Virus record (IMG/VR): IMGVR_UViG_3300013121_000038 | Location: 1 to 64,000 of that record | Strand: one strand, 5' to 3' | DNA length: 64,000 nucleotides | DNA from: a virus | Taxonomy: Duplodnaviria; Caudoviricetes | Shown here: in pieces, positions 1 through 64,000 of the stretch | Layout: each line of letters begins with the position of its first letter | Numbering within the stretch: position 1 is the stretch's first letter | The notes under the pieces: model-generated | Told to the model about the DNA's origin: nothing | The model's database searches: none | What the model saw: the letters and a program-made list of their open reading frames with translations, nothing else | Made by a program: the position numbers and the translations under genes

Positions 1-1250
1 AGCGGCGGCTGGCCGTAGGCGGTGGGAGGGGCCTGGAGCTTGATCTCCAGACGCTCCGCCATCTTGGAGGCTTCCTTCGGCTTGTAGAGCTCGGCGAAGT
101 CGTACGGCTTGTTGAGCTCGGCGATGCGGTCCGCGAGGGACTTCCCCTGGAGGAGCTGCCTCAGGGACGGGTGGAGGTTCGCCTCGAAGTCCGCCAGGGT
201 GTCGAACTGCACGAGCACGAGGTGGCTCTGCGTGTCCTCGCCCTGGCGCTGGCCCCAGAGCACGCCGTCGAAGGCGCCCTGGACGACGACGCCAGAGCAG
301 CCGGCGTCGCAGGAGTTGACCTCGACGAGGGTGGTGGGGCGCGAGCAGTAGTGGCACGGGTACTTCTTCTGCGCCACCTCGTCGAGCTGCTTCAGGTCGC
401 GCGGGTCCTGCTCGGCGTTGATGAGCATGTTCCCGCACGTCTCGCACTTGTAGCCGTCGACGGAGAGGAAGTTGTTGCACCGCCCCTTCGGGATGGCCTG
501 GTTCTGCTGGTTCAGCATGTAGCTGCCGTCCGGGTTGCGGACGAACGCCGTGCCGCCGCACCGGCTGGAGATCTGCTTGTCCCACTCGCCGATGTCACCC
601 AGGTGGCCGGAGCCCATCTCCATGTAGCGGCGGGAGCCGTACACGTTCTGGATGCTGGACGGATCGTAGTTGGGCCAGATCTCGTTCTGCTGGAGGATCA
701 CCTGCTGGCCGGCGAGGACCCGGCAGAAGTTGCAGGTCTTGCCGAAGCACTCCGAGTCCACCAGCACCGGGCCGGAGTTGTCCTTCTTCGTGACCCACTG
801 GCTCTTGTTCTGGTCGAAGAGCGGGTGGCGGTGGTAGACGGCGAGGTGGACGATGCCGATCGAGAAGGCCTCGGTCAGCGTGATGAGCTTGTTGCCGGCG
901 TCCATGGACTGGCAGCCGATGCACGACTGCGGGTTGTGCTTGTCCCAGCCTCTGGCGCAGGCCTCGTCGATGAAGCGCTGCTTGCCGGTGTACTTGCTCA
1001 CCGTCTTGAGCCGGTGCTTCAGCCACTTGTAGTACTCCAGCTTCGACGGGATCGGCTGGCCGGTCTTGATGTCGATCTCGACGTTCTCCTGGGACGGGTT
1101 GGGGTCCAGGTAGTCGCCCTTGATGAGAACGAACGGCGCCGGGCCGTCCTTCGGGAGTCGGAACTGCTCGCGCCAGTTGCCGCGCTGGCCCCTGCCGCCG
1201 CCTCTCTTCTGCTCGGACTTCGTGTTCCTGCGGAATGCGCTCATCGCCAT
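1..1250 (-). CDS. Cys-rich protein, putative gp32-like ssDNA-binding protein (3' end outside window)
   Basis: Translated by hand (absent from the ORF track because no stop lies in the window): MAMSAFRRNTKSEQKRGGGRGQRGNWREQF..., open to position 1. Has a basic N-terminus and CIGC, CNFC, CETC, CHYC motifs, and directly follows the primase. The SSB call is inference. Confidence 0.5.
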   Translation of the reverse strand, partial: MAMSAFRRNTKSEQKRGGGRGQRGNWREQFRLPKDGPAPFVLIKGDYLDPNPSQENVEIDIKTGQPIPSKLEYYKWLKHRLKTVSKYTGKQRFIDEACARGWDKHNPQSCIGCQSMDAGNKLITLTEAFSIGIVHLAVYHRHPLFDQNKSQWVTKKDNSGPVLVDSECFGKTCNFCRVLAGQQVILQQNEIWPNYDPSSIQNVYGSRRYMEMGSGHLGDIGEWDKQISSRCGGTAFVRNPDGSYMLNQQNQAIPKGRCNNFLSVDGYKCETCGNMLINAEQDPRDLKQLDEVAQKKYPCHYCSRPTTLVEVNSCDAGCSGVVVQGAFDGVLWGQRQGEDTQSHLVLVQFDTLADFEANLHPSLRQLLQGKSLADRIAELNKPYDFAELYKPKEASKMAERLEIKLQAPPTAYGQPP

Positions 1251-1254
1251 GGCA

Positions 1255-2334
1255 CTACCTCGCGTACTGACTCATGTAGACGTGGAAGTCGAGGCTGGCG
1301 GCCACCATCTGATGGATGCCTTGTGCCTCGTAATCGTCTGGCTGCGAGTCAGCGTTGTCGTGGATGGAAGCCTGCACGTCCTCCAGGGGATACGGCACAA
1401 CCTTCAGACGCCCGTGCAGAGGGCGCCACAACAGTTGGCCGATTCTCTTGACTGCCTTCCTGCCGGGAGCGTCGTTGTCGAGCAACAGCATCACGTTGCC
1501 GCCGAGACGGTGAAGCATCCTCTGCTGAGTCTCGGAGACGTAGCTGCCCATGAGCGCCACCGTGTTCAAGTACCCGCACTGGATCATCCAGAGACAAGCC
1601 TTGAAGCCTTCGACCACGAAGACCGTATCGTCGGGGTCTGACATCCCCTGAACCCTTGGGTAGACACGGTTGAAGTTCCAGATGAGATCGTGGTTCTCGC
1701 ACTTGAAGCCAGGGAACTGCTCATCGAACCACTCGCCGAAGTCTCCGGTGATGAAGACGTTGTGGTCGTCCTTGTAGCCGCCCTGGTACACCTTGTACTT
1801 CGGCTGCTGCGTCGGCATCGTGCGGCCTCCAGAGATGCCGGCCAGATTCCCGTACATGTCCCGCAGCGGGTAGGTGACACGGTTGTGGCGTCGGTCGAAA
1901 CCGACCTCCATGTCTTGCAGCAGGCCCATGTCGAAGCCTGCTTCCAGCAGAGACGAAGGACACCACTCGTAGACGCCGAGCAGCGCCTCCGGCAGAACAC
2001 TTCTGGCCTTGAAGGGATCGTTGTTCGTGAAGAGATGCTGCTTCTCGAACTCGGCCTTGCGGCGGTTCTCGTCGAGCTGTGGCTGGATGACTGCGAGCTC
2101 GATGTCGATCTGGGGTCTCGGAAGACCCAAGAGCTTCAGCAGGTAGCGGACGTCTCCAGCGACGTGGCAGGTGAAGCAGTGGAAGAGGCCAAGGTCCGGG
2201 TTGACGCTGAACGACGGCTTCTTCTCCTGTCCTTCCTTGTGGAACGGGCACTTCGTCAAAGCGTTCCCGCCCGCTCCCGGCCGAAGACTGCTCGGCAGGT
2301 AGCGTTGGAGGAGCGCCAGAATGTGGTCGCGCAT
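1255..2334 (-). CDS. dnaG: DNA primase (CHC2 Zn finger + TOPRIM)
   Basis: CPFH...PSFSVN...FHCFTC Zn finger; VFVVEGFKA and LLLDNDAPG TOPRIM motifs. Confidence 0.93.
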   Translation of the reverse strand: MRDHILALLQRYLPSSLRPGAGGNALTKCPFHKEGQEKKPSFSVNPDLGLFHCFTCHVAGDVRYLLKLLGLPRPQIDIELAVIQPQLDENRRKAEFEKQHLFTNNDPFKARSVLPEALLGVYEWCPSSLLEAGFDMGLLQDMEVGFDRRHNRVTYPLRDMYGNLAGISGGRTMPTQQPKYKVYQGGYKDDHNVFITGDFGEWFDEQFPGFKCENHDLIWNFNRVYPRVQGMSDPDDTVFVVEGFKACLWMIQCGYLNTVALMGSYVSETQQRMLHRLGGNVMLLLDNDAPGRKAVKRIGQLLWRPLHGRLKVVPYPLEDVQASIHDNADSQPDDYEAQGIHQMVAASLDFHVYMSQYAR

Positions 2335-2336
2335 GG

Positions 2337-3746
2337 CTACTTCGGGGCTGGGATCTTCGGATCCACCTGCCGGTAGTTGGATGGGTCCTTGCGGAAGGCG
2401 GAACCGGGTGGCTTGGCCTGCTGCTTCTTCGCCTCCGTGCCGTAATCCTCTTCGACCTCCTCCTCGATGATGGGACGGATGAACGAGAAGTCTGTGGCAG
2501 GAGTGCCGTTGATGACGATGCCGTCGAGAGCGCCCTCACGGAGCTTCGGAGAGTACATGTGGACCTCCGAGTGCTTCAGCCCGTGGTCGTCTCGTCTCAT
2601 GATGTGCTTCGTCTTGAAGACGGCGTCGGCGTCCTGGTTGAAGGCGTCGGTGAAGGCCATGTCGACGAAGTCGGCACCCTTCACCTTGTCCGACTGCTTG
2701 TTGGCCTGGGTGATGGCGACGACTGGGATGTTGACGCCCAGAGCCGTCTGACGAAGATCCTGCGAGATGTGCAAGATGTTCTTCCAGTCGGTGGTGCGCT
2801 GGTTCGAGCGATCGTCTCGCATCAGGTAGACGCCGTCGACGAAGACGATGTCCGGCTGGAGCTCCTTGATCTTCGCCTGGAGCCAGCCCACTCCTCCGCC
2901 GTTGGCGCTGCGATCGGCAGTGATGATGAAGGCCGGCTGATGCCCGCTGGTCTTCGCCACCATCTCCTCACCTGCCATCAGATGCTGAAGCACCTGCTGG
3001 ACGTAGGCGAAGAGCTCTGGCTGTAGCGTGCCGTTCTTGAACGCCCGGTAGTCGACGCTGCACATGGCGGCTGCCACACGCTGCGCGATCTGGAGGTTCG
3101 GCATCTCCCGGGTGTAGTAGAGCACTCGACGGTGCGAATGCATGTAGGCGTGGACGGCCATGTAGAGGGCCACCCACGTCTTCATCGAGCCAGGCCGGCC
3201 GTAGATGACGAAGTACTGGCCGTTCTGAAGTCCCTGCGTTTCGACGTTCAGCTCATGCCACGGGAACGGGATGCCGAGAAGTCCGCCGGCCTGAGAGACC
3301 GAGGCGTACTTGTCCATGAGCGTCTGGTAGGCGCCCGACATCGAAAGGTCGTGGGAGACCTGTTCCAGTCCAGCGATGGTCTGGACTCCGCTCTTGAGAC
3401 TGACGAGAGCAGCGTACGGATCCTTGTCGGCTTCGAGTGAGAGCTTTTGGATGAGCCCCCACAGTTCGATCTTCAGCTTCTGGTCCCGAAGCGCCTTGCA
3501 GAGAACCGGGACTTGGTCCGGTGCGTAGGTCGCGTTGAAGCTGGGGTAGTACTGCTTGACCATGTCCAGCGACGGCACCAGTCCCGTGGTCTGCGGGTGG
3601 TGGTAGATGTACCTCAGGTACTCGTAGACCTGGCGCACCTCTGGGACCGTGAAGAAGTCCGACGTGATCTGGGCCTTCTCCAGAGAGGTGAAGTCCTTGT
3701 CCTCGATGACCCGTGAGATGAGGGCGAACTCGATATGCGTCGACAC
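2337..3746 (-). CDS. dnaB: Replicative DnaB-like (SF4) helicase
   Basis: Walker A GRPGSMKT, Walker B IVFVDG, VVAITQAN, QDADAV; adjacent to primase. Confidence 0.88.
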   Translation of the reverse strand: MSTHIEFALISRVIEDKDFTSLEKAQITSDFFTVPEVRQVYEYLRYIYHHPQTTGLVPSLDMVKQYYPSFNATYAPDQVPVLCKALRDQKLKIELWGLIQKLSLEADKDPYAALVSLKSGVQTIAGLEQVSHDLSMSGAYQTLMDKYASVSQAGGLLGIPFPWHELNVETQGLQNGQYFVIYGRPGSMKTWVALYMAVHAYMHSHRRVLYYTREMPNLQIAQRVAAAMCSVDYRAFKNGTLQPELFAYVQQVLQHLMAGEEMVAKTSGHQPAFIITADRSANGGGVGWLQAKIKELQPDIVFVDGVYLMRDDRSNQRTTDWKNILHISQDLRQTALGVNIPVVAITQANKQSDKVKGADFVDMAFTDAFNQDADAVFKTKHIMRRDDHGLKHSEVHMYSPKLREGALDGIVINGTPATDFSFIRPIIEEEVEEDYGTEAKKQQAKPPGSAFRKDPSNYRQVDPKIPAPK

Positions 3747-3771
3747 AGCCTCTCCTTGCAGGGTGACAGGC

Positions 3772-3819
3772 TAAAAGCAGGACGGCGGAGGAGGGCTGAC
3801 CCATCTCCGCCGCCTGCTT
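3772..3819 (-). terminator. Hairpin followed by TTTT on the minus strand, upstream of the helicase (terminator or attenuator)
   Basis: AAGCAGG(A)CGGCGGAG...CTCCGCCGCCTGCTT inverted repeat; the minus strand continues TTTTAG. Confidence 0.5.
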
Positions 3820-3904
3820 ATGTCCGAAATCATCGACGAGCTTGCTTCATGGTGGCCTCAACGCGAGTGTCCCACCATGAACGACACGCGTGAGTACGGT
3901 CAAG

Positions 3905-4210
3905 CTACAAGCCAGGGATCCCATCGGTTGGGGTCGCGATGGGTGCCGGACCACCACCTGTAGACGTGCCCTCCTCGAAGACCTCGGCGGCGACGTCGTT
4001 CTCGATGGACTCCATGAGCGCGTCGAGGCGCTTCAGGGTCTCCGGGCTCCAGCCGTTGAGCTTGTTCATCGAGCCGTAGCGCCGGCCGTTCTTCGTGTCG
4101 GCGTACCCAGCGACCACGCGGAGATGGACGTCCGGGTACGCCAAGACCTCGATGTAGATCTCGCCCAGGAAGATGGCGTCGAACTTCGGCTTGCCGAGAA
4201 CCGTCCTCAT
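3905..4210 (-). CDS. Hypothetical protein
   Basis: Likely start MRTVLG at 4210, with ATGA overlap on the upstream stop. Confidence 0.7.
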   Translation of the reverse strand: MRTVLGKPKFDAIFLGEIYIEVLAYPDVHLRVVAGYADTKNGRRYGSMNKLNGWSPETLKRLDALMESIENDVAAEVFEEGTSTGGGPAPIATPTDGIPGL

Positions 4211-4551
4211 GACTTGAGCTTCTCGTACTCGGCCCGGCCCAGCTCTTGCTGCTGCTTGCAGTACTCGCGGGACCACATGCCGATGGTCTGGACCACCTGG
4301 TGGATGGTCGCGTCGTCCTGGTTGCAGGAGATCGAGAGCGTCACCGAGGTGCTCACCCCGTTGCCGAAGTTCTCCTTGAAGCTCAGGTCCGTCGTGACCG
4401 CGACTCGGAACTGCGCATCTCCCATCACCTGCTTGCTGAAGTCGGCCATCTCTTTTGGTACCTCTCCGTCGTGGTTGGAAGTGAACACCTGCCCGTTGAG
4501 CATGATGTCGATCCTGCCGGTGATCTTAGGCAGGCGTAGATGCAACTCCAT
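4207..4551 (-). CDS. Hypothetical protein
   Basis: 114 aa ORF with GGAGG RBS, in operon. Confidence 0.75.
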   Translation of the reverse strand: MELHLRLPKITGRIDIMLNGQVFTSNHDGEVPKEMADFSKQVMGDAQFRVAVTTDLSFKENFGNGVSTSVTLSISCNQDDATIHQVVQTIGMWSREYCKQQQELGRAEYEKLKS

Positions 4552-4750
4552 GGGCCTCCTCCTCGCCCTTGTTCATGTGGTTCTTGCACTCCAGACACGT
4601 CGCCTTGTCCGCCCACTCCTCGGAGTAGAAGTCGATGGGCGGAATGAGTCCTCCGTTGTCGAGGGCGATGCACGTGGTGCCGCACCACATCGTCCAGACT
4701 GGTTCGTGAGGAGGGCTCTTGGCTTCGTTGATGATGTGGAAGGGCCCCAT
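4526..4750 (-). CDS. Small Cys-containing hypothetical protein
   Basis: MGPFHIINE...WCG...CLEC; fills the gap in the operon, with AGGAG upstream. Confidence 0.6.
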   Translation of the reverse strand: MGPFHIINEAKSPPHEPVWTMWCGTTCIALDNGGLIPPIDFYSEEWADKATCLECKNHMNKGEEEAHGVASTPA

Positions 4751-4752
4751 GG

Positions 4753-4974
4753 CTACTTCTCCTTCACTGGCTCGATGTTCTGGAGCCTGAAGATGTCCCA
4801 CCACTTGTTGCCGCAGTCGCTGCACGTGTTCCGGTAGGAGATGATGTTGCCGTCGGCGATCTCCTTGCCATCGAGACCGTAGGAGAAGCCTCCGCAGTAG
4901 GGGCACTTCCCCTCGGTCTTGTACTGACGTCGTGCCTGGGCGGTGAAGTCGCCCTTCTTGGTGAGGGCCGGCAT
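4753..4974 (-). CDS. Small zinc-ribbon protein
   Basis: CPYCG...CSDCG. Confidence 0.7.
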   Translation of the reverse strand: MPALTKKGDFTAQARRQYKTEGKCPYCGGFSYGLDGKEIADGNIISYRNTCSDCGNKWWDIFRLQNIEPVKEK

Positions 4975-4977
4975 GAG

Positions 4978-5736
4978 CTACCCCTTCTTCCCACCCTTCT
5001 TCTTCTCGGTGTCGCCGACCCAGGCGAGAGGCTTCGGTCCGGTGACGGCCGGCGTGCCTTCCTCCTCCTCGTAGGCCGCGTTCAGGATCTCCTCCAGGTT
5101 CATCTCGCGGAGGAAGTTCTTCACCGGCTCGTACATGACCACCCACTCCTGCCGGAAGGCGTTCTCCGCCTTGCCGGAGTCCTTGTTGATGGTGGTGAGC
5201 TCGGTGAGGCGGGAGTACAGCCCCATCTCCTGGAGCTTGGCGATGAGGATGGCCGGGTCGAAGGTACGGGACGTCTTCGAGCTGACCTCGAATGGCCCGT
5301 ACGACTTGAAGGTGCTCTTGCCGTCCGGTCCCCGCACCACCGACTCGGCGGCGATGACCGTGCCGCGCAGAGCGTTGGCCGCCTCCTGGAGCTTGGCGTT
5401 GCGCTTCTCGATGAGCTGCTTCAGGTACTCCTGGAAGGAGACGAAGTTCTGGGCGAGACGCTTCACGAACTCCGCCGCCGTGATGCCCTGCTCCTCCGTC
5501 ACGTTCGGCATGCTCTTGTAGATGACGGAGCCGGTGGTGAAGTCGGCGATGAGATCCTGGCACTGCTTGTCGAGCTCCATGAACTCGTCGATGAGGATCT
5601 CGTAGGCGGGGCGCTGCGCGGGAACAGGAACGGGAATGGGGGCAGGGTTCATCTTGTGGATCTCCTTCGGCTTGATGCCGAGTGCTTCAGCCAGTGAGGT
5701 TGCTGCCTGGTCCAACGCCTCTTCGAGCGACTTCAT
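4978..5736 (-). CDS. Hypothetical coiled-coil protein
   Basis: 252 aa ORF with strong codon bias and ATGA overlap with the UDG gene. Confidence 0.75.
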   Translation of the reverse strand: MKSLEEALDQAATSLAEALGIKPKEIHKMNPAPIPVPVPAQRPAYEILIDEFMELDKQCQDLIADFTTGSVIYKSMPNVTEEQGITAAEFVKRLAQNFVSFQEYLKQLIEKRNAKLQEAANALRGTVIAAESVVRGPDGKSTFKSYGPFEVSSKTSRTFDPAILIAKLQEMGLYSRLTELTTINKDSGKAENAFRQEWVVMYEPVKNFLREMNLEEILNAAYEEEEGTPAVTGPKPLAWVGDTEKKKGGKKG

Positions 5737-6554
5737 TGGAACTCCGGTCTGTACGGAATGGGAGTCCCGAGATGGTGGTGCTTCAGGCCGTCCACGTACC
5801 TCAGGGCCCAGGTGAAGTCCTTCAGCGTCTTGGCGAACGAGCCGGCCTTGCTCTTGTAGTCGGCGACGCGCAGCAGGTACGAGGGGTGTAGCGTGGCCAA
5901 GACGGGGATGCGGTAGCTGGTGAGCCTCCCAGGGATGTCCACGTCGAAGAGCTCACCTCTCTTCTTCGTGATCTCGATCTGCTTGTGGGTCAGCGTCTCG
6001 ATGGCCGGCTTGCCGGCTGCGATGATGAACCACGGGTCCACGATGTAGATGATGTTGAGCAACCGCTCCCAGCAGGCTCTGGCCTCTGGGTGGGTCGGAG
6101 TGCGGTTGTCAGGAGGGCGGCAGGCCACCACGTTGGTGATGAAGAACTCCTGGGTGCGCCACTCCAGGACCTTCTCGTGGAAGTGGCTCTGGTTCCCATC
6201 GGAGTGACGGACCTGGCCGTACCACTTGTTCAGCTCCTGGATCCCAGGGTCGTCTGAGGTGGCGGCCAGGATCTGGTTGAGAAGCCTGCCTGCCGCGCCG
6301 ACGAACGGAACGCCGGTGGCGTCTTCTTCGGCACCAGGCGCCTCGCCGACGATCATGATCTTGGCGTCCGGATTCCCCTCTCCGAAGACGATGTCTCCGT
6401 ACGGCTTGCCTTCTCCGTCGATACGGAAACCGCAGAGGTTGCAACGCTGGCAGCCGTACCACTGGTCGTAGAGCTGCTTCAGCTTGTCCATCTTGCTGCC
6501 TTGGAAGCTCTGGAGCGGCACCACCTCCAGAGCCTTCTTCTTCGATGCTGCCAT
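5733..6554 (-). CDS. udg: Uracil-DNA glycosylase family 4 (Fe-S type)
   Basis: CQRCNL, VFGEGN, IVGEAPGAEED, PFVGAAG, TNVVACRPP, HPSYLLR. Confidence 0.93.
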   Translation of the reverse strand: MAASKKKALEVVPLQSFQGSKMDKLKQLYDQWYGCQRCNLCGFRIDGEGKPYGDIVFGEGNPDAKIMIVGEAPGAEEDATGVPFVGAAGRLLNQILAATSDDPGIQELNKWYGQVRHSDGNQSHFHEKVLEWRTQEFFITNVVACRPPDNRTPTHPEARACWERLLNIIYIVDPWFIIAAGKPAIETLTHKQIEITKKRGELFDVDIPGRLTSYRIPVLATLHPSYLLRVADYKSKAGSFAKTLKDFTWALRYVDGLKHHHLGTPIPYRPEFQ

Positions 6555-6556
6555 GG

Positions 6557-7075
6557 CTACCTCTTGATGTCAGCGATGATCGGTCCGGTTGGGACGACGA
6601 TCCTCGACTGCTTCCGGCGCTTGCCCTCCAGGAAGCCGAGGAGAGCGCGGCAGTACCTGAGCTGCGTGCCGAAGTCGCACCAGTCGAAGAAGAAGGCCAT
6701 CGCCGGCTTCACCTCGACGACGCCGGACTCCATGAAGTCGAAGTCCGCGAGCTGGAGCTGGACTCCGTACTGCCCGGTCTCTCTGTTCTGGAACGGGAGG
6801 CGGGAGAAGCGCTTCGGGTTCCTCAGCGAGATGAAGGGCGCGTGCTGGAAGATGGAGGCGTGGCTCTCCCCGTCCATGTAGTCCTTGTGGTCGTAGACCT
6901 CGCCGATGAGCATCTCGGTGTCGGTGAGAGCGACGCAGGCGAGAGAGGCCGTCTCGACACCGAGCCCGGCCAGCTTCTCGTGGACCTGGGCCAGCATGGC
7001 AGCGGCGGCGATCTCTTCGTTACTCGTCGAGGTTGGGTCTGGCTGGGAGTTCTGCGAAGGCTCCTGCGTAGGCAT
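6557..7075 (-). CDS. Hypothetical protein
   Basis: Start MPTQEP at 7075 preceded by AGGAG; overlaps the 3' end of the SF2 helicase gene. Confidence 0.65.
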   Translation of the reverse strand: MPTQEPSQNSQPDPTSTSNEEIAAAAMLAQVHEKLAGLGVETASLACVALTDTEMLIGEVYDHKDYMDGESHASIFQHAPFISLRNPKRFSRLPFQNRETGQYGVQLQLADFDFMESGVVEVKPAMAFFFDWCDFGTQLRYCRALLGFLEGKRRKQSRIVVPTGPIIADIKR

Positions 7076-8474
7076 TGGCGATCTCCTGAGAAACGTATGT
7101 GGGGTACGGGTACGGTGGGTTGGTTTCCAGCTCGAAGCCCCAGGCTCTGAGGTTGGCCCTGAGGCGGTGGCATAGCGCACGAAGAGGGCCAACGTGGAAG
7201 TCCTCGAAGACCACCATCACTGGGGACTGCTTGTTGGGATGGAGCCTCTGGATGCGGCCCATCGACTGCTGAAGGGAGTTCTTCGACCTGAAGGGCGTCA
7301 GCCAGAAGAGTGTGTCGAGAGCTGAGTCGTCTACTCCCTCGCTGCCGAGCTTGGCGATCGCGAAGACGATCTGATTCGACCTAAGAATCGAAGTTCGCTC
7401 TTCCTTCGGAGTGGCCCCAAGGATGAGACCAGACTGTGGGAAGATGGCGTGGAAGAGCTTGAGCTGATCCTTCGAGTGGGACAGGCACAGGATCTTCCGT
7501 CCCTGAATCAGAGCGTCCTGGATGGCGTAGTAGCGGTAGATGTTGCCAGGTGTGTCTCTTCCGAGGAGCGTCCGCAGCATCGAGATGTTGATGGTGCCGC
7601 CTTTCATCTTGCAGACGCTGAAGTCGAACTTCGTCGGTGTCCTCCAGAAGTAGATGCGAGGTACCAGGTCCTGGGAGAGATCGGTGTAGAAGGGCTCGCC
7701 CAGGTGGTAGCGGTAGATGGGGTCGAGGCCGTCTTCCCGCTGGACCGTGGCGGTGAGACCGATGCGGTTTCCGTAGAACGGCTCGGCGCAAAGCGAGAAG
7801 ACCGGAGCGCCGAGTCGGTGGACCTCGTCGTAGATGATGAGGCCGAAGCGACGGAAGAACTCTTCCGGGATCTTCCTGTCCCGGATCTTGAGAGCCAAGG
7901 TCGAGATGAGAGCGAGGACGATCGGCTCCTGCCACTCGAACTGCGGACCCTGGATGAGACCGAGGCTGCCATGGAATCTCAGGCCGACGGGAGTCCTGTC
8001 GCTGCCTAGGATGGCTTCCTGCCACTGCGTGAGGATGCCGCCGTCGGGGACGATGACGAGAGTCGGCACCTTCATCTGGGCGATCTTCTTGACCGCCAGC
8101 TTCGTCTTCCCCTTCCCGCATCCTAGGTTGAGGATGCCGTTGTCGTTGGCTGCGAAGGCGGCCCACGCTCTCTTCTGCTCTTCGTCCCTTGGAACGACGC
8201 AGTCCTCGAACTCGATGTGATCGAACCGAGGGCTAAGATCGACGAAGGGAAAGCGGTAGTGGGGGTACTGAGAGGACGGCAGGAACTCCCGAGGGCAGAC
8301 GATGTGGTGAGCCGCATCGTTCCACAGCCTAAGAAGTTCCTGCCCATCCTTCCCAGCCACGAGAAACTCCAGGGCTCGCTGGACCTGGCTCGTGCGCACA
8401 GCGGCCTTGGGCAGCCAGAGACGATTGCCGACGTACGCCTTGTCTGGCTCTTTCGGAACGAACTGGAGCGTCAT
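7020..8474 (-). CDS. Superfamily 2 DExH helicase
   Basis: GCGKGKT, IIYDEVH, GLTAT, EGVD, QSMGRIQR. Confidence 0.9.
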   Translation of the reverse strand: MTLQFVPKEPDKAYVGNRLWLPKAAVRTSQVQRALEFLVAGKDGQELLRLWNDAAHHIVCPREFLPSSQYPHYRFPFVDLSPRFDHIEFEDCVVPRDEEQKRAWAAFAANDNGILNLGCGKGKTKLAVKKIAQMKVPTLVIVPDGGILTQWQEAILGSDRTPVGLRFHGSLGLIQGPQFEWQEPIVLALISTLALKIRDRKIPEEFFRRFGLIIYDEVHRLGAPVFSLCAEPFYGNRIGLTATVQREDGLDPIYRYHLGEPFYTDLSQDLVPRIYFWRTPTKFDFSVCKMKGGTINISMLRTLLGRDTPGNIYRYYAIQDALIQGRKILCLSHSKDQLKLFHAIFPQSGLILGATPKEERTSILRSNQIVFAIAKLGSEGVDDSALDTLFWLTPFRSKNSLQQSMGRIQRLHPNKQSPVMVVFEDFHVGPLRALCHRLRANLRAWGFELETNPPYPYPTYVSQEIANAYAGAFAELPARPNLDE

Positions 8475-8513
8475 GCTCTCCTCATGCCCGAGGCTTCTAT
8501 CACGAGGGACCGA

Positions 8514-9173
8514 CTATGGATGCGGTGTCACGTCCACCGTCTGCTGCGAAGCAGGTGGCATAGGCGGCGAGAAGACCATCTGCCGCAGGAGCCACCACGA
8601 GAACTGGAGAGCGGCGCCACCGAGATGCCGACCGAACTCGATCCTGGCTCTCCGCCCGAAGCTCTCACCGGGCTGCTGCGGATGGATCACCGCCGGCACA
8701 TTCCAGATGGCGGCTGCTCCAGGGTCCTGGTAGTAGCCGAGGTAGCCGAGCTGGGAGAACCCCAGAGATGAGGGCACCGGGAAGTGGATCGGGGACCACG
8801 GAGCCACGGCGTGCATCGGTACTGGTTGCTGAGGCATCTGCTGAGGCATCGGCGCTTGCTGCACCGGCACTCGGAAGACGTTGGGGGCCGGCTGTGGAGG
8901 ATTCCACGGGGGTGGTCTCCACTGCGGTTGCTGCGGCTGCGTCTGCACCATCATTGGCGGGGGAACCGGGATGAACGGCGCCGGCGCTGGCATCCCGGGG
9001 TAGAACTGCGCCGGCTGGACAGTCGCTGCCGGCGGAGCGTACTGAGGAAACGAAGACATCCTGATGACCTCTTGTCGGCATTGGTTGTTGAAACTACACG
9101 CGATACATCTTGGGGACTCGTTGTCGTACCCTCTTCCAAAGCACGAGGGCGGTGCATACGGGCTCAAGAACAC
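8514..9173 (-). CDS. Pro/Gln-rich protein with N-terminal 4-Cys motif
   Basis: CFG...CIACSFNNQC then a P/Q low-complexity region; GTG start with AAGGAG RBS. Confidence 0.7.
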   Translation of the reverse strand: MFLSPYAPPSCFGRGYDNESPRCIACSFNNQCRQEVIRMSSFPQYAPPAATVQPAQFYPGMPAPAPFIPVPPPMMVQTQPQQPQWRPPPWNPPQPAPNVFRVPVQQAPMPQQMPQQPVPMHAVAPWSPIHFPVPSSLGFSQLGYLGYYQDPGAAAIWNVPAVIHPQQPGESFGRRARIEFGRHLGGAALQFSWWLLRQMVFSPPMPPASQQTVDVTPHP

Positions 9174-9206
9174 GGCCCTCTTCTCCTTGCGCTAAGAGTT
9201 CTCTAC

Positions 9207-9217
9207 GTTCTTATGCC
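9207..9217 (-). promoter_or_regulatory. Putative phage-specific early promoter GGCATAAGAAC
   Basis: Identical 11-mer at 18081-18091; lies ahead of the replication operon. Confidence 0.65.
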
Positions 9218-9253
9218 AAAGAGCTGAGCCACCTTGCTCAGCCTCCATTCTCG

Positions 9254-9283
9254 TTGCCACTCCAGACTCACATGCCCTACACT
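9254..9283 (+). promoter_or_regulatory. Sigma70-like promoter TTGCCA-N18-TACACT
   Basis: -35/-10 match upstream of the first plus-strand gene; the same pattern occurs at three other sites. Confidence 0.6.
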
Positions 9284-9316
9284 CCCGAAAACGAAGGGTC
9301 TCCCCACACTTAGGAG

Positions 9317-10492
9317 TTGAAGACGATGAAGACCGCTGGCTTGGTGCTCGACTTCTACGACGACAAGACCGGGAGCATCCTCAAGGAGGTCTGTCCGTCC
9401 ACCGATCGCCTTCCCGAGTCCGTGAAGGTGGCCCACATCCTCTCGCCGCAGGAGCGAGAGATCCTTCGGGACGAGGCCTACGCTCTCATCCTTCACTCGG
9501 ACGACGGGCAGCTCCGCAAGTTCGCCTGCGTCGATGAGGGGAACACCGTCCTCTCGACCCTCTACTTCATGGAGACCTTCACCCAGCTCCCGGTGGAAGC
9601 GGTGAAGGTGGCGGCGGCCAACCTCGCTGCCTTCAACGAGAGCTTCGGTCTCCCAGTCCCTGACATGCTGAAGCTGGCAGCCAAGACAGGCATGTCACGC
9701 AAGCGCGATTCCATGAGCCAGCCTCTCGTCGGTGATGAGGCGGACTGGGCGGCGCGCACCAACCTCGTCTCGACCCGTGGTGGCTCAGACGCCGGCCGCG
9801 TGATCCCGACGGTCAACCAGATGAAGACGGCAGCCGTCGACGTCTCCAAGCTGGAGCCGGAGCCCGTCGTCATGAACAAGACCGCTTCCCGCACCGCTCT
9901 CGGCGGCCGCTTCTCGCTCGACAGCTACTCCGACGTCCAGGACGCCATCCAGTACTTCGACGAGAGCTGGCCTGCCCTCGACCCCGCTTCTCGACACGAG
10001 TTCTCGGTGAAGACGGCGGCGCGCGCCGAGGAGCTCGGCATCGAGGTCCCGGAGCTGATGGCCCGCTACGGCTCGACGCAGTACGCCCCAGACGTGGACG
10101 CCCATCTCGCCAACCGCCGCGCCGTGGCGCCGCAGTTCGAGGAGGTCTGGGACGACCTCCAAGAGAAGCGCGCCATGATCGAGCCGGAGAGCTTCGCCAC
10201 GCTCCTGGCCGAGGCGGACGAGCTCGTCGGGCTCAACTTCGAGTGGGGCGGCTCCGTCATGGACCCCTACTACGCCACCTTCGGCGGCCGCTCCGAGCAG
10301 GAGAAGCTGGCCTGGGCCTGGGAGGGCGCCGACGGCGACAAGATCGACGAGGGCGGGCTGAGAGGCATCGACCAGCAGAAGCTGGCGGAGACCTTCTCGC
10401 CCGACTTCGTCGAAGCCTTCAAGCTCGACCCGGTGACGATCTTCGAGTCCATGCCGGACCAGCACAAGGTCCTCATCTCCAGGATGGTGTGA
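9317..10492 (+). CDS. Putative head-associated protein rich in K-x-A motifs
   Basis: 391 aa, AGGAG RBS; MKTAG, VKVAA, LKLAA, MKTAA, NKTAS, EKRAM, EKLAW. Confidence 0.75.
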   Translation: MKTMKTAGLVLDFYDDKTGSILKEVCPSTDRLPESVKVAHILSPQEREILRDEAYALILHSDDGQLRKFACVDEGNTVLSTLYFMETFTQLPVEAVKVAAANLAAFNESFGLPVPDMLKLAAKTGMSRKRDSMSQPLVGDEADWAARTNLVSTRGGSDAGRVIPTVNQMKTAAVDVSKLEPEPVVMNKTASRTALGGRFSLDSYSDVQDAIQYFDESWPALDPASRHEFSVKTAARAEELGIEVPELMARYGSTQYAPDVDAHLANRRAVAPQFEEVWDDLQEKRAMIEPESFATLLAEADELVGLNFEWGGSVMDPYYATFGGRSEQEKLAWAWEGADGDKIDEGGLRGIDQQKLAETFSPDFVEAFKLDPVTIFESMPDQHKVLISRMV

Positions 10493-10493
10493 C

Positions 10494-10787
10494 ATGAAGA
10501 TCGATCTCATGGACGCCTTCTTCGACGAGCTGGAGAAGATCGCAGCTCTCGGAGAGCCAATGCCTGGTAGTGGGCGGCTACTGCGTCAGCAGCAAGCTGC
10601 CGGGACGGCTCAGCGAGCTTTCAGCCCGGCGCGGGAGACCGGCAAGGACTGGATCCAGAAGCAGGTCGCTGCTGGGCGCATGCAGTCCCCAGCCCACTCC
10701 GCCATGAGCCTGGCCTACAGGCAGCGCCCAGCGGCCGCCGTCGCAGCGGCCGCCAAGCCAGTTCTCCGTGGCGCTCTGAGGCCCTGA
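10494..10787 (+). CDS. Small basic protein with N-terminal FFDELEKIA tag
   Basis: 97 aa, tightly packed in operon. Confidence 0.75.
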   Translation: MKIDLMDAFFDELEKIAALGEPMPGSGRLLRQQQAAGTAQRAFSPARETGKDWIQKQVAAGRMQSPAHSAMSLAYRQRPAAAVAAAAKPVLRGALRP

Positions 10788-10788
10788 C

Positions 10789-11148
10789 ATGCACCAGGCG
10801 ACTCTTCGTGCTTTCGTCGATGAGATGCAGGGCACCCTCATGAAGGAGGCCTTCATCTCGAAGCTCGCCAACATCCCTCCGCCGGCGGCCGGCACGGCTC
10901 CTGGGTTCGGCAGCCGGGCCGCCAACTGGATCGGCAGGCACAAGGAGCACTTGACGCACGGCGCCGAGCTGGCAGGTCTGGGCATCCTCGGGGTCCCAAG
11001 TGCTCAGAAGCTCAGGAAGATTCGCTCCGCCGAAACCTCGCCTGAGGAGAAGCGAACCGCGAAGTACGAGCTCGCCGGCCTCGGGGTCCTGGCGGCGCCT
11101 TCTGCCATCCACCTCGGCCACGCCGCATGGAAGCACTTCCGGGGGTGA
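10789..11148 (+). CDS. Small tagged protein (FVDEM) with duplicated ELAGLG hydrophobic segments
   Basis: 119 aa; ELAGLGILG and ELAGLGVLA. Confidence 0.7.
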   Translation: MHQATLRAFVDEMQGTLMKEAFISKLANIPPPAAGTAPGFGSRAANWIGRHKEHLTHGAELAGLGILGVPSAQKLRKIRSAETSPEEKRTAKYELAGLGVLAAPSAIHLGHAAWKHFRG

Positions 11149-11149
11149 G

Positions 11150-12088
11150 ATGACGCCGGAAGACGCACTCTTCGACAGGCTGATGCTGGCCGAGAAGGCG
11201 GCTCCTTCTGCGCCTACTGCTGGCAGCCCAGAGGAGGCGTACGTGAAAGCCAAGGGCGAGCCAGACGACTCGAAGCCGGTCACGCTCCGGAATCTCTTCA
11301 CCCATCCGGACGCGCACCCGGTGTCGCTCGACTTCGCCATGCTGAAGGCTTTCGGCAGTGAGTGGTTCTCGTGGCAGGCCGAGACGATCTGGGACGAGAT
11401 CCAGGACGAGTTCAAGAGCCAGATCTCTGAGCTGACGAAGCAGAAGATCCGTGCGCTCCAGTCCTGTCACGTGTCGCTGCTGCCGTGGACCGCCTGGCAG
11501 GTCTTCGAGAAGGTAGCGCACGCCTTCAACGGCACGCTGCCGAACTTCTCCATCATGCAACGTCTGGATCTCGAAGAGCTCTTCGGCGCCGTCGACATGA
11601 TCCCCTTCATCCGCAAGGAGAAGTACTCCGACGAGGTGAAGCTCTACATGGCGGCGACGGTTCTGGAGGAGGACGTCTTCTTCGTCCCAGAGCCGCTGAA
11701 CTTCATCCAGATGGAGGTCTCCCAACCCCACTACCACTGCAACGACTGCGGCAACGAGGAGTCGGCTCTCTTCCACGACGGCTTCTGCTCCGCATGCACG
11801 CAGCGCATGCACCCGTCGCAGGGGCTGACACTGGAGCCGCGTCAGGAGCTGGTGAACCAGGGCCTGGGGCGCAACACCACCATCGTGCCGCGCTACGACC
11901 ACATCCAGGTCATGAAGCGGTGGGAAGAGGTCAAGGCGCTGCCGTTCTCCGAGTTCAAGATGGACGAGAACCGGATGGAAGACGTGCAGGTCCGGCAGCT
12001 TCTACTGGCACGCGACTACATGAACATCCGCCGCAAGCAGCTCGCCGAACAGCTCACGGCGCTCAAGTCCTGGATCGGTGCCTCATGA
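11150..12088 (+). CDS. Hypothetical protein with Zn finger
   Basis: Start MTPEDAL at 11150; CNDC...CSAC. Confidence 0.75.
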   Translation: MTPEDALFDRLMLAEKAAPSAPTAGSPEEAYVKAKGEPDDSKPVTLRNLFTHPDAHPVSLDFAMLKAFGSEWFSWQAETIWDEIQDEFKSQISELTKQKIRALQSCHVSLLPWTAWQVFEKVAHAFNGTLPNFSIMQRLDLEELFGAVDMIPFIRKEKYSDEVKLYMAATVLEEDVFFVPEPLNFIQMEVSQPHYHCNDCGNEESALFHDGFCSACTQRMHPSQGLTLEPRQELVNQGLGRNTTIVPRYDHIQVMKRWEEVKALPFSEFKMDENRMEDVQVRQLLLARDYMNIRRKQLAEQLTALKSWIGAS

Positions 12089-12777
12089 AGCTCACGTCCA
12101 AGGCGCGGAACAAGCTCTCCCCATCCACCTTCGTCTTCCCGGAGGAGAGGCGCTACCCGATCCACGACGAGAGCCATGCACGCAACGCCCTGGCGCGAGC
12201 TTCGGGGAAGTCGGAAGAGGGGAAGGTCAGAGCAGCCGTTCATGCCAAGTACCCAGGCATCGGCAAGGAGTCGCAGATCTCGTTCCTGGATGAGCTCGTG
12301 AAGATCTCAGGCATGGACGACGCCATCGGCTGGGCAGGGCAGCAAGGTCAGCGACTCAAGCGCTTCGGTGGCGGGGTTGCGTCGAACGTCGGCAACGCCG
12401 TCGCCTCCTTCGGCACACCTCGTGAGAGCTTGAAGAAGGGCTGGGAGGCCACGTGGCGCCCAGGCGGCCAACCACTGCATCCTCTCTCGAAGGCGCTTAT
12501 GGCCTACGGCGTCTACAACGACGTGCGTCAGGTAGTGCCTGGGCAGGATCCGTCTGGACAGGGTCGGAGCCGTCTCCACCGAGCGGCAACAGCAGTCGGC
12601 GGACAGCTCGGTGGTATCATGAGCGCGCCGTACGGTCTCAGCGGCGGCCTTGTCGGCGGCATGCTCGGGGCCAAGATGGGCGACTTCGCCGGCCGTGCCA
12701 TCGACAAGGTGAGGGGCTTCAAGCGCGTCCCACAGGCTCCACATCTCCCACCTCGCCCAATCGGTCAGCAGGAGTAG
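12085..12777 (+). CDS. DUF6582-like N-terminus, FLDELVKIS tag and Gly-zipper
   Basis: Start MKLTSKARNKL at 12085 (ATGA overlap); FPEERRYPIHDESHARNALAR; C-terminal GLSGGLVGGMLG. Confidence 0.7.
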   Translation: MKLTSKARNKLSPSTFVFPEERRYPIHDESHARNALARASGKSEEGKVRAAVHAKYPGIGKESQISFLDELVKISGMDDAIGWAGQQGQRLKRFGGGVASNVGNAVASFGTPRESLKKGWEATWRPGGQPLHPLSKALMAYGVYNDVRQVVPGQDPSGQGRSRLHRAATAVGGQLGGIMSAPYGLSGGLVGGMLGAKMGDFAGRAIDKVRGFKRVPQAPHLPPRPIGQQE

Positions 12778-12780
12778 CTC

Positions 12781-14940
12781 GTGTCATACGACAACCTTTC
12801 CCTCGGCTACGGCGGCGTCTCGCGCTTCGCGGGACAGCGCGGCCGTACCCAGGACGGCACCAACCGTTCTGGCGTGAGGTATCCGTCTCCCTTCTTCGAC
12901 ATCGCGCACACCTATCTGCCGCCGTCGATGAAGGCGCTGCTGCGGTGGTGCCGGTACTACTACCTCGTCAACCCGCTCATCAACACGGTCATCCACAAGA
13001 TGTCCGAGTACCCGGTGACGGAGATCATCATCGACGAGCAGGACCAGAGGATCAGGGAGAAGTGGGAGACGGTTCTCGGGCAGCACCTGCGGTACCGCGC
13101 GTTCCAGATCGAGGTCGGCCTCGACTACTACACGTACGGCATCTGCATGGTGACGATCCACTTCCCGTTCACCAAGTACCTCATCTGCAAGCAGTGCAAG
13201 CACAAGGAGAAGGCTGCCAAGGTCCACTACAAGTGGCGCAACCTGGAGTACGTCGGCACCTGCGACAAGTGCGGTACGACCGGCCCGCAGACGGTGCTCG
13301 ACTTCTACGAACGCGACCTGCGCCGCATCCGTCTCATGCGGTGGAACCCCGAGTACATCAACGTGGACCCGGGGTTCGGCGGAGCCGACCCCATCTACAC
13401 CTTCGAGCTGCCTCTCCAGCTCAAGAACGACCTCATCCTCGGCAAGAAGACGGTGCTCGACACCGTGCCGGACATCTTCGTCGAGGCCCTGCGGCGCAAC
13501 AAGTACATCCGCTTCGCCGACGACAACATCTTCGTCTTCCGCCGCCCCATCATCAGCCAGAAGGACAATGGCTGGGGCATGCCGCTCATCTTCCCGGTCC
13601 TGAAGGATGCCTTCTACCTCCAGGTCCTGAGGAAGGCGCAGGAGGCCATCGCTCAGGAGCACATCATCCCGCTCCGCGTCCTCTTCCCTCAGGCCGGCTC
13701 GGCGACCTCAGACCCGTACACCAACATCGACCTCAACGCCTGGAAGAGCCGCATCGAGGGCGAGATCGCCAAGTGGAAGTACGACAACAACTACATCCCC
13801 ATCCTGCCGGTCCCCATCGGCAACGAGACCATCGGCGGGGATGGGAAGGCTCTCGGCCTCTACCAGGAGATGCAGGTCTGGTCAGACCAGATCATCAACG
13901 GCATGGGCGTGCCGCTGGAGTTCGTGAAGGGCGGCCTCCAGTACTCGGGCTCGAACGTCTCGATGCGCATGCTGGAGAACATGTTCATCGGATACCGCCT
14001 CGATCACGAGAACATGCTGAACAACTTCGTCATCCGTCGCATCGCCAACTTCATGCAGTGGCCAGTCGTCAAGGCTCACATGAAGCGGTTCAAGATGGCG
14101 GACGACCTCCAGCGTTCGGCCTTCTACTTCCAGCTCAACCAGGCGCAGAAGATGTCCGACCAGACGCTCATGGCGGAGGTCGACCAGGACTCGGCGGTGG
14201 AGGATGAGCGCAAGAAGCTGGAGCTCGACAAGCAGCTCGAAGCGATGCGCAAGCAGCAGCTCGCTCAGGCCGCCATTCAGGGCGAGGTCATGCTCGTTCA
14301 GAGTCGCTACCAGGCCAAGGCCCAGGAAGCGATGATGAAGAACCAGGCGGCGCTCCAGGAGGCCCAAGGTGGTCAGATGGGCGGAGCTGGCATGCTGGGC
14401 CCGGACCAGATGGCAGGAGCCGGTGCCGGCGGCGGAGCAGGCGGCATTCCGCAGGACATGCTTGGCGCTCCTGGTGGGCAGCCTGGTGGTGGGGCTCAGC
14501 CAGGCGCTGGTGCTGAAGGACCTCCTGGCATGCAGGGTCAGCCGACTCCTGGCGCCGGGCAAGAAGGCGAGATGATCGACGGCCAGAGCGTCGATCCGTC
14601 CATGCCAGAGGGCTCTACCGTCTCTCCAGAGAACGCTCAGCAGGCTCCTGGCGACGGCATCCCCGCCACAGCGGCGTCCCCTCTCCAGATGGGCCAGAAG
14701 GGCGGCGGCTACAACCTGCTCTACCTGGCGAAGAGGGCGGCGAACGCGCTCAAGAAGATGGAGCCGATGCAGGCCAACATGGAGCTCAACCGCATGCGGA
14801 TGGGCAATCCTGGCCTCGGCAACCTCGTCCTCCAGATCATGCAGAAGGAGCGCGGCTCGCAGAAGGATCCGCTCAACCCGATGCAGAGCCCGCAGCCTCA
14901 GCAGAAGCCCACTCGCCGTAAGTCTTCGACTGGGGTGTGA
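12781..14940 (+). CDS. Probable portal protein with Zn-ribbon insert and G/Q/P-rich tail
   Basis: Portal-like order of elements: NPLINTVI..MSEYP, WGMPLI, IINGMGVPLEF..GGL.YSG, then coiled coil. Inference from pattern. Confidence 0.7.
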   Translation: MSYDNLSLGYGGVSRFAGQRGRTQDGTNRSGVRYPSPFFDIAHTYLPPSMKALLRWCRYYYLVNPLINTVIHKMSEYPVTEIIIDEQDQRIREKWETVLGQHLRYRAFQIEVGLDYYTYGICMVTIHFPFTKYLICKQCKHKEKAAKVHYKWRNLEYVGTCDKCGTTGPQTVLDFYERDLRRIRLMRWNPEYINVDPGFGGADPIYTFELPLQLKNDLILGKKTVLDTVPDIFVEALRRNKYIRFADDNIFVFRRPIISQKDNGWGMPLIFPVLKDAFYLQVLRKAQEAIAQEHIIPLRVLFPQAGSATSDPYTNIDLNAWKSRIEGEIAKWKYDNNYIPILPVPIGNETIGGDGKALGLYQEMQVWSDQIINGMGVPLEFVKGGLQYSGSNVSMRMLENMFIGYRLDHENMLNNFVIRRIANFMQWPVVKAHMKRFKMADDLQRSAFYFQLNQAQKMSDQTLMAEVDQDSAVEDERKKLELDKQLEAMRKQQLAQAAIQGEVMLVQSRYQAKAQEAMMKNQAALQEAQGGQMGGAGMLGPDQMAGAGAGGGAGGIPQDMLGAPGGQPGGGAQPGAGAEGPPGMQGQPTPGAGQEGEMIDGQSVDPSMPEGSTVSPENAQQAPGDGIPATAASPLQMGQKGGGYNLLYLAKRAANALKKMEPMQANMELNRMRMGNPGLGNLVLQIMQKERGSQKDPLNPMQSPQPQQKPTRRKSSTGV

Positions 14941-14941
14941 G

Positions 14942-15805
14942 ATGGCCATCGACCTTCATGCTTTCGCCGACGAGCTGGTGAAGATCGCCAAGAAGGAAGA
15001 GAAGAAGAACCGGATGTCACTGGGAGAGGCAGCCGCCATCGGCGGCACCGGCTATGTGACGCACAAGGCTGGCAAGGCCACTCAGCGTGGCTTCGCCCAC
15101 TCCCTCCTGCGCCGCGAGACGGGACCAGGGGCCACGGTGGAGGACATCGCCAAGCTCAAGAAGCACATGGGCGTGGAGCAGGTCCCGGTCTTCCACTCCA
15201 ACAACCCAGCCGGGAACGCCGCCTACGTTCCGCGCGGCGGCGCCTTCCGCAGCGCTCTCGGAGAACGCTTCGGTGCGAAGTACCGGCCGGTGGAAGAGAA
15301 GCTCTACCAGAGCATGGGCGCGCACCCCGAAGCCGTGCGGCGTGCCATGGATTCTCAACACGGTGGTGTGTTGACCGGCTCGAATCACGGTCCTCATATC
15401 GTCGCCCACGAGCTCGGGCACGCGGCCGGTCACGTCAAGCATCCCAAGGTCTGGAGCGCGCTCCACAAGTCGATGCTGCCGGCCAGCGCCATCGGGACCG
15501 GAGCTGCCCTCGGCATGTCGGCCATGGCCGACCCGGACTCCAAGAAGTCGAAGTGGGCCCCGGTGGTAGGAGCGCTGGGTCAAGCTCCGAAGCTGATCGA
15601 CGAAGGCATGGCGTCGTGGCGCGGCTACCAAGGCATGAAGCGTTCCGGCTTCAACGCCCAGCAGCTCGCCCATGGACGCGGGCAGCTCCTCCGAGCCTTC
15701 GGCACGTACGCCGGCGGAGCAGCTCTGCCAGTGGCGGGCGCCGTCGGGATTCGACAGGTCCGCAAGTACTTCAAGAAGAAGCGTCAAGAAGCAGCAGGTC
15801 AATAG
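14942..15805 (+). CDS. Tagged (FADELVKIA) HExxH metallopeptidase-like membrane protein
   Basis: VAHELGHA, hydrophobic hairpin, DEGMASWRG, AFGTY; resembles YugP/Zn_peptidase_2 motif order. Confidence 0.65.
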   Translation: MAIDLHAFADELVKIAKKEEKKNRMSLGEAAAIGGTGYVTHKAGKATQRGFAHSLLRRETGPGATVEDIAKLKKHMGVEQVPVFHSNNPAGNAAYVPRGGAFRSALGERFGAKYRPVEEKLYQSMGAHPEAVRRAMDSQHGGVLTGSNHGPHIVAHELGHAAGHVKHPKVWSALHKSMLPASAIGTGAALGMSAMADPDSKKSKWAPVVGALGQAPKLIDEGMASWRGYQGMKRSGFNAQQLAHGRGQLLRAFGTYAGGAALPVAGAVGIRQVRKYFKKKRQEAAGQ

Positions 15806-15811
15806 ACCACA

Positions 15812-16612
15812 GTGCCGTCCTATGACTCCTACCTTGCTGCCCTCAAGGATCGCCTACAGGGCGTGAGGTGGGAGACGTACGGCAAGAGTGGCGCAGGCCC
15901 GCTTGTCTGCTTCTCGACTCCAGGGAAGAAGAAGCTCCTCTACGTCACCTCAGGCTTCCATGGCGAAGAGCCGTTCGGCCCTATCACCTTCGTGAAGCAC
16001 GGGCAGTTGCTGGTCGACATGGCCAAGGCCAGCGGCGTCGGTCTTCGCGTCTATCCATGCACCAACCCAGAAGCCTGGGAGCGCGGCACCCGCTACAACG
16101 CCAAGCACGATCGTCCATCGAACGCCTTCTTCGAGTACGAGACGGCGCCTGGTGAATGGGTGGCTGGGTTGAAGCCGGACATGCACCTGCGGGACATGCG
16201 TATCCGGAAGGACCTCACTCCAGAGTCGAGAGCTCTTGCTGCCGACCTGGCGCTGAAGCCAGTGCCGAGCGCCGCGCTCGACATCCACCAGGACATCGAC
16301 TTCAAGGACAAGCCCATCACCTACGCCTACGTCTCCGGCAAGTTCACCCCGTACCGCTCGATGGCGCGCGCCGCTGCCAGATTCGCGACGGTGGGCTCGA
16401 ACACCGAGGTCGAAGGCATCACCAGCAAGGTGAAGACCGACCGTGACGGGCTCGTGCCTGCCATCCCGGACGGCAGCATCCAGGACTACTTCACCCGTCT
16501 CGGCACCACCTACTCAGCGACCTTGGAGACGTCGACCGGGCTGCCACTCAAGCAAGTGATGGGCGTGAACCTCGTCTGGCTGATGGGCTTCGTGGAGCTG
16601 GCGTCTCGGTGA
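15812..16612 (+). CDS. M14-family Zn carboxypeptidase/deacylase
   Basis: SGFHGEE, NPEA...TRYN, LDIHQD, TLET. Confidence 0.8.
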   Translation: MPSYDSYLAALKDRLQGVRWETYGKSGAGPLVCFSTPGKKKLLYVTSGFHGEEPFGPITFVKHGQLLVDMAKASGVGLRVYPCTNPEAWERGTRYNAKHDRPSNAFFEYETAPGEWVAGLKPDMHLRDMRIRKDLTPESRALAADLALKPVPSAALDIHQDIDFKDKPITYAYVSGKFTPYRSMARAAARFATVGSNTEVEGITSKVKTDRDGLVPAIPDGSIQDYFTRLGTTYSATLETSTGLPLKQVMGVNLVWLMGFVELASR

Positions 16613-16620
16613 CGGGCTAA

Positions 16621-16643
16621 GAGAACGGGCGAGGCCCGTTCTC
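16621..16643. terminator. Hairpin between convergent genes
   Basis: GAGAACGGGC-GAG-GCCCGTTCTC, perfect 10-bp stem. Confidence 0.65.
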
Positions 16644-16649
16644 GACGAC

Positions 16650-16886
16650 TCACGTGTCGTCGGGGAAGCAGTTGGAGGCACGAAGAGCGGACATCTTCTC
16701 GTGCGCCTGTTGCAGCAGGCAGTGGATCTCCCAGAGTGAGTTCGAGATCCATGTGTCTCCCTGGTACTGGTATCTGGTGCGATCGAAGAGCGCCTTCATC
16801 GTCCCTGCGGCCTGTTCCAGGTACTCTTCGTGGTCCATCGCATCTGCACGAGTGACCGGCTCCTTGAGCTGGCTGTCGCAGATCAT
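16650..16886 (-). CDS. Hypothetical protein
   Basis: Likely start MICDSQ with ATGA overlap. Confidence 0.5.
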   Translation of the reverse strand: MICDSQLKEPVTRADAMDHEEYLEQAAGTMKALFDRTRYQYQGDTWISNSLWEIHCLLQQAHEKMSALRASNCFPDDT

Positions 16887-17314
16887 TCGGCGATTCCTTC
16901 GAGCTGGGAGCCGTGCTTCCCACACAGCCCGTCTGAGTTATCCGTGGGGACACCGCAGACGCCGCACGGAACGGAGTCCCCATCTTGCCCGCACTCATCC
17001 TTGGTGATGTGGTCGTGCGAGAACTCCGAACAGCAGTCGGAGTGAACCAGGGCGTCGCCATCATCCCAATCGCTCGGCATCACGTAGACCAACCGACCTG
17101 AGTGCGTGATGCCGAGAACCCACTCGTGAAGAACGGTGATCCTCTGGCCGACGGTGATCGGTTGGGCGCAGTTGGCGCATTCGATGTACGGCGCCTGGTT
17201 CTTGTTGAAAGGCCCCAGGTAGATCGGCTCACCTTCAGCAGTTCTGAGGTTGAGCTGTTGCTGAGCAGGCGCGGCCGCAGGCGCCTGCCCATAGAGCGGC
17301 GTGTACCAGTCCAT
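16883..17314 (-). CDS. Cys/His-rich zinc-finger protein
   Basis: CANC, HSDCC, CGVC...CGKH; AAGGAG RBS. Confidence 0.7.
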   Translation of the reverse strand: MDWYTPLYGQAPAAAPAQQQLNLRTAEGEPIYLGPFNKNQAPYIECANCAQPITVGQRITVLHEWVLGITHSGRLVYVMPSDWDDGDALVHSDCCSEFSHDHITKDECGQDGDSVPCGVCGVPTDNSDGLCGKHGSQLEGIAE

Positions 17315-17328
17315 CTTGTCTCCTTGGC

Positions 17329-17784
17329 TTACCGCGACCGTCTAAGAACTAGCTGAAGAAAGCTGGTCTCCCAGCCACAGCGCTGACATCCGTCGAGCGC
17401 TGGGCGGTCCGGATCGTAGTCCGGTGAGGTCGGCTGAAGATCGGCGGCTCGTCCAGCTTGGTAGAAGCCTTGGACTTGTCGTTCGACCCCAGCCGCCTCG
17501 TCGGACCCTTTCGTGGCTTTCAGGCAAGCGTCGCACTCCCAGCTTGCCTGCCAGCCTTGCTGAATCAAGACCTGGACCCACTCCTGGAGGTAGATGCACA
17601 TGATGCAGTCGAAAGCGCGGTCGCAGTACCCACGCGCTCCTTCGTTGACGATAGGCAGTCCGGTGGCAGTGAAACGTCCTCCGTTCTTGGCGAACAGGAT
17701 CTTGCAGAAGGCCACTCGGACAGGGACGTCGTAGTCCCCACCTTGTTCTTTGCCGTATTCGTCGTACATCTCATCCAGGGTCAT
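17329..17784 (-). CDS. Cys-rich hypothetical protein
   Basis: CIMC, CDAC, CQRC. Confidence 0.7.
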   Translation of the reverse strand: MTLDEMYDEYGKEQGGDYDVPVRVAFCKILFAKNGGRFTATGLPIVNEGARGYCDRAFDCIMCIYLQEWVQVLIQQGWQASWECDACLKATKGSDEAAGVERQVQGFYQAGRAADLQPTSPDYDPDRPALDGCQRCGWETSFLQLVLRRSR

Positions 17785-17787
17785 GGA

Positions 17788-17904
17788 TCACCAGTACGCG
17801 GCTGGGGTTGGAACTCCCATCTTCCAGAGCTCGTATGAGATGCGCGCGACGACGTAGCCCAGGAAACCTGCCGCGAACCCTAGAAGAAACATCTCACCGA
17901 ACAT
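17788..17904 (-). CDS. 38-aa single-TM peptide
   Basis: Hand-translated MFGEMFLLGFAAGFLGYVVARISYELWKMGVPTPAAYW; TGATG overlap and GGAGG RBS. Confidence 0.55.
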   Translation of the reverse strand: MFGEMFLLGFAAGFLGYVVARISYELWKMGVPTPAAYW

Positions 17905-18035
17905 CACTCCTCCTCTTCCCCGTCTTCTTCGTCAGCGTCTTCCGTGTCGTCGTCTTCCTCGTCATCTGGGATCTGGCCAATGAGGGCGCCGAGGCTGTCG
18001 TCCTCGAACTTCGTGGTGCTGGCCAAGAGGGGCAT
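17904..18035 (-). CDS. 43-aa highly acidic peptide
   Basis: MPLLASTTKFEDDSLGALIGQIPDDEEDDDTEDADEEDGEEEE; AAGGAG RBS. Confidence 0.6.
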   Translation of the reverse strand: MPLLASTTKFEDDSLGALIGQIPDDEEDDDTEDADEEDGEEEE

Positions 18036-18080
18036 CTTTTCTCTCCTTGAGCGGGTAAAGAGACGAATGATTCGTCCACT

Positions 18081-18091
18081 GTTCTTATGCC
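18081..18091 (-). promoter_or_regulatory. Putative phage-specific early promoter GGCATAAGAAC
   Basis: Identical to 9207-9217; heads a minus-strand island. Confidence 0.65.
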
Positions 18092-18111
18092 TCAGATCTG
18101 ACAAGCGTTTC

Positions 18112-18140
18112 TTGCCACGTTTCGGCACCACTTGTATCCT
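18112..18140 (+). promoter_or_regulatory. Sigma70-like promoter TTGCCA-N17-TATCCT upstream of the RNAP gene
   Basis: -35/-10 with canonical spacing. Confidence 0.6.
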
Positions 18141-18208
18141 CGGCTCGTCGTACCAAAGGCCCAGAGACCTCCGAGTGCAAGGGGATAGGGTCGCAGGCCA
18201 TACGCACC

Positions 18209-21200
18209 ATGCACAGTGCGAGGATGAGGCAGCCGGTGCCCAGCGACGCCAAGATGGGTGTTCTCATCGAGAACTCCATCAACAAGATCAAGGAGCTGTT
18301 TGCTGACGGCTACCTTGGCAGCTCGCAGCGTTCCCTTCGGCTGAAGGATGTCTGGGCCGAGGATGAGCTGCACTCCAGCGATGTGCAGGGCCAGCTCCAC
18401 GCCAAGCTCAACGATCAGACGTGGGGAGTGCCCATCAAGGCCACCATCGAGCTGATGGACCATCAGACCGGCAAGCCGATCGGCAAGCCGTCGACGGTCA
18501 CACTCATGCGGTTGCCGAAGCTGACGGACCGTTTCTCCTTCATCATCGACGGCGGGGAGTATCAAGTCGACCACCTTCTTCGTCTTCGATCTGGTGTGTA
18601 CACCCGCATCAAGAGGAACGGCGACCTCGTCTCCGAGTTCAACCTCGCGCGAGGCGGCAACAAGAACTTCGGGCTCTACCTCGACCGCAAGAAGAGCCTC
18701 GTCAACTTCCAGCCCAAGTCCTCCGAGGCCAAGGTCCCAGCCTACCCTCTGCTGAAGGTGATGGGCGTCTCGGACGAAGCCATCGAGCAGAGCTGGGGCA
18801 AGGCCGTCTTCGCTGCCAACCGGATCACGAACCCGGAAGCGGAAGAGAAGGTCCTTCGGCGCTTCTACGAGAAGACTGGCGGCAAGGACCTGGGACGCGC
18901 TCCCTCTCTGGAAGAGGTGAAGCAGCACGTCTACAGCTACTTCGACGATACTGCGCTCCGCCCTGAGACGACGAAGGTCACTCTCGGCAAGCCGTTCACC
19001 AAGGTGACCGGAGACGCGCTCTTGTCGGCGTCTTCCAAGCTCATCAAGTTGGAGAAGAAGGAAGTCGATGCAGATGATCGCGACTCCCTCATCTTCAAGG
19101 ACATCGTCCACATCGAAGACTTCATACCGGAGCGTCTCGGCAAGAGCCGTGGCCAGATCAAGCAGAAGGTCCGGAACGCGATCAACAACAAGACCAGCAT
19201 CTCCGAGATTCTCCAGGGTGGTGACATCTTCAAGCGTCCGATCGCCGACTTCTTCATGAAGGGTGGCAACGTCTCGGAGCGTGGGGACCAGACCAACCCT
19301 GTGCAGATGCTCTCAGGCAACTTCAAGACGACCCTCGTCGCCAAGGACTACGGCGGCATCAAGGACGCCGAGAAGCTGGGCGACGAGATGCGCGCCATCA
19401 ACCCCAGCCACTTCGGGTTCCTCGATCCGATGCACACGCCGGAGTCAGAGCGCACCGGCATCACCCTGCACCTCGGCTCAGGTGTCGTGAAGGACGGCAA
19501 CGAGCTGAAGACCCACGTCTACAACCTGAAGACCGGCAGGAACGAGTTGGTGCCGGTGCAGGACTTCCACGAGAAGACGGTCGTCCTCGCCGATCAGATC
19601 TCGTGGAAGAACGGCAAGCCGGTGCCTCATGCTGAGACGGTCAAGGTCAAGCTGCCTGGTGGCGACATCGGAATGCGAGCGATGTCAGAGGCCCACTACG
19701 TCATGCCGACGGCGAAGTCCATGTTCTCATGGGCCTCGAACCTGATTCCGTTCCTCCAGAACGATCAGGGCAACCGAGCCTCGATGGCGGACAAGCAGAT
19801 CGAGCAGGCCATCTCGCTGAAGTACCGAGAGGCGCCACTGGTCCAGTCCTCCGTCCACCAGGACAACCCCGAGTACACCTTCGAGAAGCACCTGGGGAAG
19901 AACATCGCTTCGCACAAGGCCCCAGTCGCCGGCGAGGTGGTGAAGGTCACGCCTGATGAGATCCACATCAAGAACGGCAAGGAGACACACAAGGTCCAGC
20001 TCTACAATCATTTCCCGCTGAACGATCCTGCGGCGATGCTGCACTCGACGGTGCTCGTGAAGCCTGGGGACCAGGTCAAGGCGAATCAGGTCTTGGCTGA
20101 CTCCAACTTCTCGAAGAACGGAACCCTGGCGCTCGGCACCAACCTGCGAGTCGGCTACATCCCGTACAAGGGCTACAACTTCGAGGACGGCATCGTCATT
20201 TCGGAGGGTGCATCGCAGCGGCTCACGTCGGAGCACCTGCACAAGCTGAAGCTCGACATCGACACGAAGATCGATCGGACCAGCAAGGCCTCCTGGAAGG
20301 CCCACTCGTCCCGGAAGGCCGCAGGTCTGGGCAAGGATCAGTGGGATGCGCTCGACGATGACGGAGTCGTGCGTGAGGGGACCGTCGTCCGGCCTGGGCA
20401 GATCCTCGTCACTGCCCTCACCCCCAACGTCCAGAAGAGCGACGTCCGCGCCAAGGCCTTCGGTCCGTCTCGTGCTGGCAAGGCCTGGAGAGACAAGTCT
20501 CTGACCTGGGACTCCGACTACGTCGGCACAGTGGCGCGCGTGGTGAAGTCGCCGAATGGCGGCGTCGTCCACGTCCATATCAAGACCGAGGAGCCGGCTG
20601 AGATCGGCGACAAGCTCTCAGGCCGACACGGCAACAAGGGCATCATCACCAAGATCCTGAAGAACGAGGAGATGCCGTTCACCGTCGATGCGGCGACGGG
20701 AGAGAGACGGCACATGGACGTGCTACTCAACCCATCAGGCATCCCGACCCGCATCAACCCTGGCCAGGTGCTGGAGACAGCCGCTGCGAAGATCGCTGAG
20801 AAGACTGGGAAGCCGTACTTCGTGAACAACTTCACCGGCGCTGGCCATGACTACCGCCAGATGGTGGTGGACGACCTCAAGAAGCATGGCCTCACCGACG
20901 AGGAGCTGGTCTACGACCCATCGGACGTCCGCAAGCCGCTCGGTTCGGTTCTCGTAGGCCCGCAGCACCTGCTGAAGCTGAAGCATCAGGTCGAGAAGAA
21001 GCTGGTCGTCCGTGGCGGCGAGTCAGACCTCGAAGGCCGGCAGTACGGATACGACTACGACATGCAGCCCTACAAGGGCGGAGCGCATGGCGGACAGGGC
21101 TTCGGCGCTCTGGAGCTCTACTCGCTCCTCGGCCACAACGCCCGCCACAACCTGCGCGAGATGTCGACCTACAAGTCCGACATGCAGGGCCCAGACTTCT

Positions 21201-24200
21201 GGGCGCTCATCCACGAAGGCCGTCAGCCTCGCCCGCCCAAGATCCCGTTCAGCTACCAGAAGTTCGAGGGCTTGCTGAAGGGTCTCGGCGTCGACGTCCG
21301 CAAGGAGGGCACCAACCTTCGCATGGTGCCGATGACGGACAAGGAGACGCTCAAGCTCTGCGGCGATGGGAAGAACGAGATCACCCAGCCGAAGCTCCTC
21401 ATGTCGAAGGGCTTCAAGGAAGAGAAGGGCGGCTTCTTCGATCCACAGGCCACCGGAGGGCTTGGTGGCACGAAGTGGGCACATCTCAAGCTCACCGAAC
21501 CGATGCCGAACCCAGTCTTCGTCGGTGAGAAGCAGAGCAAGGGACCGATCCCAGCTCTTCTCTCCCTGAACCATGGTGACATCGCCGTCCAAGACATCGA
21601 CGCCATCATGGCCGGCAAGAAGACTCTCAATGGCAAGATCGGCGGAGCTGCCATCCACGACGCGCTGAAGGCCATCAACGTCGACGAGGCCATCAAGCAC
21701 GTCAGGATCGATCTCGCAGCGAAGAGAGGGTCGAAGAAGGATCAGCTCCATCGAACTCTGAAGTACCTGCTCGCGTTGAAGGATCTGGGCCTCAAGCCTC
21801 ATGAGGCCTATGTCATGAACCACCTGCCGGTACTGCCCCCAGTCTTCCGTCCTCTGACACTCACCTCACGCGGCAACGTGGCCGGCTCCAAGCTGAACGA
21901 CCTCTACCACACGCTCGCCATCAACAACGACGAGCTGCGGAAGATGGACCCGAACCGCTTCGGTCCAGAGATCGGCAACGAGCTTCGAGACAAGACCTGG
22001 AACTCCTTGAAGGCTCTTCAGTCCGTCGGCGACTACAAGTCTGGTTTCGACGAGACGACGCATGAGCCTCGGGCGTTCAAGGGCCTCATCGACATGATCG
22101 GTGGTGGTGAGGGAGAGCAGCCGAAGCAGGGCTACTTCCAGGAGCACCTCATCAAGAGGAAGCAGGACCTCTCCATCCGCTCTACCATCGTGCCGGAGCC
22201 GACTCTGCACATCGACGAGGTCGGTGTTCCGCTCCGCGCCGCCATGGAGCTCTACAAGCCATTCGTCATCGGCAAGCTCCACTCGAAGTACAGCTACCGT
22301 CCTGGCGAGGCCATGGACGAGCTGAAGACCTTCTCGGATCGGTCGAAGGCTGTCCTCCAGGAGGTCATGAACGAGAGGCCGCTGCTGCTCAAGCGCGACC
22401 CGTCGCTGCACAAGTTCAACGTGATGGCGTTCCGCCCCAAGATCGTGGAGGGCAAGGCCATCAAGATCCACCCTCTCGTCTGCGGCGGCTTCAACGCTGA
22501 CTTCGACGGCGACACCATGGCCGGCACCATCCCCGTGTCGCAGGCTGCTGTCGAAGAGGCAATGAAGATGTTCCCGTCGAAGAACCTCTTCTCGCCGGCA
22601 TCGTATCGGGCGATGCACATTCCCAACCAAGAGTTCCTGCTCGGGCTCAATCTCGCAACGCAGTGGGGGAAGAAGACCGACCATTCCTTCGCGACGCTGA
22701 AGGAACTGAAGAAGGCCCATGAGAACCACAAGATCGGGCTCACGGACGTCGTCTCCCTGGGCGGCAAGCCGACCACCGTCGGACGCGCCTTGATCGTTGA
22801 GGGCCTGCCTGCTGCGTCAGCGCACGTCAAGCCGATCCTCAACGACCCGAAGTTCGTTATCACCGCCGGCGTGCTGCGTGACATCGTCGGCGGTATCTCG
22901 AAGAACCATCCGGAGAAGTTCGACCAGGTCGTGAACCACTTGAAGGATGTCGGTGTGGATCAGTCCTTCAAGGAAGGGTTCTCGCTTGGGCTCAAGGACT
23001 TCGCTACTCTTCCGGAGCGTGATCGCATCCTCGCCGCCGCCAAGAAGGAAGCCGACCATGTTCACCGCACCGTCAAGGACGCGACGGAGCGCGACGCCAA
23101 GCTCGTGTCCTTGTGGACCAAGGCCACCAAGGCACTCGACGACGCTTCAGAGGCCAGATTCACCACCCCAGGAGCCTCCAACCGTCTCGCTCAGATGGTG
23201 TACTCCGGATCTCGCGGTAAGAAGGAACAGCTTCGTCAGATGGTATCCGCGCCCATCCTCGTGCAGGATGCCACTGGCCGCACGCTGCCGAACCCTGTCA
23301 CCAGGTCCTATGGTGAGGGCCTAGACCTCGGCGACTACTGGCTCAGCCAGCACGGCGCGCGCAAGGGGACGCTGAACCGTGCATCCGGTACTCGCGAGCC
23401 TGGTGCGATGACGAAGGACATCATCAACAGCACCATCTCCACTCTCATCACCAGCAACGACTGCAAGACGAACCACGGCATCTCGATGTCGTTGGACCCG
23501 AAGGATCCGTACCACGGCGACATCTACGACCGCTTCCTCGCCAAGGACCATGGGCCGTACAAGGCTGGCGAACTCATCACTCCTGCTGTCGTCGACCATC
23601 TCAGGAAGACGGTCGGGAAGGATGCCAAGATCCAGGTCCGGTCCCCTCTCAAGTGCCAGCACGGCAGCGGCATCTGCGCCAAGTGCTTCGGGCTGAACGA
23701 GAACGGGACTCTGCATCCGATGGGCACCAACATCGGCGTCTTGGCCGGCCAGTCTCTTGGCGAGCCGGCCACGCAACTCGCCATGGATGCGTTCCATACA
23801 GGCGGCGTCGCTTCTGGAGCTGGCGGGTCTTCGGTTTCCCGCATCGAGCGCTTGAAGCAGCTTCTCAAGATGCCGAAGACGTTGAAGGGGTCTGCAATCC
23901 TCGCCAAGACGGACGGCCCGGTCACCTCCATCAAGCCGCACCACCTCGGTGGTCATCTCGTGACGATCGGCGGCATCGATCATCATGTTCGTGAAGGCGA
24001 GATCAACCCGGCGCTCAAGATCGGCTCGAACGTGCGACGTGGTGCGTCGCTCTCCAACGATCTCGCCCCAGTCCACCCGAAGGAGCTTCTGCATGTCACG
24101 AAGGACATGCACGAGGTCCAGCGCTACCTGGTCGATGAGCTCTACACGAAGCTCTACAAGGACGAGCATGTCCGGCCCAGGAACATCGAGCTTGTGGTTC

Positions 24201-24556
24201 GCTCCCTCACCAACCTGACTCGCGTGAAGGACCCGGGGCATTCCCACTGGGAGATGCACGATGTGGTGCCTCACTCCGAGGTGGAGGAGTTCAACCGCGA
24301 GCACAAGGGTCAGAAGAACTTCAAGCCCATCATCCACGAGCCGATTCTCAAGGGGTCCGGTGAGATCCCACGCCACACCGAGGACTGGATGTCTCGTCTC
24401 AACTACCAGCGGCTTGGTGAGACGATCCAGCGCGGCGCTGCCATGGCATGGAAGAGCGACATCCATGGCACGCACCCCATCCCAGGCATCGCCTACGGCG
24501 CCGAGTTCGGCCCGCACCCAACCACGCCGCCAGGCAAGAAGCCGTACGTCTACTAG
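18209..24556 (+). CDS. rpoBC: Single-chain DNA-directed RNA polymerase, beta-beta' fusion (true start may be 18224 or 18254)
   Basis: Beta motifs: HTPE, LIPFLQND, GYNFEDGI, GDKLSGRHGNKG, LNPSGIPTRINPGQ, GGQGFGALE. Beta' motifs: LPVLPPVFRP, NADFDGD (22493-22513), HGARKG, RSPLKC...CAKCFG, GEPATQL. All lie in one uninterrupted frame. Confidence 0.97.
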   Translation: MHSARMRQPVPSDAKMGVLIENSINKIKELFADGYLGSSQRSLRLKDVWAEDELHSSDVQGQLHAKLNDQTWGVPIKATIELMDHQTGKPIGKPSTVTLMRLPKLTDRFSFIIDGGEYQVDHLLRLRSGVYTRIKRNGDLVSEFNLARGGNKNFGLYLDRKKSLVNFQPKSSEAKVPAYPLLKVMGVSDEAIEQSWGKAVFAANRITNPEAEEKVLRRFYEKTGGKDLGRAPSLEEVKQHVYSYFDDTALRPETTKVTLGKPFTKVTGDALLSASSKLIKLEKKEVDADDRDSLIFKDIVHIEDFIPERLGKSRGQIKQKVRNAINNKTSISEILQGGDIFKRPIADFFMKGGNVSERGDQTNPVQMLSGNFKTTLVAKDYGGIKDAEKLGDEMRAINPSHFGFLDPMHTPESERTGITLHLGSGVVKDGNELKTHVYNLKTGRNELVPVQDFHEKTVVLADQISWKNGKPVPHAETVKVKLPGGDIGMRAMSEAHYVMPTAKSMFSWASNLIPFLQNDQGNRASMADKQIEQAISLKYREAPLVQSSVHQDNPEYTFEKHLGKNIASHKAPVAGEVVKVTPDEIHIKNGKETHKVQLYNHFPLNDPAAMLHSTVLVKPGDQVKANQVLADSNFSKNGTLALGTNLRVGYIPYKGYNFEDGIVISEGASQRLTSEHLHKLKLDIDTKIDRTSKASWKAHSSRKAAGLGKDQWDALDDDGVVREGTVVRPGQILVTALTPNVQKSDVRAKAFGPSRAGKAWRDKSLTWDSDYVGTVARVVKSPNGGVVHVHIKTEEPAEIGDKLSGRHGNKGIITKILKNEEMPFTVDAATGERRHMDVLLNPSGIPTRINPGQVLETAAAKIAEKTGKPYFVNNFTGAGHDYRQMVVDDLKKHGLTDEELVYDPSDVRKPLGSVLVGPQHLLKLKHQVEKKLVVRGGESDLEGRQYGYDYDMQPYKGGAHGGQGFGALELYSLLGHNARHNLREMSTYKSDMQGPDFWALIHEGRQPRPPKIPFSYQKFEGLLKGLGVDVRKEGTNLRMVPMTDKETLKLCGDGKNEITQPKLLMSKGFKEEKGGFFDPQATGGLGGTKWAHLKLTEPMPNPVFVGEKQSKGPIPALLSLNHGDIAVQDIDAIMAGKKTLNGKIGGAAIHDALKAINVDEAIKHVRIDLAAKRGSKKDQLHRTLKYLLALKDLGLKPHEAYVMNHLPVLPPVFRPLTLTSRGNVAGSKLNDLYHTLAINNDELRKMDPNRFGPEIGNELRDKTWNSLKALQSVGDYKSGFDETTHEPRAFKGLIDMIGGGEGEQPKQGYFQEHLIKRKQDLSIRSTIVPEPTLHIDEVGVPLRAAMELYKPFVIGKLHSKYSYRPGEAMDELKTFSDRSKAVLQEVMNERPLLLKRDPSLHKFNVMAFRPKIVEGKAIKIHPLVCGGFNADFDGDTMAGTIPVSQAAVEEAMKMFPSKNLFSPASYRAMHIPNQEFLLGLNLATQWGKKTDHSFATLKELKKAHENHKIGLTDVVSLGGKPTTVGRALIVEGLPAASAHVKPILNDPKFVITAGVLRDIVGGISKNHPEKFDQVVNHLKDVGVDQSFKEGFSLGLKDFATLPERDRILAAAKKEADHVHRTVKDATERDAKLVSLWTKATKALDDASEARFTTPGASNRLAQMVYSGSRGKKEQLRQMVSAPILVQDATGRTLPNPVTRSYGEGLDLGDYWLSQHGARKGTLNRASGTREPGAMTKDIINSTISTLITSNDCKTNHGISMSLDPKDPYHGDIYDRFLAKDHGPYKAGELITPAVVDHLRKTVGKDAKIQVRSPLKCQHGSGICAKCFGLNENGTLHPMGTNIGVLAGQSLGEPATQLAMDAFHTGGVASGAGGSSVSRIERLKQLLKMPKTLKGSAILAKTDGPVTSIKPHHLGGHLVTIGGIDHHVREGEINPALKIGSNVRRGASLSNDLAPVHPKELLHVTKDMHEVQRYLVDELYTKLYKDEHVRPRNIELVVRSLTNLTRVKDPGHSHWEMHDVVPHSEVEEFNREHKGQKNFKPIIHEPILKGSGEIPRHTEDWMSRLNYQRLGETIQRGAAMAWKSDIHGTHPIPGIAYGAEFGPHPTTPPGKKPYVY

Positions 24557-25726
24557 ATGGGCGCCCCAGCTTCTACCCACCAAGTTCGCCTCGTCCCCTC
24601 GTACGTCGAGAGCGGGCGCGTCGTAGATGTGGATGTCGAGTCGTACAGGCTCTCAGTCGTCACTCAGATGACTCAGAAGTCCTTCGTCGGCCTGTCCTTC
24701 GCCACGCCGTATCAACACGGTGCCAACGGCGAAGGCATCTACTTCATGCCTGAGGTCGGCAGTCTCGTCTGGCTCTGTTGGCCGTCCGACAACGCCAACC
24801 GCCCCTTCGTGATGAGCTGGGCGCCGATGCGGGAAGATTCTGGCTCCATGCGGTCTGGCAAGCTGGCGCTCAACCCAGGCGACATCTACCTCGGCACGCG
24901 CGACGAGAACTTCATCATCCTGAGGCGAGGCGGCATCGTGCAGATCGGCGGAGGCCCGCTCAGCCAGCGGCTCTTCATGCCAATCAACAACGTCATCAAG
25001 GACATCTGCGAGAACTACTCACTCAACACCATCGGCGGGGATTTGGAGTGGAGCGTCCAGAGGCCGGAGAAGAGCGCGGACGGCAAGAGACCAGCTCTTC
25101 TTAGCATCCGCGCCAAGGAATACGCGAACGATGATGACTACGTCGCGCTCTTGGAGATGGGGTCAAGAGAAGGCAACGTCTCGGAAAACGGTTCCCACAC
25201 GGCCAACGCACAGAATATCCTGTCTCTCGCTATCAAGGCGTCAGGGAAGAAGGGCGCGGCGAAGAAGATCTCTCTGGAGTTCCGGAAGGATGGCAGCGCA
25301 GCCTGGAGCTTCGAGGGCGATGTCGAGTGGATGGTGAAGAAGAGCCTCTCCGTCGACGTTGAAAAGGAGCTCTTCCTGATGGCTGGGGAGTTGGCCAGGC
25401 TAGAAGGAAAGACGGTAGAGATCGAAGCGGCGCAGGGCGCGGTCGGCATCACTGGCAAGACCACAGTCGACATCATGGCAGGAGCGTCAGTGAATCTCGG
25501 GCCTCAGGTGAACATGGGCGTCACGCCAGGAGCTGGCGGCGCCGTTGGTCTGAAGCCGATGATGCTCGCTGATGATGACTTCTTGACCTGGCTCATCAAC
25601 CACGTCCACATCTGCGCGCCGCCAGGATCGCCATCTCAACCGGCAACGGATCTCAGGTACAACCCTAGCTTCGGCAAGGTCCAGGCGAGTCAGGGCCACA
25701 AGGCGAAGAAGTCCTTCGGAAAGTAG
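24557..25726 (+). CDS. Baseplate central spike (gp5/gpV-like)
   Basis: N-terminal OB-fold pattern (GRVVDVD...MPEVGSLVWL), beta-rich middle, C-terminal apex-like HVH...GSPSQP. Confidence 0.7.
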   Translation: MGAPASTHQVRLVPSYVESGRVVDVDVESYRLSVVTQMTQKSFVGLSFATPYQHGANGEGIYFMPEVGSLVWLCWPSDNANRPFVMSWAPMREDSGSMRSGKLALNPGDIYLGTRDENFIILRRGGIVQIGGGPLSQRLFMPINNVIKDICENYSLNTIGGDLEWSVQRPEKSADGKRPALLSIRAKEYANDDDYVALLEMGSREGNVSENGSHTANAQNILSLAIKASGKKGAAKKISLEFRKDGSAAWSFEGDVEWMVKKSLSVDVEKELFLMAGELARLEGKTVEIEAAQGAVGITGKTTVDIMAGASVNLGPQVNMGVTPGAGGAVGLKPMMLADDDFLTWLINHVHICAPPGSPSQPATDLRYNPSFGKVQASQGHKAKKSFGK

Positions 25727-25735
25727 GAGACGAAG

Positions 25736-28045
25736 ATGAAGCCTCTCTACAAGGATCAGCTCCCCGAGTTCGAGAAGGATTCGGCATACGCAGGGCGCCT
25801 CTCCGAGGAGCCGGCGCAGTGGCCGCAGGAGCTGACCAGCGACCTCTACAAGGAACTCCCCTTCCTCTCCGACTACGACGTCAACGTCAACATGGAGCGG
25901 ATGGACGAGGAGCGCGGCTTCGCCTTCGGCTACGCCGACGTCTCCAACAAGACGGAGCGGCCGGAGGTCGAGCACGACGAAGCTGGTCTCCCCCACATCC
26001 GCATCCCGATCATCGTCGAGGAGAGGATGCGCAAGCCCTTCTCGACCTTCACCGACGGGGAGAAGGTACTGCCGTTGAACGAGGACCGCATCCGCGAGCA
26101 CCTCTTCAACCCAGGCACCTTCGACCTCTCGACGGTCGCGCCGCAGGACCCGAGCCTGGTCGAACCTCTCATGCCTCCGCACCGCAGTGGCATCGGCATG
26201 GGCGGCGACTACAAGCTGGCCTCCGCCGACGAGAAGCTCCTCGCCATGCTTCAGGGCGGAGGCAAGAAGAAGGTCGCCTTCAAGCACATCTCCCAGGAGC
26301 AGTGGCAGGCGATGTACAACAGCCTGGAGATCCAGAAGATGGTGCAGGAGTACGGTTCCGCCGCGCACCCCGCCGTGCAGAACAAGGTCTACGAGATGGC
26401 GACCAAGCTCTACGGCTACCACCCGAAGCCGGAGCCGCCTCCTCCTCACAAGCTCCAGGAGCACCACCAGAAGATCCAGGAGAAGCAGCAGAAGAGCAGC
26501 GAGAAGCAGCAGGAGAAGGCCAAGAAGATGATGACCGAGGGCCAGAAGCTCATGGGCAAGACTGGCTCCGCCTCCCTGCTTCTCGCCATCGCACCGACCA
26601 TGCGCGAGAAGGACAAGATCGCTTTCTTCACGAAGCTGTCGGAGGATGCCACCATCCGAGCCGGTCTCCGGCGTTCTGGCATCTTCCCAGTGCTGAACGA
26701 GCTCCACAACACGAAGCTCGCCAGCGCCGATGATCGACTCCGGGCGGTGGCGCAGAACATCGATCCAACGGTCGTCACCATCCACAAGCTCCCTGGAGGC
26801 GACTTCCTCGTGAAGAGCGCCAACAACGAGGCGTTCGCGCCAGACCAGGCGGCCCAAGGAGAGGTGGTGCCACAGGAAGAGATGGCCGGCGCCATCGACC
26901 CGGAGCAGGCTCAGGGCATGCAGCCTGGTCAGACGGCCACGGCGGTCGCCGATCCAGTGGAGAGCACCGAGCCAGAGCCGCCAGCCGCCGTCGTCGCCGA
27001 CCAGTTCGGCGAGTACCTGGTCCAGGACCTCATGGGCAACCAGGTCATGGGCTGGGTCTTCCCGCAGACCCTGGCCTGGGACGGCACCTTCTCGCCACAG
27101 CCGGTGGCGCTCTTCACCAACGGCTCCGCCTTCGCCATGCAGGACTCCATCGCCGGCGAGCTCATCGGCAAGAGCTCGCAGCTCCCCATGGCAACCCCGC
27201 GTGGAGAGGGCACTTTCTACGAGGTGACCCGCGCCGGCGTGAAGGCCACCGCGCCGGTGACCGTGAAGAGCGGCATGACAGGACCGGACGGCAGCCCCAT
27301 GTTCGCCTGCTCCGACTTCATGGGGAACGAGTTCTCCGTCCACCTCGCGCAGGAGCTCGCGCAGCCTCAGCGCATCAGCGACAACGAGTACGCCATCCCA
27401 GCGACCTGGAAGTTCATGCCGCTGTCGAACCAGACGCAGCTCGTCCCTGACCCGGTCCAGATGAACAAGACCGGCGCCGTGAAGATCGCCGCCCAGAGCG
27501 TGACGCTCTTCTGGAACGGCAGCTTCAACCTCGACGGCGGCTGCGGCATCCACAAGCTCGCCAGCCAGTGGCGGCACGACCTCGACCCCGTCTCCGCCGA
27601 GTTCATGCTCGGCCTGCTCGGTGTCCCCGGCGCGGAGATCAAGTCGAAGCTGGCAGCCGCGCGCAAGCACGGCTCGGTGGAGATGTCGAACCTCCACCAG
27701 ATCACCACCCTCGCCGAGCGGTACCAGGAGAAGCAGAAGACGGCGCAGACCCTGGCCCTCCGCATCCCCAACCTGCGGCGCGACCTGCTCAAGGAGGCGG
27801 CGGCCATCGACGACGAGGCCACTGTCGACAAGCTCCTGGCCCTCAACTTCATCAACCCGGAGAACCTCGCCACCTTCGTCGGCTACGTGCCGGAGCTGGA
27901 GGAGACGAGTGAGAAGCTCGCAGAGATGCTGCTCAGCAGCTACATCGGCATGAAGGAGATGCCGGAGGGCGCCATCGAGCGGTCCATGAAGAACATGGAA
28001 GAGGTCGTGAAGGCGCTCAAGGCAGTCGAGCACGCGGAGGCGTAA
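25736..28045 (+). CDS. Large putative head/core protein with many K-x-[AS] motifs
   Basis: 769 aa, AGGAG RBS; YKLASA, TKLASA, VKIAA, HKLAS, QKTAQ, LKEAAA. Confidence 0.75.
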   Translation: MKPLYKDQLPEFEKDSAYAGRLSEEPAQWPQELTSDLYKELPFLSDYDVNVNMERMDEERGFAFGYADVSNKTERPEVEHDEAGLPHIRIPIIVEERMRKPFSTFTDGEKVLPLNEDRIREHLFNPGTFDLSTVAPQDPSLVEPLMPPHRSGIGMGGDYKLASADEKLLAMLQGGGKKKVAFKHISQEQWQAMYNSLEIQKMVQEYGSAAHPAVQNKVYEMATKLYGYHPKPEPPPPHKLQEHHQKIQEKQQKSSEKQQEKAKKMMTEGQKLMGKTGSASLLLAIAPTMREKDKIAFFTKLSEDATIRAGLRRSGIFPVLNELHNTKLASADDRLRAVAQNIDPTVVTIHKLPGGDFLVKSANNEAFAPDQAAQGEVVPQEEMAGAIDPEQAQGMQPGQTATAVADPVESTEPEPPAAVVADQFGEYLVQDLMGNQVMGWVFPQTLAWDGTFSPQPVALFTNGSAFAMQDSIAGELIGKSSQLPMATPRGEGTFYEVTRAGVKATAPVTVKSGMTGPDGSPMFACSDFMGNEFSVHLAQELAQPQRISDNEYAIPATWKFMPLSNQTQLVPDPVQMNKTGAVKIAAQSVTLFWNGSFNLDGGCGIHKLASQWRHDLDPVSAEFMLGLLGVPGAEIKSKLAAARKHGSVEMSNLHQITTLAERYQEKQKTAQTLALRIPNLRRDLLKEAAAIDDEATVDKLLALNFINPENLATFVGYVPELEETSEKLAEMLLSSYIGMKEMPEGAIERSMKNMEEVVKALKAVEHAEA

Positions 28046-28046
28046 G

Positions 28047-29414
28047 ATGATCTTCAAGACTGCCAAACTGTCGGATTCGCTCAAGGGCATCTCCTCATCG
28101 CAGCTCGCGCACATCGGCGGCGGCGCACTGATCGGTGGCGCGAGCAGTGGGTACAGCGCGCATCGCCAGAAGAAGCGGCTGGAGAAGCAGAGGAATCCAT
28201 CTGCCAAGTACGTCAGTCCGCTGACGCATGGCCTTCTCGGGGCAGCGGCCGGAGGTCTTCTCGGACATCAGTTCCATCACGCAGGAACGATGGGCGGCTC
28301 CCGGCAAGCCAAGGTGACGCAGGAGCGGATCCACGACACCATCAAGGAGCAATTCGGCAAGGTCCCCAGCGCCGGTGCGTACACCGCTGGAGGCGCTGCC
28401 ATCGGTGGCATCACAGGCGGCATCGGCGCCTACCGCTCAGCCAAGAAGAAGGAGAAGGAGTACACCAAGCTGAAGCCTGGGAAGGACCCTCGCGGCGCAG
28501 CCGTGTCCGGAGCTGTTCGTGGCGCTCTCGGCGGAGCCATCCTCGGTTCTACGCTCCACAGCGCCAGGACGCTGAATCAGTACGCGAAGGCAGTGAAGGC
28601 CAAGGGCCGAGGCATCAGCCACAACGAGACGGCTCCTTCATGGATCGGGACGGTCTCCACGAGGAAGGGAGCCAAGGACGCCTACCGCGAAGCCTCGAAG
28701 ATGCACCACCCGGACCTCGCAGCGAACGAGACGGATCGCGTCGCCAGGACGAAGAAGTTCCAGCAGGTGTCGGACGAGTGGAAGAAGTACCAGAACTCCA
28801 AGCACTTCCGGAACCTGCCAGAGGAGTACACCGGGACGCGGGCGCTGGCGAAGCCGATGGAGCCGCTGAAGGGGCATCCGACGCCGGCTCCTCCGAAGAA
28901 GAAAGGCTGGGCGTGGAAGCATCTTCGTGGGCGCAAGCTCCGGAGTTTCGCTCATCGGAATCCGGAAGCGGTCGGTGCTGCTGGAGGCGCCATCGGCGGT
29001 GCCGGACTCGGCGCCATCGGCGGTGCCCTCAAGACTCCTGACAAGGATGAGAGCCGTGGCAAGAACGCTCTGAAGGGAGCGGCCGGCGGAGCCGTGCGTG
29101 GGGCAGCTACCGGAGCGATCGGCGGCCACCTCTACAAGGGCGTCCGGGACGTCGTGCGGTTCGGCGGCGCCGAGCAGGCTCGGCACGATGCGAAGCTCAG
29201 GCGGAACAACGTCCGTCGGGACTTCCGCGACGTGATGGAAGACATCCTGTCCGGCAAGGGCAACCGCGAACACCAGACGCGCAAGGGGCTGAAGAAGTTC
29301 TTCCCCAAGGCCACGGGCAAGGGGAAGATCTTCCAGGAGGAGAAACCGAAGTACTCCTCGGCCTTCCTCGCCTTCTCGGATGAGATCCTGCGCATCACTG
29401 AGGTACTGGCGTGA
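28047..29414 (+). CDS. Gly-zipper protein with J-domain and C-terminal FSDEILRI tag
   Basis: Three GxxxG hairpins; AYREASKMHHPD...KKFQQVSDEW. Confidence 0.75.
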   Translation: MIFKTAKLSDSLKGISSSQLAHIGGGALIGGASSGYSAHRQKKRLEKQRNPSAKYVSPLTHGLLGAAAGGLLGHQFHHAGTMGGSRQAKVTQERIHDTIKEQFGKVPSAGAYTAGGAAIGGITGGIGAYRSAKKKEKEYTKLKPGKDPRGAAVSGAVRGALGGAILGSTLHSARTLNQYAKAVKAKGRGISHNETAPSWIGTVSTRKGAKDAYREASKMHHPDLAANETDRVARTKKFQQVSDEWKKYQNSKHFRNLPEEYTGTRALAKPMEPLKGHPTPAPPKKKGWAWKHLRGRKLRSFAHRNPEAVGAAGGAIGGAGLGAIGGALKTPDKDESRGKNALKGAAGGAVRGAATGAIGGHLYKGVRDVVRFGGAEQARHDAKLRRNNVRRDFRDVMEDILSGKGNREHQTRKGLKKFFPKATGKGKIFQEEKPKYSSAFLAFSDEILRITEVLA

Positions 29415-30262
29415 AGCATCCCGCAGAGTACTTCATCAAGTACCTCATCATCCGGCATCCGGACTGGGAAGACGCCCAGATCATGAAGCACGTCCAGGAC
29501 TGGGGCTTCCTCACGCCGGACGACAAGTACCTGCCGTTCCTGCGTCAGACGTTGCCGGCCGTGCCTGAGGACTTCGACCCGATCGACCTCATGCACCGGC
29601 CTTCGCAGATCTACCTCAGGAAGCTCGGCATCCTGGAGCTCTTCCGAAACACGCCAGCGGTGCAGGAGGCCTGGGACGTTCTCTCTCGCCCAGAACAGCG
29701 TCTCGTGGTGGAACAAGTCATCCTCTCTGGCCTCGATCTCAAGGTGACGGCTCAGCGCGTGAACAAGCGTCACGGCTGGTTCCTCACCGAGGAAGGCTTG
29801 ACGGCCTTCCGCCACTTCTTCTGGAACACGAAGCTCCTCACCTTCGACGAGTGGGGCCGCTTCCTCTTCGGACGCTCCGCCCTCTACGAGCGTCACATGG
29901 CGCTGCTCCAGGGAGACCAGCGGGTGGCTCTTCACCACCTCCGCATCGATCAAGGAATCGAGTCGAAGATCATGATCCAGCGGGCGCAGGAGATCGCCTA
30001 CTTCACCATGGAGGAGGTCGACCTGAAGCCTGGTACGGCCCCTGACAAGGTGAAGGCGATCTCCGTCCTGGCCAAGGCTGTGGTCGAATGCCACGAGGCA
30101 CTCTCCACCTCCGACATGGCCCTCAAGGACGTGCTCAAGCAGTTCGAGCGCTTCCGTGTGGAGCACCCGCATCCTTCGCCGCAGGACATCAGGCAGCTCG
30201 CTCCTCTCGGCAACTTCTCCGGTGGTGGCCAGCAGGAGAAGGAGAAGAAGCTCAAGAACTGA
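29411..30262 (+). CDS. Hypothetical protein
   Basis: 283 aa, GTGA overlap, strong codon bias. Confidence 0.75.
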   Translation: MKHPAEYFIKYLIIRHPDWEDAQIMKHVQDWGFLTPDDKYLPFLRQTLPAVPEDFDPIDLMHRPSQIYLRKLGILELFRNTPAVQEAWDVLSRPEQRLVVEQVILSGLDLKVTAQRVNKRHGWFLTEEGLTAFRHFFWNTKLLTFDEWGRFLFGRSALYERHMALLQGDQRVALHHLRIDQGIESKIMIQRAQEIAYFTMEEVDLKPGTAPDKVKAISVLAKAVVECHEALSTSDMALKDVLKQFERFRVEHPHPSPQDIRQLAPLGNFSGGGQQEKEKKLKN

Positions 30263-30264
30263 TC

Positions 30265-31350
30265 ATGAATGCCATGGAGAAGCGGGCCATGTGGAACGGC
30301 TTCTACGACGAGCTCCAGAAGATCGCCGAGACCGGCGCATCCCATGCGATGGCGCAGCGGTACGCCAAGGTGAAGGTCTCCGGGGTGATCTCGGAGACCA
30401 TCGGCGGAGTCGCCGGTGCGATGCTCACCGAGAAGGCCATCAGCAAGTTCCACCCGACTATGGGCCACGGAGCACACCTGGCCGCTCTGACAGCCGGTGC
30501 TATCGGCGGCTCTCTGGTGGCCGAGAAGCTCACCAAGCGCAAGGCTGTGGAGGTACGTCCAGGGACTCCTGGAAGTCCAGAGTACACGGCCGGAAAGGAG
30601 GACCATTCCGGCATGGGTCTCATGGCCGCCTCCTGGTATCTCCAGAAGAACCAGAGCGGGTTCTCGAAGGCTGCCGGGATCGCTCCGTGGGTCTCCCAGC
30701 CACTCACCCACGCAGCCGTCGGCGCTGGTATCGGGGCCGGCGTCGGTGCGTGGCGCTCCAAGCCTGGAGAGCGCGGCAAGGGCGCGTTGAAGGGTGGAGC
30801 CGTCGGCGCGGTCGGAGGTCTGGCAGCCGGTCATGCCTACAAGCGGGTCAAGCGCGGCATCACCGCCAGCAGCATGGCTGCCCAGGAGGCCGGCTACAAG
30901 AACGCGCGAGAAGGGCTGAAGGATCCAGATTCCTGGGCCATCACCCAGAGGGCCAAGGAGATCAAGGACAAGCTCCCGATCTACCCCGGCAAGACCGTGA
31001 CCTCGGAGGTGAAGGACGATCCATACGACAGGGTCGGCGACTCGACCTGGGACAAGCACAAGGGGAAGATCCTCGCCGGACTCGCTCTGGCGACGGCTGC
31101 CGGCGTCGGTGGCAAGCTGCTCTACAACCGCCACAAGTACGGGCCGACTCATTCGGCTCCGACCAACGTCCACACCCCCAAGCCGGCCCCAGCTCCTGCG
31201 GCCGCTCGCGCAGCGGCCGCGCCAAGACCGAAGCCCAAGGCGCGGCCCAAGAAGATCCAGCCGAAGAGACAGGAGCACGCCCCGTTCTCTCGTGGTAGGA
31301 CATGGGAGGCGGGCCGCGAGCGGACCTGGGGCACGCAGGAGGAGTACTGA
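30265..31350 (+). CDS. Tagged (FYDELQKIA) Gly-zipper protein
   Basis: Start MNAMEKRA at 30265; several GxxxG segments and basic linkers. Confidence 0.75.
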   Translation: MNAMEKRAMWNGFYDELQKIAETGASHAMAQRYAKVKVSGVISETIGGVAGAMLTEKAISKFHPTMGHGAHLAALTAGAIGGSLVAEKLTKRKAVEVRPGTPGSPEYTAGKEDHSGMGLMAASWYLQKNQSGFSKAAGIAPWVSQPLTHAAVGAGIGAGVGAWRSKPGERGKGALKGGAVGAVGGLAAGHAYKRVKRGITASSMAAQEAGYKNAREGLKDPDSWAITQRAKEIKDKLPIYPGKTVTSEVKDDPYDRVGDSTWDKHKGKILAGLALATAAGVGGKLLYNRHKYGPTHSAPTNVHTPKPAPAPAAARAAAAPRPKPKARPKKIQPKRQEHAPFSRGRTWEAGRERTWGTQEEY

Positions 31351-31352
31351 CC

Positions 31353-31823
31353 ATGGGCTGGGTGGAGCAGGAGCTAAAGAACCGGAAGAAGCTCGAAGTC
31401 TCCCCGAAGCGGGCCGAGACGTTGAACGAGGTGAAGAAGCAGGTTCACCCCATCATCGTCAAGGAAGCCGCTCAGGGAGACAAGCCGTTCGAGCCCCTGA
31501 AGTTCCAGCCGGTGAAGAGTCCTGGCCTGTTCGAGGCCGAGTTCGCCAAGAAGGACTCCGACCTCATCTTCCACTTCTGGCCGTGGGGACTGCACGAGGC
31601 CGACCGCAACGGACAGCCTCGTCCTCCATTCACCCCGCTCTTCCGCTCAGTCCTGCCAGCCGTGATGTACAAGAGCTTCGGTGCTCGCTTCGTCACGATC
31701 GAGGAGGATCGTGACATGGGCTCCTTCTTCGTCAAGGTGACTGGGTTCGGCGCCAAGCAGTTCTGGCACGACCTCGGTGTGAAGGCTGTGACGGAGCTCC
31801 ATCACAAGCTGGGCGGCGAGTAG
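31353..31823 (+). CDS. Hypothetical protein
   Basis: Start MGWVEQ at 31353 with GGAGG RBS. Confidence 0.7.
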   Translation: MGWVEQELKNRKKLEVSPKRAETLNEVKKQVHPIIVKEAAQGDKPFEPLKFQPVKSPGLFEAEFAKKDSDLIFHFWPWGLHEADRNGQPRPPFTPLFRSVLPAVMYKSFGARFVTIEEDRDMGSFFVKVTGFGAKQFWHDLGVKAVTELHHKLGGE

Positions 31824-32032
31824 TTCGTCATCCGCTGCGCGAGCATGTCGAGCTTGTACCACTGCCTCAACGTCACGAAGTCGTAGGCGCCGAAGCACCG
31901 CTCGCAGAAGGTGCTCGGCATCCGCATCGAGGCGATGATGCGGTATGGGAATTGGAACTGCGCATCACAGACTTGGCACCTGACCAAGACCTGTGGCTCA
32001 GAGGGCTGCTGTGGAACTGGTGCCGGCATCAT
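31802..32032 (-). CDS. Small Zn-finger protein
   Basis: CQVC...CERC. Confidence 0.5.
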   Translation of the reverse strand: MMPAPVPQQPSEPQVLVRCQVCDAQFQFPYRIIASMRMPSTFCERCFGAYDFVTLRQWYKLDMLAQRMTNYSPPSL

Positions 32033-32657
32033 AGATAGGAACCTTCCCGAGTAGATCGCCGCAGTACGAGCGGCGGTGTTGGTAGAAGTCTGGACCAGGG
32101 CCGAAGAGCAGGCCGTGCTTCTTGATCGCGTCCAGATGCGGCTTCGTCAGGTAGCCGGCGTTGTCTTCCCAGTGGTAGTCGAGGCCGAGCTTCTTGAGCT
32201 TGGCGCCCCTCTGGGCCATGACGAGATCTCGCATGACCTTCGCGACGATCGAGGCCGCTGAGACTTCCACGTAGTTCACGTCCGCCTTCGGCTCCACTTG
32301 CTGTTCCCCGTGCCAGGCACGGACCTTGTTCGTCCAGGTCGTGCCGTCGGTGATGAGCAGGTCCGGTACGGTGTGCAGCTCAGCGAGCGCGCGCTTGTAG
32401 CTCTCCTGTAGCGCGAACTTCGGTCCAAGAGAGTCGACTTCCCAGGCTTCTACCGCGCCAAGACCGATGTCGGTGGCGGCGGCGCAGATCTGAAGGTAGA
32501 AAGCCTCCCGCCTTGTTGCTGACAGCTTCTTCGAGTCCGTCACTCCTTTCGGTAGGAACGCCTTGTCGGACTCCTTCATCACGACGACGACCGAAACAAT
32601 AGGGCCTGCTGGACTGCCCCATCCGACCTCGTCGATGCCTCCAACCAGGTGAGACAT
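31998..32657 (-). CDS. rnhB: Ribonuclease HII
   Basis: GIDEVGWG, DSKKLS, ITDG, KAD...SAASIVAKVMRD, GYLT..H. Confidence 0.93.
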   Translation of the reverse strand: MSHLVGGIDEVGWGSPAGPIVSVVVVMKESDKAFLPKGVTDSKKLSATRREAFYLQICAAATDIGLGAVEAWEVDSLGPKFALQESYKRALAELHTVPDLLITDGTTWTNKVRAWHGEQQVEPKADVNYVEVSAASIVAKVMRDLVMAQRGAKLKKLGLDYHWEDNAGYLTKPHLDAIKKHGLLFGPGPDFYQHRRSYCGDLLGKVPIYDAGTSSTAAL

Positions 32658-32673
32658 GAAGAAACCTCCTCCT

Positions 32674-32684
32674 ACTCTTATCCC
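32674..32684 (-). promoter_or_regulatory. Putative early promoter GGGATAAGAGT
   Basis: Matches GG[CG]ATAAGA, immediately before the RBS of RNase HII. Confidence 0.55.
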
Positions 32685-33017
32685 TCAAGGGCTCTCGTTC
32701 TTGGGGTGACCGAGCCTTTCCCTTAAATGAGCGTCCGTGGTGAAGCCCTTCACGAAGGTCTGCTTTGATAAGGGATGAGTCGTCTCCATCAGCTCGACCC
32801 TGCCGCTCAGGGTGGTGCGGTTCTTCCCAGCCCACTTCTGGAACAGGTTCCAGACCTGGACCGCTTGGTTCATGGGGATTGGCTCGGGCCATTTCACCGA
32901 GACGGTGTACACGAGCGCGTTGACGGTGCTCTCGGCGTCTGCGACGATGCTTTGGTCGAGAGCGAGTCCAGTCGAGTCGCAAAAGGAACGAAGCCAGGCA
33001 AGGCCGGGCGGGGTCAT
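32685..33017 (-). CDS. Hypothetical protein
   Basis: 110 aa ORF filling the gap. Confidence 0.55.
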   Translation of the reverse strand: MTPPGLAWLRSFCDSTGLALDQSIVADAESTVNALVYTVSVKWPEPIPMNQAVQVWNLFQKWAGKNRTTLSGRVELMETTHPLSKQTFVKGFTTDAHLRERLGHPKNESP

Positions 33018-33033
33018 GAGAGGATTCTAGCCG

Positions 33034-34836
33034 ATGGAAGTTCTTGCGTACGACACCTATCGCCGCCTCAGCTCCAACGTCGTCATCTCCGAGAGCGGGC
33101 AACCAGAGCTTCGTGAAGAGTGGGACTACGAGGTCGAGCCGGAAGACGACTTCCTCGGCGACGAGGAGCTACAGAGACGTCAGTCGAAGCTCATCGGAGT
33201 GGCGCCGTCTCAGTTCGTGGAGTTCGCCATTCGGATGCCGGACAAGGAGCTCCAGAAGCACGTCCCATTCACCTTCAAACGGCGCGAGTACCTGAAGCTG
33301 CCGTACGACACGCCGGCCAAGCGGACCCTCTACAAGTGCGGTCGCCAGGTCGAGAAGAGCACGCTGCTCGGCAACAAGACGCTGGCCTACTGCTGCATCG
33401 TCAACGCCTTCAACGTCCTCTACGTCTCCCCGACCAACCAGCAGACCAAGGTCTTCTCGACCGACCGTCTCAAGGAGCCGATGGAGACATCGGAGGTCTT
33501 GAAAGCCTGGACCACCTCCAAGCTCTCGGACAACGTCTTCCTCAAGAAGTTCATCAACCGCAGCCAGGTGACGCTGCGCTACGCCTACCACAACGCCGAC
33601 CGCACCCGTGGTATCCCAGCCGACCTCGTCCTCATCGACGAGCTCCAGGACGTCATCACCGACAACATCCCGGTGATCGAGGAGTGCGCTTCGCACTCCC
33701 ACTACAAGCTCTTCATCTACTCCGGTACGCCGAAGACCACCGACAACGCCATCGAGCACTACTGGTCGAACTTCTCCACGCAGAACGAGTGGGTGGTTCC
33801 CTGCGAGCGCCACGGTCTGCCGAAGGATCCCAGCACCTGGTTCTGGAACATCCTCGGCGAGGACAACATCGACGTCGGCGCCGACGGTCCGGTCTGCGCC
33901 AAGTGCCGGCAGCGCATCGAGCCCATGCACCCGCATTCGCAGTGGGCCTCGATGAACGAGAGCGTGAAGCAGAAGCTCAAGGAGTACTACGAGGGCTACC
34001 GCATCCCTCAGCTCATGGTGCCGTGGCTCACCTGGCACGACATCCTCGACAAGTACGTCAAGTTCCCGCGCAGCGTCTTCTACAACGAGGTGCTCGGTCT
34101 CTCGTACGACTCCGGCACGCGTCCGCTCACGCGTCAGGACATCATCGACAACTGCGTCACTGGCGCCTTCATGGACACGACCGGGCTGGCGCAGGTGAAG
34201 GCCAAGCTCGGGATGGCGTCTCCGGTCTACGCCGGCATCGACTGGGGCACAGGCGAGGGTAGCTACACCGTCTTCTCCCTGGGCGCCTACATCAACGACT
34301 TCTTCACCATCTTCTACATCCACCGCTTCGAGGGGCAGGAGATCGAGCCGCCCATCCAGCTCGCGCTCATCGAACAGCTCATCAAGTACTGGGACGTGAA
34401 GCTGGTGGGCTGCGACTACGGCGGCGGCTTCGACCGCAACGACGCCCTGGCACGCACCTTCGGCAAGAACCGCATCGTGCGGTACCAGTACAGCCAGCCA
34501 GGCGTGAAGGTGAAGTGGGAGGACGGCCTCTCCCGCTACCTAGTCCACCGCACTGAGGTGATGAGCGACGTCTTCAACGCCATCAAGCGGCGTGACGTCA
34601 TGCGGTTCCCTGACTTCCAGCAGTTCGAGGATCCATTCGCCAAGGACATGCTGGCGATCTTCTCGGAGTACTCGGAGACGCAGCGCCAGGTGCAGTACAA
34701 GCACGCTCCAGACTCCACCGACGACTCCTTCCACTCCATCCTCTACTGCTTCCTCGCCTCCATGATCCGCCACCCGCGCTTCGACGTCCTCAACCCGACG
34801 CAGAAGACCGGGTACGCGACTCCGGAAGAGGTCTAA
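33034..34836 (+). CDS. terL: Terminase large subunit (GpA-like)
   Basis: KCGRQVEKST (Walker A-like), VLIDELQD (Walker B), SGTP, FYNEVLG, AGIDWG nuclease, DDSFHS. Confidence 0.9.
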   Translation: MEVLAYDTYRRLSSNVVISESGQPELREEWDYEVEPEDDFLGDEELQRRQSKLIGVAPSQFVEFAIRMPDKELQKHVPFTFKRREYLKLPYDTPAKRTLYKCGRQVEKSTLLGNKTLAYCCIVNAFNVLYVSPTNQQTKVFSTDRLKEPMETSEVLKAWTTSKLSDNVFLKKFINRSQVTLRYAYHNADRTRGIPADLVLIDELQDVITDNIPVIEECASHSHYKLFIYSGTPKTTDNAIEHYWSNFSTQNEWVVPCERHGLPKDPSTWFWNILGEDNIDVGADGPVCAKCRQRIEPMHPHSQWASMNESVKQKLKEYYEGYRIPQLMVPWLTWHDILDKYVKFPRSVFYNEVLGLSYDSGTRPLTRQDIIDNCVTGAFMDTTGLAQVKAKLGMASPVYAGIDWGTGEGSYTVFSLGAYINDFFTIFYIHRFEGQEIEPPIQLALIEQLIKYWDVKLVGCDYGGGFDRNDALARTFGKNRIVRYQYSQPGVKVKWEDGLSRYLVHRTEVMSDVFNAIKRRDVMRFPDFQQFEDPFAKDMLAIFSEYSETQRQVQYKHAPDSTDDSFHSILYCFLASMIRHPRFDVLNPTQKTGYATPEEV

Positions 34837-34855
34837 GAAAGAGCGCAGGAATGCA

Positions 34856-34881
34856 GCGGGGACCCGGTACCGGGTCCCCGC
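34856..34881. terminator. Perfect 26-bp palindrome between convergent genes
   Basis: GCGGGGACCCGGTACCGGGTCCCCGC. Confidence 0.65.
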
Positions 34882-34896
34882 CTGGACATCCTGGAG

Positions 34897-35280
34897 CTAC
34901 TTGGTGCCGGTGGCCGGGAGCTTCACGACCTTGCCGCCGGACATCGCGGCCTTCTCGGCGCTGCGGCGCCGGTAGTACTTCACGCCGCGCACGGTGCCGT
35001 AGACCACGCCGGCGATGAGGAGGCCGGAGCCGAGCCCGATCATGTACGGGTGGCGCTCGATGATGGTGGACTTGACCTTGCTCTCACCGAGCTTGGCGGT
35101 GATCTGGTCGGCGGTCGACTGGTCGCCCATCGCCGCTGCGGCCCTGGCGAGACGCCTGGCCTCGGCGGGCGTGACCTTGGTCAGGTGCAGGTCCCACGTC
35201 TTCTCTGCTGGCTTCCCATCGGCACCGACCGCCTGAGGCGGCTGGGTGCCCTGATCAACTGCCACGTTCTGCTGGTTCAT
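34897..35280 (-). CDS. Single-TM hypothetical protein
   Basis: Start MNQQNV at 35280 (GGAG RBS); TM YMIGLGSGLLIAGVVYGTV followed by basic residues. Confidence 0.65.
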   Translation of the reverse strand: MNQQNVAVDQGTQPPQAVGADGKPAEKTWDLHLTKVTPAEARRLARAAAAMGDQSTADQITAKLGESKVKSTIIERHPYMIGLGSGLLIAGVVYGTVRGVKYYRRRSAEKAAMSGGKVVKLPATGTK

Positions 35281-35337
35281 TTGGCTGATTCTCCCATGGG
35301 TTGAAGAGAAACGAAGACCGAAAGTCTTCATCTCATT

Positions 35338-35348
35338 CTTCTTATCCC
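35338..35348 (-). promoter_or_regulatory. Putative early promoter GGGATAAGAAG
   Basis: Matches the motif but overlaps the TAA stop of the upstream gene. Confidence 0.5.
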
Positions 35349-36028
35349 AAGGAAGGGCGACCTTTTGCAGAGAGACGCCTGAGGATGTCCTCACTCGGCG
35401 ACAGAAGCATCATCGACTTGCCGCCGCCGAGCTCCACCCAGGCGACGATGACGGACCTGATCTCCTTCATGCTGATTCGCAGTCGATCGTGGAGCTGTTG
35501 GAGACTCAGGCTGGTAGAGAAGCCTGCCATTCCTTCGACCGAGCGGATCTGCGCCATACAGAGCTCGTAGAACGGGCGCCATGCATCCGTTGCAGAGACG
35601 AAGGAGCCGACGATGTCGAAGAAGACCTCATCCATCTTCTCGTACATGTCTGCCCACATGTTCATCTCATCGACGCTCCAGGTGTTGGCCGTCATGGCGC
35701 GTTCTGCCGCAGCGATCAGACCGGCGGCTTCCTCTCTGGAAGGGCGAAGTGGGACAGCCCCGATACCTGTCGCACGTTTCAGCACTGCGAGGCCCATCTC
35801 CAGCCTCTGCACCCGAGCCGCGAGTTGGTAGAACGTCTTCCTGTTCATCGCTGGCAAGTCAACGCCGATCTCAGTGCGAAGAGCTTCGACGTCGGACTTG
35901 GGGATGACGGTTGATCGGCCTTCCCTCTCACGGCGAAGCATGCCGTTCTTGAGGTAGGTGACGACGGTCCTCTTGGACCGCTTCAACATCTTCGCTGCGG
36001 TGCTGATAGAGACGAAATCGCTTCCCAT
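35342..36028 (-). CDS. HTH (excisionase/MerR-like) DNA-binding protein
   Basis: SISTAAKMLKRSKRTVVTYLKNGML...IPKSDVE. Confidence 0.75.
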   Translation of the reverse strand: MGSDFVSISTAAKMLKRSKRTVVTYLKNGMLRREREGRSTVIPKSDVEALRTEIGVDLPAMNRKTFYQLAARVQRLEMGLAVLKRATGIGAVPLRPSREEAAGLIAAAERAMTANTWSVDEMNMWADMYEKMDEVFFDIVGSFVSATDAWRPFYELCMAQIRSVEGMAGFSTSLSLQQLHDRLRISMKEIRSVIVAWVELGGGKSMMLLSPSEDILRRLSAKGRPSLG

Positions 36029-36057
36029 TTCAGGTGCCTCCCTCTTACGCTAGGCAC
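36022..36057. promoter_or_regulatory. Overlapping divergent promoters with an inverted repeat
   Basis: Plus strand TTCCCA-N18-TACGCT (36022-36051); minus strand GCGTAAGAGG (36041-36050); GTGCCT-N12-AGGCAC (36034-36057). Confidence 0.5.
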
Positions 36058-36082
36058 TAGTCAAGGACGGAGTCTACCACCC

Positions 36083-37027
36083 ATGGCCGATGATCTCTCT
36101 CGTTTCCTCACCTCCGGCGGCGGGCGCCATGCTTCTCTCACGCCCGAGCGGCTGGAGCTCATGGGGAAGGAAGCCGCGACGCTTCTCGTAGAGAAGGGTG
36201 TGCCTCTCAACGAGAGCATCTCGAAGCTCGCCGGCGCAGAAGCCGACATCAACGCCGAACAGGTGAAGAGGGTGGTGGAGTTCGCCAACACCGCCGCCTA
36301 TCTCGCCATGCACGACAAGAACAAGATGGCCGGCGAGGAGTCGAGCTACCCCCAGTTCGAGCTGGCTGACACCAACCGGATCCTCGGAGACCTCTCCGAC
36401 GGCTCCCGCCCAACCCAGATCACCCAGACGGACCTCTCCTACGGCCGCGCGCCGGAGAAGAGGAAGATCTCCAGCCCGAAGCTGGAGGCCGCTCTGGAAG
36501 AGCTCTTCCTCGGCCCGGCCGGGACGGAGAAGCGGGCCAGCCTGGACTTCACTCCGGAAACCGTCACCGACCACATCATGACGACGAAGCAGAACCTCGT
36601 CTCCATGCGCTCCCACCTGGAGTCCTCGGGCGAGCAGCTCGACCTTCTCCGGAAGGAAGCGGATGCCGAGTACTACGACGCCGTGAAGCGTCATCTTCTG
36701 GACGGCGGCAGCTTCGTGGACGTGGTGCGCGGCGCCGCAGAGGTCTTCGACGACTACGACCTCATGAAGGAGGCCATGGTTCCGTACGTCGCGCGCCTCT
36801 TCAAGGAGAAGGTCGCGCAGCCAGAGGCCCTCTTCCACCAGCTCCAGAGCCTGGAGAAGGTGGCCCACCGAGAGGTCCACAAGGACCACCCATTCGTGGC
36901 TGGTCTCGGCGCCATCGTCGCGCTCGACGAGGAGATCACCAAGGTGGCGTCGGCCCTCGGCGAGGTGGATGCCAGCCTCGCCCGGGTGAAGACCGCCATC
37001 CGGGAGGAGTTCCTTGCTCGTCCGTGA
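36083..37027 (+). CDS. Putative prohead core protein
   Basis: 314 aa, helical; EKRAS, EKVAH, TKVASA; first gene of the head operon. Confidence 0.7.
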   Translation: MADDLSRFLTSGGGRHASLTPERLELMGKEAATLLVEKGVPLNESISKLAGAEADINAEQVKRVVEFANTAAYLAMHDKNKMAGEESSYPQFELADTNRILGDLSDGSRPTQITQTDLSYGRAPEKRKISSPKLEAALEELFLGPAGTEKRASLDFTPETVTDHIMTTKQNLVSMRSHLESSGEQLDLLRKEADAEYYDAVKRHLLDGGSFVDVVRGAAEVFDDYDLMKEAMVPYVARLFKEKVAQPEALFHQLQSLEKVAHREVHKDHPFVAGLGAIVALDEEITKVASALGEVDASLARVKTAIREEFLARP

Positions 37028-38030
37028 GCTGAGCAAGCACGCCGCTGCCTCGGCTCGCCTCAGGGCCCAGGCCCAGGGGATGGAGAAGGACGCGGCACTC
37101 GGGAAGTTCATCGGCGCGACGGTCGGGACTGGCCTCAAGGCCGCCGGCCGTTTCGCCGCTGATTCTCTTGCTCACCCCATCGCGAAGGGACTTCCGCGAG
37201 TCGGCGCCGCGCTAGGGCTCGCGGGCGTCGTGAACAAGGGCCGGGCGCTCTACCACGGCTTCAACGAGAACGCTCAGCGAGCCATGCTCGGTCTCGGTGC
37301 GCCCAAGACGACTCTTGCCTCGGTGAACGACATGAACCTGCCAGAGCTGATGAAGACGGCTTCTGCCGCCGATCCGGAGTCGATGAAGAAGATCGCGGCC
37401 TGCATCGACCTTCTGGAGCACTACGAGCCGGAGGCCGTGTCAGAGCTGACCGCCGACTTCCGTGCCTACGCCGAGCACGTCAACGGGAAGATGAAGACGG
37501 CGGCATCCGCCACCGACTCGTGGGCGCAGAAGGCGTGGGGTGGCACCAAGGAGATCGGAGTCGGCGCCGCCAAGACCCTGGCCGGATCTCTCCTCGTCGG
37601 CATGGGTCTCGCCGCATCGACCGATCTCCTTCGGATGGCGAAGACCAAGCTGACCGAGAGCCGGAACTTCAAGCGGATGATGGACGCCAACAGCAACCTG
37701 CGCAGCAAGTCGCCGGCGGAGCTGCGGCAGGCGTTCAAGTCCTTGCAGAAGTTCGCGCCGGATGTCGCCTCCGATCCGCTCGCAGCCGGGTCGATGGTGT
37801 GGCACCTCACGAGCTCTCTCGAAGGCGACCACTACAAGCCGCTGCGTGAGGCCGTGACGCTCCAGAAGGAGATGGCGCGTCGCTCCTTCCTGCCGGAGCC
37901 GAAGATCGACTTCGGTCTCAGCGACAAGAACAACCGGCCGCCTCGTCATCAGCAGCAGGCTCCTGGCACAGCCAGCGGCGCCGCCCCGTACAACCTGCCG
38001 AACTCCTCTACGTCGAAGACGCATCCGTGA
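37014..38030 (+). CDS. Putative internal head protein with hydrophobic segments
   Basis: 338 aa; MEKDAA, MKTASA and MKTAASA precede Gly/Ala-rich segments. Confidence 0.7.
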   Translation: MLVRELSKHAAASARLRAQAQGMEKDAALGKFIGATVGTGLKAAGRFAADSLAHPIAKGLPRVGAALGLAGVVNKGRALYHGFNENAQRAMLGLGAPKTTLASVNDMNLPELMKTASAADPESMKKIAACIDLLEHYEPEAVSELTADFRAYAEHVNGKMKTAASATDSWAQKAWGGTKEIGVGAAKTLAGSLLVGMGLAASTDLLRMAKTKLTESRNFKRMMDANSNLRSKSPAELRQAFKSLQKFAPDVASDPLAAGSMVWHLTSSLEGDHYKPLREAVTLQKEMARRSFLPEPKIDFGLSDKNNRPPRHQQQAPGTASGAAPYNLPNSSTSKTHP

Positions 38031-39721
38031 TCGAGAAGGAAGTCATCTTCTTCGGCCATACCGAGGCCGGCATCTTCGCGCAGGCGCTTTTCCCCACGCG
38101 GATGGAGAAGTACGCCGGCGCGGTGCTCGACTCATGGGACACGGCGCCCAGCATCAGGAAGTTCATCCAGACGCTGACGCCGAATGACCGGGAGCAGAAC
38201 GCCTACGTCTTGGTGAACGCTCTCGGCGCCGGCGAGTTCTTCGGCCCCAACATCAACGCCGACTACTTCCCGTGGGACTCGCTCGCTCATGAGGGCGACG
38301 ACTACGGCTACAAGACCTTCTACAACGCTCACGCCTTCCAGCACCACGCGAACAAGGACACCGCACGCGCGTTCGGGGTTCCTGTCGTTTCCGTCCTGAA
38401 TCCGCGCATGAAGCGCGTCGAGCTCATCATCAAGCTCGACCGCGCGGCGGCGCGCGCCCAGGGCGCCGACGGCATCATCACCCGCATCGACAACGGCGAG
38501 TTCCCAGACGTCTCGATGGGATGCAAGGTCCCGTACGACGTCTGCTCGATCTGCGCCCACCGCTCGAAGACGCGGAACGACTACTGCCAGCACATGCGGC
38601 CGCCGGAAGAGCTCCGGCACATCTACGGCCCGAACAAGATCCTGCCGGATGGTCGCAAGATCTACGTCATCAACACCATCCCCCGCTTCTTCGACATCTC
38701 CTTCGTCTTCATCGGCGCCGACAAGACGGCCAAGGTGATGGCGAAGCTGGCCTCCAATGGTGCGCATGTCTGCCTGGGTGAAGTGTGTGCGATACCTGCC
38801 GGAGCAGGAGCGACTGGGCCTCAACTGTATGGACCCAGCGGCAACCCTCTCGATGTTCGAGACCTTCACAAGGTCGCCTCCGCCTGCGACGACCGGACCG
38901 GGCCATGTGGCCGCCGATGCGCTGACTGCTCCGAGCGAGACGCCTGCGAAGAGGAGAAGCTCGCTTCCGCCTTCCATGTGAAGTCGGCCGGCAAGAAGAT
39001 TGCCGAGATCGTGAAGGACGTCCCAGCCGGTGTCTTCTCGATGAAGCGCCTGCCGGAGATGGAGAAGCGGGAGCCTGACATCTCCCGGGAGGACCTCGAC
39101 CGGATGTCTGAGCGTCCTCTTGCGTCATCCCTCGGCGCCGCCGCGCGGATGGGGATCGTCCTCAAGCCCCACGAATTCCAGAGGGTTGTGCTCAAGCGGA
39201 TGGGAGAAGATGCGCTGATCTCCCACCTCGACAAGCACCACCACGTCTTCCGCGAGGTGCCGGACGCCGGCGAGAGCCTCTCCTGCGACGTCCGCGACCC
39301 GCTCGACGAAGTCTTCGACCTCTTGAAGAAGTACATCCGGTCACGTACCGCTCTTGGACCGTCTTTCCAGATGCGGGTGATGGTGGTCGGGAAGTCGAAA
39401 AATGTCCTTCCCACTAGAACCCCAATCGGCAACTCTCTTCTCGACAAGGTGAGCGCCGCGTACAACAGCTACCGGCGTGGAGTTCTGGAGAAGGTCTCGC
39501 AGGTGATCGAAGAAGTGAAGAGCGACCCAAGGTTGGCGGAAGCGGTTCTCGGAGACGGACTCAGCATGATGTTCAAGACGGCCAGCTCCGAGATCCTCTT
39601 TCCCGACTCGGTGAAGTACATGTTGGGCGCTCATCTGCAAGATCGTGGTCTGCTGTGCAAGTCGGCCGCTGGCGCGGTCGTTCTCGATGACTCGGTCTTT
39701 TCGGAGACCAACTCGGCCTAG
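38027..39721 (+). CDS. Prohead maturation protease (HK97/assemblin-like) with Cys-rich inserts
   Basis: FQHH, DVSMGC..PYDVCSIC...CQH, FFDISFVFIGAD; lies upstream of scaffold and capsid genes. Confidence 0.75.
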   Translation: MIEKEVIFFGHTEAGIFAQALFPTRMEKYAGAVLDSWDTAPSIRKFIQTLTPNDREQNAYVLVNALGAGEFFGPNINADYFPWDSLAHEGDDYGYKTFYNAHAFQHHANKDTARAFGVPVVSVLNPRMKRVELIIKLDRAAARAQGADGIITRIDNGEFPDVSMGCKVPYDVCSICAHRSKTRNDYCQHMRPPEELRHIYGPNKILPDGRKIYVINTIPRFFDISFVFIGADKTAKVMAKLASNGAHVCLGEVCAIPAGAGATGPQLYGPSGNPLDVRDLHKVASACDDRTGPCGRRCADCSERDACEEEKLASAFHVKSAGKKIAEIVKDVPAGVFSMKRLPEMEKREPDISREDLDRMSERPLASSLGAAARMGIVLKPHEFQRVVLKRMGEDALISHLDKHHHVFREVPDAGESLSCDVRDPLDEVFDLLKKYIRSRTALGPSFQMRVMVVGKSKNVLPTRTPIGNSLLDKVSAAYNSYRRGVLEKVSQVIEEVKSDPRLAEAVLGDGLSMMFKTASSEILFPDSVKYMLGAHLQDRGLLCKSAAGAVVLDDSVFSETNSA

Positions 39722-39781
39722 AGGCATCCGCCTCAGAGACGGCCACACCAACCCCTGAAGTACCGAACCAGGAGAAACGAC

Positions 39782-40579
39782 ATGCCGATGGATCCACAGC
39801 TCGCTGCCATCTACGGGACCAACCAGGACGAGAGCGACGTCGAGAAGCTCGCCGCCGCCGAGCTCGCCGAGGAGCTCGCAGACGAGGGCGAGGAGGTCGA
39901 GGAGTCCGACCTCTCCGACGAGGAGGCCGAGGAGCTCGCCCAGCAGCTTCTCGCCGCCGAGGGCGAGGAGGGCGCGGAGCAGGGTGACGAGGAGGACGAG
40001 GAGGGCGCCGCCGTCGAGGAGCCGGGCGAGGAGGAGCAGGAGAAGCTCTCCGAGGCCGACTACCTGGGCCGCGTCATGGCCCACGCCTACACCCAGGAGC
40101 TCCGCAAGATCGCCGCCGTCGGCGACTCCAGCGCCTACGAGGGCAAGGACACCGCGTCCCGCGCCCAGAAGGTCGGCGGCTGGGCTCGTCGTCAGGGCCA
40201 CCGTGCTGCCGGCGCCGCCAAGGCCTTCGGCAAGCACTTCAAGGGCGGCGACAAGTGGTCCCTGAAGGGCCAGCACGCCGGCAAGACCTGGGGTGCTCGC
40301 GCCGCCGTCGGTGCGGCTGCCGGTGCTGCCGGCTACGGCGCCTACCGGAAGTTCAAGGGCAAGGGCAAGAAGAAGCAGTCCGCCGCCGAGCCGTCGGCCC
40401 TCGACATCCTCGCCGAGCGCCGCGCGCTGGAGATCCTGGCCGAGAACGGCATCGACCCGACCCAGGAGCAGGAGAAGACCAGCGCCTCCGAGCCCGAGAT
40501 GGAGGCCCTCGGCAACGCCGTCGAGCAGCGGGCGTACGCGCTGCTCCAGGCCAACGGCTACATCCAGGAGCAGGAGTAG
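39782..40579 (+). CDS. Acidic scaffold-like protein carrying a basic Gly/Ala cassette
   Basis: E-rich ends; YTQELRKIAA ... KKQSAA flank a cationic segment. Confidence 0.7.
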   Translation: MPMDPQLAAIYGTNQDESDVEKLAAAELAEELADEGEEVEESDLSDEEAEELAQQLLAAEGEEGAEQGDEEDEEGAAVEEPGEEEQEKLSEADYLGRVMAHAYTQELRKIAAVGDSSAYEGKDTASRAQKVGGWARRQGHRAAGAAKAFGKHFKGGDKWSLKGQHAGKTWGARAAVGAAAGAAGYGAYRKFKGKGKKKQSAAEPSALDILAERRALEILAENGIDPTQEQEKTSASEPEMEALGNAVEQRAYALLQANGYIQEQE

Positions 40580-40585
40580 CACCTT

Positions 40586-40622
40586 CCTGGTGGGCGGCGG
40601 GTACGAGACGCCGCCCACCAGG
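40586..40622 (+). terminator. 14-bp stem-loop (terminator or mRNA stabiliser)
   Basis: CCTGGTGGGCGGCG...CGCCGCCCACCAGG; no U-tract. Confidence 0.5.
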
Positions 40623-40640
40623 CTGTAGTTCGGAGTGCGC

Positions 40641-41021
40641 ATGCCAGCTTGGATCCACGACAGGGCAGAGCACATCCAGAAGAAGAACCCGTCGATGCCG
40701 AAGAGCCAGGCCTTCGCCATCGCCACGCAGCAGTCGCACGCGACAGGACACACCCCGCAGGGCTACGGAACGGCAGAGGGCAAGAGGAAGGCGAAGAGGA
40801 AGTACGACAAGCCGGCGTCGAGCTACACGCAGACGGCGGACCCTAGCAGCAAGACCAAGTCGAGCGGCCTCAACTTGGTTTTCCTGAAAGGGTTCACAAG
40901 CGAGCTTGAGAAGATCTCAGGCGTGTCTGTGAAGAAGAGGTTGGAGCACCCAGCGGAGAAGCCGTCGGCGACTCCTGAGAACTTTCCACCGCCCCTCGCG
41001 TCAGCAGCAGGGGACAGATAG
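40641..41021 (+). CDS. Small basic protein with FTSELEKIS tag
   Basis: MPAWIHDRAEHIQKKNPSMPKSQAFAIATQQ; GGAG RBS. Confidence 0.7.
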   Translation: MPAWIHDRAEHIQKKNPSMPKSQAFAIATQQSHATGHTPQGYGTAEGKRKAKRKYDKPASSYTQTADPSSKTKSSGLNLVFLKGFTSELEKISGVSVKKRLEHPAEKPSATPENFPPPLASAAGDR

Positions 41022-41033
41022 GACGGAGATGCG

Positions 41034-42599
41034 ATGAAGACCAAGCTCGCCGGTCACCTGCCACTCCAGGACGCCATCGCGCGGACCATCGAGGAGGCGC
41101 GCGAGAAGATGAAGCTCGCCTCCGATGCCTGCGAGGGGGAGGACAAGGAGAAGGTGAAGAAGCTGGTGAAGTTCGAGAAGAAGGAGCACGGCCACATCCC
41201 CTCCGAGAAGGAGGAGCGGGCCGAGTACGAGAAGAAGAGCTCCATCATCGACACCGACGACCCGGAGGAGGTGGAGAAGCTGGCCGCCTCGCTCGACTTC
41301 CTCGCCGAGAAGATCGCCGGCGACTCCGTCACCATCGGCGGCGAGTCGCGTCAGGGCGGCCAGGTCCTCGCGACCATGAACGCCGTCGGCGGCACCCAGC
41401 CCTACAAGAAGGACTCGTCCAAGAGCCACAACGTGCCGACGTCGACCGGCATGAAGTCGACGAAGGACAACCCAGGCGCGTCCACCGCCGTCCCCACGGA
41501 CGACGAGCGGGCCCCTGGCGGCACCGGGGCCAAGTACCCCGCCAAGGGCGTCCTCAAGACCGGCGGCGTGAAGAAGACGGCCATGGACTACCACCAGGCC
41601 CGCGCGGTCGGCCAGGCCGTCGGCCTCGGCACCCATCTCGTGGGCGGCGCCATCGGCTACCAGAAGGGCAAGGAGCAGCACGCCCGAGGCGAGAAGCACA
41701 CCTTCGGGGTGCCGCAGGGCGCGGCCGCCCTCTTCCTCCCAGGCGGCGCCGGCTACCAGCTCGGCCGCTACATGGGCCACAACGCGGCCGGCGGCGAGAA
41801 GAAGAAGGGGAAGAAGAAGCACAGCTCCGTCGAGCGGCTCCAGCTCGCGCTGGCAGCCCAGACCGGCATCGTCACCCCGGAGATGGCTGCCGACATGGAG
41901 AAGGACGCCGGCAAGGTCACCGACGCCCTGAAGTCCATGGGCGGCAAGGCGCGCGCCGCCGGCGGCCGCGTCATGGAGCTCCTCAAGGGCGGGAAGTTCG
42001 GCGCTGGCAACCGCGCCAGCAACTACCGGCCTGGTGCGAGAGGCACCATCCCTTCGAGCGAGGCGTGGAAGTCGCTCGGGACTCGTGCTGCGGCCGGAAC
42101 GGCTGCCGTCGTCGGCGGGAAGAAGGCCTACGACAAGCTGAAGAAGAAGGGCAAGAAGAAGGCCGCCGGCGTCGAGGCCGTCGACTACATCCTCTCCAAG
42201 ATCAGCGCCGTCGAGAACGGTGGCGAGAGCCCGCAGGGTGGTGAGCAGCTCAGCAACACCGCCCCGGTGCCCTCCAACGCCGGCCGTGAGCTCATCCGGA
42301 ACAAGGACGGCATCAAGAACGTGACCAAGGCCCAGGCCAAGTCCCCTCGCAAGAAGGAGCTGGCCGAGGTCCTGACCGAGCCTGCCATGAGCGCGGCTCA
42401 CGACTCCAAGGTCAACGAGAACCTGCGGAACGCCGCGAAGGGCGGCGTGAAGATCGCAGCGGCACGGGTGTTCCTCCAGAAGATCGCTTCGGAGGGCTGC
42501 CAGTGCTCTGGCGCCGGCAAGTGCCGGTTCTGCCAGATGCAGGAGAAGGCTGCCGCACTTCGCGGCAACGGAGCCGAGGCCGTCGCCTCGGAGGCATGA
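41034..42599 (+). CDS. Modular head/scaffold polyprotein
   Basis: 521 aa; more than 10 K-x-[AS] motifs, internal GGES.QGG repeat, C-terminal CQC...CRFC. Confidence 0.75.
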   Translation: MKTKLAGHLPLQDAIARTIEEAREKMKLASDACEGEDKEKVKKLVKFEKKEHGHIPSEKEERAEYEKKSSIIDTDDPEEVEKLAASLDFLAEKIAGDSVTIGGESRQGGQVLATMNAVGGTQPYKKDSSKSHNVPTSTGMKSTKDNPGASTAVPTDDERAPGGTGAKYPAKGVLKTGGVKKTAMDYHQARAVGQAVGLGTHLVGGAIGYQKGKEQHARGEKHTFGVPQGAAALFLPGGAGYQLGRYMGHNAAGGEKKKGKKKHSSVERLQLALAAQTGIVTPEMAADMEKDAGKVTDALKSMGGKARAAGGRVMELLKGGKFGAGNRASNYRPGARGTIPSSEAWKSLGTRAAAGTAAVVGGKKAYDKLKKKGKKKAAGVEAVDYILSKISAVENGGESPQGGEQLSNTAPVPSNAGRELIRNKDGIKNVTKAQAKSPRKKELAEVLTEPAMSAAHDSKVNENLRNAAKGGVKIAAARVFLQKIASEGCQCSGAGKCRFCQMQEKAAALRGNGAEAVASEA

Positions 42600-42609
42600 G
42601 GAGCTGACG

Positions 42610-43005
42610 ATGCCCGACAAGATCAGCAACGTCCAGGTCGCCCAGCTCCAGAAGCTGGCGAGCACCACCCTCCGGAAGCTGGCGGGGGAGAACAAGACGC
42701 TCCGCGACGAGAACGGTGACCTGAAGACCAAGGTCGCCGCCTTCGAGAAGAGGGCTCGCGCGGAGAAGATCGCGTCCGAGATGGAGTCCAAGGGGCTCAA
42801 CCTCGGATCCACCTTCGAGCAGAAGGTGGCAGAGCTGCTGGAGAACGACCGACTCGACGTCGTCGAGGAGGCCGTCGGTCTGGCGGCGCCGCAGATCAAG
42901 CTCGCCTCCGTCCACGAGGACGGCGTCGAGGTGGAGAGCACGGGAGACGACGCCGCCGACAGGGCGACGCAGGTCTTCGCAGCAGGGCTCGCCTCCCTCG
43001 GCTGA
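42610..43005 (+). CDS. Coiled-coil scaffold-like protein
   Basis: 131 aa; QKLAS, EKIAS, IKLAS. Confidence 0.7.
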   Translation: MPDKISNVQVAQLQKLASTTLRKLAGENKTLRDENGDLKTKVAAFEKRARAEKIASEMESKGLNLGSTFEQKVAELLENDRLDVVEEAVGLAAPQIKLASVHEDGVEVESTGDDAADRATQVFAAGLASLG

Positions 43006-43058
43006 GGAACTTCAACCCCACGCTGTAGATCGACACACCCTTCAAGGAGAACACCAAG

Positions 43059-43541
43059 ATGTCCGCACCCAACTTCGAGCTGATCACGGAGCTCCAGGTC
43101 ACCCTCCGCAGGGACTTCCCGCTGGCGGTGCCTGGCATCCTCAACCCCATGGACGCTCAGCCCCTCGTCGAGGGCGAGTGGCTGGAGCTGGACGCCAACT
43201 ACCTGCTGAAGCGCGGCAGCGTCGCTGGCGGCGGCGTGAACGGGGCAGTCTTCCCGGTCCACACCGAGCGCGGTCGGTACGACACGCAGGCGGTCCAGAA
43301 GGCCAACGTCATCTTCGCCGGCCAGTACGAGGCCGAGACGAAGATCTTCGACACCGGCGGGACGTACAACCCCGGCACCGAGCTGATGGTCGACGACGTG
43401 ACCATCGGCGGCATCGTCCGGCGCGGCCTCAAGCCGGCCACGGCGGGCCACATCGTCGTCGGCCACGTCTCCAAGCTCACCGGCTCCGGCGCGTCGGCGA
43501 AGCTCCGCTTCATCCACGGCGCCAACTACATGAAGGCCTAA
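43059..43541 (+). CDS. Probable capsid decoration/cement protein
   Basis: 160 aa, beta-rich, immediately upstream of the MCP. Confidence 0.6.
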   Translation: MSAPNFELITELQVTLRRDFPLAVPGILNPMDAQPLVEGEWLELDANYLLKRGSVAGGGVNGAVFPVHTERGRYDTQAVQKANVIFAGQYEAETKIFDTGGTYNPGTELMVDDVTIGGIVRRGLKPATAGHIVVGHVSKLTGSGASAKLRFIHGANYMKA

Positions 43542-43575
43542 GGCCTAGGCCGACACGAAAGGAACGGAGAAAACC

Positions 43576-44715
43576 ATGAGCGTGCCAGCCAAGGTCCTGA
43601 ACGACCTGTTCTTCGAGAAGGTCGCCACCCAGGAGGGCAAGGACAAGATCGCCGAGTTCGGCGGGACGTACATCCGCGACCGACTCCGCGAGGTCTCCTT
43701 CGCCCGCAAGGTCCTCCCCCCGCAGCCCGTCCAGCGGTCCGAGTGCCAGCGGTCCGTCAACCACGACACCCTGGTCAAGATCGTCGACATCGAGCCCAAC
43801 TCGAAGGCGATGGCCATGGGCTTCCGTGGCCAGCCCACGGCGCGCTTCATCCGCGCGCCGCGCTACGAGATCCCCTTCTTCACGATCTCGTCCGAGAAGT
43901 TCGAGAAGACGGAGCAGGAGCTCCTCGCCTACGAGATGCCCATCACCAAGATCATCGAGGAGAACTCGGTGAAGGACATCCAGAGCATCGAGGACCGCCA
44001 GTTCCTGCTCTTCATCGAGGCCGCCGTCCAGGGCTTCCAGACCGACGCGAACGGAGGGGCCACGGCGTTCAACCACACGAACGTCAACGCCGGCTCCGTG
44101 AAGTCGGCCTCCGTGGTGAAGGGTGAGGGCGCCCTCACCGCCACGACCGAGGACTTCACCGTCTACCCCGTCCTCAAGACGGACTTCATCAAGATGAAGA
44201 AGCTCCTGCACCGCCGGCACCTCCGCGCGGAGCGGATGCTTCTCACCGAGCCGGACTACGACGACATCTCGTCGTGGACCATCCAGGACGTCGGCATGAC
44301 GATCGCCGGCGAGACCTCCACCGAGGGCTGGAAGAGCGACACGGTGGTGGGCCTGAAGATCATCCGCACCATCAAGACCGAGATCCTCCGCGAGGGCAAC
44401 ATCTACTGCTTCACCGCGCCGGAGTTCTGCGGCCGCTTCTACGTCCTCAACCAGACCAAGTTCTACATCGACAAGATCGCGAACCTGATCACCTGGCAGT
44501 CGTGGGAGGACATCGCGATCGGCATCGGCAACATCTCGTCGATCGTGAAGATGGAGCTCTACCCCGGCTCCGTCACGCCTGGTGAGGAGACCGCCATCGG
44601 CGGCGGCATCGACTACCGCGCGGCCCTGCCCGTGGACGAGCTCGACCCGCTCCTCGCCCCGACCAACAACAAGGTCGACCAGGGCCTGAAGTACCCGAAC
44701 GTCTCCCAGTTCTAG
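43576..44715 (+). CDS. Major capsid protein (HK97 fold)
   Basis: 379 aa, extreme codon bias, IRDRLREVSFARKVLPP, KDIQSIEDRQFL; position in head operon; followed by a strong hairpin. Confidence 0.8.
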   Translation: MSVPAKVLNDLFFEKVATQEGKDKIAEFGGTYIRDRLREVSFARKVLPPQPVQRSECQRSVNHDTLVKIVDIEPNSKAMAMGFRGQPTARFIRAPRYEIPFFTISSEKFEKTEQELLAYEMPITKIIEENSVKDIQSIEDRQFLLFIEAAVQGFQTDANGGATAFNHTNVNAGSVKSASVVKGEGALTATTEDFTVYPVLKTDFIKMKKLLHRRHLRAERMLLTEPDYDDISSWTIQDVGMTIAGETSTEGWKSDTVVGLKIIRTIKTEILREGNIYCFTAPEFCGRFYVLNQTKFYIDKIANLITWQSWEDIAIGIGNISSIVKMELYPGSVTPGEETAIGGGIDYRAALPVDELDPLLAPTNNKVDQGLKYPNVSQF

Positions 44716-44735
44716 CCATCCGGCCGGGGACAACG

Positions 44736-44779
44736 TGAGGGGAGGAGGAGCCACAACTCCTCCTCCCCTCATCGCTTTC
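44736..44779 (+). terminator. Terminator after the MCP gene
   Basis: Perfect 15-bp stem TGAGGGGAGGAGGAG/CTCCTCCTCCCCTCA, then TCGCTTT. Confidence 0.7.
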
Positions 44780-44798
44780 CAGGGGGTAGGATGCCGCC

Positions 44799-45095
44799 AT
44801 GAAGGTCTTCAACCTGACCAACCACCCGCTCGACTTCCACGGCCGGGTCATCGCGCCGAACGGCGGCAGCCTGGACTACCCAGAGCTCGACGCCTTCCTG
44901 CCGTCGCGTGACAAGAAGCTGGAGGAGCTCCGCTACATCGCCTTCGGCTTCCTCCCGACCTGGTGGAAGAAGCAGCAGGAGAAGAAGCCACAGGTGCCGC
45001 ACAAGCGCGTGACCCTCAAGCTCTCGGACGACGTGAAGGTCTTCGACAGCGTCTCGACCAGGACTTCCAGGCACGGGAAGAAGTACCAGGGGTGA
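44799..45095 (+). CDS. Hypothetical protein
   Basis: 98 aa, in operon. Confidence 0.65.
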   Translation: MKVFNLTNHPLDFHGRVIAPNGGSLDYPELDAFLPSRDKKLEELRYIAFGFLPTWWKKQQEKKPQVPHKRVTLKLSDDVKVFDSVSTRTSRHGKKYQG

Positions 45096-45098
45096 GGC

Positions 45099-45317
45099 AT
45101 GGCGACCGAATCAGCCATCATCCGGATGAGGAAGATCCTGGAGAGCAAGGGCATCTCTCAAGACCTGCTGAAGGACACCCTGATGGTGTACGGCCGTGAC
45201 TGGCTGCGGGAAGTAGAGGGTGACGTGGTCGGGGAGGAGGCCCTGGCGGCGCGCCGCACCAAGGCGTTCCGGATGGTCGCTGACTCCTGCCCTGACCTCT
45301 TCCCGCTCAAGGACTGA
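45099..45317 (+). CDS. Hypothetical protein
   Basis: 72 aa, TGATG overlap with the next gene. Confidence 0.6.
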   Translation: MATESAIIRMRKILESKGISQDLLKDTLMVYGRDWLREVEGDVVGEEALAARRTKAFRMVADSCPDLFPLKD

Positions 45318-45865
45318 TGATGGCCGACGACCTCGGATACGGCGCAGCAGGCACCAACCTCCCGGCTCCGTCCATGGAGTCGGCTGAGGGCGTGGTGCTG
45401 CCGGCGGCGCCGACGGAGCTCAACGACTTCGTCAACCAGGTCCGGCTCTTCATGCGGGACTACTCGGAGCTGAACCGCCTCATCGCCGGGGAAGAATCCT
45501 CGAACCGCCAGATCATGTGGGCCGTCTTGGACGCCCTCGACGATTTCAACACAGACCCGCCCTTCACCCGCTTCAACCTGAACAGCTTCCCGTCTCGCAG
45601 CCTGCTGCTACGGCTCACCGTCATCTCGCTGCTGGAGTCGATCGGCCTCCTCCAGACGCGCAACCATCTCCAGTTCTCGGACGGAGGCATCCAGGTCGGC
45701 ATCAACGACAAGACGCCATTCCTCCAGTCCTGGATCCAGCTCTTCCGTTCTCGCTCCGACCAGAAGAGCCAGCGGCTCAAGGTCGCCTACAACATCGAGG
45801 CAGCCTGGGGCGGCGGCATCCACAGCGAGTACCGCTTCGTGAACAACTTCTACGGAGAATGGTGA
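45317..45865 (+). CDS. Probable head-tail adaptor
   Basis: 182 aa helical protein after the MCP; positional inference. Confidence 0.55.
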   Translation: MMADDLGYGAAGTNLPAPSMESAEGVVLPAAPTELNDFVNQVRLFMRDYSELNRLIAGEESSNRQIMWAVLDALDDFNTDPPFTRFNLNSFPSRSLLLRLTVISLLESIGLLQTRNHLQFSDGGIQVGINDKTPFLQSWIQLFRSRSDQKSQRLKVAYNIEAAWGGGIHSEYRFVNNFYGEW

Positions 45866-46443
45866 TGCGGCCCAACATCGACTCCTTCTTCGACGAGCTG
45901 CTGAACGTCTCGGAAGAGCTCACCAAGCAGTCGAATGCCCCTGTCCCTACCCCGAAGAAGGTTGGGCTTTCTGGCAAGGGCGCTCTCATCGGTGGCGCTC
46001 TCGGCGCCGGCCTGGGCGGAATCCGCGCCATCGGCCGAGAGACGCACGAGCGTGCGGCTGATGACCGTGCCGGCCTGACCGACGAGCAGAAGAAGGTCCT
46101 GAGGAAGAAGCGTCTCGCCGGTCACGCAGCCAACATCCTGGCCTGGAGCGGCGCAGGCTCTGGCATCGGTAGCCTGGAGCGCAAGGCGCGCGGTGTCGTC
46201 GGCGAGGCCGGAGAGAAGGTGTGGGATTCCATCGACTACGCCCGCGCGCACGCAGACGAGGTCGTCGCGGATGCTCGCAAGCACGCGGACCAGGTCGTCG
46301 CCGACGCCCATGCCCGCGCCAACCAGACTGTTCACGACGCGCCGAAGAACTTCGTCAAGGGCATCGGTCACGCTGCGGCAAACGCCGGAAAGCGAGTCGG
46401 TCGCGGCATCAAGTCCATCTTCACCAGGAAGCCGAAGGTGTAA
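45865..46443 (+). CDS. Tagged (FFDELLNVS) Gly-zipper protein
   Basis: Start MRPNIDSFFDEL at 45865; GALIGGALGAGLGG; tandem HAD[EQ]VVADA repeat. Confidence 0.7.
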   Translation: MRPNIDSFFDELLNVSEELTKQSNAPVPTPKKVGLSGKGALIGGALGAGLGGIRAIGRETHERAADDRAGLTDEQKKVLRKKRLAGHAANILAWSGAGSGIGSLERKARGVVGEAGEKVWDSIDYARAHADEVVADARKHADQVVADAHARANQTVHDAPKNFVKGIGHAAANAGKRVGRGIKSIFTRKPKV

Positions 46444-46452
46444 GGAGCCAGC

Positions 46453-46593
46453 ATGGCCATCGCAGCGTTCAAGGTCGCCGAGTTCAGCACCGCCCTGGAT
46501 CTCCAGAAGTTCGTGGCGACTGGGGCGCCCGTCGTTGTCGTCTCCATCGTCTTCAACGGCGCCAGCGGCAAGTACGTCCTGTTCTACACCTAG
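46453..46593 (+). CDS. 46-aa protein
   Basis: Hand-translated MAIAAFKVAEFSTALDLQKFVATGAPVVVVSIVFNGASGKYVLFYT; TAAGGAG RBS. Confidence 0.65.
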   Translation: MAIAAFKVAEFSTALDLQKFVATGAPVVVVSIVFNGASGKYVLFYT

Positions 46594-46606
46594 CCAGGGA
46601 GCGGCC

Positions 46607-47233
46607 GTGGACGACCTCACCTTCTATCAGGCGCTGCGCGGTCCAAGGGCCGAAGGCGGCGAGGCATGTCTGCGCTCCCTCATGAAGAAGACTGCCCAGA
46701 CAACGCCGGTCAAGAAGCCGATCTCCGTCCAGGACACTCATGCCATATCCAACGACATCCAGGCTCGGATGGCGGAGGTCGTGAAGAGGCTGAAGGCGAT
46801 CAAAGCCGGCAAGATCAAGAAGGGCTCGGCCGAGGAAGCGAAGAAGCAGGTCCTCGACCGACTCAAGGCTCATGCTCCTGAGCTCATCGGCGGCGGTGTC
46901 GGAACCGTGGCGGGTGGTCTGTACGGTTATCTTGCGTCCCGCCGCAAGGATCCGAAGAAGCCGTCGGCCATGGAAGAGGACGCCGCCAAGATGCTGCGGG
47001 CGTACGAACGTGCCGAGCAGGAGATGAAGGAAGAGGGCAAGAAGCCAGGCTTCCCGCACAAGATGCGTGGTGTCTACGCCCGTGCCTTCGCCGACGCCTC
47101 GAAGGTGATGAAGGAGCATCCAGTCGCCACCGGCGCGATGTATGGCGGCGCCGCTGGTTCGGCCGGGGCAGGGCTCGGTCGTATCGCCTACGACCTCTAC
47201 AACAGCAGAATCGGAAAGGGCCTCGACGTATGA
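46607..47233 (+). CDS. Gly-zipper protein
   Basis: GTG start at 46607; LIGGGVGTVAGGLYG and GAMYGGAAGSAGAGLG. Confidence 0.65.
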   Translation: MDDLTFYQALRGPRAEGGEACLRSLMKKTAQTTPVKKPISVQDTHAISNDIQARMAEVVKRLKAIKAGKIKKGSAEEAKKQVLDRLKAHAPELIGGGVGTVAGGLYGYLASRRKDPKKPSAMEEDAAKMLRAYERAEQEMKEEGKKPGFPHKMRGVYARAFADASKVMKEHPVATGAMYGGAAGSAGAGLGRIAYDLYNSRIGKGLDV

Positions 47234-48477
47234 ACCACGAAGCTCAACTCGCCAAGACCCTCGGAGACGACGAGCAGGAGAAGCTCGCGTCCCACTTTGC
47301 TTCCTACACCGTCGACGAGCTCGCGTCTCTCCTGAAGGAGAAGACTGCGCTCGCTCCGATGCCTGCTCCTGCGGCGACCCAGGGCGATCTCATGCGTGAG
47401 CGCACCAAGGGCGGGCGGATGATCAACACGCTGAAGAATACCTTCAAGCCGCCAGTGCTGGCGTCGGTGAAGATCGCCGACGAATGGGGCCGGCAGCTAG
47501 CGAACGAGGACATCGAGAAGAACGCCTTCATGGATCAGGCGCTCGGCCTCGCCGTCGGTCATCACTATGGCAAGGAGCAGAAGAAGCGTGGCGAGAACTA
47601 CAGCTTCGGAGTTCCGCAGGGCGCCGCTGCTCTCTTCCTGCCTGGGGGAGCCGGCTACCAGATCGGCCGCTACATCGGCCACAACGACAAGAGCGTGAAG
47701 AAGGGCAAGAAGAAGAAGGCCAGCGCCCAGCTCGTCTACGAAGCGCTCATGGAGAAGATCTCTACCGGCGCCGTCGGCAACCTCGGCGGCCAGATGCCGA
47801 GCCTCACACCGAAGATGCCGACTGCTCCCAAGGTCGGCGCCGGCAACATGATGCCGCGAATCGGAACGGTCGGAGGTGGCGGGCTCGGCAAGACCGTGAC
47901 GGGCGCGGCCAGGCTGCGCGCGGAAATGGACAAGGTGGCCTTCTGGGGCTCCGGCACCATCGCCAAGGGCATCAACTGGGCCGCCCCTCATCTCGCCAAG
48001 GCCACCAGCGCCCTCGCGTCGGCTGGGCCAGGCAAGTCCGCTCTCATCGGCGCCGGCGTGGGTGCTGCCGGCGGTGCCGCGCGGCACGCGCTGTCGGGCA
48101 GAGACCCCCAGACGGGGCAGAAGCGCACCACCCTGCTAGGTTCCATGGCCGGCGGCGCCGCTCTCGGTGGCGCGGCTGGCGCTGGTCTCAGTGCAGGAGC
48201 CAGCCGCTTCCAGGGCTCTGCGCTGCATGGGCGCATGACCAGCGGCAACTTCAAGTTCAACACCCAGCCTCCGGCTGCGGCCGCAGGAGCAGCCGGCGCC
48301 GCCGGGCCGACGCCTGTCGCGCAGCCGGCGCCAGTCGGTCCAGGCGGACTGCGTCCGAATCCAGAAGGCGCTCCGGCACACTGGCGAAACGCTCCGCCTC
48401 CGCCGGCTGCTGGTCCTCAGGCAGCCGGTCCACAGCCAACGCCAGTGAAGAAGGGCTGGTTCGGGCTCGGCAGGTAG
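47230..48477 (+). CDS. Modular Gly-zipper polyprotein
   Basis: 415 aa; EKLAS, EKTA, VKIA, EKNA, KKAS, EKIS and DKVA separate distinct modules. Confidence 0.75.
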   Translation: MNHEAQLAKTLGDDEQEKLASHFASYTVDELASLLKEKTALAPMPAPAATQGDLMRERTKGGRMINTLKNTFKPPVLASVKIADEWGRQLANEDIEKNAFMDQALGLAVGHHYGKEQKKRGENYSFGVPQGAAALFLPGGAGYQIGRYIGHNDKSVKKGKKKKASAQLVYEALMEKISTGAVGNLGGQMPSLTPKMPTAPKVGAGNMMPRIGTVGGGGLGKTVTGAARLRAEMDKVAFWGSGTIAKGINWAAPHLAKATSALASAGPGKSALIGAGVGAAGGAARHALSGRDPQTGQKRTTLLGSMAGGAALGGAAGAGLSAGASRFQGSALHGRMTSGNFKFNTQPPAAAAGAAGAAGPTPVAQPAPVGPGGLRPNPEGAPAHWRNAPPPPAAGPQAAGPQPTPVKKGWFGLGR

Positions 48478-48480
48478 TCG

Positions 48481-49392
48481 ATGATCCCTCTCGTCACCAA
48501 GCTGTGGGTTCGGTCCTTCAACATGGACCACATGGACGTGTTCTGGGAGATCGGCCCGGTGCCGGCGACCAGCGACACGGCTCCCCACACCATCTTCGAC
48601 TGCGAGTTCACCGTCCTCCGTTCGCAGGCGGCGCTTGGTCCGTACGAGGCGATCAGCTTGCCGTTGATGGACCAGTACCACTTCCGCGACGTGAAGATCT
48701 CCCGTCTCCACAAGTGGCGGCAGTGGTTCTACAAGCTGAAGGTCACCAACAAGAAGACAGGCGAGGAGAAGGAGTACGGGCCATGCTCCGACGTCGAGCC
48801 GGAGCCGGACCTCATCGCCGCAGAGATCATCCGGCAAGAGGACATGCTCTTCCGGAAGTTCGTGGGTCGACGCTGCTGGCTCCTACCTGTGCGCACCTTC
48901 GGCCCTCGCTGTTCCTGCTTCGACACTACGCTGCAACGGGTCACACGCTCTGCGCATCTGCCGTGCTTCGGCACCGGATGGCTCGGCGGGTACATGCGCC
49001 CTGTAGAGGTCTTCGTCCAGTTCGACCCGAACCCGAAGCGCACAGTGCTTCAGGCCACAGGCGAGATGCAGCCGACGAATGCCTCCGCCAGGATGTCTTC
49101 CTTCCCACCCACCAGCCCGCGTGACATCATCATCGAGTCGGAAAACCGTCGCTGGCGTGTGGTGAATGTCTCACAAACTCAACGGCTTAGGGCGGCCGTA
49201 CACCAGGAGCTCACTCTCCACGAAGTTCCCAAGACAGACGTCGAGTACTCCATCCCTCTCGACGTCGACGCGCGCTCGGTGACTCCGTCCGACGAGGGGA
49301 ACTTCACGAACGCGCAGAACATCGAGAAGCATGGCGACGACTCCGACATTCTCTCGTTCTGGACTGGCAAGGCACGCGGCACTCTTCGATGA
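48481..49392 (+). CDS. Probable neck/head-completion protein
   Basis: 303 aa; RCSC...PCFGTGWLGGY; positional inference. Confidence 0.55.
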   Translation: MIPLVTKLWVRSFNMDHMDVFWEIGPVPATSDTAPHTIFDCEFTVLRSQAALGPYEAISLPLMDQYHFRDVKISRLHKWRQWFYKLKVTNKKTGEEKEYGPCSDVEPEPDLIAAEIIRQEDMLFRKFVGRRCWLLPVRTFGPRCSCFDTTLQRVTRSAHLPCFGTGWLGGYMRPVEVFVQFDPNPKRTVLQATGEMQPTNASARMSSFPPTSPRDIIIESENRRWRVVNVSQTQRLRAAVHQELTLHEVPKTDVEYSIPLDVDARSVTPSDEGNFTNAQNIEKHGDDSDILSFWTGKARGTLR

Positions 49393-49702
49393 GATCGAGA
49401 AGATCTCCGAAGAGGCGCACGTGATGCAGCCGGCTCCAGTTGCGCCCAAGAAGAAGCCGAACTGGAAGAACGTCCTCAAGGCTGGTGCCGGCTACGCACT
49501 CGGTGGCGCGGCCGGCTACGTCGGCGGCATGGCAGCAGAGCGCGGGCTCGCGCACGTCTTCAGGAACAAGTGGCCGTCGATGACGCCTGAGCAACGGTAC
49601 AAGGTGCTCTATCCGGCTCTCGGCGCCGCGACCGTCGGCCTCATGGCAGTGAACCACGCCTCCCAGATTCGCCGTCAGCAGGCTCTGGAGGGAGATGAGT
49701 GA
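49331..49702 (+). CDS. Tagged (LFDEIEKIS) Gly-zipper protein
   Basis: 123 aa; GAGYALGGAAGYVGG and ALGAATVGLMAV. Confidence 0.7.
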   Translation: MATTPTFSRSGLARHAALFDEIEKISEEAHVMQPAPVAPKKKPNWKNVLKAGAGYALGGAAGYVGGMAAERGLAHVFRNKWPSMTPEQRYKVLYPALGAATVGLMAVNHASQIRRQQALEGDE

Positions 49703-50426
49703 CGCCAAGATCAGCTCCGGCGTTCCTCAGCCTCAGGGCGTGGGAGAAGATCCTCTCTTCCACTACACCAAGCTCTTCGTCCGCTTCCTCCAGGTGGTCT
49801 TCTCGACGTTCGAGAAGGGCGCCTACCGCTGGCTGCCGGATCTGGAGCTGACGGACATCGTCATCTCCGACCAAGGCGTGCTCGGCAACCCGGTCGTCGA
49901 GAAGCGTCCTTCCATCGTATGCATGAGAGGTCATGCGTCTTGGTCGAACGTCTCGATGGACCAGTTCAAGAGCTTCAACTTCCAGAATGGGACGAGAACG
50001 CACACCGACCTCATCGCCAGCTCCATGCTCTACCAGTGCATGGCCAAGGAGGGTCTGGAGGCTCAGCGCCTCGCTTGGATCGCTTCGTACGCAACGCGAG
50101 TGCTGAAGCGCAACCTGATGCGCGCAGGTCTTCACCGGGTGGGAGAGAACGTGGAGATGGGCCCGGAGTCGGATGCAAGCTCACTCCTCGAAGACGCTGG
50201 CAAGGAGATTTCGCTCGTCCCTGTCTCGGTCCCGTTCTTCTTCCAGGACACCTATGGCATCGGGCCGGTAGACAATCTCCTTCTCAAAGACCTCAACCTG
50301 AGACTAACTTCTGAGATCAACAGCCTGGCGGAGCGACAGGTCGGACTTCGGCCACCAGCCATCGGCGGAAGAGTTCTTGATTCCTACAAGGTGATCTCGA
50401 TCACGCAGAGGGTGCCGAAGAAGTAG
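49695..50426 (+). CDS. Probable tail completion/terminator protein
   Basis: 243 aa, just upstream of the sheath; positional inference. Confidence 0.5.
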   Translation: MSDAKISSGVPQPQGVGEDPLFHYTKLFVRFLQVVFSTFEKGAYRWLPDLELTDIVISDQGVLGNPVVEKRPSIVCMRGHASWSNVSMDQFKSFNFQNGTRTHTDLIASSMLYQCMAKEGLEAQRLAWIASYATRVLKRNLMRAGLHRVGENVEMGPESDASSLLEDAGKEISLVPVSVPFFFQDTYGIGPVDNLLLKDLNLRLTSEINSLAERQVGLRPPAIGGRVLDSYKVISITQRVPKK

Positions 50427-50458
50427 CTCCCTCAGAAGCAAGTTGAAAGGGGCACAAG

Positions 50459-53400
50459 ATGGCCAACGCTGCTGCGGAGCTTGCTCAGCCAGGCGTGAAG
50501 GTTCTCCAGTCGATCAGGAAGACGTCGCCGACCTTCCTGCGGCCGACGCTCGCTCCAGTCGTGGTCGGTCCTGCCTTCGAGATCATCGAGGCGCTGACCG
50601 CCGACGGCACGCTGAACGCGAAGGCCAAGTACGGCGCCTACGCTCAGCTCGGGAAGACGATCTCGCAGTCGTCCTTCCCGGACCCGCGCGGCAACGTGGA
50701 CGAGCTGGACGTGCTGGAGGAGACCATCAAGGCCTACCTCTTCACGGCTGGCCGGCTCACCGAGCTGCCGATGTCGCCTGGCGACTCGTTCCTGCTCGCA
50801 TCGCACAAGGCGTCGACGGCGGTCTTCAAGGTCACCGGCAACAACTTCGCCGTCCAGGGCAAGAACATCATCCTGGCGGTGGACCAGCCTGTCGCTGCTG
50901 ACACCACCGAGGACGTCACCGTCGCCTTCACCGGCGGCAGCCCGTACACCGCTGCCGAGGTGGTGGCTGCCATCAACACCGCCTTCGGCTTCGAGCTGGC
51001 GGTGGTCACGAAGGACGGTGCCGGAGCCGTGACCGGCTTCGAGCTCATCTCCCCGACCACCGGCGCGCTCAGCTCCCTCACCGTGCGCGGCGGCGGCACG
51101 GCCAACGAGGATCTCGGTCTCGGCTTCGCCGCCGCCGTGAAGGTGCAGGAGCGCATCGAGGCTTCCGGCTTCCGCGCCTTCGACCTCTCGAACAACGCTA
51201 CCGTCTCCACCTGGGTGGAGTTCGCCCGTGGCGAGTACTGGACCGGGGCCGTCGCGTCCGGCGCCAGCGCCTGGCCAGCCAAGGCCGCGCGCCGTCCTCT
51301 CACCGGCGCTGACGTCGCCGGGCGAGACGTGCAGGTGCAGTTCGGCACCGGCGCGGGCCAGATCCCAGTGGTCCCAGGCGACCAGATCGTCGCCGACGGC
51401 ATCGTGGTGAAGAACGGCGAGATCGCCCGAGTCGAGTCCGAGAAGATCAAGATCGGCACCGTGAACACGCTGCTGTCTTCGGTCGACTCCGACGGCAACT
51501 ACACCAACAAGGTGTACGACGACGTGGCGCTCGGGCTGCTCCTCGATCCCAACTCTCCCTTCTCGCCGAAGTACGTCTGGTTCAAGGCGAACGGGCTCTC
51601 GCCGAACGCGGCTGCCACGGCAGCGAAGATGGTCGGCACAGCCACCGCGCAGGCCGCCACGAAGCCGACGGTCACCGGCCAGGCAGATGCGACGCCGGAC
51701 GTCTTCCAGGGCCTGGGCTTCGACTACACGCTGACCAGCGGCGGCGTGACCGAGACCAAGCACCTGACCTTCGCCCAGGCGGACGCCTTCGCGACCGTCC
51801 AGGAGATCGCGGACTACATCAACGCGAACACCAACGACATCGCCGTCACCCTCTCCGGCAACAAGCTGGTCTTCGAGGGCCCGGACGCCGGCGCTGACAA
51901 GAGCATCGGCATCCTCGACTCCGGCAGCGCCAACACCGGCCTCGGCATCACCGCCGCGCTCTCGGACACCGGCACCGATCCGGAGTTCGCCAACCTCCCG
52001 AGCACGACGCTGAAGTTCTCCTTCGACGACAGCGACCACGTCTACGACGTCTCGTTCACCGACAAGAGCCTCACGCAGGCCATCGACCGCATCAACTCGC
52101 TGGTGGGCGTCACGGTGGCCTCCAACGTCGGCGACCAGCTCGTCCTCACGTCGCAGCTCAGCGGCGTGGCGTCTCGCGTGAAGGTCGTCGAGGGCTCGGC
52201 CATGACCGAGCTCGGCTTCACCGCCGGCCAGACCTCGGACGACGCTGGCGGGACCAAGGGCACCGGCCGTCCGAGCCCGAACGCCTACCTCGACGGCGCC
52301 AACAACCTGGTGATCGGGCCACAGCTCGTCCGGGACCCGGTCACCGGCGCGCCGCTCGACTTCATGACGAGCTCGGCCAGCCTCTACATCCAGTACAAGG
52401 GCCTGCGCCGGGACGTCTCCCCAGCGGCCAAGGTCGCGGGAGTACTGCGCCTTCCAGGCGTGGACACCCTCTCGCAGGTCCTCGACCCAGTCGACGCGCG
52501 CAACCCGCTGGCGCTCGGCATGTACCTGGCGATGCTCAACGCCCCCAACTTCGAGGTGAAGGGTCTGGGCGTCGACGAGGTGAGCGCCGCTGCTCCAGAG
52601 GGCACGGAGCTGGCCTACGCTCGCGCGGCCGCCATGCTGGAGGCCGAAGAGGTCTACGCCATCGCCCCGCTCAGCCAGAACGAGGTGGTCCACCAGACCT
52701 TCATCACCCACGCCACGGTGATGTCCGAGCCCGAGCAGGCCGGCGAGCGCATCGTCTTCTTCAACAAGAAGACCCCGACCACCCAGTCGCCGACGGCGGC
52801 TGCCAACGGCGTGGGCGCGAAGGCGACGGCGACGGCGAACCAGCTCATCCTCGACGTCACTCCTCAGCAGGGCCTGGTGGATGCTGGCGTGAACCCTGCG
52901 CTGCCTCTCTCGGCCGCCACTGGCGTCTACATCGAGTTCAACTGGAAGGGCGTCTTCTACCGCTACAACGTGTCGAGCGTGAACGGCGGTCGTGCCGATC
53001 TTCGCGTCTCGTTCGGCGCCGGCGAGAACGACGACTTCTTCTACTCGACCGTCACCATGCCCACCGACGTGCTCGACGCCGCGTGGTCCATGAAGGTGCG
53101 CGGCGCCTCGGTCGTCATCCCAGGCTCCAACCCTCCCAAGACCGACTACTCCCTCGTCGCCGACACGGTGTCCGAGGCCAACGGTGGCGTGGGCAACCGG
53201 CGCGCCTTCTCGGTCTTCCCCGACACGGTCAAGACCACGCTGGCCGGCATCGAGGTCGAGATCCCTGGCTACTACGCCTGCGCGGCTGCCGCCGGCATGG
53301 TGGCTGGCCTGCCTCCGCAGCAGGGCTTCACCAACTACCCCATCACCGGCCTCACGGGCGTCTCCGGCACCGAGAAGTTCACCCGGAAGCAGCTCAACAA

Positions 53401-53782
53401 GATGGCCGGTGGCGGCACCTACATCCTCATGCAGGAGGTGCAGGGTGGTCCGGTCTTCAGCCGGCACCAGCTCTCCACCGACGTGAGCCAGGTCGAGGTC
53501 CGAGAGCTCTCGGTCACCAAGGTGGTGGACTTCGTCGCGAAGTTCCTCCGCGCCGGCCTCCGCCGCTTCATCGGCCGCCAGAACATCAACGCCGTCTTCC
53601 TCGACTCGGTCGGTACCACGATCCAGGGCATGCTCCAGTTCCTCACCGAGAACGGCATCATCAACGGGGCCAACCTCAACAACATCATCCAGGACCCGAG
53701 TGCGCCTGACACCGTCATGGTCGACGTGACCCTCGACGTGCCGTTCCCCTGCAACTACATCCGCCTGACCCTCGTGGTCTGA
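50459..53782 (+). CDS. Contractile tail sheath protein (with insertions)
   Basis: N-terminal QPGVKV...VVVGPAF; C-terminal RHQLSTD...RELSVTKVVDFVAKFLR...FIGR.NI...PFPCNYIRLTLVV. Confidence 0.88.
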   Translation: MANAAAELAQPGVKVLQSIRKTSPTFLRPTLAPVVVGPAFEIIEALTADGTLNAKAKYGAYAQLGKTISQSSFPDPRGNVDELDVLEETIKAYLFTAGRLTELPMSPGDSFLLASHKASTAVFKVTGNNFAVQGKNIILAVDQPVAADTTEDVTVAFTGGSPYTAAEVVAAINTAFGFELAVVTKDGAGAVTGFELISPTTGALSSLTVRGGGTANEDLGLGFAAAVKVQERIEASGFRAFDLSNNATVSTWVEFARGEYWTGAVASGASAWPAKAARRPLTGADVAGRDVQVQFGTGAGQIPVVPGDQIVADGIVVKNGEIARVESEKIKIGTVNTLLSSVDSDGNYTNKVYDDVALGLLLDPNSPFSPKYVWFKANGLSPNAAATAAKMVGTATAQAATKPTVTGQADATPDVFQGLGFDYTLTSGGVTETKHLTFAQADAFATVQEIADYINANTNDIAVTLSGNKLVFEGPDAGADKSIGILDSGSANTGLGITAALSDTGTDPEFANLPSTTLKFSFDDSDHVYDVSFTDKSLTQAIDRINSLVGVTVASNVGDQLVLTSQLSGVASRVKVVEGSAMTELGFTAGQTSDDAGGTKGTGRPSPNAYLDGANNLVIGPQLVRDPVTGAPLDFMTSSASLYIQYKGLRRDVSPAAKVAGVLRLPGVDTLSQVLDPVDARNPLALGMYLAMLNAPNFEVKGLGVDEVSAAAPEGTELAYARAAAMLEAEEVYAIAPLSQNEVVHQTFITHATVMSEPEQAGERIVFFNKKTPTTQSPTAAANGVGAKATATANQLILDVTPQQGLVDAGVNPALPLSAATGVYIEFNWKGVFYRYNVSSVNGGRADLRVSFGAGENDDFFYSTVTMPTDVLDAAWSMKVRGASVVIPGSNPPKTDYSLVADTVSEANGGVGNRRAFSVFPDTVKTTLAGIEVEIPGYYACAAAAGMVAGLPPQQGFTNYPITGLTGVSGTEKFTRKQLNKMAGGGTYILMQEVQGGPVFSRHQLSTDVSQVEVRELSVTKVVDFVAKFLRAGLRRFIGRQNINAVFLDSVGTTIQGMLQFLTENGIINGANLNNIIQDPSAPDTVMVDVTLDVPFPCNYIRLTLVV

Positions 53783-53795
53783 GAAGGAGCTGTCC

Positions 53796-54551
53796 ATGGC
53801 GCTCACGCAGCGAGCCACCATCATGATCGCGAACCTCGCCAAGCGTGGCGATTCGTTCGCGCGCAACATCCTCTTCAAGTCGACGTACAAGGACCAGATG
53901 CTGATCTCCAGCCTGGCCAAGCGCGGCGACCACCAGGCGAGACGCCACGTTCTCGGCACCAACGCTCCGGTGATGGCGAAGGCCCTCGTGAACCGGCTCG
54001 CCAAGGCCGGCGAGTGCATCGCCCAGGGCCTCAACTCCATCACCGTCGACAAGAACCCGCAGGTGATCACCTTCGCCCAGCCGGCCAACCGCACCTTCGG
54101 CAGTGCGCCGGCGGCGCTCGTCGCCAGCAGCGACTCCGGGCTGACGGTGACCTTCGCCGTGGTCAGCGGCCCAGCCACGGTCAGCGGCAACGTGCTGACC
54201 CTGACCGGCGCTGGTGACGTGGTGGTGCGCGCCTCTCAGGTGGGCGATCCCAACACGGCTGCTGCCACGCCGGTCACGCGGACCATCACCATCGACAAGG
54301 CCGATCAGGTCATCACCTTCGACGCGCCGGCCAGCGTGGAGCAGGCCGACTCCCCGGTCACCCTCGTCGCCACCTCGACGTCTGGCCTCGCGGTCGCCTT
54401 CGCTGTGCAGAGCGGCCCAGGCACCGTCGACGGGGACGAGCTCACCATCACCGCCGGCACTGGCACCATCGTGGTCCGTGCCACGCAGGCGGGCGACGAC
54501 AACTACAACGCCGCCACCCCGGTCGACGAGTCCATCGACGTCACCGGGTAA
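53796..54551 (+). CDS. Virion protein with 3x LAK[RA]G[DE] repeats and two Ig-like domains
   Basis: Two QVITF...SGL.V.FAV.SGP.TV.G..LT repeats. Confidence 0.75.
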   Translation: MALTQRATIMIANLAKRGDSFARNILFKSTYKDQMLISSLAKRGDHQARRHVLGTNAPVMAKALVNRLAKAGECIAQGLNSITVDKNPQVITFAQPANRTFGSAPAALVASSDSGLTVTFAVVSGPATVSGNVLTLTGAGDVVVRASQVGDPNTAAATPVTRTITIDKADQVITFDAPASVEQADSPVTLVATSTSGLAVAFAVQSGPGTVDGDELTITAGTGTIVVRATQAGDDNYNAATPVDESIDVTG

Positions 54552-54566
54552 GAAGGGAGCTCTTCC

Positions 54567-55286
54567 ATGGCAACGATCACGAACTGGCAGCCCTACGTGC
54601 AGAAGGTGGACAACTCGTCCGCCCTCGGCGAGGGCCGCTTCGCCTCCGGCGCGCTGACGATGATCGCGGCAGGGCCCCCAAGGCTCTCCGCTGTCGGCGG
54701 CGCCGCCGGCGCAGCGCAGTCCATCGGCAACCAGAACTGGGCCCTGCCCATCGGCATCGTCCAGAACTTCAACCTGGCCCACAACAAGAGCTTCGCTCGC
54801 TTCTGGGAGCTCGGGTCGGAGCGGAGCTACTTCATCGCGGGGCGCACGGTGGCGCAGGCCGGCTTCGGCCGCGTGCTCTACAACGGCCCCTCGATCCTCC
54901 GCATGATGTACTCGTTCTACGACGACGCGGTGGCGCCGACGCTGGTGCCCACCTTCGGCGTGGACCCAAACATCTCCAAGTCGGTGGCGAACCAGCACGA
55001 CGTGAAGATCCCGCCTGGGTTCGAGAACATCTACCTCAACCTGGCCTCGGACCTCTTCTCGCAGCCGTGCGGCCTCCTCGTCTACATGAAGGACTCCAAC
55101 GAGGAGACGCTCACCGCCTTCTACCTGGAGGAGACGTACATCCCCTCCCACTCCATCGCCACCGACGCGCAGGGCGTCGTGGTGCAGGAGCAGGTGGCTC
55201 TCCAGCCAGAGCGCGTGGTGCCCATCGCCGTGGCGCAGCTCGCTCTCATCGCCGAGAACCAGGAAGTCGCTGCTCAGCTCGGGTAG
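54567..55286 (+). CDS. Probable tail tube protein
   Basis: PIGIVQNFNL...RFWELGSERSYFIAGR; follows the sheath; strong codon bias. Confidence 0.7.
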   Translation: MATITNWQPYVQKVDNSSALGEGRFASGALTMIAAGPPRLSAVGGAAGAAQSIGNQNWALPIGIVQNFNLAHNKSFARFWELGSERSYFIAGRTVAQAGFGRVLYNGPSILRMMYSFYDDAVAPTLVPTFGVDPNISKSVANQHDVKIPPGFENIYLNLASDLFSQPCGLLVYMKDSNEETLTAFYLEETYIPSHSIATDAQGVVVQEQVALQPERVVPIAVAQLALIAENQEVAAQLG

Positions 55287-55318
55287 CTCCCGCCCGCCCA
55301 CACTGCCAGGCAGGAGCG

Positions 55319-55360
55319 CGAAGGCCGGACCTCTGGGTGAGGGCCCGGCCTTCGTCTTTC
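55319..55360 (+). terminator. Rho-independent terminator
   Basis: CGAAGGCCGG...CCGGCCTTCG followed by TCTTTC. Confidence 0.65.
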
Positions 55361-55454
55361 TCGGTGCTGTGGAACCCGTCTGGCGCTGTTTCATGAGCCA
55401 ACTGGGAGCCGTCGCAGGATCTCCCTGCGCACCATGGCGCCTGACGGAACTGGC

Positions 55455-55991
55455 CTACGCCTGGCCCGCCTGCTTCATGACCTCCTGGACCGCCGCCGGC
55501 GTGAACGGGAGCGGGGCGGGGGCGGGGCCTGGCGCCGGCGCGGGGGCAGGAGCGGGCGCCGTCTGGGTGGTGGGGGCCGGGGCCGCCTGCTTCTGGGCCT
55601 GCTGCGTGGGCGTCGCCGTGGCCTTCTTCTCCGCCACCGGGAAGGTGGTCTCGCGCCAGGTCTTCATGGAGCCGATGGTGGCGAGGAGCTCGGTGTCGAA
55701 GGCGGTGATGAGGGTGGGGTTGTGCTGGCCCTGGTTGTTGCCGGCGAGCTTCTCGCGGGCGTTGACGAGAGCCTCCACCTGCTTGCGCAGCTCGTAGATG
55801 TCGTAGGAGACGCTGGTCTGACCGGAGCCCTCCTGCGCCTGGTAGCCGACTCCGACCTCGGCCTTGTTGTTGCCCCTCGTCTTCGAGATGGCCATCTCGG
55901 CGGCGACGACGGCCTTGTTCGCAGCCTTGGTTGCCTTCGTTGCAGAGCGCTTCGCCTTGATGGCTGAGCGGTCGTAGACTCCACGTGGCAT
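55455..55991 (-). CDS. Basic K/A-rich protein with PA-rich tail
   Basis: Start MPRGVYDRS at 55991; variant motif GGTGGTAAGAAG at 56032-56043. Confidence 0.7.
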   Translation of the reverse strand: MPRGVYDRSAIKAKRSATKATKAANKAVVAAEMAISKTRGNNKAEVGVGYQAQEGSGQTSVSYDIYELRKQVEALVNAREKLAGNNQGQHNPTLITAFDTELLATIGSMKTWRETTFPVAEKKATATPTQQAQKQAAPAPTTQTAPAPAPAPAPGPAPAPLPFTPAAVQEVMKQAGQA

Positions 55992-56060
55992 CGGGTCTTC
56001 CTTTCGCGTCTTGGGTGAGAGACGACTTCTTCTTCTTACCACCTCATGTGTGAAAAGCAA

Positions 56061-56243
56061 CTACCTCTTCTCTTCTTTCAACAAGTCGGCTCTCTCGAAG
56101 AACTGGTCGACGATGACCTGCACCAGCTTGCTCATCGAGACCGGCTTCCCCAAGTTGGCAGAGAGCTCGCGACGGAGCTCTTCGAGGCGCCGCTTGGTGG
56201 CTCTGGAGAATCTGACTTCGGTGCGCGGGTCGTTCGCAGCCAT
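56061..56243 (-). CDS. Ribbon-helix-helix-like regulator
   Basis: RTEVRFSRATKRRLEELRR...SMSKLVQVIVDQFF; the start could be 56273. Confidence 0.55.
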   Translation of the reverse strand: MAANDPRTEVRFSRATKRRLEELRRELSANLGKPVSMSKLVQVIVDQFFERADLLKEEKR

Positions 56244-56417
56244 TTGGGCTAAGATGTGGGTGTCAGTGGACAAATCGAGAAACCTGGCTTCTCACTCAGC
56301 TTTCTAGCACATCCCACTCGGTGATTCGTCGGCGCCAGCAGGTTGTTTTCCCAGTCCTAAATGGGTAGAACCCGCCAGGCAGCCCTGCTGTTCCGGTGAC
56401 AAAAGGAGCTCTACACG

Positions 56418-56744
56418 ATGGGCGCACAGGAAGAGGACCTCGTCCTCGACAAGTTGGTGAGTGGTGACAGGCCGTCCCTCTACGCCGCCGGCATGGTGGC
56501 CGCCCAGGCGCTCAAGGACACAGGCACAGCGGTCTTCATGCTCGACGTGCTGGGCCGAGTCCACCTCGTTCCGCCGCAGCTCGTCGAGGTGAAGCGACGC
56601 CCCAAGCTGAGCGACGACGAACTGAATGCTCTCGACGAGAATGAAGCTCTTGGCTTGCTGGTGAAGCAAGGCGAGGATGAGGAGAGCATCATCGCTTACG
56701 TGAGGCGGCGGGCCGCCGCGCAGTCAGAGAAAGGGGTCCTGTGA
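56418..56744 (+). CDS. Hypothetical protein
   Basis: 108 aa, AAGGAG RBS. Confidence 0.65.
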   Translation: MGAQEEDLVLDKLVSGDRPSLYAAGMVAAQALKDTGTAVFMLDVLGRVHLVPPQLVEVKRRPKLSDDELNALDENEALGLLVKQGEDEESIIAYVRRRAAAQSEKGVL

Positions 56745-56980
56745 TGGCGACGCAAGTCTGCGACAGAACCCCTTGCGAGTACATGAAGGCCACCATCGAC
56801 GCTCTCATCTCGAACTCGTACGTGCAGGACCGTTTCAGCATCATGGTGCAGTCGCAGCTCGACCCCAGGATCTCGTTCCTCGTGCCGTTGAAGTACTGCC
56901 CCTTCTGCGGAACGCGTATCGATCCAGCATGGGTCAGTGGCTTCTACAAGATGACCGGCTCGATGCGAGAAGTCGGATAA
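56741..56980 (+). CDS. Small Cys protein
   Basis: YCPFCGTRI. Confidence 0.6.
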   Translation: MMATQVCDRTPCEYMKATIDALISNSYVQDRFSIMVQSQLDPRISFLVPLKYCPFCGTRIDPAWVSGFYKMTGSMREVG

Positions 56981-56983
56981 CCC

Positions 56984-57616
56984 ATGCCGAACCCGGTCAC
57001 CGCAGTACCTGCCACACCTCTGCCGATCGACGCGAACGTCAACGCGGCCGCAGAGGCGTTTCTCACCTCTCTTCTCCAGATCTTCGAGCACGGCACCACA
57101 GGGCTCTCTGGACAAGAGAACACCGACCCCTCTTACCAGCAGCTAGACGGGGCTGGGACCATCGGCCCCATGGTCCTTCGCTCGCGTGAGCAGCAGCTCT
57201 TCTTCAGGCAGGTAGGGCTTGCGCTGGCCAAGAACTTCGCCAACCTCACCGTCACCGTCCCAGAGCCGTACTTCTCCCAGTCGTACACCAGCGACGGCGT
57301 GACGCGTGGAGACGCGGTGGTGATGACCTCAGAGGGGCATGTGGGACCTGGGTCCTGCACCACTGACGTCGGCTCCCTCCTCGTCGGAATGGCCAGGGAC
57401 GACGCCAGCGCCGGCGCCACAGTGGTTGTGGTGCTCTTCGGCTCCTTCTTCGACGTCCTCGTCGGAGCAGCTCTCAACGAGGAGTTCTTCCTCGGCCCGA
57501 CTGGTCGCCCAGTGCGCTTCGATGACCTCGTACCTGGGCAGCGCATCATCCGTCTCGGCTACGCCAGTTCTTCCACGGACCTCGAAGTCCGCATCGACGA
57601 CCTCGGAGTGAGGTAA
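56984..57616 (+). CDS. Virion protein with DUF2190/cement-like C-terminal domain
   Basis: GDAVVM...LVGMARDDASAGATVVVVLFG...FLGPTG. Confidence 0.6.
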   Translation: MPNPVTAVPATPLPIDANVNAAAEAFLTSLLQIFEHGTTGLSGQENTDPSYQQLDGAGTIGPMVLRSREQQLFFRQVGLALAKNFANLTVTVPEPYFSQSYTSDGVTRGDAVVMTSEGHVGPGSCTTDVGSLLVGMARDDASAGATVVVVLFGSFFDVLVGAALNEEFFLGPTGRPVRFDDLVPGQRIIRLGYASSSTDLEVRIDDLGVR

Positions 57617-57619
57617 TTC

Positions 57620-58993
57620 ATGGGCGGCTTCTTCGCACACACCGGCGGCTCTCCATCTGGATACACCGCTCTTCCAGTCACCACGTTCGACACTCTGCTC
57701 GACGCCATCGTGACCGATGTCGGCGCAGGCCAGAACGGCTGGACGCTCTACGACGACCAGCGAAGCGCTTTCACGCCTCTCGTACTGCCGTGCAACGTGA
57801 ACGGCCTGAACATCACCAACCAAGGAATCGTTTTCACGAACGGCTCCTCGGCCATCTCGCAGAACACTTACGGCCGCTTCCGGAGGAACTGGGTCCCTGG
57901 CATCTCTGGCACATACATCTCGGTCGACCAGACCAACTGGTACTACTGCTCGGCCATCGCCTCTCAGACGGCAGCCACTCTCGATCGCAACTACACCGGC
58001 ACGACGACCTCTGCTGCAACCGGCCACAACATCTACGAGAAGAGTGGGCCGTACATCGTCTTGAAGCACACGAGCTCGCAGAGGACTTTCTACGTCATGC
58101 TGTGCAGGCCGGTCTCCTACGGCGCTGGCCTACGAGTGCAGGTCTTCGAGACCTGGAACGCCGGCACGCACGTCGGCACCAACGGTGGGCCGCAAGAAGA
58201 GATGCGCTGCTTCGAGGACGGCAATGGTCGTTCAGGAGCCACCGTTCTTCAGTACCTTCTGTTCCTTCTGCCAGACGCATTCGGGCTGTGGCTTGGTGGA
58301 GCTGCATCAGAGCCTGGCGTCACCATGTCGGACTTCTTCTACACCGGCAACCTCAACCCTCTGCGCGTCGGCGACGACACCTGCCTGATTCAGGCATGTA
58401 CCAGTCAGGATCTCTCCGGCATCAAGGTCGATGCCACCCCTGCCTATAGTGTTGCCACCGCCAACAACCGCATCGGCGGGGCGGCGATGTTCAGAAACAT
58501 CGCTGGTACTGTGTGGGTAGATCCGAGAGCCGTCGCATCGTGGACTGGGTCCAACGAATACGCCATCGTACCGAGGGGCTTCTCGTATCAGTTCGGCATC
58601 GATCGGACCAACCTCGACGACGGCGCCAAGTTCCAGTTCTGCGAGATGGACGCCTACTGGACCGGGCCTACTGGCAGCGGCTTCGACAAGAACGAGGGCA
58701 AGCGTGGGGAGCTGAGGTACGTGAAAGTGCCGGTGATGAATCCGTCCGGTCTTCACTTCGCTTCTCTCGGACCGGCGGATGACGGCAACACGTACGTCCT
58801 CTTCGGCACTAGCGGTCCGAACACTCAAAGTGCTGCTCCCACCAGCTACGTCGGAGATGTGGTCTACAACACAGCTACTTTCAGCGGTTTTGCCTGGTCG
58901 CTGAGAAATGGAACCTTGGGCCAGGTCTCTGTCAGTGGCTCCCTCAACGTCTTGTTCACCACTCGCTGGTTCATGATGCCCATCAACCTGTAG
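57620..58993 (+). CDS. Beta-rich virion/fibre protein
   Basis: 457 aa, G/T/S/N-rich. Confidence 0.65.
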   Translation: MGGFFAHTGGSPSGYTALPVTTFDTLLDAIVTDVGAGQNGWTLYDDQRSAFTPLVLPCNVNGLNITNQGIVFTNGSSAISQNTYGRFRRNWVPGISGTYISVDQTNWYYCSAIASQTAATLDRNYTGTTTSAATGHNIYEKSGPYIVLKHTSSQRTFYVMLCRPVSYGAGLRVQVFETWNAGTHVGTNGGPQEEMRCFEDGNGRSGATVLQYLLFLLPDAFGLWLGGAASEPGVTMSDFFYTGNLNPLRVGDDTCLIQACTSQDLSGIKVDATPAYSVATANNRIGGAAMFRNIAGTVWVDPRAVASWTGSNEYAIVPRGFSYQFGIDRTNLDDGAKFQFCEMDAYWTGPTGSGFDKNEGKRGELRYVKVPVMNPSGLHFASLGPADDGNTYVLFGTSGPNTQSAAPTSYVGDVVYNTATFSGFAWSLRNGTLGQVSVSGSLNVLFTTRWFMMPINL

Positions 58994-58996
58994 ACC

Positions 58997-59575
58997 ATGG
59001 CTACTCCGCACCGCTACTGGCGCATCAACATCGCCCTCGCCAATGGCGCTAGCAGCTACACTTCTATGAGTGAGGTGCAGCTCAGAGATGTGGTTGGTGG
59101 TCCTGATCGCACTGGCTCCGGCACTGCGTCGGCCAGTTCGGCCTATTCAGGCTACCCAGCGTCGAGCGCGGTCGATAACACGACGGCCACGTCATGGGCT
59201 TCCTTTCCCAACTACGTCCCGCAGTGGTGGGCGTACGACTTCGGTCCAGGTGTCGCCTACGACATCATTGAAGTGGTGATCTCAGCACGTGCGGATGGCT
59301 ACCCCCACGAAGCGCCGACCGACTTCACTATCGAATGGAGCGACAATGGTGCGGACTGGACGGTAGCCGCCCATCTCCTCACAACAGTGTGGACTGGTAA
59401 CGGAGAGAGCAAGAGCTTCTTCACCCGCACCCCGCACCTCGTTGCCCGCTCTGCTGACAACGCGCCTAGCGGGGTACGCTCTGTCGCTCGTCCCGCCAAG
59501 AACCTCATCACGACGGCTGGCTCGTCGACAAGTGCTCGCAAGAACGGCTCCAAGCTGAGCCCAGGAGTCGGCTAG
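58997..59575 (+). CDS. Discoidin (F5/8 type C)-like protein
   Basis: HRYWRI, ASASS.YSGY.AS.AVD...W, QWWAYDFG, P.DFTIEWSDNG.DWT. Confidence 0.75.
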   Translation: MATPHRYWRINIALANGASSYTSMSEVQLRDVVGGPDRTGSGTASASSAYSGYPASSAVDNTTATSWASFPNYVPQWWAYDFGPGVAYDIIEVVISARADGYPHEAPTDFTIEWSDNGADWTVAAHLLTTVWTGNGESKSFFTRTPHLVARSADNAPSGVRSVARPAKNLITTAGSSTSARKNGSKLSPGVG

Positions 59576-60427
59576 GTGGAGTTCTGGGCAGATCGCGTGC
59601 TTTCTCTCAACCCGGTCGCCTTCTGGCGTCTAAACGACGCCTCCGCTCCGTTCTTTGACTCCGGGCCGAACGGTCTGCACTCGTCCGGGTACGCCTTCGC
59701 CCATGGCTACCGTCAGACCGCTTACGCACTGGTCGAACATCAAGATCTACTAGGCCCGCTGCTATGGGGAGGTGGGTCTAGTAGCAGCGCGCAGTTCACC
59801 GCCAGCTCTCTCTATGACTTTGAGTGGGACCAAGCGTTCGCCGCTTTTGCCTGGTTCTACCCAATAGGCAACGCTGGGCCTCTTGTCTGCAAGGCGAACG
59901 GTGCGGGAACTCTTGGATGGGAGTTCGGTCTTGACACCGGCCGTCCGTTCTTCGCGATGTACCAATCAGGCGCCGTCTACATCAAGGTGATGGCCACCGA
60001 CTCGGTGTCGTTCACGGCGATGAACGGCATCGCCTTTACCTACGATGGCTCTGGCACTCCAGAAGGAGTCGCCCTCTACTTGAATGGTCGCCTACTCGCA
60101 TCGACAGCTACCGGGGTCGCGTCCTTCTCTTCAGGCTCCATCAAGGCACCGGATCGAGTAACCATCGCGTACCGAGGTACGGTCGTTGGTGGCGGGTCAG
60201 CCCTGTACGGACGTCAGGGGGACACGGTGGTTTTCGGCCCAGGCTACCCCTCGACACTTGCGGTAGATATCTTCGGCTTCGCAGCGGATGTAGTCGCAAG
60301 ATACGCTGCCGAAGACGCCGGCTACGTCCGCTCCGTCTCCCGCCCGGCCAAGAACCTCCGAAGCCTCACGTCCTCCACAAGCACCCGTCGCAGGAAGCGG
60401 CGCAAGGTCAACCCCGGAGTCAACTAG
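59576..60427 (+). CDS. LamG/ConA-like lectin domain protein
   Basis: PVAFWRLND...DSGPNG, F...AWF, IAFTYDG....LYLNG. Confidence 0.75.
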   Translation: MEFWADRVLSLNPVAFWRLNDASAPFFDSGPNGLHSSGYAFAHGYRQTAYALVEHQDLLGPLLWGGGSSSSAQFTASSLYDFEWDQAFAAFAWFYPIGNAGPLVCKANGAGTLGWEFGLDTGRPFFAMYQSGAVYIKVMATDSVSFTAMNGIAFTYDGSGTPEGVALYLNGRLLASTATGVASFSSGSIKAPDRVTIAYRGTVVGGGSALYGRQGDTVVFGPGYPSTLAVDIFGFAADVVARYAAEDAGYVRSVSRPAKNLRSLTSSTSTRRRKRRKVNPGVN

Positions 60428-62047
60428 ATGCTCATCCTCAAGACAGGACAGGATGCTCTGGTGCCGGTCGTCTTGAACGACGCCACGACGGGGAACGCCT
60501 ACAACGGCGCGCTCTACAACAACGTCTTGGCCACCATCATCAAGAACGATGGCACGGTGGTGGACCTCGGCGAGCTTGCACCAACGGACTGGACGCAGAT
60601 CGAGACCGGGGCCTACTCGTTGCGCGGCTACTACCTGCTCAAGATCCCGGCCAGCGCCATCGATCAAGAGGGCATGCTGCACTACGGCGTGGCTGTGACT
60701 GGCGTTGAGTTCTACCCAGGCGTCGCCACGGTGCGCGCCAACACCGAGAAGAACATCTTCGATCGCATCGGCGCCCCAGTCGGTGCCAGCATCTCCGCTG
60801 ACATCCAGAACATCAGCGCCGCAGTCGGTGGCGAGGGAGGCTTCCAGGCCGCAGACCGCCAGACGCTCCTCGACGTGAAGGCGAAGACTGATCTTCTTCC
60901 GACTGATCCAGCCGACCAGAGCCTGGTCGAGGCCGCCGTCGCTGCGACCTTCACGGCATCGGACCGCTCGAATCTCGGCGCCATCAAGGCCAAGACAGAC
61001 AACCTGCCAGCAGTGCCGGCGTCTCAGGGCGACGTCACCACGGCCCGAGACAACGTCAACACCAACACGAACTCCAGAGCCACAGAGCTCAAGGGCACGA
61101 GCTGGAACGGCACCAACGACACGCTGCACCAGCTCCGTCTCAAGGCTGACTCCATCGACGCGAAGACGGCGAATCTTCCCGCTGACCCGGCGAGCGAGAG
61201 TGGTCTTGGTGGCGCAGGCTACGATCCTCTCACCGACTCTCTTCACCAGCTCCAGCTCGCCATCTCGGCAACTGTCAGCGGAGAAGGCGGCTTCGGCCCG
61301 ACGGACCGGGCCACCATCCAGGCCATCGAGGCTCTGCTTCCGCCTGCCGGCGTCATCGCATCGAACCTCGACGTGGAAGCAGCCATGGGTGTGGACACAA
61401 CGAACTCGCCTTTCAACGTGAAGCGCACCATCTCCGAGGTGTACGTCTACGCCAGGAACAACATCCACGCGAAGACCACCAACCTGCCAGCCGACCCAGC
61501 CTCCAACACGGTGGTGAACGCCAGAGCCACCGAGATGAAGGGCTCTGGATGGGCTGCGACCGACTCTCTCAAGGACATCAAGAGCTCCATCGTCGCCTCG
61601 AACTTCACCCAGGCCGATCGAGACGCCATCAACGACACCAACGCCGACGTCAACAGCATGCGGACCGTGGTCGACAACATCCGCTCCGAGACGGTTGCCA
61701 TCAAGGGGAAGACGGACAATCTCCCAGTCGACCCGGCCTCGAACAGCCACATCGACATCGCCGTCGGTGCTGGTGCCAACGCCTTCACCGAAACCGAACG
61801 CCAGGCGCTCATGGACATCAAGGCGAAGACCGACAACCTGCCTCCAGACCCGGCGGCGGCTTCCGCCGCTTTCGGCTCCGCTGACAGAGACGTCATGAGC
61901 TCCATTCGTGCGAAGACGGACCTCTTGCCGCCTGACCCGGCGTCCACCACCAGCATCACGGCTCTCTCGAACAAGGTGGGTACGCCGAGAGCCACGGTCT
62001 CTCAGGACATCGCTGACGTGACGGACGTCGTTCTGTCGAACGGGTGA
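60428..62047 (+). CDS. Repeat-rich fibre/whisker protein
   Basis: Seven [IV].[AG]KT.[NL]LP.[DV]PA repeats with interspersed F...[DE]R motifs. Confidence 0.75.
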   Translation: MLILKTGQDALVPVVLNDATTGNAYNGALYNNVLATIIKNDGTVVDLGELAPTDWTQIETGAYSLRGYYLLKIPASAIDQEGMLHYGVAVTGVEFYPGVATVRANTEKNIFDRIGAPVGASISADIQNISAAVGGEGGFQAADRQTLLDVKAKTDLLPTDPADQSLVEAAVAATFTASDRSNLGAIKAKTDNLPAVPASQGDVTTARDNVNTNTNSRATELKGTSWNGTNDTLHQLRLKADSIDAKTANLPADPASESGLGGAGYDPLTDSLHQLQLAISATVSGEGGFGPTDRATIQAIEALLPPAGVIASNLDVEAAMGVDTTNSPFNVKRTISEVYVYARNNIHAKTTNLPADPASNTVVNARATEMKGSGWAATDSLKDIKSSIVASNFTQADRDAINDTNADVNSMRTVVDNIRSETVAIKGKTDNLPVDPASNSHIDIAVGAGANAFTETERQALMDIKAKTDNLPPDPAAASAAFGSADRDVMSSIRAKTDLLPPDPASTTSITALSNKVGTPRATVSQDIADVTDVVLSNG

Positions 62048-62050
62048 TAA

Positions 62051-62893
62051 ATGGCTACCCCGAGAATCATCAACGAGATCTCGCACGACACCCGAGCGAC
62101 TCTTCAGCATTCGCACTCTCGTGGTGGCTTCAAGGAGATCGTAAGAGATCTCACTGGGCTTCTTACCGACATCATCATCTGGGTCGACTCAGGTAAGACG
62201 AGGAAGATTCGCGAGACTCATCTCACACGAGTGCTCGGCAAGCTGACCAGCGTCACCAAGAAGCAGTACGACATGGACGGCAACCTGGTGGAGCAGTACA
62301 CCCAGGATTTCGACCGAGACGGCACCGGCAAGGTCGTCGACATTCGGTTGTCGGCCACCGTCTTCCCAACAGGCATCGGCGGGCAGCCTGTAGGGGCGGC
62401 TGGTTCGGTCCAGATTCGCTCAGCCGGTCTGCCTCTTGGCGGCGCTGGCACTCTCGACTTCTTGGACGCCACCGTGGCCGTCAACAATGGTGTGGCGTCC
62501 ATCAGCACAGGGGTGGCGGGCGGCTCTCCGAACTCCTTCACCGGCATCTGTCTCAACACCATTCAGGTGGGCGATCTCGTCTTCGCGGCTGGGCCGAATC
62601 GGACCGTGGACCTCGCCGACCCGGTCAACATGACCAAGATGCCGGTCATCGGCATTGTGAGCTCGAAGCCTACACCGTCTTCATGCATCGTCCAGACGAC
62701 TGGCATCGCCACTGGTCTCTCGGGTCTCACCGCAGGGCAGTACGTCTTCATCGGAAGAAACGGGAGACCGACTATGACGTCTCCCACTCCAGCGCTTGGT
62801 GAGACACTTGTCCACCAGCCGCTGGGCATCGCCATCGACTCCACCTCGATGGTCTTGTGTCTCAGCATCATCACCACCCGAGTGCGGGGGTAA
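62051..62893 (+). CDS. Virion protein with cement-like C-terminal domain
   Basis: VGDLVF...VIGIVSSK...GLSGLTAGQYVFIG; similar to 56984-57616. Confidence 0.6.
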   Translation: MATPRIINEISHDTRATLQHSHSRGGFKEIVRDLTGLLTDIIIWVDSGKTRKIRETHLTRVLGKLTSVTKKQYDMDGNLVEQYTQDFDRDGTGKVVDIRLSATVFPTGIGGQPVGAAGSVQIRSAGLPLGGAGTLDFLDATVAVNNGVASISTGVAGGSPNSFTGICLNTIQVGDLVFAAGPNRTVDLADPVNMTKMPVIGIVSSKPTPSSCIVQTTGIATGLSGLTAGQYVFIGRNGRPTMTSPTPALGETLVHQPLGIAIDSTSMVLCLSIITTRVRG

Positions 62894-62897
62894 ACCG

Positions 62898-62926
62898 TTC
62901 CCACACTCATACCCGGATGTTACAGT
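62898..62926 (+). promoter_or_regulatory. Sigma70-like promoter TTCCCA-N17-TACAGT (with extended -10 TG)
   Basis: Intergenic; same class as 9254, 18112 and 36022. Confidence 0.55.
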
Positions 62927-62949
62927 CACCCACGTTCCAGGAGTCCTGT

Positions 62950-63372
62950 ATGGCCAAGAAGACCGTCACCCCGATCATCAAGGACCTCGCTCCAGCCGCC
63001 GCTCCGGCCCCCAACGGCAACGGAGCCACTCACCCGCTCGCCATCGACGAGTTGAGCCTCCTGCGTCTCACCAGAGCTGCCGAGAAGGGCCGCGCGGCCA
63101 ATCTGGAGCTTCAGCTCGCCTCGAATGCCATCAATGGCCTCTTCCAGAGGTGGCTCCAGGAGAACGAAGAGGCGAAGAAGCTGAACGCCCGCATCGTGGA
63201 GCTCCAGGCAGAGGCCAAGAAGGCGCAAGACGACTACACCGAGATCGTCAAGAAGATCGACGCCGAGCTGAAGATCGACCTGAAGGAGTACTCCTACGAC
63301 GACGAGACGGGGGTGCTCCACAAGCTGCCTGCTGCGCCACCGCCAGCGGCGCCAGCTCAGCCAGCCCAGTAA
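62950..63372 (+). CDS. Coiled-coil hypothetical protein
   Basis: Start MAKKTV at 62950 with AGGAG RBS. Confidence 0.7.
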   Translation: MAKKTVTPIIKDLAPAAAPAPNGNGATHPLAIDELSLLRLTRAAEKGRAANLELQLASNAINGLFQRWLQENEEAKKLNARIVELQAEAKKAQDDYTEIVKKIDAELKIDLKEYSYDDETGVLHKLPAAPPPAAPAQPAQ

Positions 63373-63387
63373 CCAAGGAGCAGTCCG

Positions 63388-64000
63388 ATGGCCCTTCGTC
63401 GCTTCCTCTTCCAGACCATTGCCGCTGGTTCGGCGTACTTCGACTCCAGCCAGGACTCGGATGAAGTATCGCTGGCGAAGGTCACTCTCGTCACGGGAGT
63501 CGGTGGAGTAGGTCTCGACGCTGGCACCACTGACTTCACCAACGTCAGGAAGGCGACGTTCGTCACCGGCGTTGCCGGAGTAGCCATCGACGCTGGCGGG
63601 CTGAGGATCACCAACCTCAACCTCACTCCATCAGCCAACAGCGACGCCGTCTCGAAGCAGTACGTCGACAACATCGCCGCTGGTGTGGACTGGAAGGCCT
63701 CGGTCCGCGTCGCCCTCACCACCAACCTGGCGAACCCGACGACGGCGCCAGGAGCCAACGTCGACGGCGTTGCGATGGTGGCAGGAGACCGCTTCCTCCT
63801 CATCGGTCAGACGGCGCCTGCTGAGAACGGCATTTACGTCTGGACCAACGCCACCTCGGCTGCCAGAGCCGCTGATGCTTCTGCTGGCACGCTGACGTCT
63901 GGTGCTGCCGTCTTCGTGGCAGAAGGCACGCAGGACAACAAGGCCTTCATTCTCACCACCAACGATCCGATCACGGTCGGCACCACAGGGCAGGCGTGGA
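63388..64000 (+). CDS. Tail fibre protein (partial)
   Basis: Hand-translated: RITNL...DAVSKQYVD...GVDWKASVRVA...GDRFLLIGQ...ENGIYV; AAGGAG RBS; open to the window end. Confidence 0.75.
   Translation, partial: MALRRFLFQTIAAGSAYFDSSQDSDEVSLAKVTLVTGVGGVGLDAGTTDFTNVRKATFVTGVAGVAIDAGGLRITNLNLTPSANSDAVSKQYVDNIAAGVDWKASVRVALTTNLANPTTAPGANVDGVAMVAGDRFLLIGQTAPAENGIYVWTNATSAARAADASAGTLTSGAAVFVAEGTQDNKAFILTTNDPITVGTTGQAW

Follow-up and report, generated by a model that had tools for sequence, protein, structure and literature searches.

A 64,000-nucleotide stretch of viral DNA (the window), part of a 102-kb contig of a large uncultured phage, encodes on its plus strand a single-chain beta-beta' RNA polymerase (18236..24556), which lies in an open frame running from 18071 and has possible starts at 18209 and 18236. 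The gene matches the Pfam families Rpb2_6 (5.5e-55), Rpb1_2 (2e-28) and Rpb1_5 (1.3e-21) as well as PHROG polymerase subunits, and in all five genomes compared the fused protein, of 2106 amino acids here, is the sole one with a beta' domain. The clamp helices of bacterial beta' are the main docking site for sigma, and the corresponding region of the phage protein aligns with bacterial beta' residues 173-425. No alpha subunit was detectable, and no tRNAs were found in the window.

Five sites of a short bipartite motif, referred to here as class A and named by the position of the first A of ATAAG, lie on the minus strand of the window. Site 3821 (3816..3845; matrix score 16.9) precedes a DnaB-like helicase/primase operon and has its -35-like element, GCAA, one base further out (20-nt gap), with a predicted +1 near 3810. 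Site 9214 (9209..9237; score 29.0), an exact match to the bipartite pattern, occupies a divergent gap ahead of ORF 8514-9173 and a helicase/polymerase-like gene block (predicted +1 near 9203). Divergent from the RNA polymerase gene is site 18088 (18083..18111; score 23.6; -35-like GAAA), with a predicted +1 near 18077. Site 32681 (32676..32704; score 20.2; weak -35 CCAA) overlaps ORF 32685-33017 at its 3' end, including the TGA stop (32685-32687), and its predicted +1 near 32670 falls 13 nt before the start of a gene assigned to RNase HII (Pfam, 2.7e-27). In site 35345 (35340..35368; score 29.4), which precedes ORF 34897-35280 and has a predicted +1 near 35334, the TAA within ATAAG is the stop codon of an HTH gene (35342-36028).

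A preliminary description of this DNA had proposed the word GG[CG]ATAAGA, with variants, as a promoter ahead of minus-strand gene blocks. All seven words that it listed were confirmed in position and strand, and five of them belong to the motif. The remaining two do not: the word at 36041..36050 (minus) has a best matrix score of -6.5, lacks a -35-like element at the required distance and has no equivalent in the orthologous gap of a relative, and that at 56032..56043 (minus) scores -3.2 at best. The distance of 12-70 nt to a minus-strand start held up, the measured range being 19-70 nt when the GTG at 9173 is taken as the start for site 9214. The word itself is real but represents only the -10-like half of a bipartite motif, rGMAA-N16-G-N-S-ATAAG-R; the GMAA element and the invariant G at -14 had been missed.

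In this motif the -35-like GMAA lies exactly 19 nt upstream of ATAAG, or 18 bp from SATAAG, and the intervening spacer columns are nearly free of information, both in 53 matrix sites from the contig and the complete 209-kb relative G001 and in 110 sites from relatives. The G three bases before the A of ATAAG (-14), which the matrix itself in part selects, is present at 53 of 53 and at 110 of 110 sites, respectively. Position -11 is A in 52 of the 53 sites, and position -7 is G in all 53 and in 108 of the 110. At positions that were not selected by the matrix, the relatives' 110 sites show T at the predicted -1 (49%) and a purine at the predicted +1 (86%); this signal lies 6 nt after the G of ATAAG and gives a start point predicted from composition only.

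The strand asymmetry of the motif is pronounced. GGSATAAGA occurs four times in the 64-kb window, always on the minus strand, against a shuffle mean of 0.32, and none of 100 shuffles reached four; over the whole contig there are 11 occurrences, of which 10 are minus, and the GGS prefix precedes 11 of 14 ATAAGA hexamers. The pentamer ATAAG is distributed 23 minus to 3 plus over the contig. For GMAA-N16-GNNATAAG, three matches were found in the window (0.01 expected), and in the contig there were 15 on the reverse strand, none on the forward strand and none in a reversed control. Contig scores in a matrix scan were bimodal, with 20 sites at 14 or above, one at 11.9 and all others below 8; the 20 sites are all on the minus strand, and no plus-strand site of the contig reached 14. 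In G001, 32 of 33 matrix sites are on the equivalent strand, such that 52 of the 53 sites in the two sequences lie opposite the polymerase gene. The single plus-strand GGGATAAGA, at contig position 64924, which abuts a start codon and has no upstream element, was not counted as a site, and GTATCCTC was rejected as a general motif. When the plus strand was searched by k-mers for a common (late) motif, nothing emerged but the ATAAG word in reverse complement.

The scan for intergenic and strand bias that the preliminary description had suggested placed 49 of the 53 matrix sites between genes, although coding sequence makes up 88-91% of the DNA, and the distance from site to start codon was mostly 40-60 nt. 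Six divergent gaps of the contig open a minus-strand block, and four of them carry a class A site; the upstream neighbour is on the opposite strand at 5 of the 20 contig sites.

Relatives of the phage were identified by profile search; megablast of 20 kb against cultured phages gave no match, and single-protein searches for relatives among viral contigs and genome contigs found none. Each of the five window sites has a counterpart before the orthologous gene in G001, with core words retained and spacers that differ. The counterpart of site 3821 (G001rc 166416) precedes the orthologous helicase at nearly the same distance (70 versus 69 nt), that of site 32681 (G001rc 193331) likewise has CCAA and is likewise 19 nt from the start, and those of sites 9214 and 35345 are at G001rc 171369 and 196047. 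Across 79 polymerase-centred loci (1.79 Mb; GC 35-68%), 116 matches were antisense and 13 sense to the polymerase gene, compared with 12 and 11 for a reversed-matrix control, and 37 of 78 related loci have a class A site at the place of site 18088, 115-250 nt ahead of the polymerase gene. Because the motif has been kept across very different base compositions, its reader would appear to be phage-borne. Strand bias, intergenic position, fixed distance to the start codon, placement in divergent gaps, which need a start signal, and positional conservation thus strongly support the earlier proposal of a promoter.

A further feature of the predicted transcripts is a hairpin that starts at position +1 to +3. 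Hairpins start at transcript position 1-2 at 76-78% of sites compared with 39% of random positions. On average, the first 42 nt of the predicted transcripts have no lower folding energy than random 42-mers from the genome; it is only the position of the hairpin start that is distinctive, not the stability of these 42 nt. In the window, minus-strand stem-loops are predicted at 18062..18076 (an inverted repeat at transcript positions 2-16, site 18088), at 35308..35334 (positions 1-27, site 35345; MFE -14.5 kcal/mol, z -3.1) and at 3785..3810 (positions 1-26, site 3821; MFE -16.6 kcal/mol, z -2.3). The last of these is followed by a T-run and TTAGC and looks like a terminator, an arrangement also seen at G001rc 166416. 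The 5' hairpin probably serves transcript stability.

The lineage also encodes a sigma factor. Relatives G001, G002, G004 and G005 each have one sigma70-family protein, always on the polymerase strand, in which regions 2, 3 and 4 are present. This family was found only by way of a protein of Salmonella phage Arash and a profile, Pfam Sigma70_r2 and r4 giving no match in the contig or the relatives; it matches RpoS/SigA (E about 3e-9), full-length SigF and regions 3-4 of FliA, the RpoS/SigA match (3e-9) being better than that to FliA (8e-4). Every relative that is sufficiently complete carries a single copy of sigma and a single copy of the fused polymerase, both on one strand. The contig, which is about 55% complete, contains no sigma gene, and synteny would place that of this phage in the missing part.

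Candidate promoters of a different kind (class B), resembling those of the host, were found ahead of plus-strand genes. One (18112..18140, plus; TTGCCA, 17 nt, TATCCT) precedes the polymerase gene, lies back to back with site 18088 and is kept with a different spacer in G001rc (179342) and L001; at this promoter a TTGNNN-N17/18-TANNNT pattern occurs at a fixed offset in 23 of 36 relatives. Another (9254..9283, plus; TTGCCA, 18 nt, TACACT), assigned to the plus-strand structural block starting at 9326, recurs with a different spacer at G001rc 171404. Because the polymerase and structural genes lack the class A motif and have host-like promoters, the phage polymerase would not transcribe everything. 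A similar division is known from phage N4, whose late (virion) genes are transcribed by the host sigma70 holoenzyme from host-like promoters. The phage sigma could instead read class B, given that its best matches are to housekeeping-type sigmas, for which the usual -10 element has T at -7.

Class A is a variant of the sigma70 promoter rather than its canonical consensus. The preliminary description was right that the letters are not a sigma70 consensus, but in its geometry class A corresponds to an extended -10 promoter of the sigma70 family, which makes a sigma factor the likely reader; the sigma encoded by relatives was not known to that description. Like the extended -10 promoter (TGnTATAAT, with or without TTGACA), class A has two elements separated by a free 18-bp spacer, G at -14, A at -11, a T-A-A core and a pyrimidine/purine composition signal 6 nt after the hexamer. 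It differs in that the near-universal T at -7 is replaced by G, the T at -12 by S and the -35 TTGACA by rGMAA, and in that the proposed core is a phage beta-beta' enzyme without alpha. Sigma-28 (FliA) promoters have the ATAA core and the 19-nt spacing as well, but their upstream element (GMAA in class A) and the letters before ATAA are different. Baculovirus late promoters, read by a viral polymerase with beta/beta'-like subunits, have a DTAAG initiator, with the start site within TAAG and no requirement for an upstream element at a fixed position. The letters ATAAG are the same, but class A differs in its -35-like element, its G at -14 and its predicted start 6 nt downstream, features that suggest recognition of the sigma type, and the likeness is probably coincidental.

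Among cultured phages, the nearest systems are those of Arash (OQ632216.1) and the Vibrio phages D69, D148 and D181, in which the polymerase is about 30% identical and the sigma is homologous to that of the lineage, although beta and beta' are annotated as separate genes in Arash and are fused here. Purified Arash virions contain beta, beta' and sigma, and the study reporting this described no promoter, the word having no occurrences in it (PMC10585845). GGTATAAGR is found in Arash 13 times antisense and once sense to the polymerase gene. The full bipartite pattern, with two matches in Arash and one in D69, is at chance level, so the upstream element there differs or is absent.

An injected virion polymerase that reads private early promoters is the logic of phage N4 (PMC4496689), and it is the logic proposed here. 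The N4 enzyme, however, is of the single-subunit, T7-like type and reads DNA hairpins, whereas the present system would combine a two-barrel polymerase, a sigma and a bipartite duplex promoter. Between -30 and +5 the promoter DNA has weaker folding than random 36-mers do (-2.37 versus -3.63 kcal/mol), and an N4-type promoter hairpin was rejected on account of this weak folding; the hairpin of class A lies downstream, in the predicted transcript. Phages phiKZ and AR9 also encode relatives of beta and beta', with an early virion form and short private promoters (PMC7598289, PMC5449584). Their enzymes are divided among four to five polypeptides, exist as two sets and lack a sigma homologue (PMC7824862, PMC13282480), in contrast to the one fused enzyme per genome and the true sigma70-family homologue in relatives described here.

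Several other explanations of the motif must be weighed. TAA is, as had been pointed out earlier, a rare word in this genome, being a stop codon and infrequent in 63% GC coding DNA, and its restriction to noncoding DNA might generate an apparent motif. Such a compositional artefact has next to no chance of being the explanation and is refuted by the strand and spacing statistics: it does not account for the 23:3 bias of ATAAG, the invariant G, the GMAA at 19 nt, the empty reversed control or positional conservation in relatives. It is highly improbable that the motif acts as RNA, in the form of a processing site or 5'-UTR element of longer transcripts rather than a start signal. Many sites do separate genes of the same direction, with a terminator-like hairpin upstream and a stem-loop after the site, and two overlap the end of an upstream gene; but a pair of short elements at constant spacing, with free sequence between them, is typical of DNA recognition by a protein, the predicted start shows the T/purine signal, no Rfam family matched in the contig, and the divergent-gap sites have no upstream transcript on the same strand.

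If the motif is a promoter, it might be read by enzymes other than that of the phage. The sigma-28 consensus consists of TAAA, 15 nt and GCCGATAA, which places TAAA 19 nt before ATAA, the same spacing as that of GMAA and ATAAG, and a host holoenzyme with a sigma-28-like alternative sigma might recognize class A. This is no more than a resemblance, and the reading is quite improbable in view of the retention of the motif in relatives of 35-68% GC, and hence in very different hosts, and of the invariance of G at -7 and -14; reliance on a non-essential host sigma for replication genes would also be a fragile dependence. A phage sigma that reads the motif but directs the host core to it, in the manner of T4 gp55 and SPO1 gp28, would mean that the beta-beta' protein serves different promoters or has a different role. 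Use of the host core is established for such phage sigmas (PMC13282480), that of this lineage is a normal sigma70-family protein, and the lack of an encoded alpha subunit leaves a free-standing phage core putative. Even so, this alternative is considered unlikely: wherever a relative is sufficiently complete, sigma and fused polymerase are found together on one strand, Arash has both in its virion, the polymerase retains the clamp helices, and in a lineage spanning 35-68% GC such a sigma would have to fit many different host cores.

The overall explanation considered probable is that class A is a promoter read by the phage's own sigma together with its single-chain beta-beta' polymerase. Class A would be a bipartite promoter of sigma70-family type, with a -35-like rGMAA, a free 18-bp spacer and G(-14) N S(-12) A T A A G(-7), from which transcription would start at the purine 6 nt after G(-7) to yield a stem-loop, then a Shine-Dalgarno sequence and then the start codon. 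It would mark non-structural units (replication genes, RNase HII and many small genes), none of which share a strand with the polymerase and virion genes. The lineage's sigma bound to the phage polymerase is the likeliest reader, and this complex is probably delivered with the virion, so that the non-structural genes would be turned on first. Reading by the phage RNA polymerase and early use, both suggested in the preliminary description, are inferred from the logic of the genome and from the proteins found in virions of a distant relative in culture. A more specific scheme is offered tentatively, with somewhat less than even confidence: a self-contained, virion-packed beta-beta' core without alpha would be injected with its sigma and activate some 20-30 private promoters, with G at -7, on the non-structural genes, transcription of the polymerase, sigma and virion genes would fall to the host holoenzyme at host-like promoters, and back-to-back promoters would form an early/late switch. 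In several divergent gaps, candidate host-like and private promoters lie back to back, with -35 base pairs that they have in common or that adjoin; there the two enzymes could exclude each other and so provide a built-in switch.

Reviews describe phage multisubunit enzymes as lacking a sigma and sigma-bearing phages as lacking a polymerase of their own (PMC7824862, PMC13282480). Contrary to that statement, the present lineage has both. Over 7,800 of 8,000 scored proteins passed E 0.001 in the polymerase search, many of which may be cellular beta/beta' subunits; the best 120 matches were 45-70% identical, and 285 viral-contig stretches encode a relative of the polymerase. Judged from these sequences, the lineage is widespread. 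We know of no bench study of the transcription system of this phage, and the motif supplies a missing piece, a sharply defined promoter with which the system can be tested. It is predicted that G at -7 and G at -14 are essential, that the spacer is 18 bp and that transcription starts 6 nt downstream of the word. The matrix is also of use in annotating uncultured phages, as it marks non-structural transcription units across hundreds of their genomes. If the explanation is true, the system would constitute a compact orthogonal set of sigma, polymerase and promoter for synthetic biology, and it would show how a sigma pocket is retuned from T to G at -7 and how a bacterial-type core functions without alpha.

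The window makes up the opening 64 kb of one viral contig of 102,311 bp (about 63% GC), classed as linear and about 55% complete, to which a home-made codon-bias gene caller assigned 148 genes. Its plus strand carries the genes for the portal (12781-14940), a single-chain beta-beta' RNA polymerase of 2106 aa (18236-24556), the large terminase (33034-34836), and spike-like, protease-like and sheath-like proteins. The minus strand carries replication genes, namely a primase (1255-2334), a DnaB-like helicase (2337-3746), an SF2 helicase (7020-8474) and a polymerase-like ORF, together with RNase HII (31998-32657), an HTH protein (35342-36028) and small genes that fill about 28 kb past the window. 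The preliminary description proposed the word GG[CG]ATAAGA, found ahead of minus-strand gene blocks, as a candidate phage promoter; the coordinates of all seven of its examples were confirmed, as was the strand bias of GGSATAAGA, with four window matches, all on the minus strand, versus 0.32 expected. Ten of the 11 matches in the whole contig are on the minus strand, the GGS prefix is present on 11 of its 14 ATAAGA hexamers, and ATAAG alone occurs 23 times on the minus versus three times on the plus strand.

The word proved to be one half of a bipartite motif. GCAA lies exactly 19 nt upstream in 13 of the 23 minus-strand copies of ATAAG, and other copies have TCAA, CCAA or GAAA upstream or, in two cases, GCAA one base further out. 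A matrix seeded with exact matches in the contig and in G001, a complete relative, converged on 53 sites with the consensus rGMAA, 16 free bases and G-N-S-ATAAG-R (class A hereafter). Every one of these sites has G at the third base before ATAAG, 52 run antisense to the polymerase gene, and 49 are intergenic, although coding sequence makes up 88-91% of the DNA; most stand 40-60 nt ahead of a start codon. Scores in the contig were bimodal, with 20 matches of at least 14, all on the minus strand, and essentially none beyond these. The pattern GMAA-N16-GNNATAAG had 15 reverse and no forward matches in the contig, 18 forward and no reverse matches in G001, and six forward and no reverse matches in a further relative, G005, while reversed controls gave none in all three; the window holds three, versus 0.01 expected. 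Among the examples of the preliminary description, those at 3821, 9214, 18088, 32681 and 35345 (minus strand, named by the A of ATAAG) are members of class A, and the variants at 36041 and 56032 fail the matrix scan. Two sites overlap coding sequence: the promoter at 35342-35368 (minus) lies within the 3' end of the HTH gene, whose stop codon is the TAA of ATAAG (35342-35344), and site 32681 (32685-32704, minus) runs across the TGA stop of an ORF at 32685-33017 and into its 3' end. Outside the window, site 73948 (contig 73298-73977; 9298-9977 of contig segment L083) is followed by a hairpin, a Shine-Dalgarno sequence and an ATG opening a frame that the gene caller did not call.

That these sites act as promoters was borne out by position and by conservation. 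Six divergent gaps in the contig lead into a minus-strand block, and four of them hold a class A site; a start signal is needed there because no same-strand transcript enters from upstream. The window is collinear with G001 (209 kb, with terminal repeats, polymerase 67% identical), in which all five window sites have a counterpart before the orthologous gene, with both words kept and the spacer changed; among them, even the weak form with CCAA ahead of the RNase HII genes, 19 nt from a start, has been retained. A class A site also adjoins the polymerase gene in L001, a 9.6-kb metagenome contig. Among 79 polymerase-centered loci from IMG/VR (1.79 Mb, 35-68% GC), the matrix found 116 matches antisense versus 13 sense to the polymerase gene, compared with 12 and 11 for the reversed matrix, and in 37 of 78 loci a divergent site stands 115-250 nt before that gene. 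This sequence evidence gives high confidence in the motif and in its role as a promoter. Directly upstream of class A site 85004, outside the window, is an 800-nt gap without genes (contig 84957-85756; 957-1756 of segment L084) with at least four copies of CTTGACG, several of them paired with CGTCAAG about 17 nt away, and these palindromes appear operator-like or origin-like.

The preliminary description also held that the word is not a sigma70 consensus, which holds for its letters but not for its geometry. With the A of ATAAG set as -11, the invariant G takes position -14, as in an extended -10 promoter, the hexamer S-A-T-A-A-G spans -12 to -7, and the upstream element is 18 bp from the hexamer. 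This is sigma70-family promoter architecture, with G in place of T at -7 as the one striking departure. At positions unused by the matrix, 110 sites from relatives have T at the predicted -1 in 49% and a purine at +1 in 86% (G in 60%). An N4-type hairpin promoter was ruled out, since the promoter DNA of class A sites was tested for hairpin tendency and had none. Predicted transcripts begin a stem-loop at position 1-2 for 76-78% of sites versus 39% at random positions; overall folding stability of their 5' ends is unremarkable, and hairpin sequences differ between orthologous sites. The simplest reading would be a 5'-terminal stem-loop that protects the transcript.

Other hairpins lie on the same strand. 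A GC-rich hairpin followed by a short T-run and YTTAGM occurs at 24 intergenic minus-strand positions versus one plus-strand position in the contig, mostly directly after minus-strand genes (in the window at 3770-3778, 16616-16621, 17341-17346, 34832-34837 and 56248-56253, minus; 18 more in the contig), and may be the terminator signature of the class A transcription system. Before the DnaB-like gene (3785-3821, minus), a promoter is directly followed by a strong, terminator-like hairpin with T-run and TTAGC, an order kept in G001 (site 166416); this hairpin may act as an attenuator or do no more than stabilize the 5' end.

The motif does not follow the universal bacterial consensus, yet it is kept across phages of 35-68% GC, and a reader carried by the lineage itself explains this best. 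Each genome has a single beta' domain, within the fused polymerase gene, and a search for an alpha subunit detected none; the beta' clamp helices are kept in the window polymerase. Pfam sigma models had no match in the contig or its relatives. The gp10 protein of the distant cultured Salmonella phage Arash (OQ632216.1), annotated as a sigma factor, matches Sigma70_r3 (9e-9) and has one homologue each in the relatives G001, G002, G004 and G005, in every case encoded on the same strand as the polymerase. In the closest complete relative, this sigma gene is at 7649-8536 of segment L090 (minus). Based on matches of the phage sigma profile to structures of RpoS / SigA (regions 2-3, E about 3e-9), SigF (whole length, E 1e-5) and FliA (regions 3-4, E 8e-4), this family is judged a true sigma, equipped with the regions required to contact -10, extended -10 and -35 elements. 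Its gene is not on the present, incomplete contig; by synteny, it would lie in the missing part of roughly 100 kb. The Arash polymerase is about 30% identical to that of the window, and purified Arash virions contained beta, beta' and sigma, beta being the best represented by number of spectra (PMC10585845). GGTATAAGR occurs 13 times opposite the polymerase-gene strand of Arash versus once on the same strand, so this relative seems to share the core word, in a form with T at -12; T is also the letter at -12 in the AT-rich members of the lineage. Class A is probably the private promoter of the lineage's sigma and single-chain polymerase; we infer that the phage enzyme is the sigma's partner core and that it is injected. 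According to two reviews, phage multisubunit polymerases lack sigma and phages with a sigma lack a polymerase (PMC7824862, PMC13282480); a search for literature on an ATAAG-type word and phage promoters found nothing relevant. Several relatives' polymerases (P0009, P0013, P0035, P0082 and others) reach 2400-3400 aa, with intein and LAGLIDADG endonuclease domains (PF14890, PF14528, PF05204). In G001, downstream of the promoter divergent from the polymerase gene, a 109-aa ORF (G001:C1:30882-31067, plus) has a weak match (E 0.0017) to the phage sigma profile in region 4 and could encode a small regulator or anti-sigma-like protein.

A second, host-like class of candidates (class B), TTGCCA-N17/18-TANNNT, was found by consensus scan at 9254-9283 and 18112-18140 and also lies at contig position 78165. 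These are the only three matches in the contig, all plus-strand and intergenic, and each shares a divergent gap with a class A site, back to back. Two of the three are conserved in G001 with different spacers, TTGNNN-N17/18-TANNNT stands at a fixed offset before the polymerase gene in 23 of 36 relatives, and in many relatives the class B TTGC and class A GCAA are the same four base pairs. The sequence TGTATCCTCG (18133-18142, plus), which includes the -10-like TATCCT of a class B site, stands about 100 nt ahead of the polymerase gene and has been retained in G001 (G001rc 179364) and L001; in G001 it recurs at G001rc 119451, ahead of a plus-strand gene that is itself about 2 kb upstream of the sigma gene, which hints that polymerase and sigma are co-regulated.

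From these matches and the fixed offset in relatives, host-like promoters appear to serve the polymerase and virion genes, and a private one the non-structural genes. The main uncertainty of this two-class reading is which enzyme reads which class: the phage sigma resembles housekeeping sigmas, so the assignment could in principle be reversed. Host-like promoters for polymerase and virion genes, with a private one for non-structural genes, resemble the N4 program, and such a division would be logical if the polymerase is carried in the virion.

Follow-up and report, generated by a model that had tools for sequence, protein, structure and literature searches.

Do the short Lys- and Ala-containing motifs that recur in the head proteins of this uncultured phage constitute the cleavage code of its own prohead protease? 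The window, a stretch of 64,000 nucleotides from a 102-kb genome, had attracted attention because an initial annotation noted dense K-x-[AS] motifs in head proteins and ascribed them to a protease encoded at 38027–39721; the peptides quoted there were all found in the genes given. Counts were made for a head set of nine named proteins (3,708 aa) and for the remaining 124 predicted proteins (27,818 aa), using a strict motif, K-[LIVT]-A-[SA], and a wider form, K-[LIVT]-A-[SAG], in which Gly is also permitted after Ala. The strict motif occurs 29 times in the head set and 4 times in the remainder. The enrichment stands after the correction for composition that the annotation had called for, the wider form being observed 34 times in the head set versus 2.4 expected from shuffles and 7 times versus 9.8 elsewhere. 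Per-protein shuffles of the strict motif give p ≤ 0.004 for all seven carriers with at least two sites, and KLAS, EKLA, KIAA and EK.A rank near the top of the over-represented words in an unbiased whole-proteome scan. The motif is, however, narrower than originally written. Ser as the third residue is not clearly part of it (K-x-S in general, 19 versus 16.4 in the head set, no enrichment; K-[LIVT]-S-[SAG] marginal, 4 versus 1.05, p 0.03), nor is a non-hydrophobic middle residue as in KRA, KDA or KEA (K-[non-LIVT]-A-[SAG], weakly enriched in the head set with 15 versus 8.8, p 0.03). Arg in place of Lys was found 0 times in the head set.

The carriers are Ala-, Lys- and Glu-rich and mostly helical, and [LI].E is mildly over-represented in the head proteins as well (50 versus 34), as might be expected if the pattern were a functionless by-product of a helical, Ala/Lys-rich, scaffold-like composition, for example of helix or coiled-coil periodicity. 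However, of the 24 orderings of the residue classes a single one is enriched; 22 alternatives score 0–3 apiece in the head set, the exception, KhsA, overlapping KhAA. Local shuffles in windows of 10–30 aa (2,000 shuffles) yield a mean of 1.5–1.8 and a maximum of 8, also with 10-aa windows, versus the 29 strict sites observed. Within the motif, moreover, Ala is encoded by all four of its codons and Ser by codons of both boxes, which points to selection on the protein and not on a DNA repeat. Given the permutations, the local shuffles and the diversity of codons, neither composition nor a DNA repeat can account for the counts. The by-product explanation, already disfavoured, is also opposed by conserved motif islands in non-helical, unalignable linkers and by the persistence of the motif over a GC range of 0.48–0.68 and as far as Bacillus phage G, and appears very improbable.

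The gene at 38027..39721 (+, as are all genes given below) encodes a prohead protease precursor of 564 aa that is matched by PHROG 18299 ‘head maturation protease’ (E 2e-8). Pfam protease families gave zero matches to the product, and solved proteases no match at the sequence level. Its best fold match is T4 gp21 (5JBL; Z 10.3, rmsd 2.9 over 135 aa), and further matches are the proteases of VZV (1vzv; Z 7.3) and of HSV-2, HCMV, KSHV and EBV (Z about 5). H106, H107 and S163, the latter in DVSMGC, are invariant in 32 homologues. The modelled structure has the T4 gp21/herpes assemblin fold, and the product is most likely a serine protease. According to the AlphaFold pLDDT profile, from which the domain limits were taken, it consists of an N-terminal propeptide (residues ~1–30), a catalytic domain (~40–232), a linker (233–337), a helical C-terminal domain (338–511) and a C-terminal tail (520–564).

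The protease itself carries four strict sites versus 0.14 expected from per-protein shuffles. Site 1, K28-Y-A-G (38108..38119), corresponds to a family consensus F-E-K-T-A-G/A and marks the predicted propeptide end; K28 is invariant in the 32 homologues and lies inside a segment of pLDDT below 50 (14–37). Site 2, K240-L-A-S (38744..38755), is found where the catalytic domain ends (GADKTAKVMAKLAS), in a second such segment (230–265). Site 3, K282-V-A-S (38870..38881), forms a conserved island in the linker within the segment 280–287 of pLDDT below 50, K282 and A284 being kept in at least 90% of the homologues between indel-rich flanks. Site 4, K311-L-A-S (38957..38968), is found just N-terminal of the C-terminal domain at a pLDDT of ~60 and is followed by KSAG (319) and KIAE (324), the segment 324–337 again having a pLDDT below 50. 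Site 5, K517-T-A-S (39575..39586), is located 47 residues from the C-terminus in the segment 512–519 of pLDDT below 50; K517 is kept in at least 90% of the homologues and the site resembles the ‘maturation site’ of herpesviruses. K28, K282, A284 and K517 stand in linkers that are otherwise not alignable, and the site-bearing linkers are exactly the segments of pLDDT below 50 that separate the three folded parts. The K-x-A sites previously described as flanking the catalytic domain are thus conserved islands in disordered linkers. In relatives, the protease linker contains inserts of 250–780 aa with K-h-A-S sites at their bounds.

Judged from the sequences, K-[LIVT]-A-[SAG] is probably the signal by which the phage’s own prohead protease recognizes and cleaves its substrates. 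The scissile bond would most likely follow Ala, with Lys at P3, an aliphatic residue or Thr at P2, Ala at P1 and Ser or Ala at P1′, and we infer that the 38027–39721 product cuts at this bond. Preferences in the sequence logo are confined to P6–P4 and P1′–P2′, and the extended consensus reads [L/M/F]-E-K-[L/T/V/I]-A-[S/A]-A. The core of the original proposal, which took the product for the prohead protease and K-x-A for its sites, is independently supported by four lines, namely the gp21/assemblin fold, the invariant Ser163, His106 and His107, the linker islands and the recurrence in relatives, while several of its details were not supported.

Among the predicted substrates, the product of 9317..10492 (probable start at 9326, MKTAG) contains five strict sites (nt 9605, 9671, 9824, 9878 and 10010) versus 0.10 expected from per-protein shuffles. 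It is built of an N-domain, a disordered linker with three of the five sites (low pLDDT at 125–170 and 180–184) and a C-domain; the sites at residues 94 and 229 lie within confidently folded helices. In its family a near-invariant NQMKTA is directly followed by a hypervariable insert of 0–150 aa, and this switch from conserved to variable sequence fits P-side recognition and a cut after Ala. Five strict sites (nt 26213, 26714, 27482, 27554 and 27647) are likewise present in the 769-aa product of 25736..28045 (0.23 expected, p<0.002); the homologue search found no characterised homologue of either protein, which makes the placing of every carrier in the inner head, as in the initial annotation, only tentative. 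The 338-aa product of 37014..38030 has three (nt 37353, 37389 and 37494; 0.18 expected), and the 521-aa predicted multi-site substrate encoded at 41034..42599 has four (nt 41112, 41277, 42450 and 42480; 0.40 expected), with 10 versus 3.1 for the loose motif. The latter protein also possesses Gly-rich hydrophobic and poly-Lys cassettes. A scaffold-like helical protein of 131 aa (42610..43005), encoded just 5′ of the capsid gene, carries four strict sites (nt 42652, 42730, 42766 and 42898; 0.08 expected), including EKIAS at residue 53, whose Lys and Ala are conserved at 0.92 and 0.98 in 59 homologues. If cut at all four sites, it would be reduced to peptides of ~10–45 residues. The 265-aa product of 39782..40579 has two strict sites versus 0.10 expected, and its N-proximal EKLAAA at residue 22 (K 0.97, A 1.00 in 35 homologues) precedes a long acidic tract that gives way to a basic tail.

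The products of 36083..37027 and 47230..48477, also named as carriers by the initial annotation, each contain one strict site, and neither is significant alone for the strict motif. In the former (314 aa) the strict site is KVAS at nt 36941; several K-h-A sites are present, the loose motif is found 5 times versus 0.61 expected, and EKVAH at residue 259 is conserved in 60 homologues (K 0.97, A 0.85; flank value 0.43). The latter (415 aa), paralogous to a portion of the 41034 product, is a weak candidate (1 versus 0.23), its EKLASH at residue 18 (nt 47281) being N-proximal as would fit a propeptide. Many individual sites are without positional conservation in the alignments.

Doubt is warranted for the major capsid protein (43576..44715; PHROG 2522, E 5e-11). 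Its N-terminus contains the motifs that had been pointed out, EKVAT at residue 15 and DKIAE at residue 24, but the residue after Ala falls outside S/A/G and hence outside the strict motif, which makes cleavage doubtful. KIAE is invariant in 59 homologues, S/A/G following Ala in only 3%; the N-terminus is conserved throughout and not only at KIAE, and KIAE is inside a confidently folded helix. Conserved K-x-A motifs in folded helices, as here and at residues 94 and 229 of the 9317 product, may in some cases have a structural or binding role instead of being cut.

Such helical sites would suit an uncleaved short docking or targeting motif that binds scaffold, portal or the inner face of the capsid and, by avidity of its repeated copies, loads cargo into the procapsid. 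So would the absolute Lys requirement without Arg substitution and the finding that several proteins bear the motif as part of an extended, conserved tag at the N-terminus, F-x-D-E-L-x-K-I-[AS], that resembles a loading peptide. The small protein encoded at 10494..10787 has F-F-D-E-L-E-K-I-A-A as an N-terminal tag (strict site at nt 10536); a six-frame scan placed tags of this type at nt 14963, 30301 and 49382 as well, and an internal one at 12283. We nevertheless regard mere docking as rather unlikely, since the motif brackets the protease’s own catalytic domain and occupies disordered inter-domain linkers, and since small residues on both sides of the putative scissile bond and hypervariability directly after Ala typify cleavage sites. 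Targeting peptides of T4 end in the cleavage motif (PMC9958956); targeting and cleavage are therefore not exclusive. The strict preference for Lys over Arg would also be compatible with a covalent modification or cross-link of the invariant Lys (acylation, methylation or an isopeptide bond), A-[SA] providing the context for the enzyme. This is hardly probable: no modifying enzyme was found in the head module, the highest motif density is reached in scaffold-like and linker regions, not in the capsid shell protein, and a modification would leave the placing of sites around the protease domain and close to N-termini without a rationale.

The predicted cleavage signal was followed into 80 metagenomic IMG/VR loci of relatives with a protease identity of 32–68% and a GC content of 0.48–0.68. 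Almost all of them show enrichment, with 3–23 copies per locus versus means of 0.5–2.8 for permuted patterns; only in three near-identical loci are the counts at or near the permuted maximum. The head modules of two cultured relatives, Bacillus phage G (9 versus 1.3) and Vibrio phage D69 (7 versus 2.4), are enriched too, and a third, Salmonella phage Arash, has clusters of sites in gp220, in gp225 and behind the protease domain. Within the ORFs of relatives the site density peaks at residues 20–40 (9.0 and 6.5 per 1,000, against ~2.5 elsewhere), as expected of N-terminal propeptides. To judge from these sequences, motif and protease family go together. The literature search found no paper reporting Lys-x-Ala specificity; published virion proteomics of Arash contains no processing analysis, and the multi-omics paper on phage G gives no sites. 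Lys-directed proteases being common, the sites might be cut by another host or phage protease or at another bond, e.g. after Lys. We consider this improbable, because the motif co-occurs with the 38027-type protease across Salmonella, Vibrio and Bacillus/Lysinibacillus hosts, because a strict Ala two residues after Lys followed by small residues fits P3, P1 and P1′ for the gp21/assemblin fold, and because no second protease came to light among those 29 window proteins that were compared with PHROGs or Pfam.

Consistent with cleavage after Ala, the following scenario may be envisaged. The protease precursor would join procapsid assembly together with the scaffold-like and internal proteins. Once activated, it would cut off its own N-terminal propeptide of ~30 residues, then separate the catalytic from the C-terminal helical domain via sites 240, 282 and 311, and clip its final 47 residues at site 517. 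Several proteins would lose N-terminal propeptides of ~15–30 residues, and the scaffold-like product of 42610 would be split into separate domains or peptides, as would the multi-site products of 9317, 25736, 37014 and 41034. Such cutting might empty the capsid interior for DNA and free mature internal or ejection proteins.

Known maturation proteases offer partial parallels. T4 gp21 cuts after Glu in L/I-x-E, the prohead proteases of phiKZ and SPN3US recognize S/A/G-x-E, and herpes assemblins cleave V/L/I-x-A|S with an aliphatic P3. In the P3/P1 reading, an i, i+2 spacing of two fixed residues is common to all of these and to the phage motif. T4 gp21, apart from being the best fold match, resembles the predicted system as one enzyme with many head substrates that trims propeptides, degrades scaffold and cleaves itself. 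Self-cleavage and propeptide removal have been described for the T4 prohead protease, which processes many core and internal head proteins and degrades the scaffold to peptides (PMC9958956). The gp21 substrates are gp22, gp23, gp24, gp67, gp68, IPI–III and Alt. In contrast to gp21, the fixed residues here are Lys and Ala, a Glu rule being unsupported; the 564-aa protease has a long C-terminal extension, which gp21 is without, and its relationship is not visible as Pfam or PDB similarity at the sequence level. Herpesvirus assemblin is assigned to MEROPS S21, HSV UL26 and HCMV UL80a being protease–scaffold precursors with release and maturation sites. It shares with the phage enzyme the fold class, Ala at the predicted P1, Ser at P1′ and a layout in which an N-terminal protease domain is linked to a helical domain at the C-terminal end, with sites in the stretch between the two and a further one near the C-terminus. 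It differs in its aliphatic P3, predicted to be an obligatory Lys in the phage, whose head proteins are not enriched in [VLI].AS (4 versus 5.1), and in its few substrates, compared with at least eight proteins and ~30 sites predicted here. Processing by phiKZ gp175 and SPN3US gp245 likewise extends to many head and ejection proteins, and a single propeptide is often cut at several sites. Their S/A/G-x-E motif is different, [SAG].E not being enriched in the head proteins here, and the protease homologue search gave no match in these giant phages. For these enzymes Ser is reportedly preferred at P1′, and the virion packages a multisubunit-type RNA polymerase (PMC10052503). The phage studied here has an RNA polymerase gene in its structural module, and the Arash homologue of this polymerase ranks first in abundance among the virion proteins (PMC10585845).

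By gene order in the window, the protease gene (38027-39721, assigned by PHROG) lies within a head-morphogenesis module together with the genes for the portal (12781-14940, weak PHROG portal matches), the large terminase (33034-34836, identified by Pfam search), a scaffold-like protein (42610-43005) and the major capsid protein (43576-44715, PHROG); a tail sheath is encoded at 50459-53782. The window covers the initial 64 kb of the genome, a single contig of 102,311 bp with ca. 63% GC, which carries 133 genes called from third-position GC and subsequently curated by hand. The nearest cultured phages, Vibrio phages D69, D181 and D148 and Salmonella phage Arash, are distant, and Bacillus phage G gp19 is matched by the protease domain alone.

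The initial annotation had proposed that this protease cleaves the inner head proteins at K-x-[AS], and all peptides quoted there were found in the sequence. The strict motif K-[LIVT]-A-[SA] (K-h-A-s, with h for L, I, V or T) is present 29 times in nine head proteins (3,708 aa; products of the genes starting at 9317, 25736, 36083, 37014, 38027, 39782, 41034, 42610 and 47230), whereas the remaining 124 proteins (27,818 aa) contain it 4 times. The anticipated enrichment after correction for composition was borne out, with 34 K[LIVT]A[SAG] in this head set versus 2.4 expected and 7 versus 9.8 in the rest of the proteome. In per-protein shuffles p was ≤0.004 for seven of the nine head proteins, and shuffling in windows of 10–30 residues, which keeps the local composition, gave a mean of 1.5–1.8 and a maximum of 8 in 2,000 trials. 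As judged from 22 permutation controls, each rearrangement of these four residue classes occurs 0–3 times in the head set, save KhsA, which overlaps KhAA. The whole-protein shuffles, window shuffles and permutation controls together rule out a composition artefact. A repeat at the DNA level is likewise ruled out because the codons at the sites are diverse, each of the four for Ala and both families for Ser being used. An unbiased count of words across all proteins placed KLAS, EKLA, KIAA and EK.A among the most over-represented ones.

The originally suggested K-x-[AS] code had to be narrowed, as its core stood whereas K-x-S (19 versus 16.4 expected, not significant) and K-[charged]-A were unsupported as members by the head-set counts. 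Within the head set, K[LIVT]A followed by other residues is also enriched (17 versus 5.6 expected), K[non-LIVT]A[SAG] (15 versus 8.8) and K[LIVT]S[SAG] (4 versus 1.05) both reach p = 0.03, and Lys is never swapped for Arg. The consensus motifs of the known systems were considered as the true code and rejected on the same counts, because neither the herpes-type [VLI].AS with aliphatic P3 (4 versus 5.1 expected) nor the phiKZ-type [SAG].E (76 versus 82) is enriched, and the T4-type [LI].E shows a mild excess (50 versus 34) which lies far below that of K[LIVT]A[SAG] at 34 versus 2.4.

A search with the protease retrieved 105 related IMG/VR stretches, from which 80 loci were retained (32–68% identity, GC 0.48–0.68, contigs ≤209 kb). 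Each of these loci contains 3–23 strict sites versus a permuted-pattern mean of 0.5–2.8, and the permuted maximum is clearly exceeded in all but three near-identical ones. The density of sites is highest at residues 20–40 of the relatives' ORFs, where it is 3–4 times the baseline. Clustering is also found in cultured phages: in Arash six K-h-A are present in gp220 and four in gp225, and sites also cluster directly past the gp222 protease domain, and in Vibrio phage D69 seven sites are located in protein 268 and two in the protease past its domain. In phage G, gp19 carries VKTAA, EKVAS and LKIAS around its domain, and the locus has 9 strict sites versus 1.3 expected (maximum 6 in 500 shuffles). 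The relatives supplied 956 distinct strict sites, and these gave an extended preference consisting of L/M/F at P5, E at P4 (26% of sites, 3.7-fold above background), K at P3, L, T, V or I at P2 and A at P1. The Ala at P1 is invariant, P1′ is Ser in 53% and Ala in 47% of sites, and P2′ is A in 35%; past P2′ there is no preference.

Strict sites number 1–5 in each of eight to nine proteins of the head set, the 36083 and 47230 products having one apiece. The positions of some K-h-A sites are conserved, namely EKLAAA (residue 22) in the 39782 product, EKIAS (residue 53) in the scaffold-like product of 42610 and EKVAH (residue 259) in that of 36083, while many others show no positional conservation in the alignments; conservation of every site was therefore rejected, some being kept and many turning over. 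KVAT and KIAE in the capsid protein fall outside the strict motif, KIAE being invariant nonetheless. The family of the 9317 product has 231 homologues in the search, of which 33 were aligned. Its N-terminus MKTAG is conserved among the aligned members, NQMKTA is near-invariant and directly followed by a hypervariable insert of 0–150 residues, and KLAA likewise precedes a variable insert. Foldseek detected no known fold for the 9317 product, and no homologue was found among cultured phages, as was also the case for the 25736 product.

The motif is most simply explained as a cleavage code for the prohead protease, in which Lys would occupy P3 and Ala P1. The cut would fall after Ala, as pointed to by conservation of the sequence upstream of Ala and its free variation downstream, and we infer an Ala/Ser scissile position. 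In the structural model of the 9317 product, three strict sites flank its disordered central linker, whereas the remaining two of the five lie in confident helices. A docking function of K-h-A, either alone or together with cleavage as in the T4 targeting peptides, is a possible alternative which applies especially to sites within folded helices such as these. The literature was searched for a K-x-A cleavage rule or processing data on Arash or phage G and no such paper was found; the Arash virion proteomics publication (PMC10585845) contains neither a processing analysis nor a peptide table, its supplement being restricted to annotation, the phage G multi-omics publication gives no cleavage sites, and no data on autoprocessing or head-protein cleavage were found in the literature for any relative.

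The protease as the presumed reader of the code was modelled with AlphaFold from 32 homologues. The 564-residue chain comprises three folded parts (residues 40–229, 338–511 and 520–557) connected by segments with pLDDT <50. Structural alignment of residues 47–233 with T4 gp21 (pdb-code: 5JBL) in VIA-align gave a Z-score of 10.3 and an rmsd of 2.9 over 135 aa, followed by the VZV protease (1vzv) at Z 7.3 and further herpes assemblins at Z about 5, and the best three Foldseek matches were all 5JBL (E 0.04). The modelled catalytic domain is thus predicted to adopt the gp21/assemblin fold of MEROPS clan SH (S21, S77, S78, S80 class). The putative catalytic residues H106, H107 and S163 are invariant in the 32 homologues, S163 being the Ser of DVSMGC already singled out in the initial annotation. 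At the sequence level no link to solved proteases or Pfam families, and no membership of a curated family, was found, as Pfam returned no family at E ≤0.01 and the PDB sequence search no match. Three PHROGs matched, the best of them, PHROG 18299 ("head maturation protease", E 2e-8), being the sole one with an annotated function, and the closest named relative is phage G gp19 with 35% identity over residues 73–243.

The sites within the protease itself stand out as conserved K-x-A islands in linkers that are otherwise unalignable among the 32 homologues. They comprise F-E-K-T-A-G/A, whose K28 is invariant, K240-L-A-S at the end of the catalytic domain, K282-V-A-S, whose K and A are kept in at least 90% of homologues despite indel-rich flanks, K311-L-A-S, and K517-T-A-S with K kept in at least 90%. 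All five lie in low-confidence segments of the AlphaFold model. In some relatives the linker contains 250–780 extra residues with K-h-A-S at the bounds; such fused homologues were discarded as proof of separate genes joined at the sites, since none of the phage's other proteins is matched by the inserts.

The motifs of the T4, phiKZ/SPN3US and herpes proteases consist of two fixed residues at i and i+2, a geometry shared by the motif described here. Multi-substrate head processing by a protease of the gp21/assemblin fold is an already known kind of system, whose biology has been described for T4 (PMC9958956) and SPN3US (PMC10052503). As in T4- and phiKZ-type systems, many internal head proteins carry predicted sites, partly multiple and partly delimiting N-proximal propeptides. 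In contrast, the T4/phiKZ motif ends in Glu (L/I-x-E or S/A/G-x-E), a rule not followed here, and herpes assemblin (S21) has an aliphatic P3 (V/L/I-x-A|S), which is always Lys in this phage. The proposed specificity thus departs from both the Glu rule of T4 and the giant phages and the aliphatic P3 of herpesviruses, and no paper describing it was found. With sites in the linker, a helical domain behind them and one more site close to the C-terminus, the layout of the protease resembles the herpes protease-scaffold precursor; the predicted positions 240, 282 and 311 and 517 of 564 fit the release and maturation sites, with residues 338–511 as a candidate scaffold domain.

Taken jointly, and with distinctly less than even confidence, these data might indicate a widespread clade of large phages, made up of uncultured phages of 100–210 kb, Arash, Vibrio phage D69 and, more distantly, phage G, that matures its heads with a previously undescribed P3 Lys/P1 Ala/P1′ Ser protease. 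With its sites of release and maturation type, the enzyme would be a counterpart, in phages, of the protease-scaffold polyprotein UL26 of herpesviruses, and polyprotein processing would free cargo modules in the capsid, namely acidic peptides, poly-Lys DNA-binding cassettes and Gly-rich membrane-active segments. If the K-[LIVT]-A|[SA] rule is confirmed, sequence alone would suffice to predict the mature virion proteome, from propeptides and the removal of the scaffold to the internal or ejection proteins set free, for a large, almost unstudied phage group that probably also packages a bacterial-type RNA polymerase. It would define a third specificity class beside the Glu-directed T4 and phiKZ proteases, represented by a phage enzyme nearer to herpes assemblin in its Ala|Ser preference and protease-scaffold layout, and would bear on the shared ancestry of capsid maturation in tailed phages and herpesviruses. 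The cleavage prediction is directly testable in the cultured Arash, Vibrio phage D69 and phage G.

Several further features were noted in the head proteins. Past EKLAAA, the product of 39782-40579 (+) continues with an acidic E/D-rich tract of ca. 70 residues, which recalls the acidic internal peptides remaining in T4 heads, and then with a basic Gly/Lys-rich half. Poly-Lys plus helix modules recur in this product and are similar to a cassette of ca. 50 aa shared by the products of 41034-42599 and 47230-48477 (GKEQ..RGE..FGVPQGAAALFLPGGAGYQ.GRY.GHN, then KKGKKK). Gly-rich hydrophobic stretches suggest membrane-active segments. Several small proteins with no other relationship share a conserved tag, [F/L]-x-[D]-E-[L/I]-x-K-I-[A/S], which ends in K-I-A. 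It is located at the N-terminus or close to it (nt 10518, 14963, 30301 and 49382), with an internal copy at 12283, and has the look of a capsid-targeting peptide joined to a cleavage site. The N-terminal form F-x-D-E-L-x-K-I-[AS] likewise has the motif at its end in several small proteins.

In the catalytic domain of the protease, the nearly invariant C173, C176, C187 and H189 (CSIC...C-x-H; residues 173–189, 38540-38600 of the window, alignment A1) suggest a structural zinc site. In more distant relatives 50–70 residues are inserted between CxxC and CxH, and close relatives have in common a knot rich in Cys (GPCGR.C..C....C), which lies in the linker segment from site 282 to site 311. Five relative loci (L013, L018, L019, L066 and L069) encode protease ORFs of 931–1,674 aa whose catalytic domain is broken by inserts of 360–750 residues; their positions are fixed, following residue 73, 170 or 187 of the query, and L019 has three of them; these may be inteins or inserted domains.

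Finally, the structural module encloses a single-chain β-β′ RNA polymerase of bacterial type and 2,115 aa (18209-24556, +; Pfam Rpb2_6 5e-55, Rpb1_2 2e-28, Rpb1_5 1e-21) with zero strict K-h-A-s sites. It is probably packaged in the virion, since the homologous β subunit of Arash is the virion protein with the most spectra (PMC10585845). Right at its stop codon begins the gene 24557-25726 (+), the product of which contains a Phage_base_V/T6SS-spike OB domain (Pfam PF04717, E 3e-6) and is encoded distant from the tail genes.

Follow-up and report, generated by a model that had tools for sequence, protein, structure and literature searches.

The window analysed here, a stretch of 64,000 nucleotides, comes from an uncultured phage of ~190 kb, and the locus under study encodes portal, terminase, prohead protease, major capsid protein (MCP), tail sheath and spike. 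The portal gene (12781..14940, + strand) is flanked on both sides by genes whose products carry the short peptide tag described below. The prohead protease (38027..39721, + strand; 564 aa) was identified through phrog_18299 (E = 2e-8), its sole match, as comparison with Pfam and PDB sequences gave none; it shares 40% identity with gp222 of phage Arash. Its catalytic part spans approximately residues 74–243, its C-terminal half contains several conserved K-[IVL]-[AS] sites, and the protein also has a conserved K-x-[AS]-[ED]-I-x-K site. Directly downstream lies the gene of a scaffold-like protein (39782–40579) with an acidic N-terminal and a basic C-terminal half. Two further core/scaffold-like proteins of 521 and 131 aa (41034..43005, + strand) are dense in conserved K-[IVL]-[AS] sites and are candidate protease substrates. 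The MCP (43576..44715, + strand; phrog_2522) carries a K-I-A site at about residue 27, in its N-arm, which is lost in distant relatives that retain the tag.

Copies of the tag in the window

The core of the tag is the peptide [AS]-F-x-D-E-L-x-K-I-[AS] (consensus A-F-x-D-E-L-x-K-I-A). Ten peptides had been listed as instances of one motif in a preliminary description of this DNA; all ten lie where they were placed, between 10.5 and 49.4 kb, on the + strand and in coding frames. Eight of them are solid copies, scoring 22–37 bits with a position-specific matrix and sharply set apart from background, but the other two are decayed and retain only the first half of the motif. The same matrix reached 10 bits nowhere in the reversed genome. 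A strict regular expression run over the whole 102,311-bp contig gave 11 matches on the + strand, none on the − strand and none past 49.4 kb.

The first solid copy, FFDELEKIA (10518..10544; matrix score 35.0), occupies residues 9–17 of a 97-aa protein (gene 10494–10787). The portal gene is immediately preceded by a gene for a 230-aa protein (12085–12777) with an internal copy, FLDELVKIS (12283..12309; residues 67–75), which has a DUF6582-like N-domain before it and a conserved helical body after it; the AF2 model shows a helix at residues 61–74 and a low-confidence linker after it. The portal gene is closely followed by one (14942–15805) for a 287-aa HExxH protein with the N-terminal copy FADELVKIA (14963..14989), modelled by AF2 as a helix at residues 6–21; H156, E157, H160 and E221 of this protein are invariant among nine homologs. 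FSDEILRIT (29373..29399; matrix score 22.4) is C-terminal, ending 5 residues ahead of the stop codon of a basic 455-aa Gly-zipper protein with a J-domain-like HPD segment (gene 28047–29414), and FYDELQKIA (30301..30327) stands at the N terminus of a 361-aa protein that is likewise basic and of Gly-zipper type (gene 30265–31350). The scaffold-like protein itself contains a variant, YTQELRKIA (40088..40114; residues 103–111), whose extended form ...LGRvMAHAYxQELxKIA recurs clade-wide at the scaffold-like position. Another internal copy, FTSELEKIS (40893..40919), corresponds to residues 85–93 of a 126-aa protein (gene 40641–41021), and the last, LFDEIEKIS (49382..49408), to residues 18–26 of a basic 123-aa protein (gene 49331–49702). 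Both decayed copies are N-terminal: FVDEMQGTL (10813..10839), below the matrix threshold, in a 119-aa protein (gene 10789–11148) whose orthologs in relatives have the full tag, and FFDELLNVS (45886..45912) in a basic 192-aa protein (gene 45865–46443), with full tags in the syntenic genes of the related genome G003. N-termini, C-termini and domain borders are thus all occupied, as had been described.

The tag forms a short amphipathic helix, a proposal now supported by AF2 models, which show a short helix followed by a low-confidence linker, and by a hydrophobic moment of 1.2–1.8 at 100 degrees. The helix extends over 13–17 residues, with M at −8 or −4 and hydrophobic residues at −5 and −3 preceding the core. 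Downstream follows an unconserved stretch rich in Ala, Gly and Pro, and no conservation is seen past position +8.

Conservation of the tag and diversity of its carriers

In this phage and many relatives, 8–11 otherwise dissimilar proteins per genome bear the tag. Its core is nearly invariant over a large clade of uncultured phages that ranges from 24 to 68% in GC content and down to ~30% in MCP identity. Cultured members of the clade were not found in the phage collection, the tag is absent from phage Arash, the nearest cultured relative, and a literature search found no paper that mentions it. Among 194 distinct instances F, D, E, L, K and I are each at least 92% conserved, a figure inflated because most instances were found by a pattern fixing those residues. 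An alignment assembled without any such pattern, with a mean column identity of 21%, shows no variation at K and I and at least 90% conservation at D, E and L. As judged from sequence, the tag is the best-conserved element of every carrier protein. A back-translated DNA pattern occurs 3–9 times per genome in nine related genomes (control pattern, 0), and the wobble positions of the tag codons vary freely across the whole GC range, which places selection at the level of the peptide rather than of the DNA. About 70% of the 194 instances lie 3–25 residues from the start codon, a distance also put at 4–12 residues, the remainder being internal or C-terminal.

BLAST sorts the carriers into 129 clusters, of which 106 are singletons. 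The initial view that they are unrelated holds at the level of sequence, but most are alike in composition, being small, basic and rich in Gly and Ala: 94% of tagged proteins have a pI above 9, versus 38% of all genes, and about half contain Gly-zipper, membrane-like segments. This likeness, together with the existence of some syntenic families, is what could be expected if the tag were a functionless remnant of shared ancestry within a single, rapidly evolving family of paralogs. Such a reading was already disfavoured and is scarcely credible given that the tag occurs on clearly unrelated folds, at N-terminal, internal and C-terminal positions, and is conserved far above any other region of its carriers.

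The arrangement of tagged genes is modular. They stay at constant positions relative to the genes for portal, protease, scaffold-like protein, MCP and TerL, whereas the proteins that bear the tag diverge or give way to others. One such position, upstream of TerL, is occupied here by a Gly-zipper protein, in G003 by a C92/NlpC-P60 amidase and in two other relatives (L052 and L055) by a tagged LigD-like ligase. Internal tags mark the exact border between the main part of the protein and a small N-domain of DUF6582, DUF5661 or Zn-ribbon-like type, and in L049 the N-domain and tag of gene 40641 are fused to an SNF2 helicase. Besides this helicase, the amidase and the ligase, the carriers in relatives include a GNAT protein. 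The suggestion that replication proteins lack the tag is correct for the window but does not extend to the relatives, where the helicase and the ligase are tagged.

Several of these features would also suit a docking partner other than the capsid, such as the RNA polymerase or a sigma factor of the phage, its portal or terminase, a chaperone or protease of the host, or a membrane in which the tag would anchor the Gly-zipper proteins; location in the head module would then reflect late co-expression only. A sigma-factor-like gene adjoins two tagged genes in G003, half of the tags of another relative (G002) fall outside the head block, membrane-like segments are frequent among the carriers, and one carrier has the J-domain-like HPD motif. 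We nevertheless consider a non-capsid partner unlikely. The same tag is found on soluble DNA enzymes, which argues against a membrane anchor; it is present in the scaffold-like protein and in the portal-flanking genes, with conserved synteny; and its final three residues are a motif enriched only in head-block proteins.

K-[IVL]-[AS] tripeptides in head-block proteins

Outside the tags, which were masked for this count, enrichment and preferential conservation of K-[IVL]-[AS] are confined to the proteins of the head block. The head block of genome G000 contains 60 such sites against 24 expected (z ~7.5–7.9) and that of G003 contains 56 against 30–31 expected (z ~4.7–4.8), whereas the remainder of each genome gives z values of −0.2 to −0.5. 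No such excess is seen for control tripeptides (z within about ±1.6), and the reverse motif is modestly enriched (z 2.6–2.8). K-[IVL]-[AS] sites are retained in 55% of cases in G003 orthologs, compared with 10–32% for controls, with a small control, R[IVL][AS], at 5 of 9; among homologs of less than 40% identity the values are 31% and 0–13%.

Restriction of both enrichment and conservation to the head block agrees with the idea that the prohead protease cleaves where the tag ends, and thereby lends statistical support to the earlier proposal that the tag ends in its own protease site. Cleavage by the prohead protease at the predicted site K-I-[AS] is nonetheless given slightly less than an even chance. 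All conserved residues of the tag could be accounted for by helix docking alone, without any cleavage at the terminal K-I-[AS], and helical sequence periodicity could be a partial cause of the enrichment. The tag contains no conserved [LI]-x-E and terminates in K-I-[AS].

The same statistics, and the position of internal tags exactly at the border of small N-domains, could conversely be taken to mean that the motif is a protease recognition or cleavage element only, a propeptide junction with no part in targeting, its carriers entering the prohead by other means or being activated by cleavage in the cytoplasm. This we regard as highly improbable. At least nine near-invariant residues distributed over three helix faces go far beyond the three-residue motif of the other candidate sites, and cleavage at the 29373 tag, so near its stop codon, would free almost nothing. 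Moreover, prohead proteases act inside proheads, and their substrates would need targeting there anyway.

Proposed role and comparison with known systems

Taken together, these observations tilt us modestly towards a loading role, in which the tag would be a load-then-clip signal resembling the capsid-targeting sequence (CTS) of T4 but differing from it in sequence. We infer a course of docking, encapsidation, cleavage and delivery to the host. The docking peptide would recruit dissimilar proteins to the assembling prohead by binding a conserved partner, most plausibly the inner face of the MCP, a candidate receptor, or the scaffold core. Most of the recruited proteins, small and very basic, would be similar to T4 internal proteins, and some would be enzymes. 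After assembly, the prohead protease would probably cut at the tag-terminal K-I-[AS], releasing cargo within the head, and probably also at the numerous K-[IVL]-[AS] positions of the scaffold and core proteins.

The notion of a portable capsid-loading tag, put forward at the outset, draws strength from the head-module slots beside the portal, protease, scaffold-like and MCP genes, from the placement of the tag at N-termini, C-termini and domain borders, from the exchange of the proteins downstream of an unchanged tag, from the copy in the scaffold-like protein, and from the basic or enzymatic nature of the carriers. The Arash virion contains 116 proteins, RNA polymerase, helicases, ligases and a cell-wall hydrolase among them (PMC10585845). 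This broad packaged set in the nearest cultured relative speaks for the notion, yet it is packed without such a tag, so packaging in this lineage can do without one. The RNA polymerase encoded here, of the packaged type, is untagged, and its Arash homologs are the most abundant virion proteins of that phage; this counts against the reading, as do the location of half of the G002 tags outside the head block and the loss of the MCP N-arm K-I-A in distant relatives that are still tagged.

Alternatively, the tag could be an assembly helix of the scaffold core itself, through which tagged proteins bundle with one another or with the scaffold-like protein into a transient core that the protease later degrades and that is then expelled; tagged proteins would be scaffold parts and not retained or delivered cargo. 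The tag in the scaffold-like protein, the clustering of tagged genes with the protease, scaffold-like and MCP genes, and the abundance of K-[IVL]-[AS] in the adjacent core proteins, comparable to the fragmentation of T4 gp22 (PMC9026906), are in keeping with this. It is distinctly unlikely, however, as enzyme carriers (amidase, ligase, helicase, GNAT, HExxH and J-domain proteins) are improbable as disposable scaffold, and the strong basicity of the carriers recalls DNA-associated internal proteins that are kept.

Returning to the loading role, a broader and more tentative proposal is that a large, globally distributed clade of ~130–210-kb phages uses a near-invariant docking helix, with its own K-[IVL]-[AS] cleavage rule, as a plug-and-play address that loads fast-exchanged basic proteins and enzymes (amidase, ligase, helicase, acetyltransferase, metallopeptidase and J-domain protein) into the capsid for delivery to the host. 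The fixed genomic slots would then be hot spots of cargo swapping. If the tag does load the head, the T4 principle of capsid targeting would have a second instance, independent in sequence, with a cargo set much larger and more varied than that of T4 and a candidate protease code. Sequence alone would then suffice to predict which proteins hundreds of uncultured phages package and probably inject, and would point to fast-evolving host-takeover or anti-defence cargo, and a compact 17-residue handle would be available for loading foreign proteins into capsids.

Short, portable address peptides are also known from encapsulins, whose shells have the HK97 fold, and from bacterial microcompartments: cargo-loading and encapsulation peptides are terminal, joined by a flexible linker and portable among unrelated enzymes, those of microcompartments being amphipathic helices at N- or C-termini. 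The tag resembles them in its terminal amphipathic helix, its poorly conserved linker and the swapping of carriers among relatives. These compartments are, however, non-viral and lack DNA, portal and maturation protease, their consensus differs and the peptide is not removed; such a system was rejected for this locus, with its portal, terminase, protease, MCP, tail sheath and spike genes. Scaffolding proteins offer another parallel, as a short helix docks the protein to the inner capsid surface: coat-binding C-terminal helices are present in P22 gp8, 80alpha gp46 and SaPI1 CpmB, and the C-terminus of the HK97 protease is a targeting tail. 80alpha and SaPI1 even have one docking motif common to two unrelated proteins. 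Unlike the tag, these helices are C-terminal, concern one or two proteins per phage and serve no cargo repertoire.

In giant phages of the phiKZ-like/SPN3US group the propeptide cleavage motif is S/A/G-x-E, which differs from the one considered here. N-terminal propeptides are removed from head and ejection proteins of these phages (PMC5694885, PMC7411985, PMC10052503). These large phages with a virion RNA polymerase have many head-internal proteins processed by the prohead protease, and their propeptides, thought to act in assembly, are not known to share a common sequence tag.

The 10-residue CTS of T4 targets proteins to the head and is then clipped off (PMC9026906); it is carried by internal proteins IPI-III and Alt (Mullaney & Black 1996, as reviewed in PMC9026906), directs them to the scaffold core and terminates in a prohead protease cleavage site. 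The tag is unrelated to it in sequence (MKTYQEFIAE in T4, AFxDELxKIA here), and has K-[IVL]-[AS] in place of [LI]-x-E as candidate cleavage site. It is also found internally, C-terminally and on the scaffold-like protein, has 8–11 carriers per genome with enzymes among them, and is accompanied by a protease that does not match the Pfam family of T4 gp21. Like the CTS of T4, itself a large myovirus, it is a short, mostly N-terminal peptide common to divergent, mostly basic proteins, and it is retained while the cargo genes are poorly conserved among relatives.

Occurrence and anatomy of the tag

All ten peptides that a preliminary description had read as copies of one tag, F-x-D-E-L-x-K-I-[AS], shared by otherwise dissimilar carrier proteins, were found where it placed them. 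Eight of the ten score strongly (22–37 bits) against a position-specific matrix built from tag instances in three genomes, and the reversed sequence gives no matrix score of 10 bits or more. The remaining two, at 10813 and 45886, retain the first half of the motif only, and their syntenic counterparts in relatives carry the full tag. The window belongs to a viral contig of 102,311 bp (GC 63%), and a search of that contig returned no copy on the minus strand or past 49.4 kb.

Over 194 distinct instances the consensus consists of hydrophobic residues at −5 and −3, [AS] at −1 and then F-x-D-E-L-x-K-I-[AS], with Met commonest at −8 or −4; beyond +8 there is no conservation, and Ala, Gly and Pro dominate. 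Conservation percentages for this set are inflated, because the search pattern behind most of it had F, D, E, L, K and I fixed. An alignment built independently of the pattern, A1, shows these same residues as the sole strongly conserved ones in its protein family. About 70% of the 194 instances are N-terminal and five are C-terminal, the remainder being internal or uncertain. Computed as a helix, the segment is strongly amphipathic: a helical wheel read from the logo places F, L and I on a single face together with the upstream hydrophobic residues, with D, E and K on its flanks and the two variable positions facing away. In AF2 models of two carriers the tag is a short predicted helix followed by a low-confidence linker.

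Conservation across related phages

A back-translated DNA pattern of the tag gave 8–9 matches per genome in five relatives that are complete or nearly so and 3–9 per genome in four that are more distant or less complete, and a control pattern gave 0 matches in these genomes. The possibility that the repeat is a DNA-level element was rejected, as wobble positions vary freely among relatives with GC contents of 24–68%; the high third-position identity inside the window reflects codon bias only. When the whole collection was scanned with the DNA pattern, most of the matches listed lay on contigs where homologs of the head genes of this phage are present, and the tag-bearing contigs among them range in GC from 24 to 68% and in major capsid protein (MCP) identity down to ~30%.

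When bacterial genomes were scanned with the same pattern, most hits were lone matches within long ORFs, on contigs where this phage's head genes have no homolog, and the phage tag was genuine on two matched contigs only (L177 and L244). One look-alike, MR-x-AF-x-DEL-x-KIA, recurs as a single match on each of several bacterial contigs (L216, L229 and L286). On viral contig L119 a transketolase-domain protein has the same match; it was dropped as a false positive, because this type of match recurs on bacterial contigs without phage head genes; such matches are chance look-alikes that pattern searches pick up. The tag itself is real, highly non-random and clade-wide. A literature search for the tag peptide strings returned no paper mentioning it.

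Relatives with complete genomes measure 177 to 209 kb. Searches of the phage collection with the portal (12781–14940, + strand) and the MCP (43576–44715, +) found as cultured relatives only Salmonella phage Arash and Vibrio phages D69, D148 and D181, at 22–32% identity; Bacillus phage G, in the same identity range, was matched by the portal search only. In Arash, the nearest cultured relative, neither the DNA pattern nor the matrix scan detected the tag, and the genome showed no other repeated motif. The product of 36083–37027, homologous to Arash virion protein gp220, bears near its C terminus a weak tag-like peptide, LDEEITKVA (36923–36949), which reads LDSEIQKVA at the counterpart position of the related phage G003. 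A 2115-residue RNA-polymerase-like protein (18209–24556, +) can be aligned to two Arash proteins, gp206 (annotated RNA polymerase beta) and gp216 (beta'), both among the most abundant in the Arash virion; these parts are fused here and encoded by separate genes in Arash, and the fusion is untagged.

Carrier proteins and modular slots

The 190 carrier proteins fall into 129 BLAST clusters, 106 of them singletons. They have a median length of 131 residues, half contain Gly-zipper motifs, and 94% have a pI above 9, vs 38% of all genes; the carrier set is not arbitrary. A minority are enzymes or contain known domains, including a MazG-like protein and, in relatives, a glyoxalase-GNAT protein, a C92/NlpC-P60-type amidase, a LigD-like phosphoesterase plus ligase, and an SNF2 helicase. 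Small domains that can precede an internal tag are DUF6582, DUF5661 and a Zn-ribbon-like segment. The sequence of the tagged 287-residue product of 14942–15805 suggests a zincin-like metallopeptidase with an HExxH motif: H156, E157, H160 and E221 are invariant in 9 homologs, one of which gives a weak Zn_peptidase_2 match. The AF2 model of this protein has low confidence (pLDDT 67), and a Foldseek search returned no match. The C-terminally tagged product of 28047–29414, a basic Gly-zipper protein of 455 residues, has a J-domain-like HPD segment at about residues 209–243 (DnaJ E = 8e-4, below Pfam's threshold).

Core genes are syntenic with 45–79% identity, and the tagged genes between them often lack a detectable homolog. 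The slot upstream of the large terminase gene (TerL; 33034–34836, +) is occupied by three differing carriers, depending on the phage, and all three bear the tag: a Gly-zipper protein in the window (30265–31350), a C92/NlpC-P60 amidase in G003 (129682–130317) and a LigD-like ligase in contigs L052 (8674–10665) and L055 (9164–11539). In gene 40641, the N-terminal domain and tag are followed by 33 residues here vs ~700 residues of SNF2 helicase in contig L049. The gene 3' of the prohead protease encodes a scaffold-like protein, often with a variant of the tag, and the next gene is usually small and canonically tagged.

Pfam and PHROGs searches of the head-block proteins were mostly without match. 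Two differing proteins of this block (products of 41034–42599 and 47230–48477) share a cassette of ~50 residues, ...FGVPQGAAALFLPGGAGYQ.GRY.GHN...KKGKKK.S, at 41667–41825 and 47569–47724. The baseplate spike with its Phage_base_V OB domain (24557–25726, +), directly 3' of the RNA polymerase gene, is untagged, as are the tail sheath (1107 residues; 50459–53782, +) and a probable tube protein, which together (50459–55286) come after the head block.

A candidate cleavage motif and comparison with known systems

The last three residues of the tag fit K-[IVL]-[AS], a candidate motif for cleavage by the prohead protease. With tags masked, head-block proteins contain 60 such sites vs 24 expected in genome G000 and 56 vs 30–31 in G003, and the rest of both genomes is not enriched. 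Controls with R or E for K, G/T for A/S or swapped order are flat, and the reverse of the motif is modestly enriched. A generic K-x-[AS] was rejected as the protease code, being only weakly enriched (z 2.5–3.8); K-[IVL]-[AS] accounts for the signal. Sites are retained at 55% in G003 orthologs vs 10–32% for the controls apart from a small one, R[IVL][AS], which kept 5/9, and at 31% vs 0–13% in homologs below 40% identity. On this purely statistical basis, the pattern matches that expected of a cleavage motif.

The motif is dense in the scaffold-like protein, the products of 41034 and 42610, the C-terminal half of the protease and the MCP N-arm. The K-I-A of the N-arm was rejected as a firm cleavage site, as distant relatives have lost it but retain the tag. 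In the protease (38027–39721, +), the C-terminal extension is long and some stretches are rich in Cys. Just past the catalytic domain, K-x-[AS]-[ED]-I-x-K is a candidate autocleavage site because every relative, Arash among them, conserves it.

The best explanation of the tag is a capsid address that would load its carrier and then be clipped. Its role in loading, which the preliminary description had proposed, appears somewhat probable, and cleavage at its K-I-[AS] may follow, a more tentative proposition drawn from motif statistics. Large protein cargo is plausible in this lineage because the 116 proteins of the Arash virion include RNA polymerase, helicases, ligases and a cell-wall hydrolase (PMC10585845), although Arash packs its large cargo without the tag. 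In architecture the tag resembles the loading peptides of microcompartments and encapsulins and the coat-binding helices of scaffold proteins. Of known systems the T4 CTS comes closest: it directs proteins to the head and is later clipped off (PMC9026906). The tag differs from the CTS in sequence, in candidate cleavage rule, in the number and variety of its carriers and in its positional freedom.
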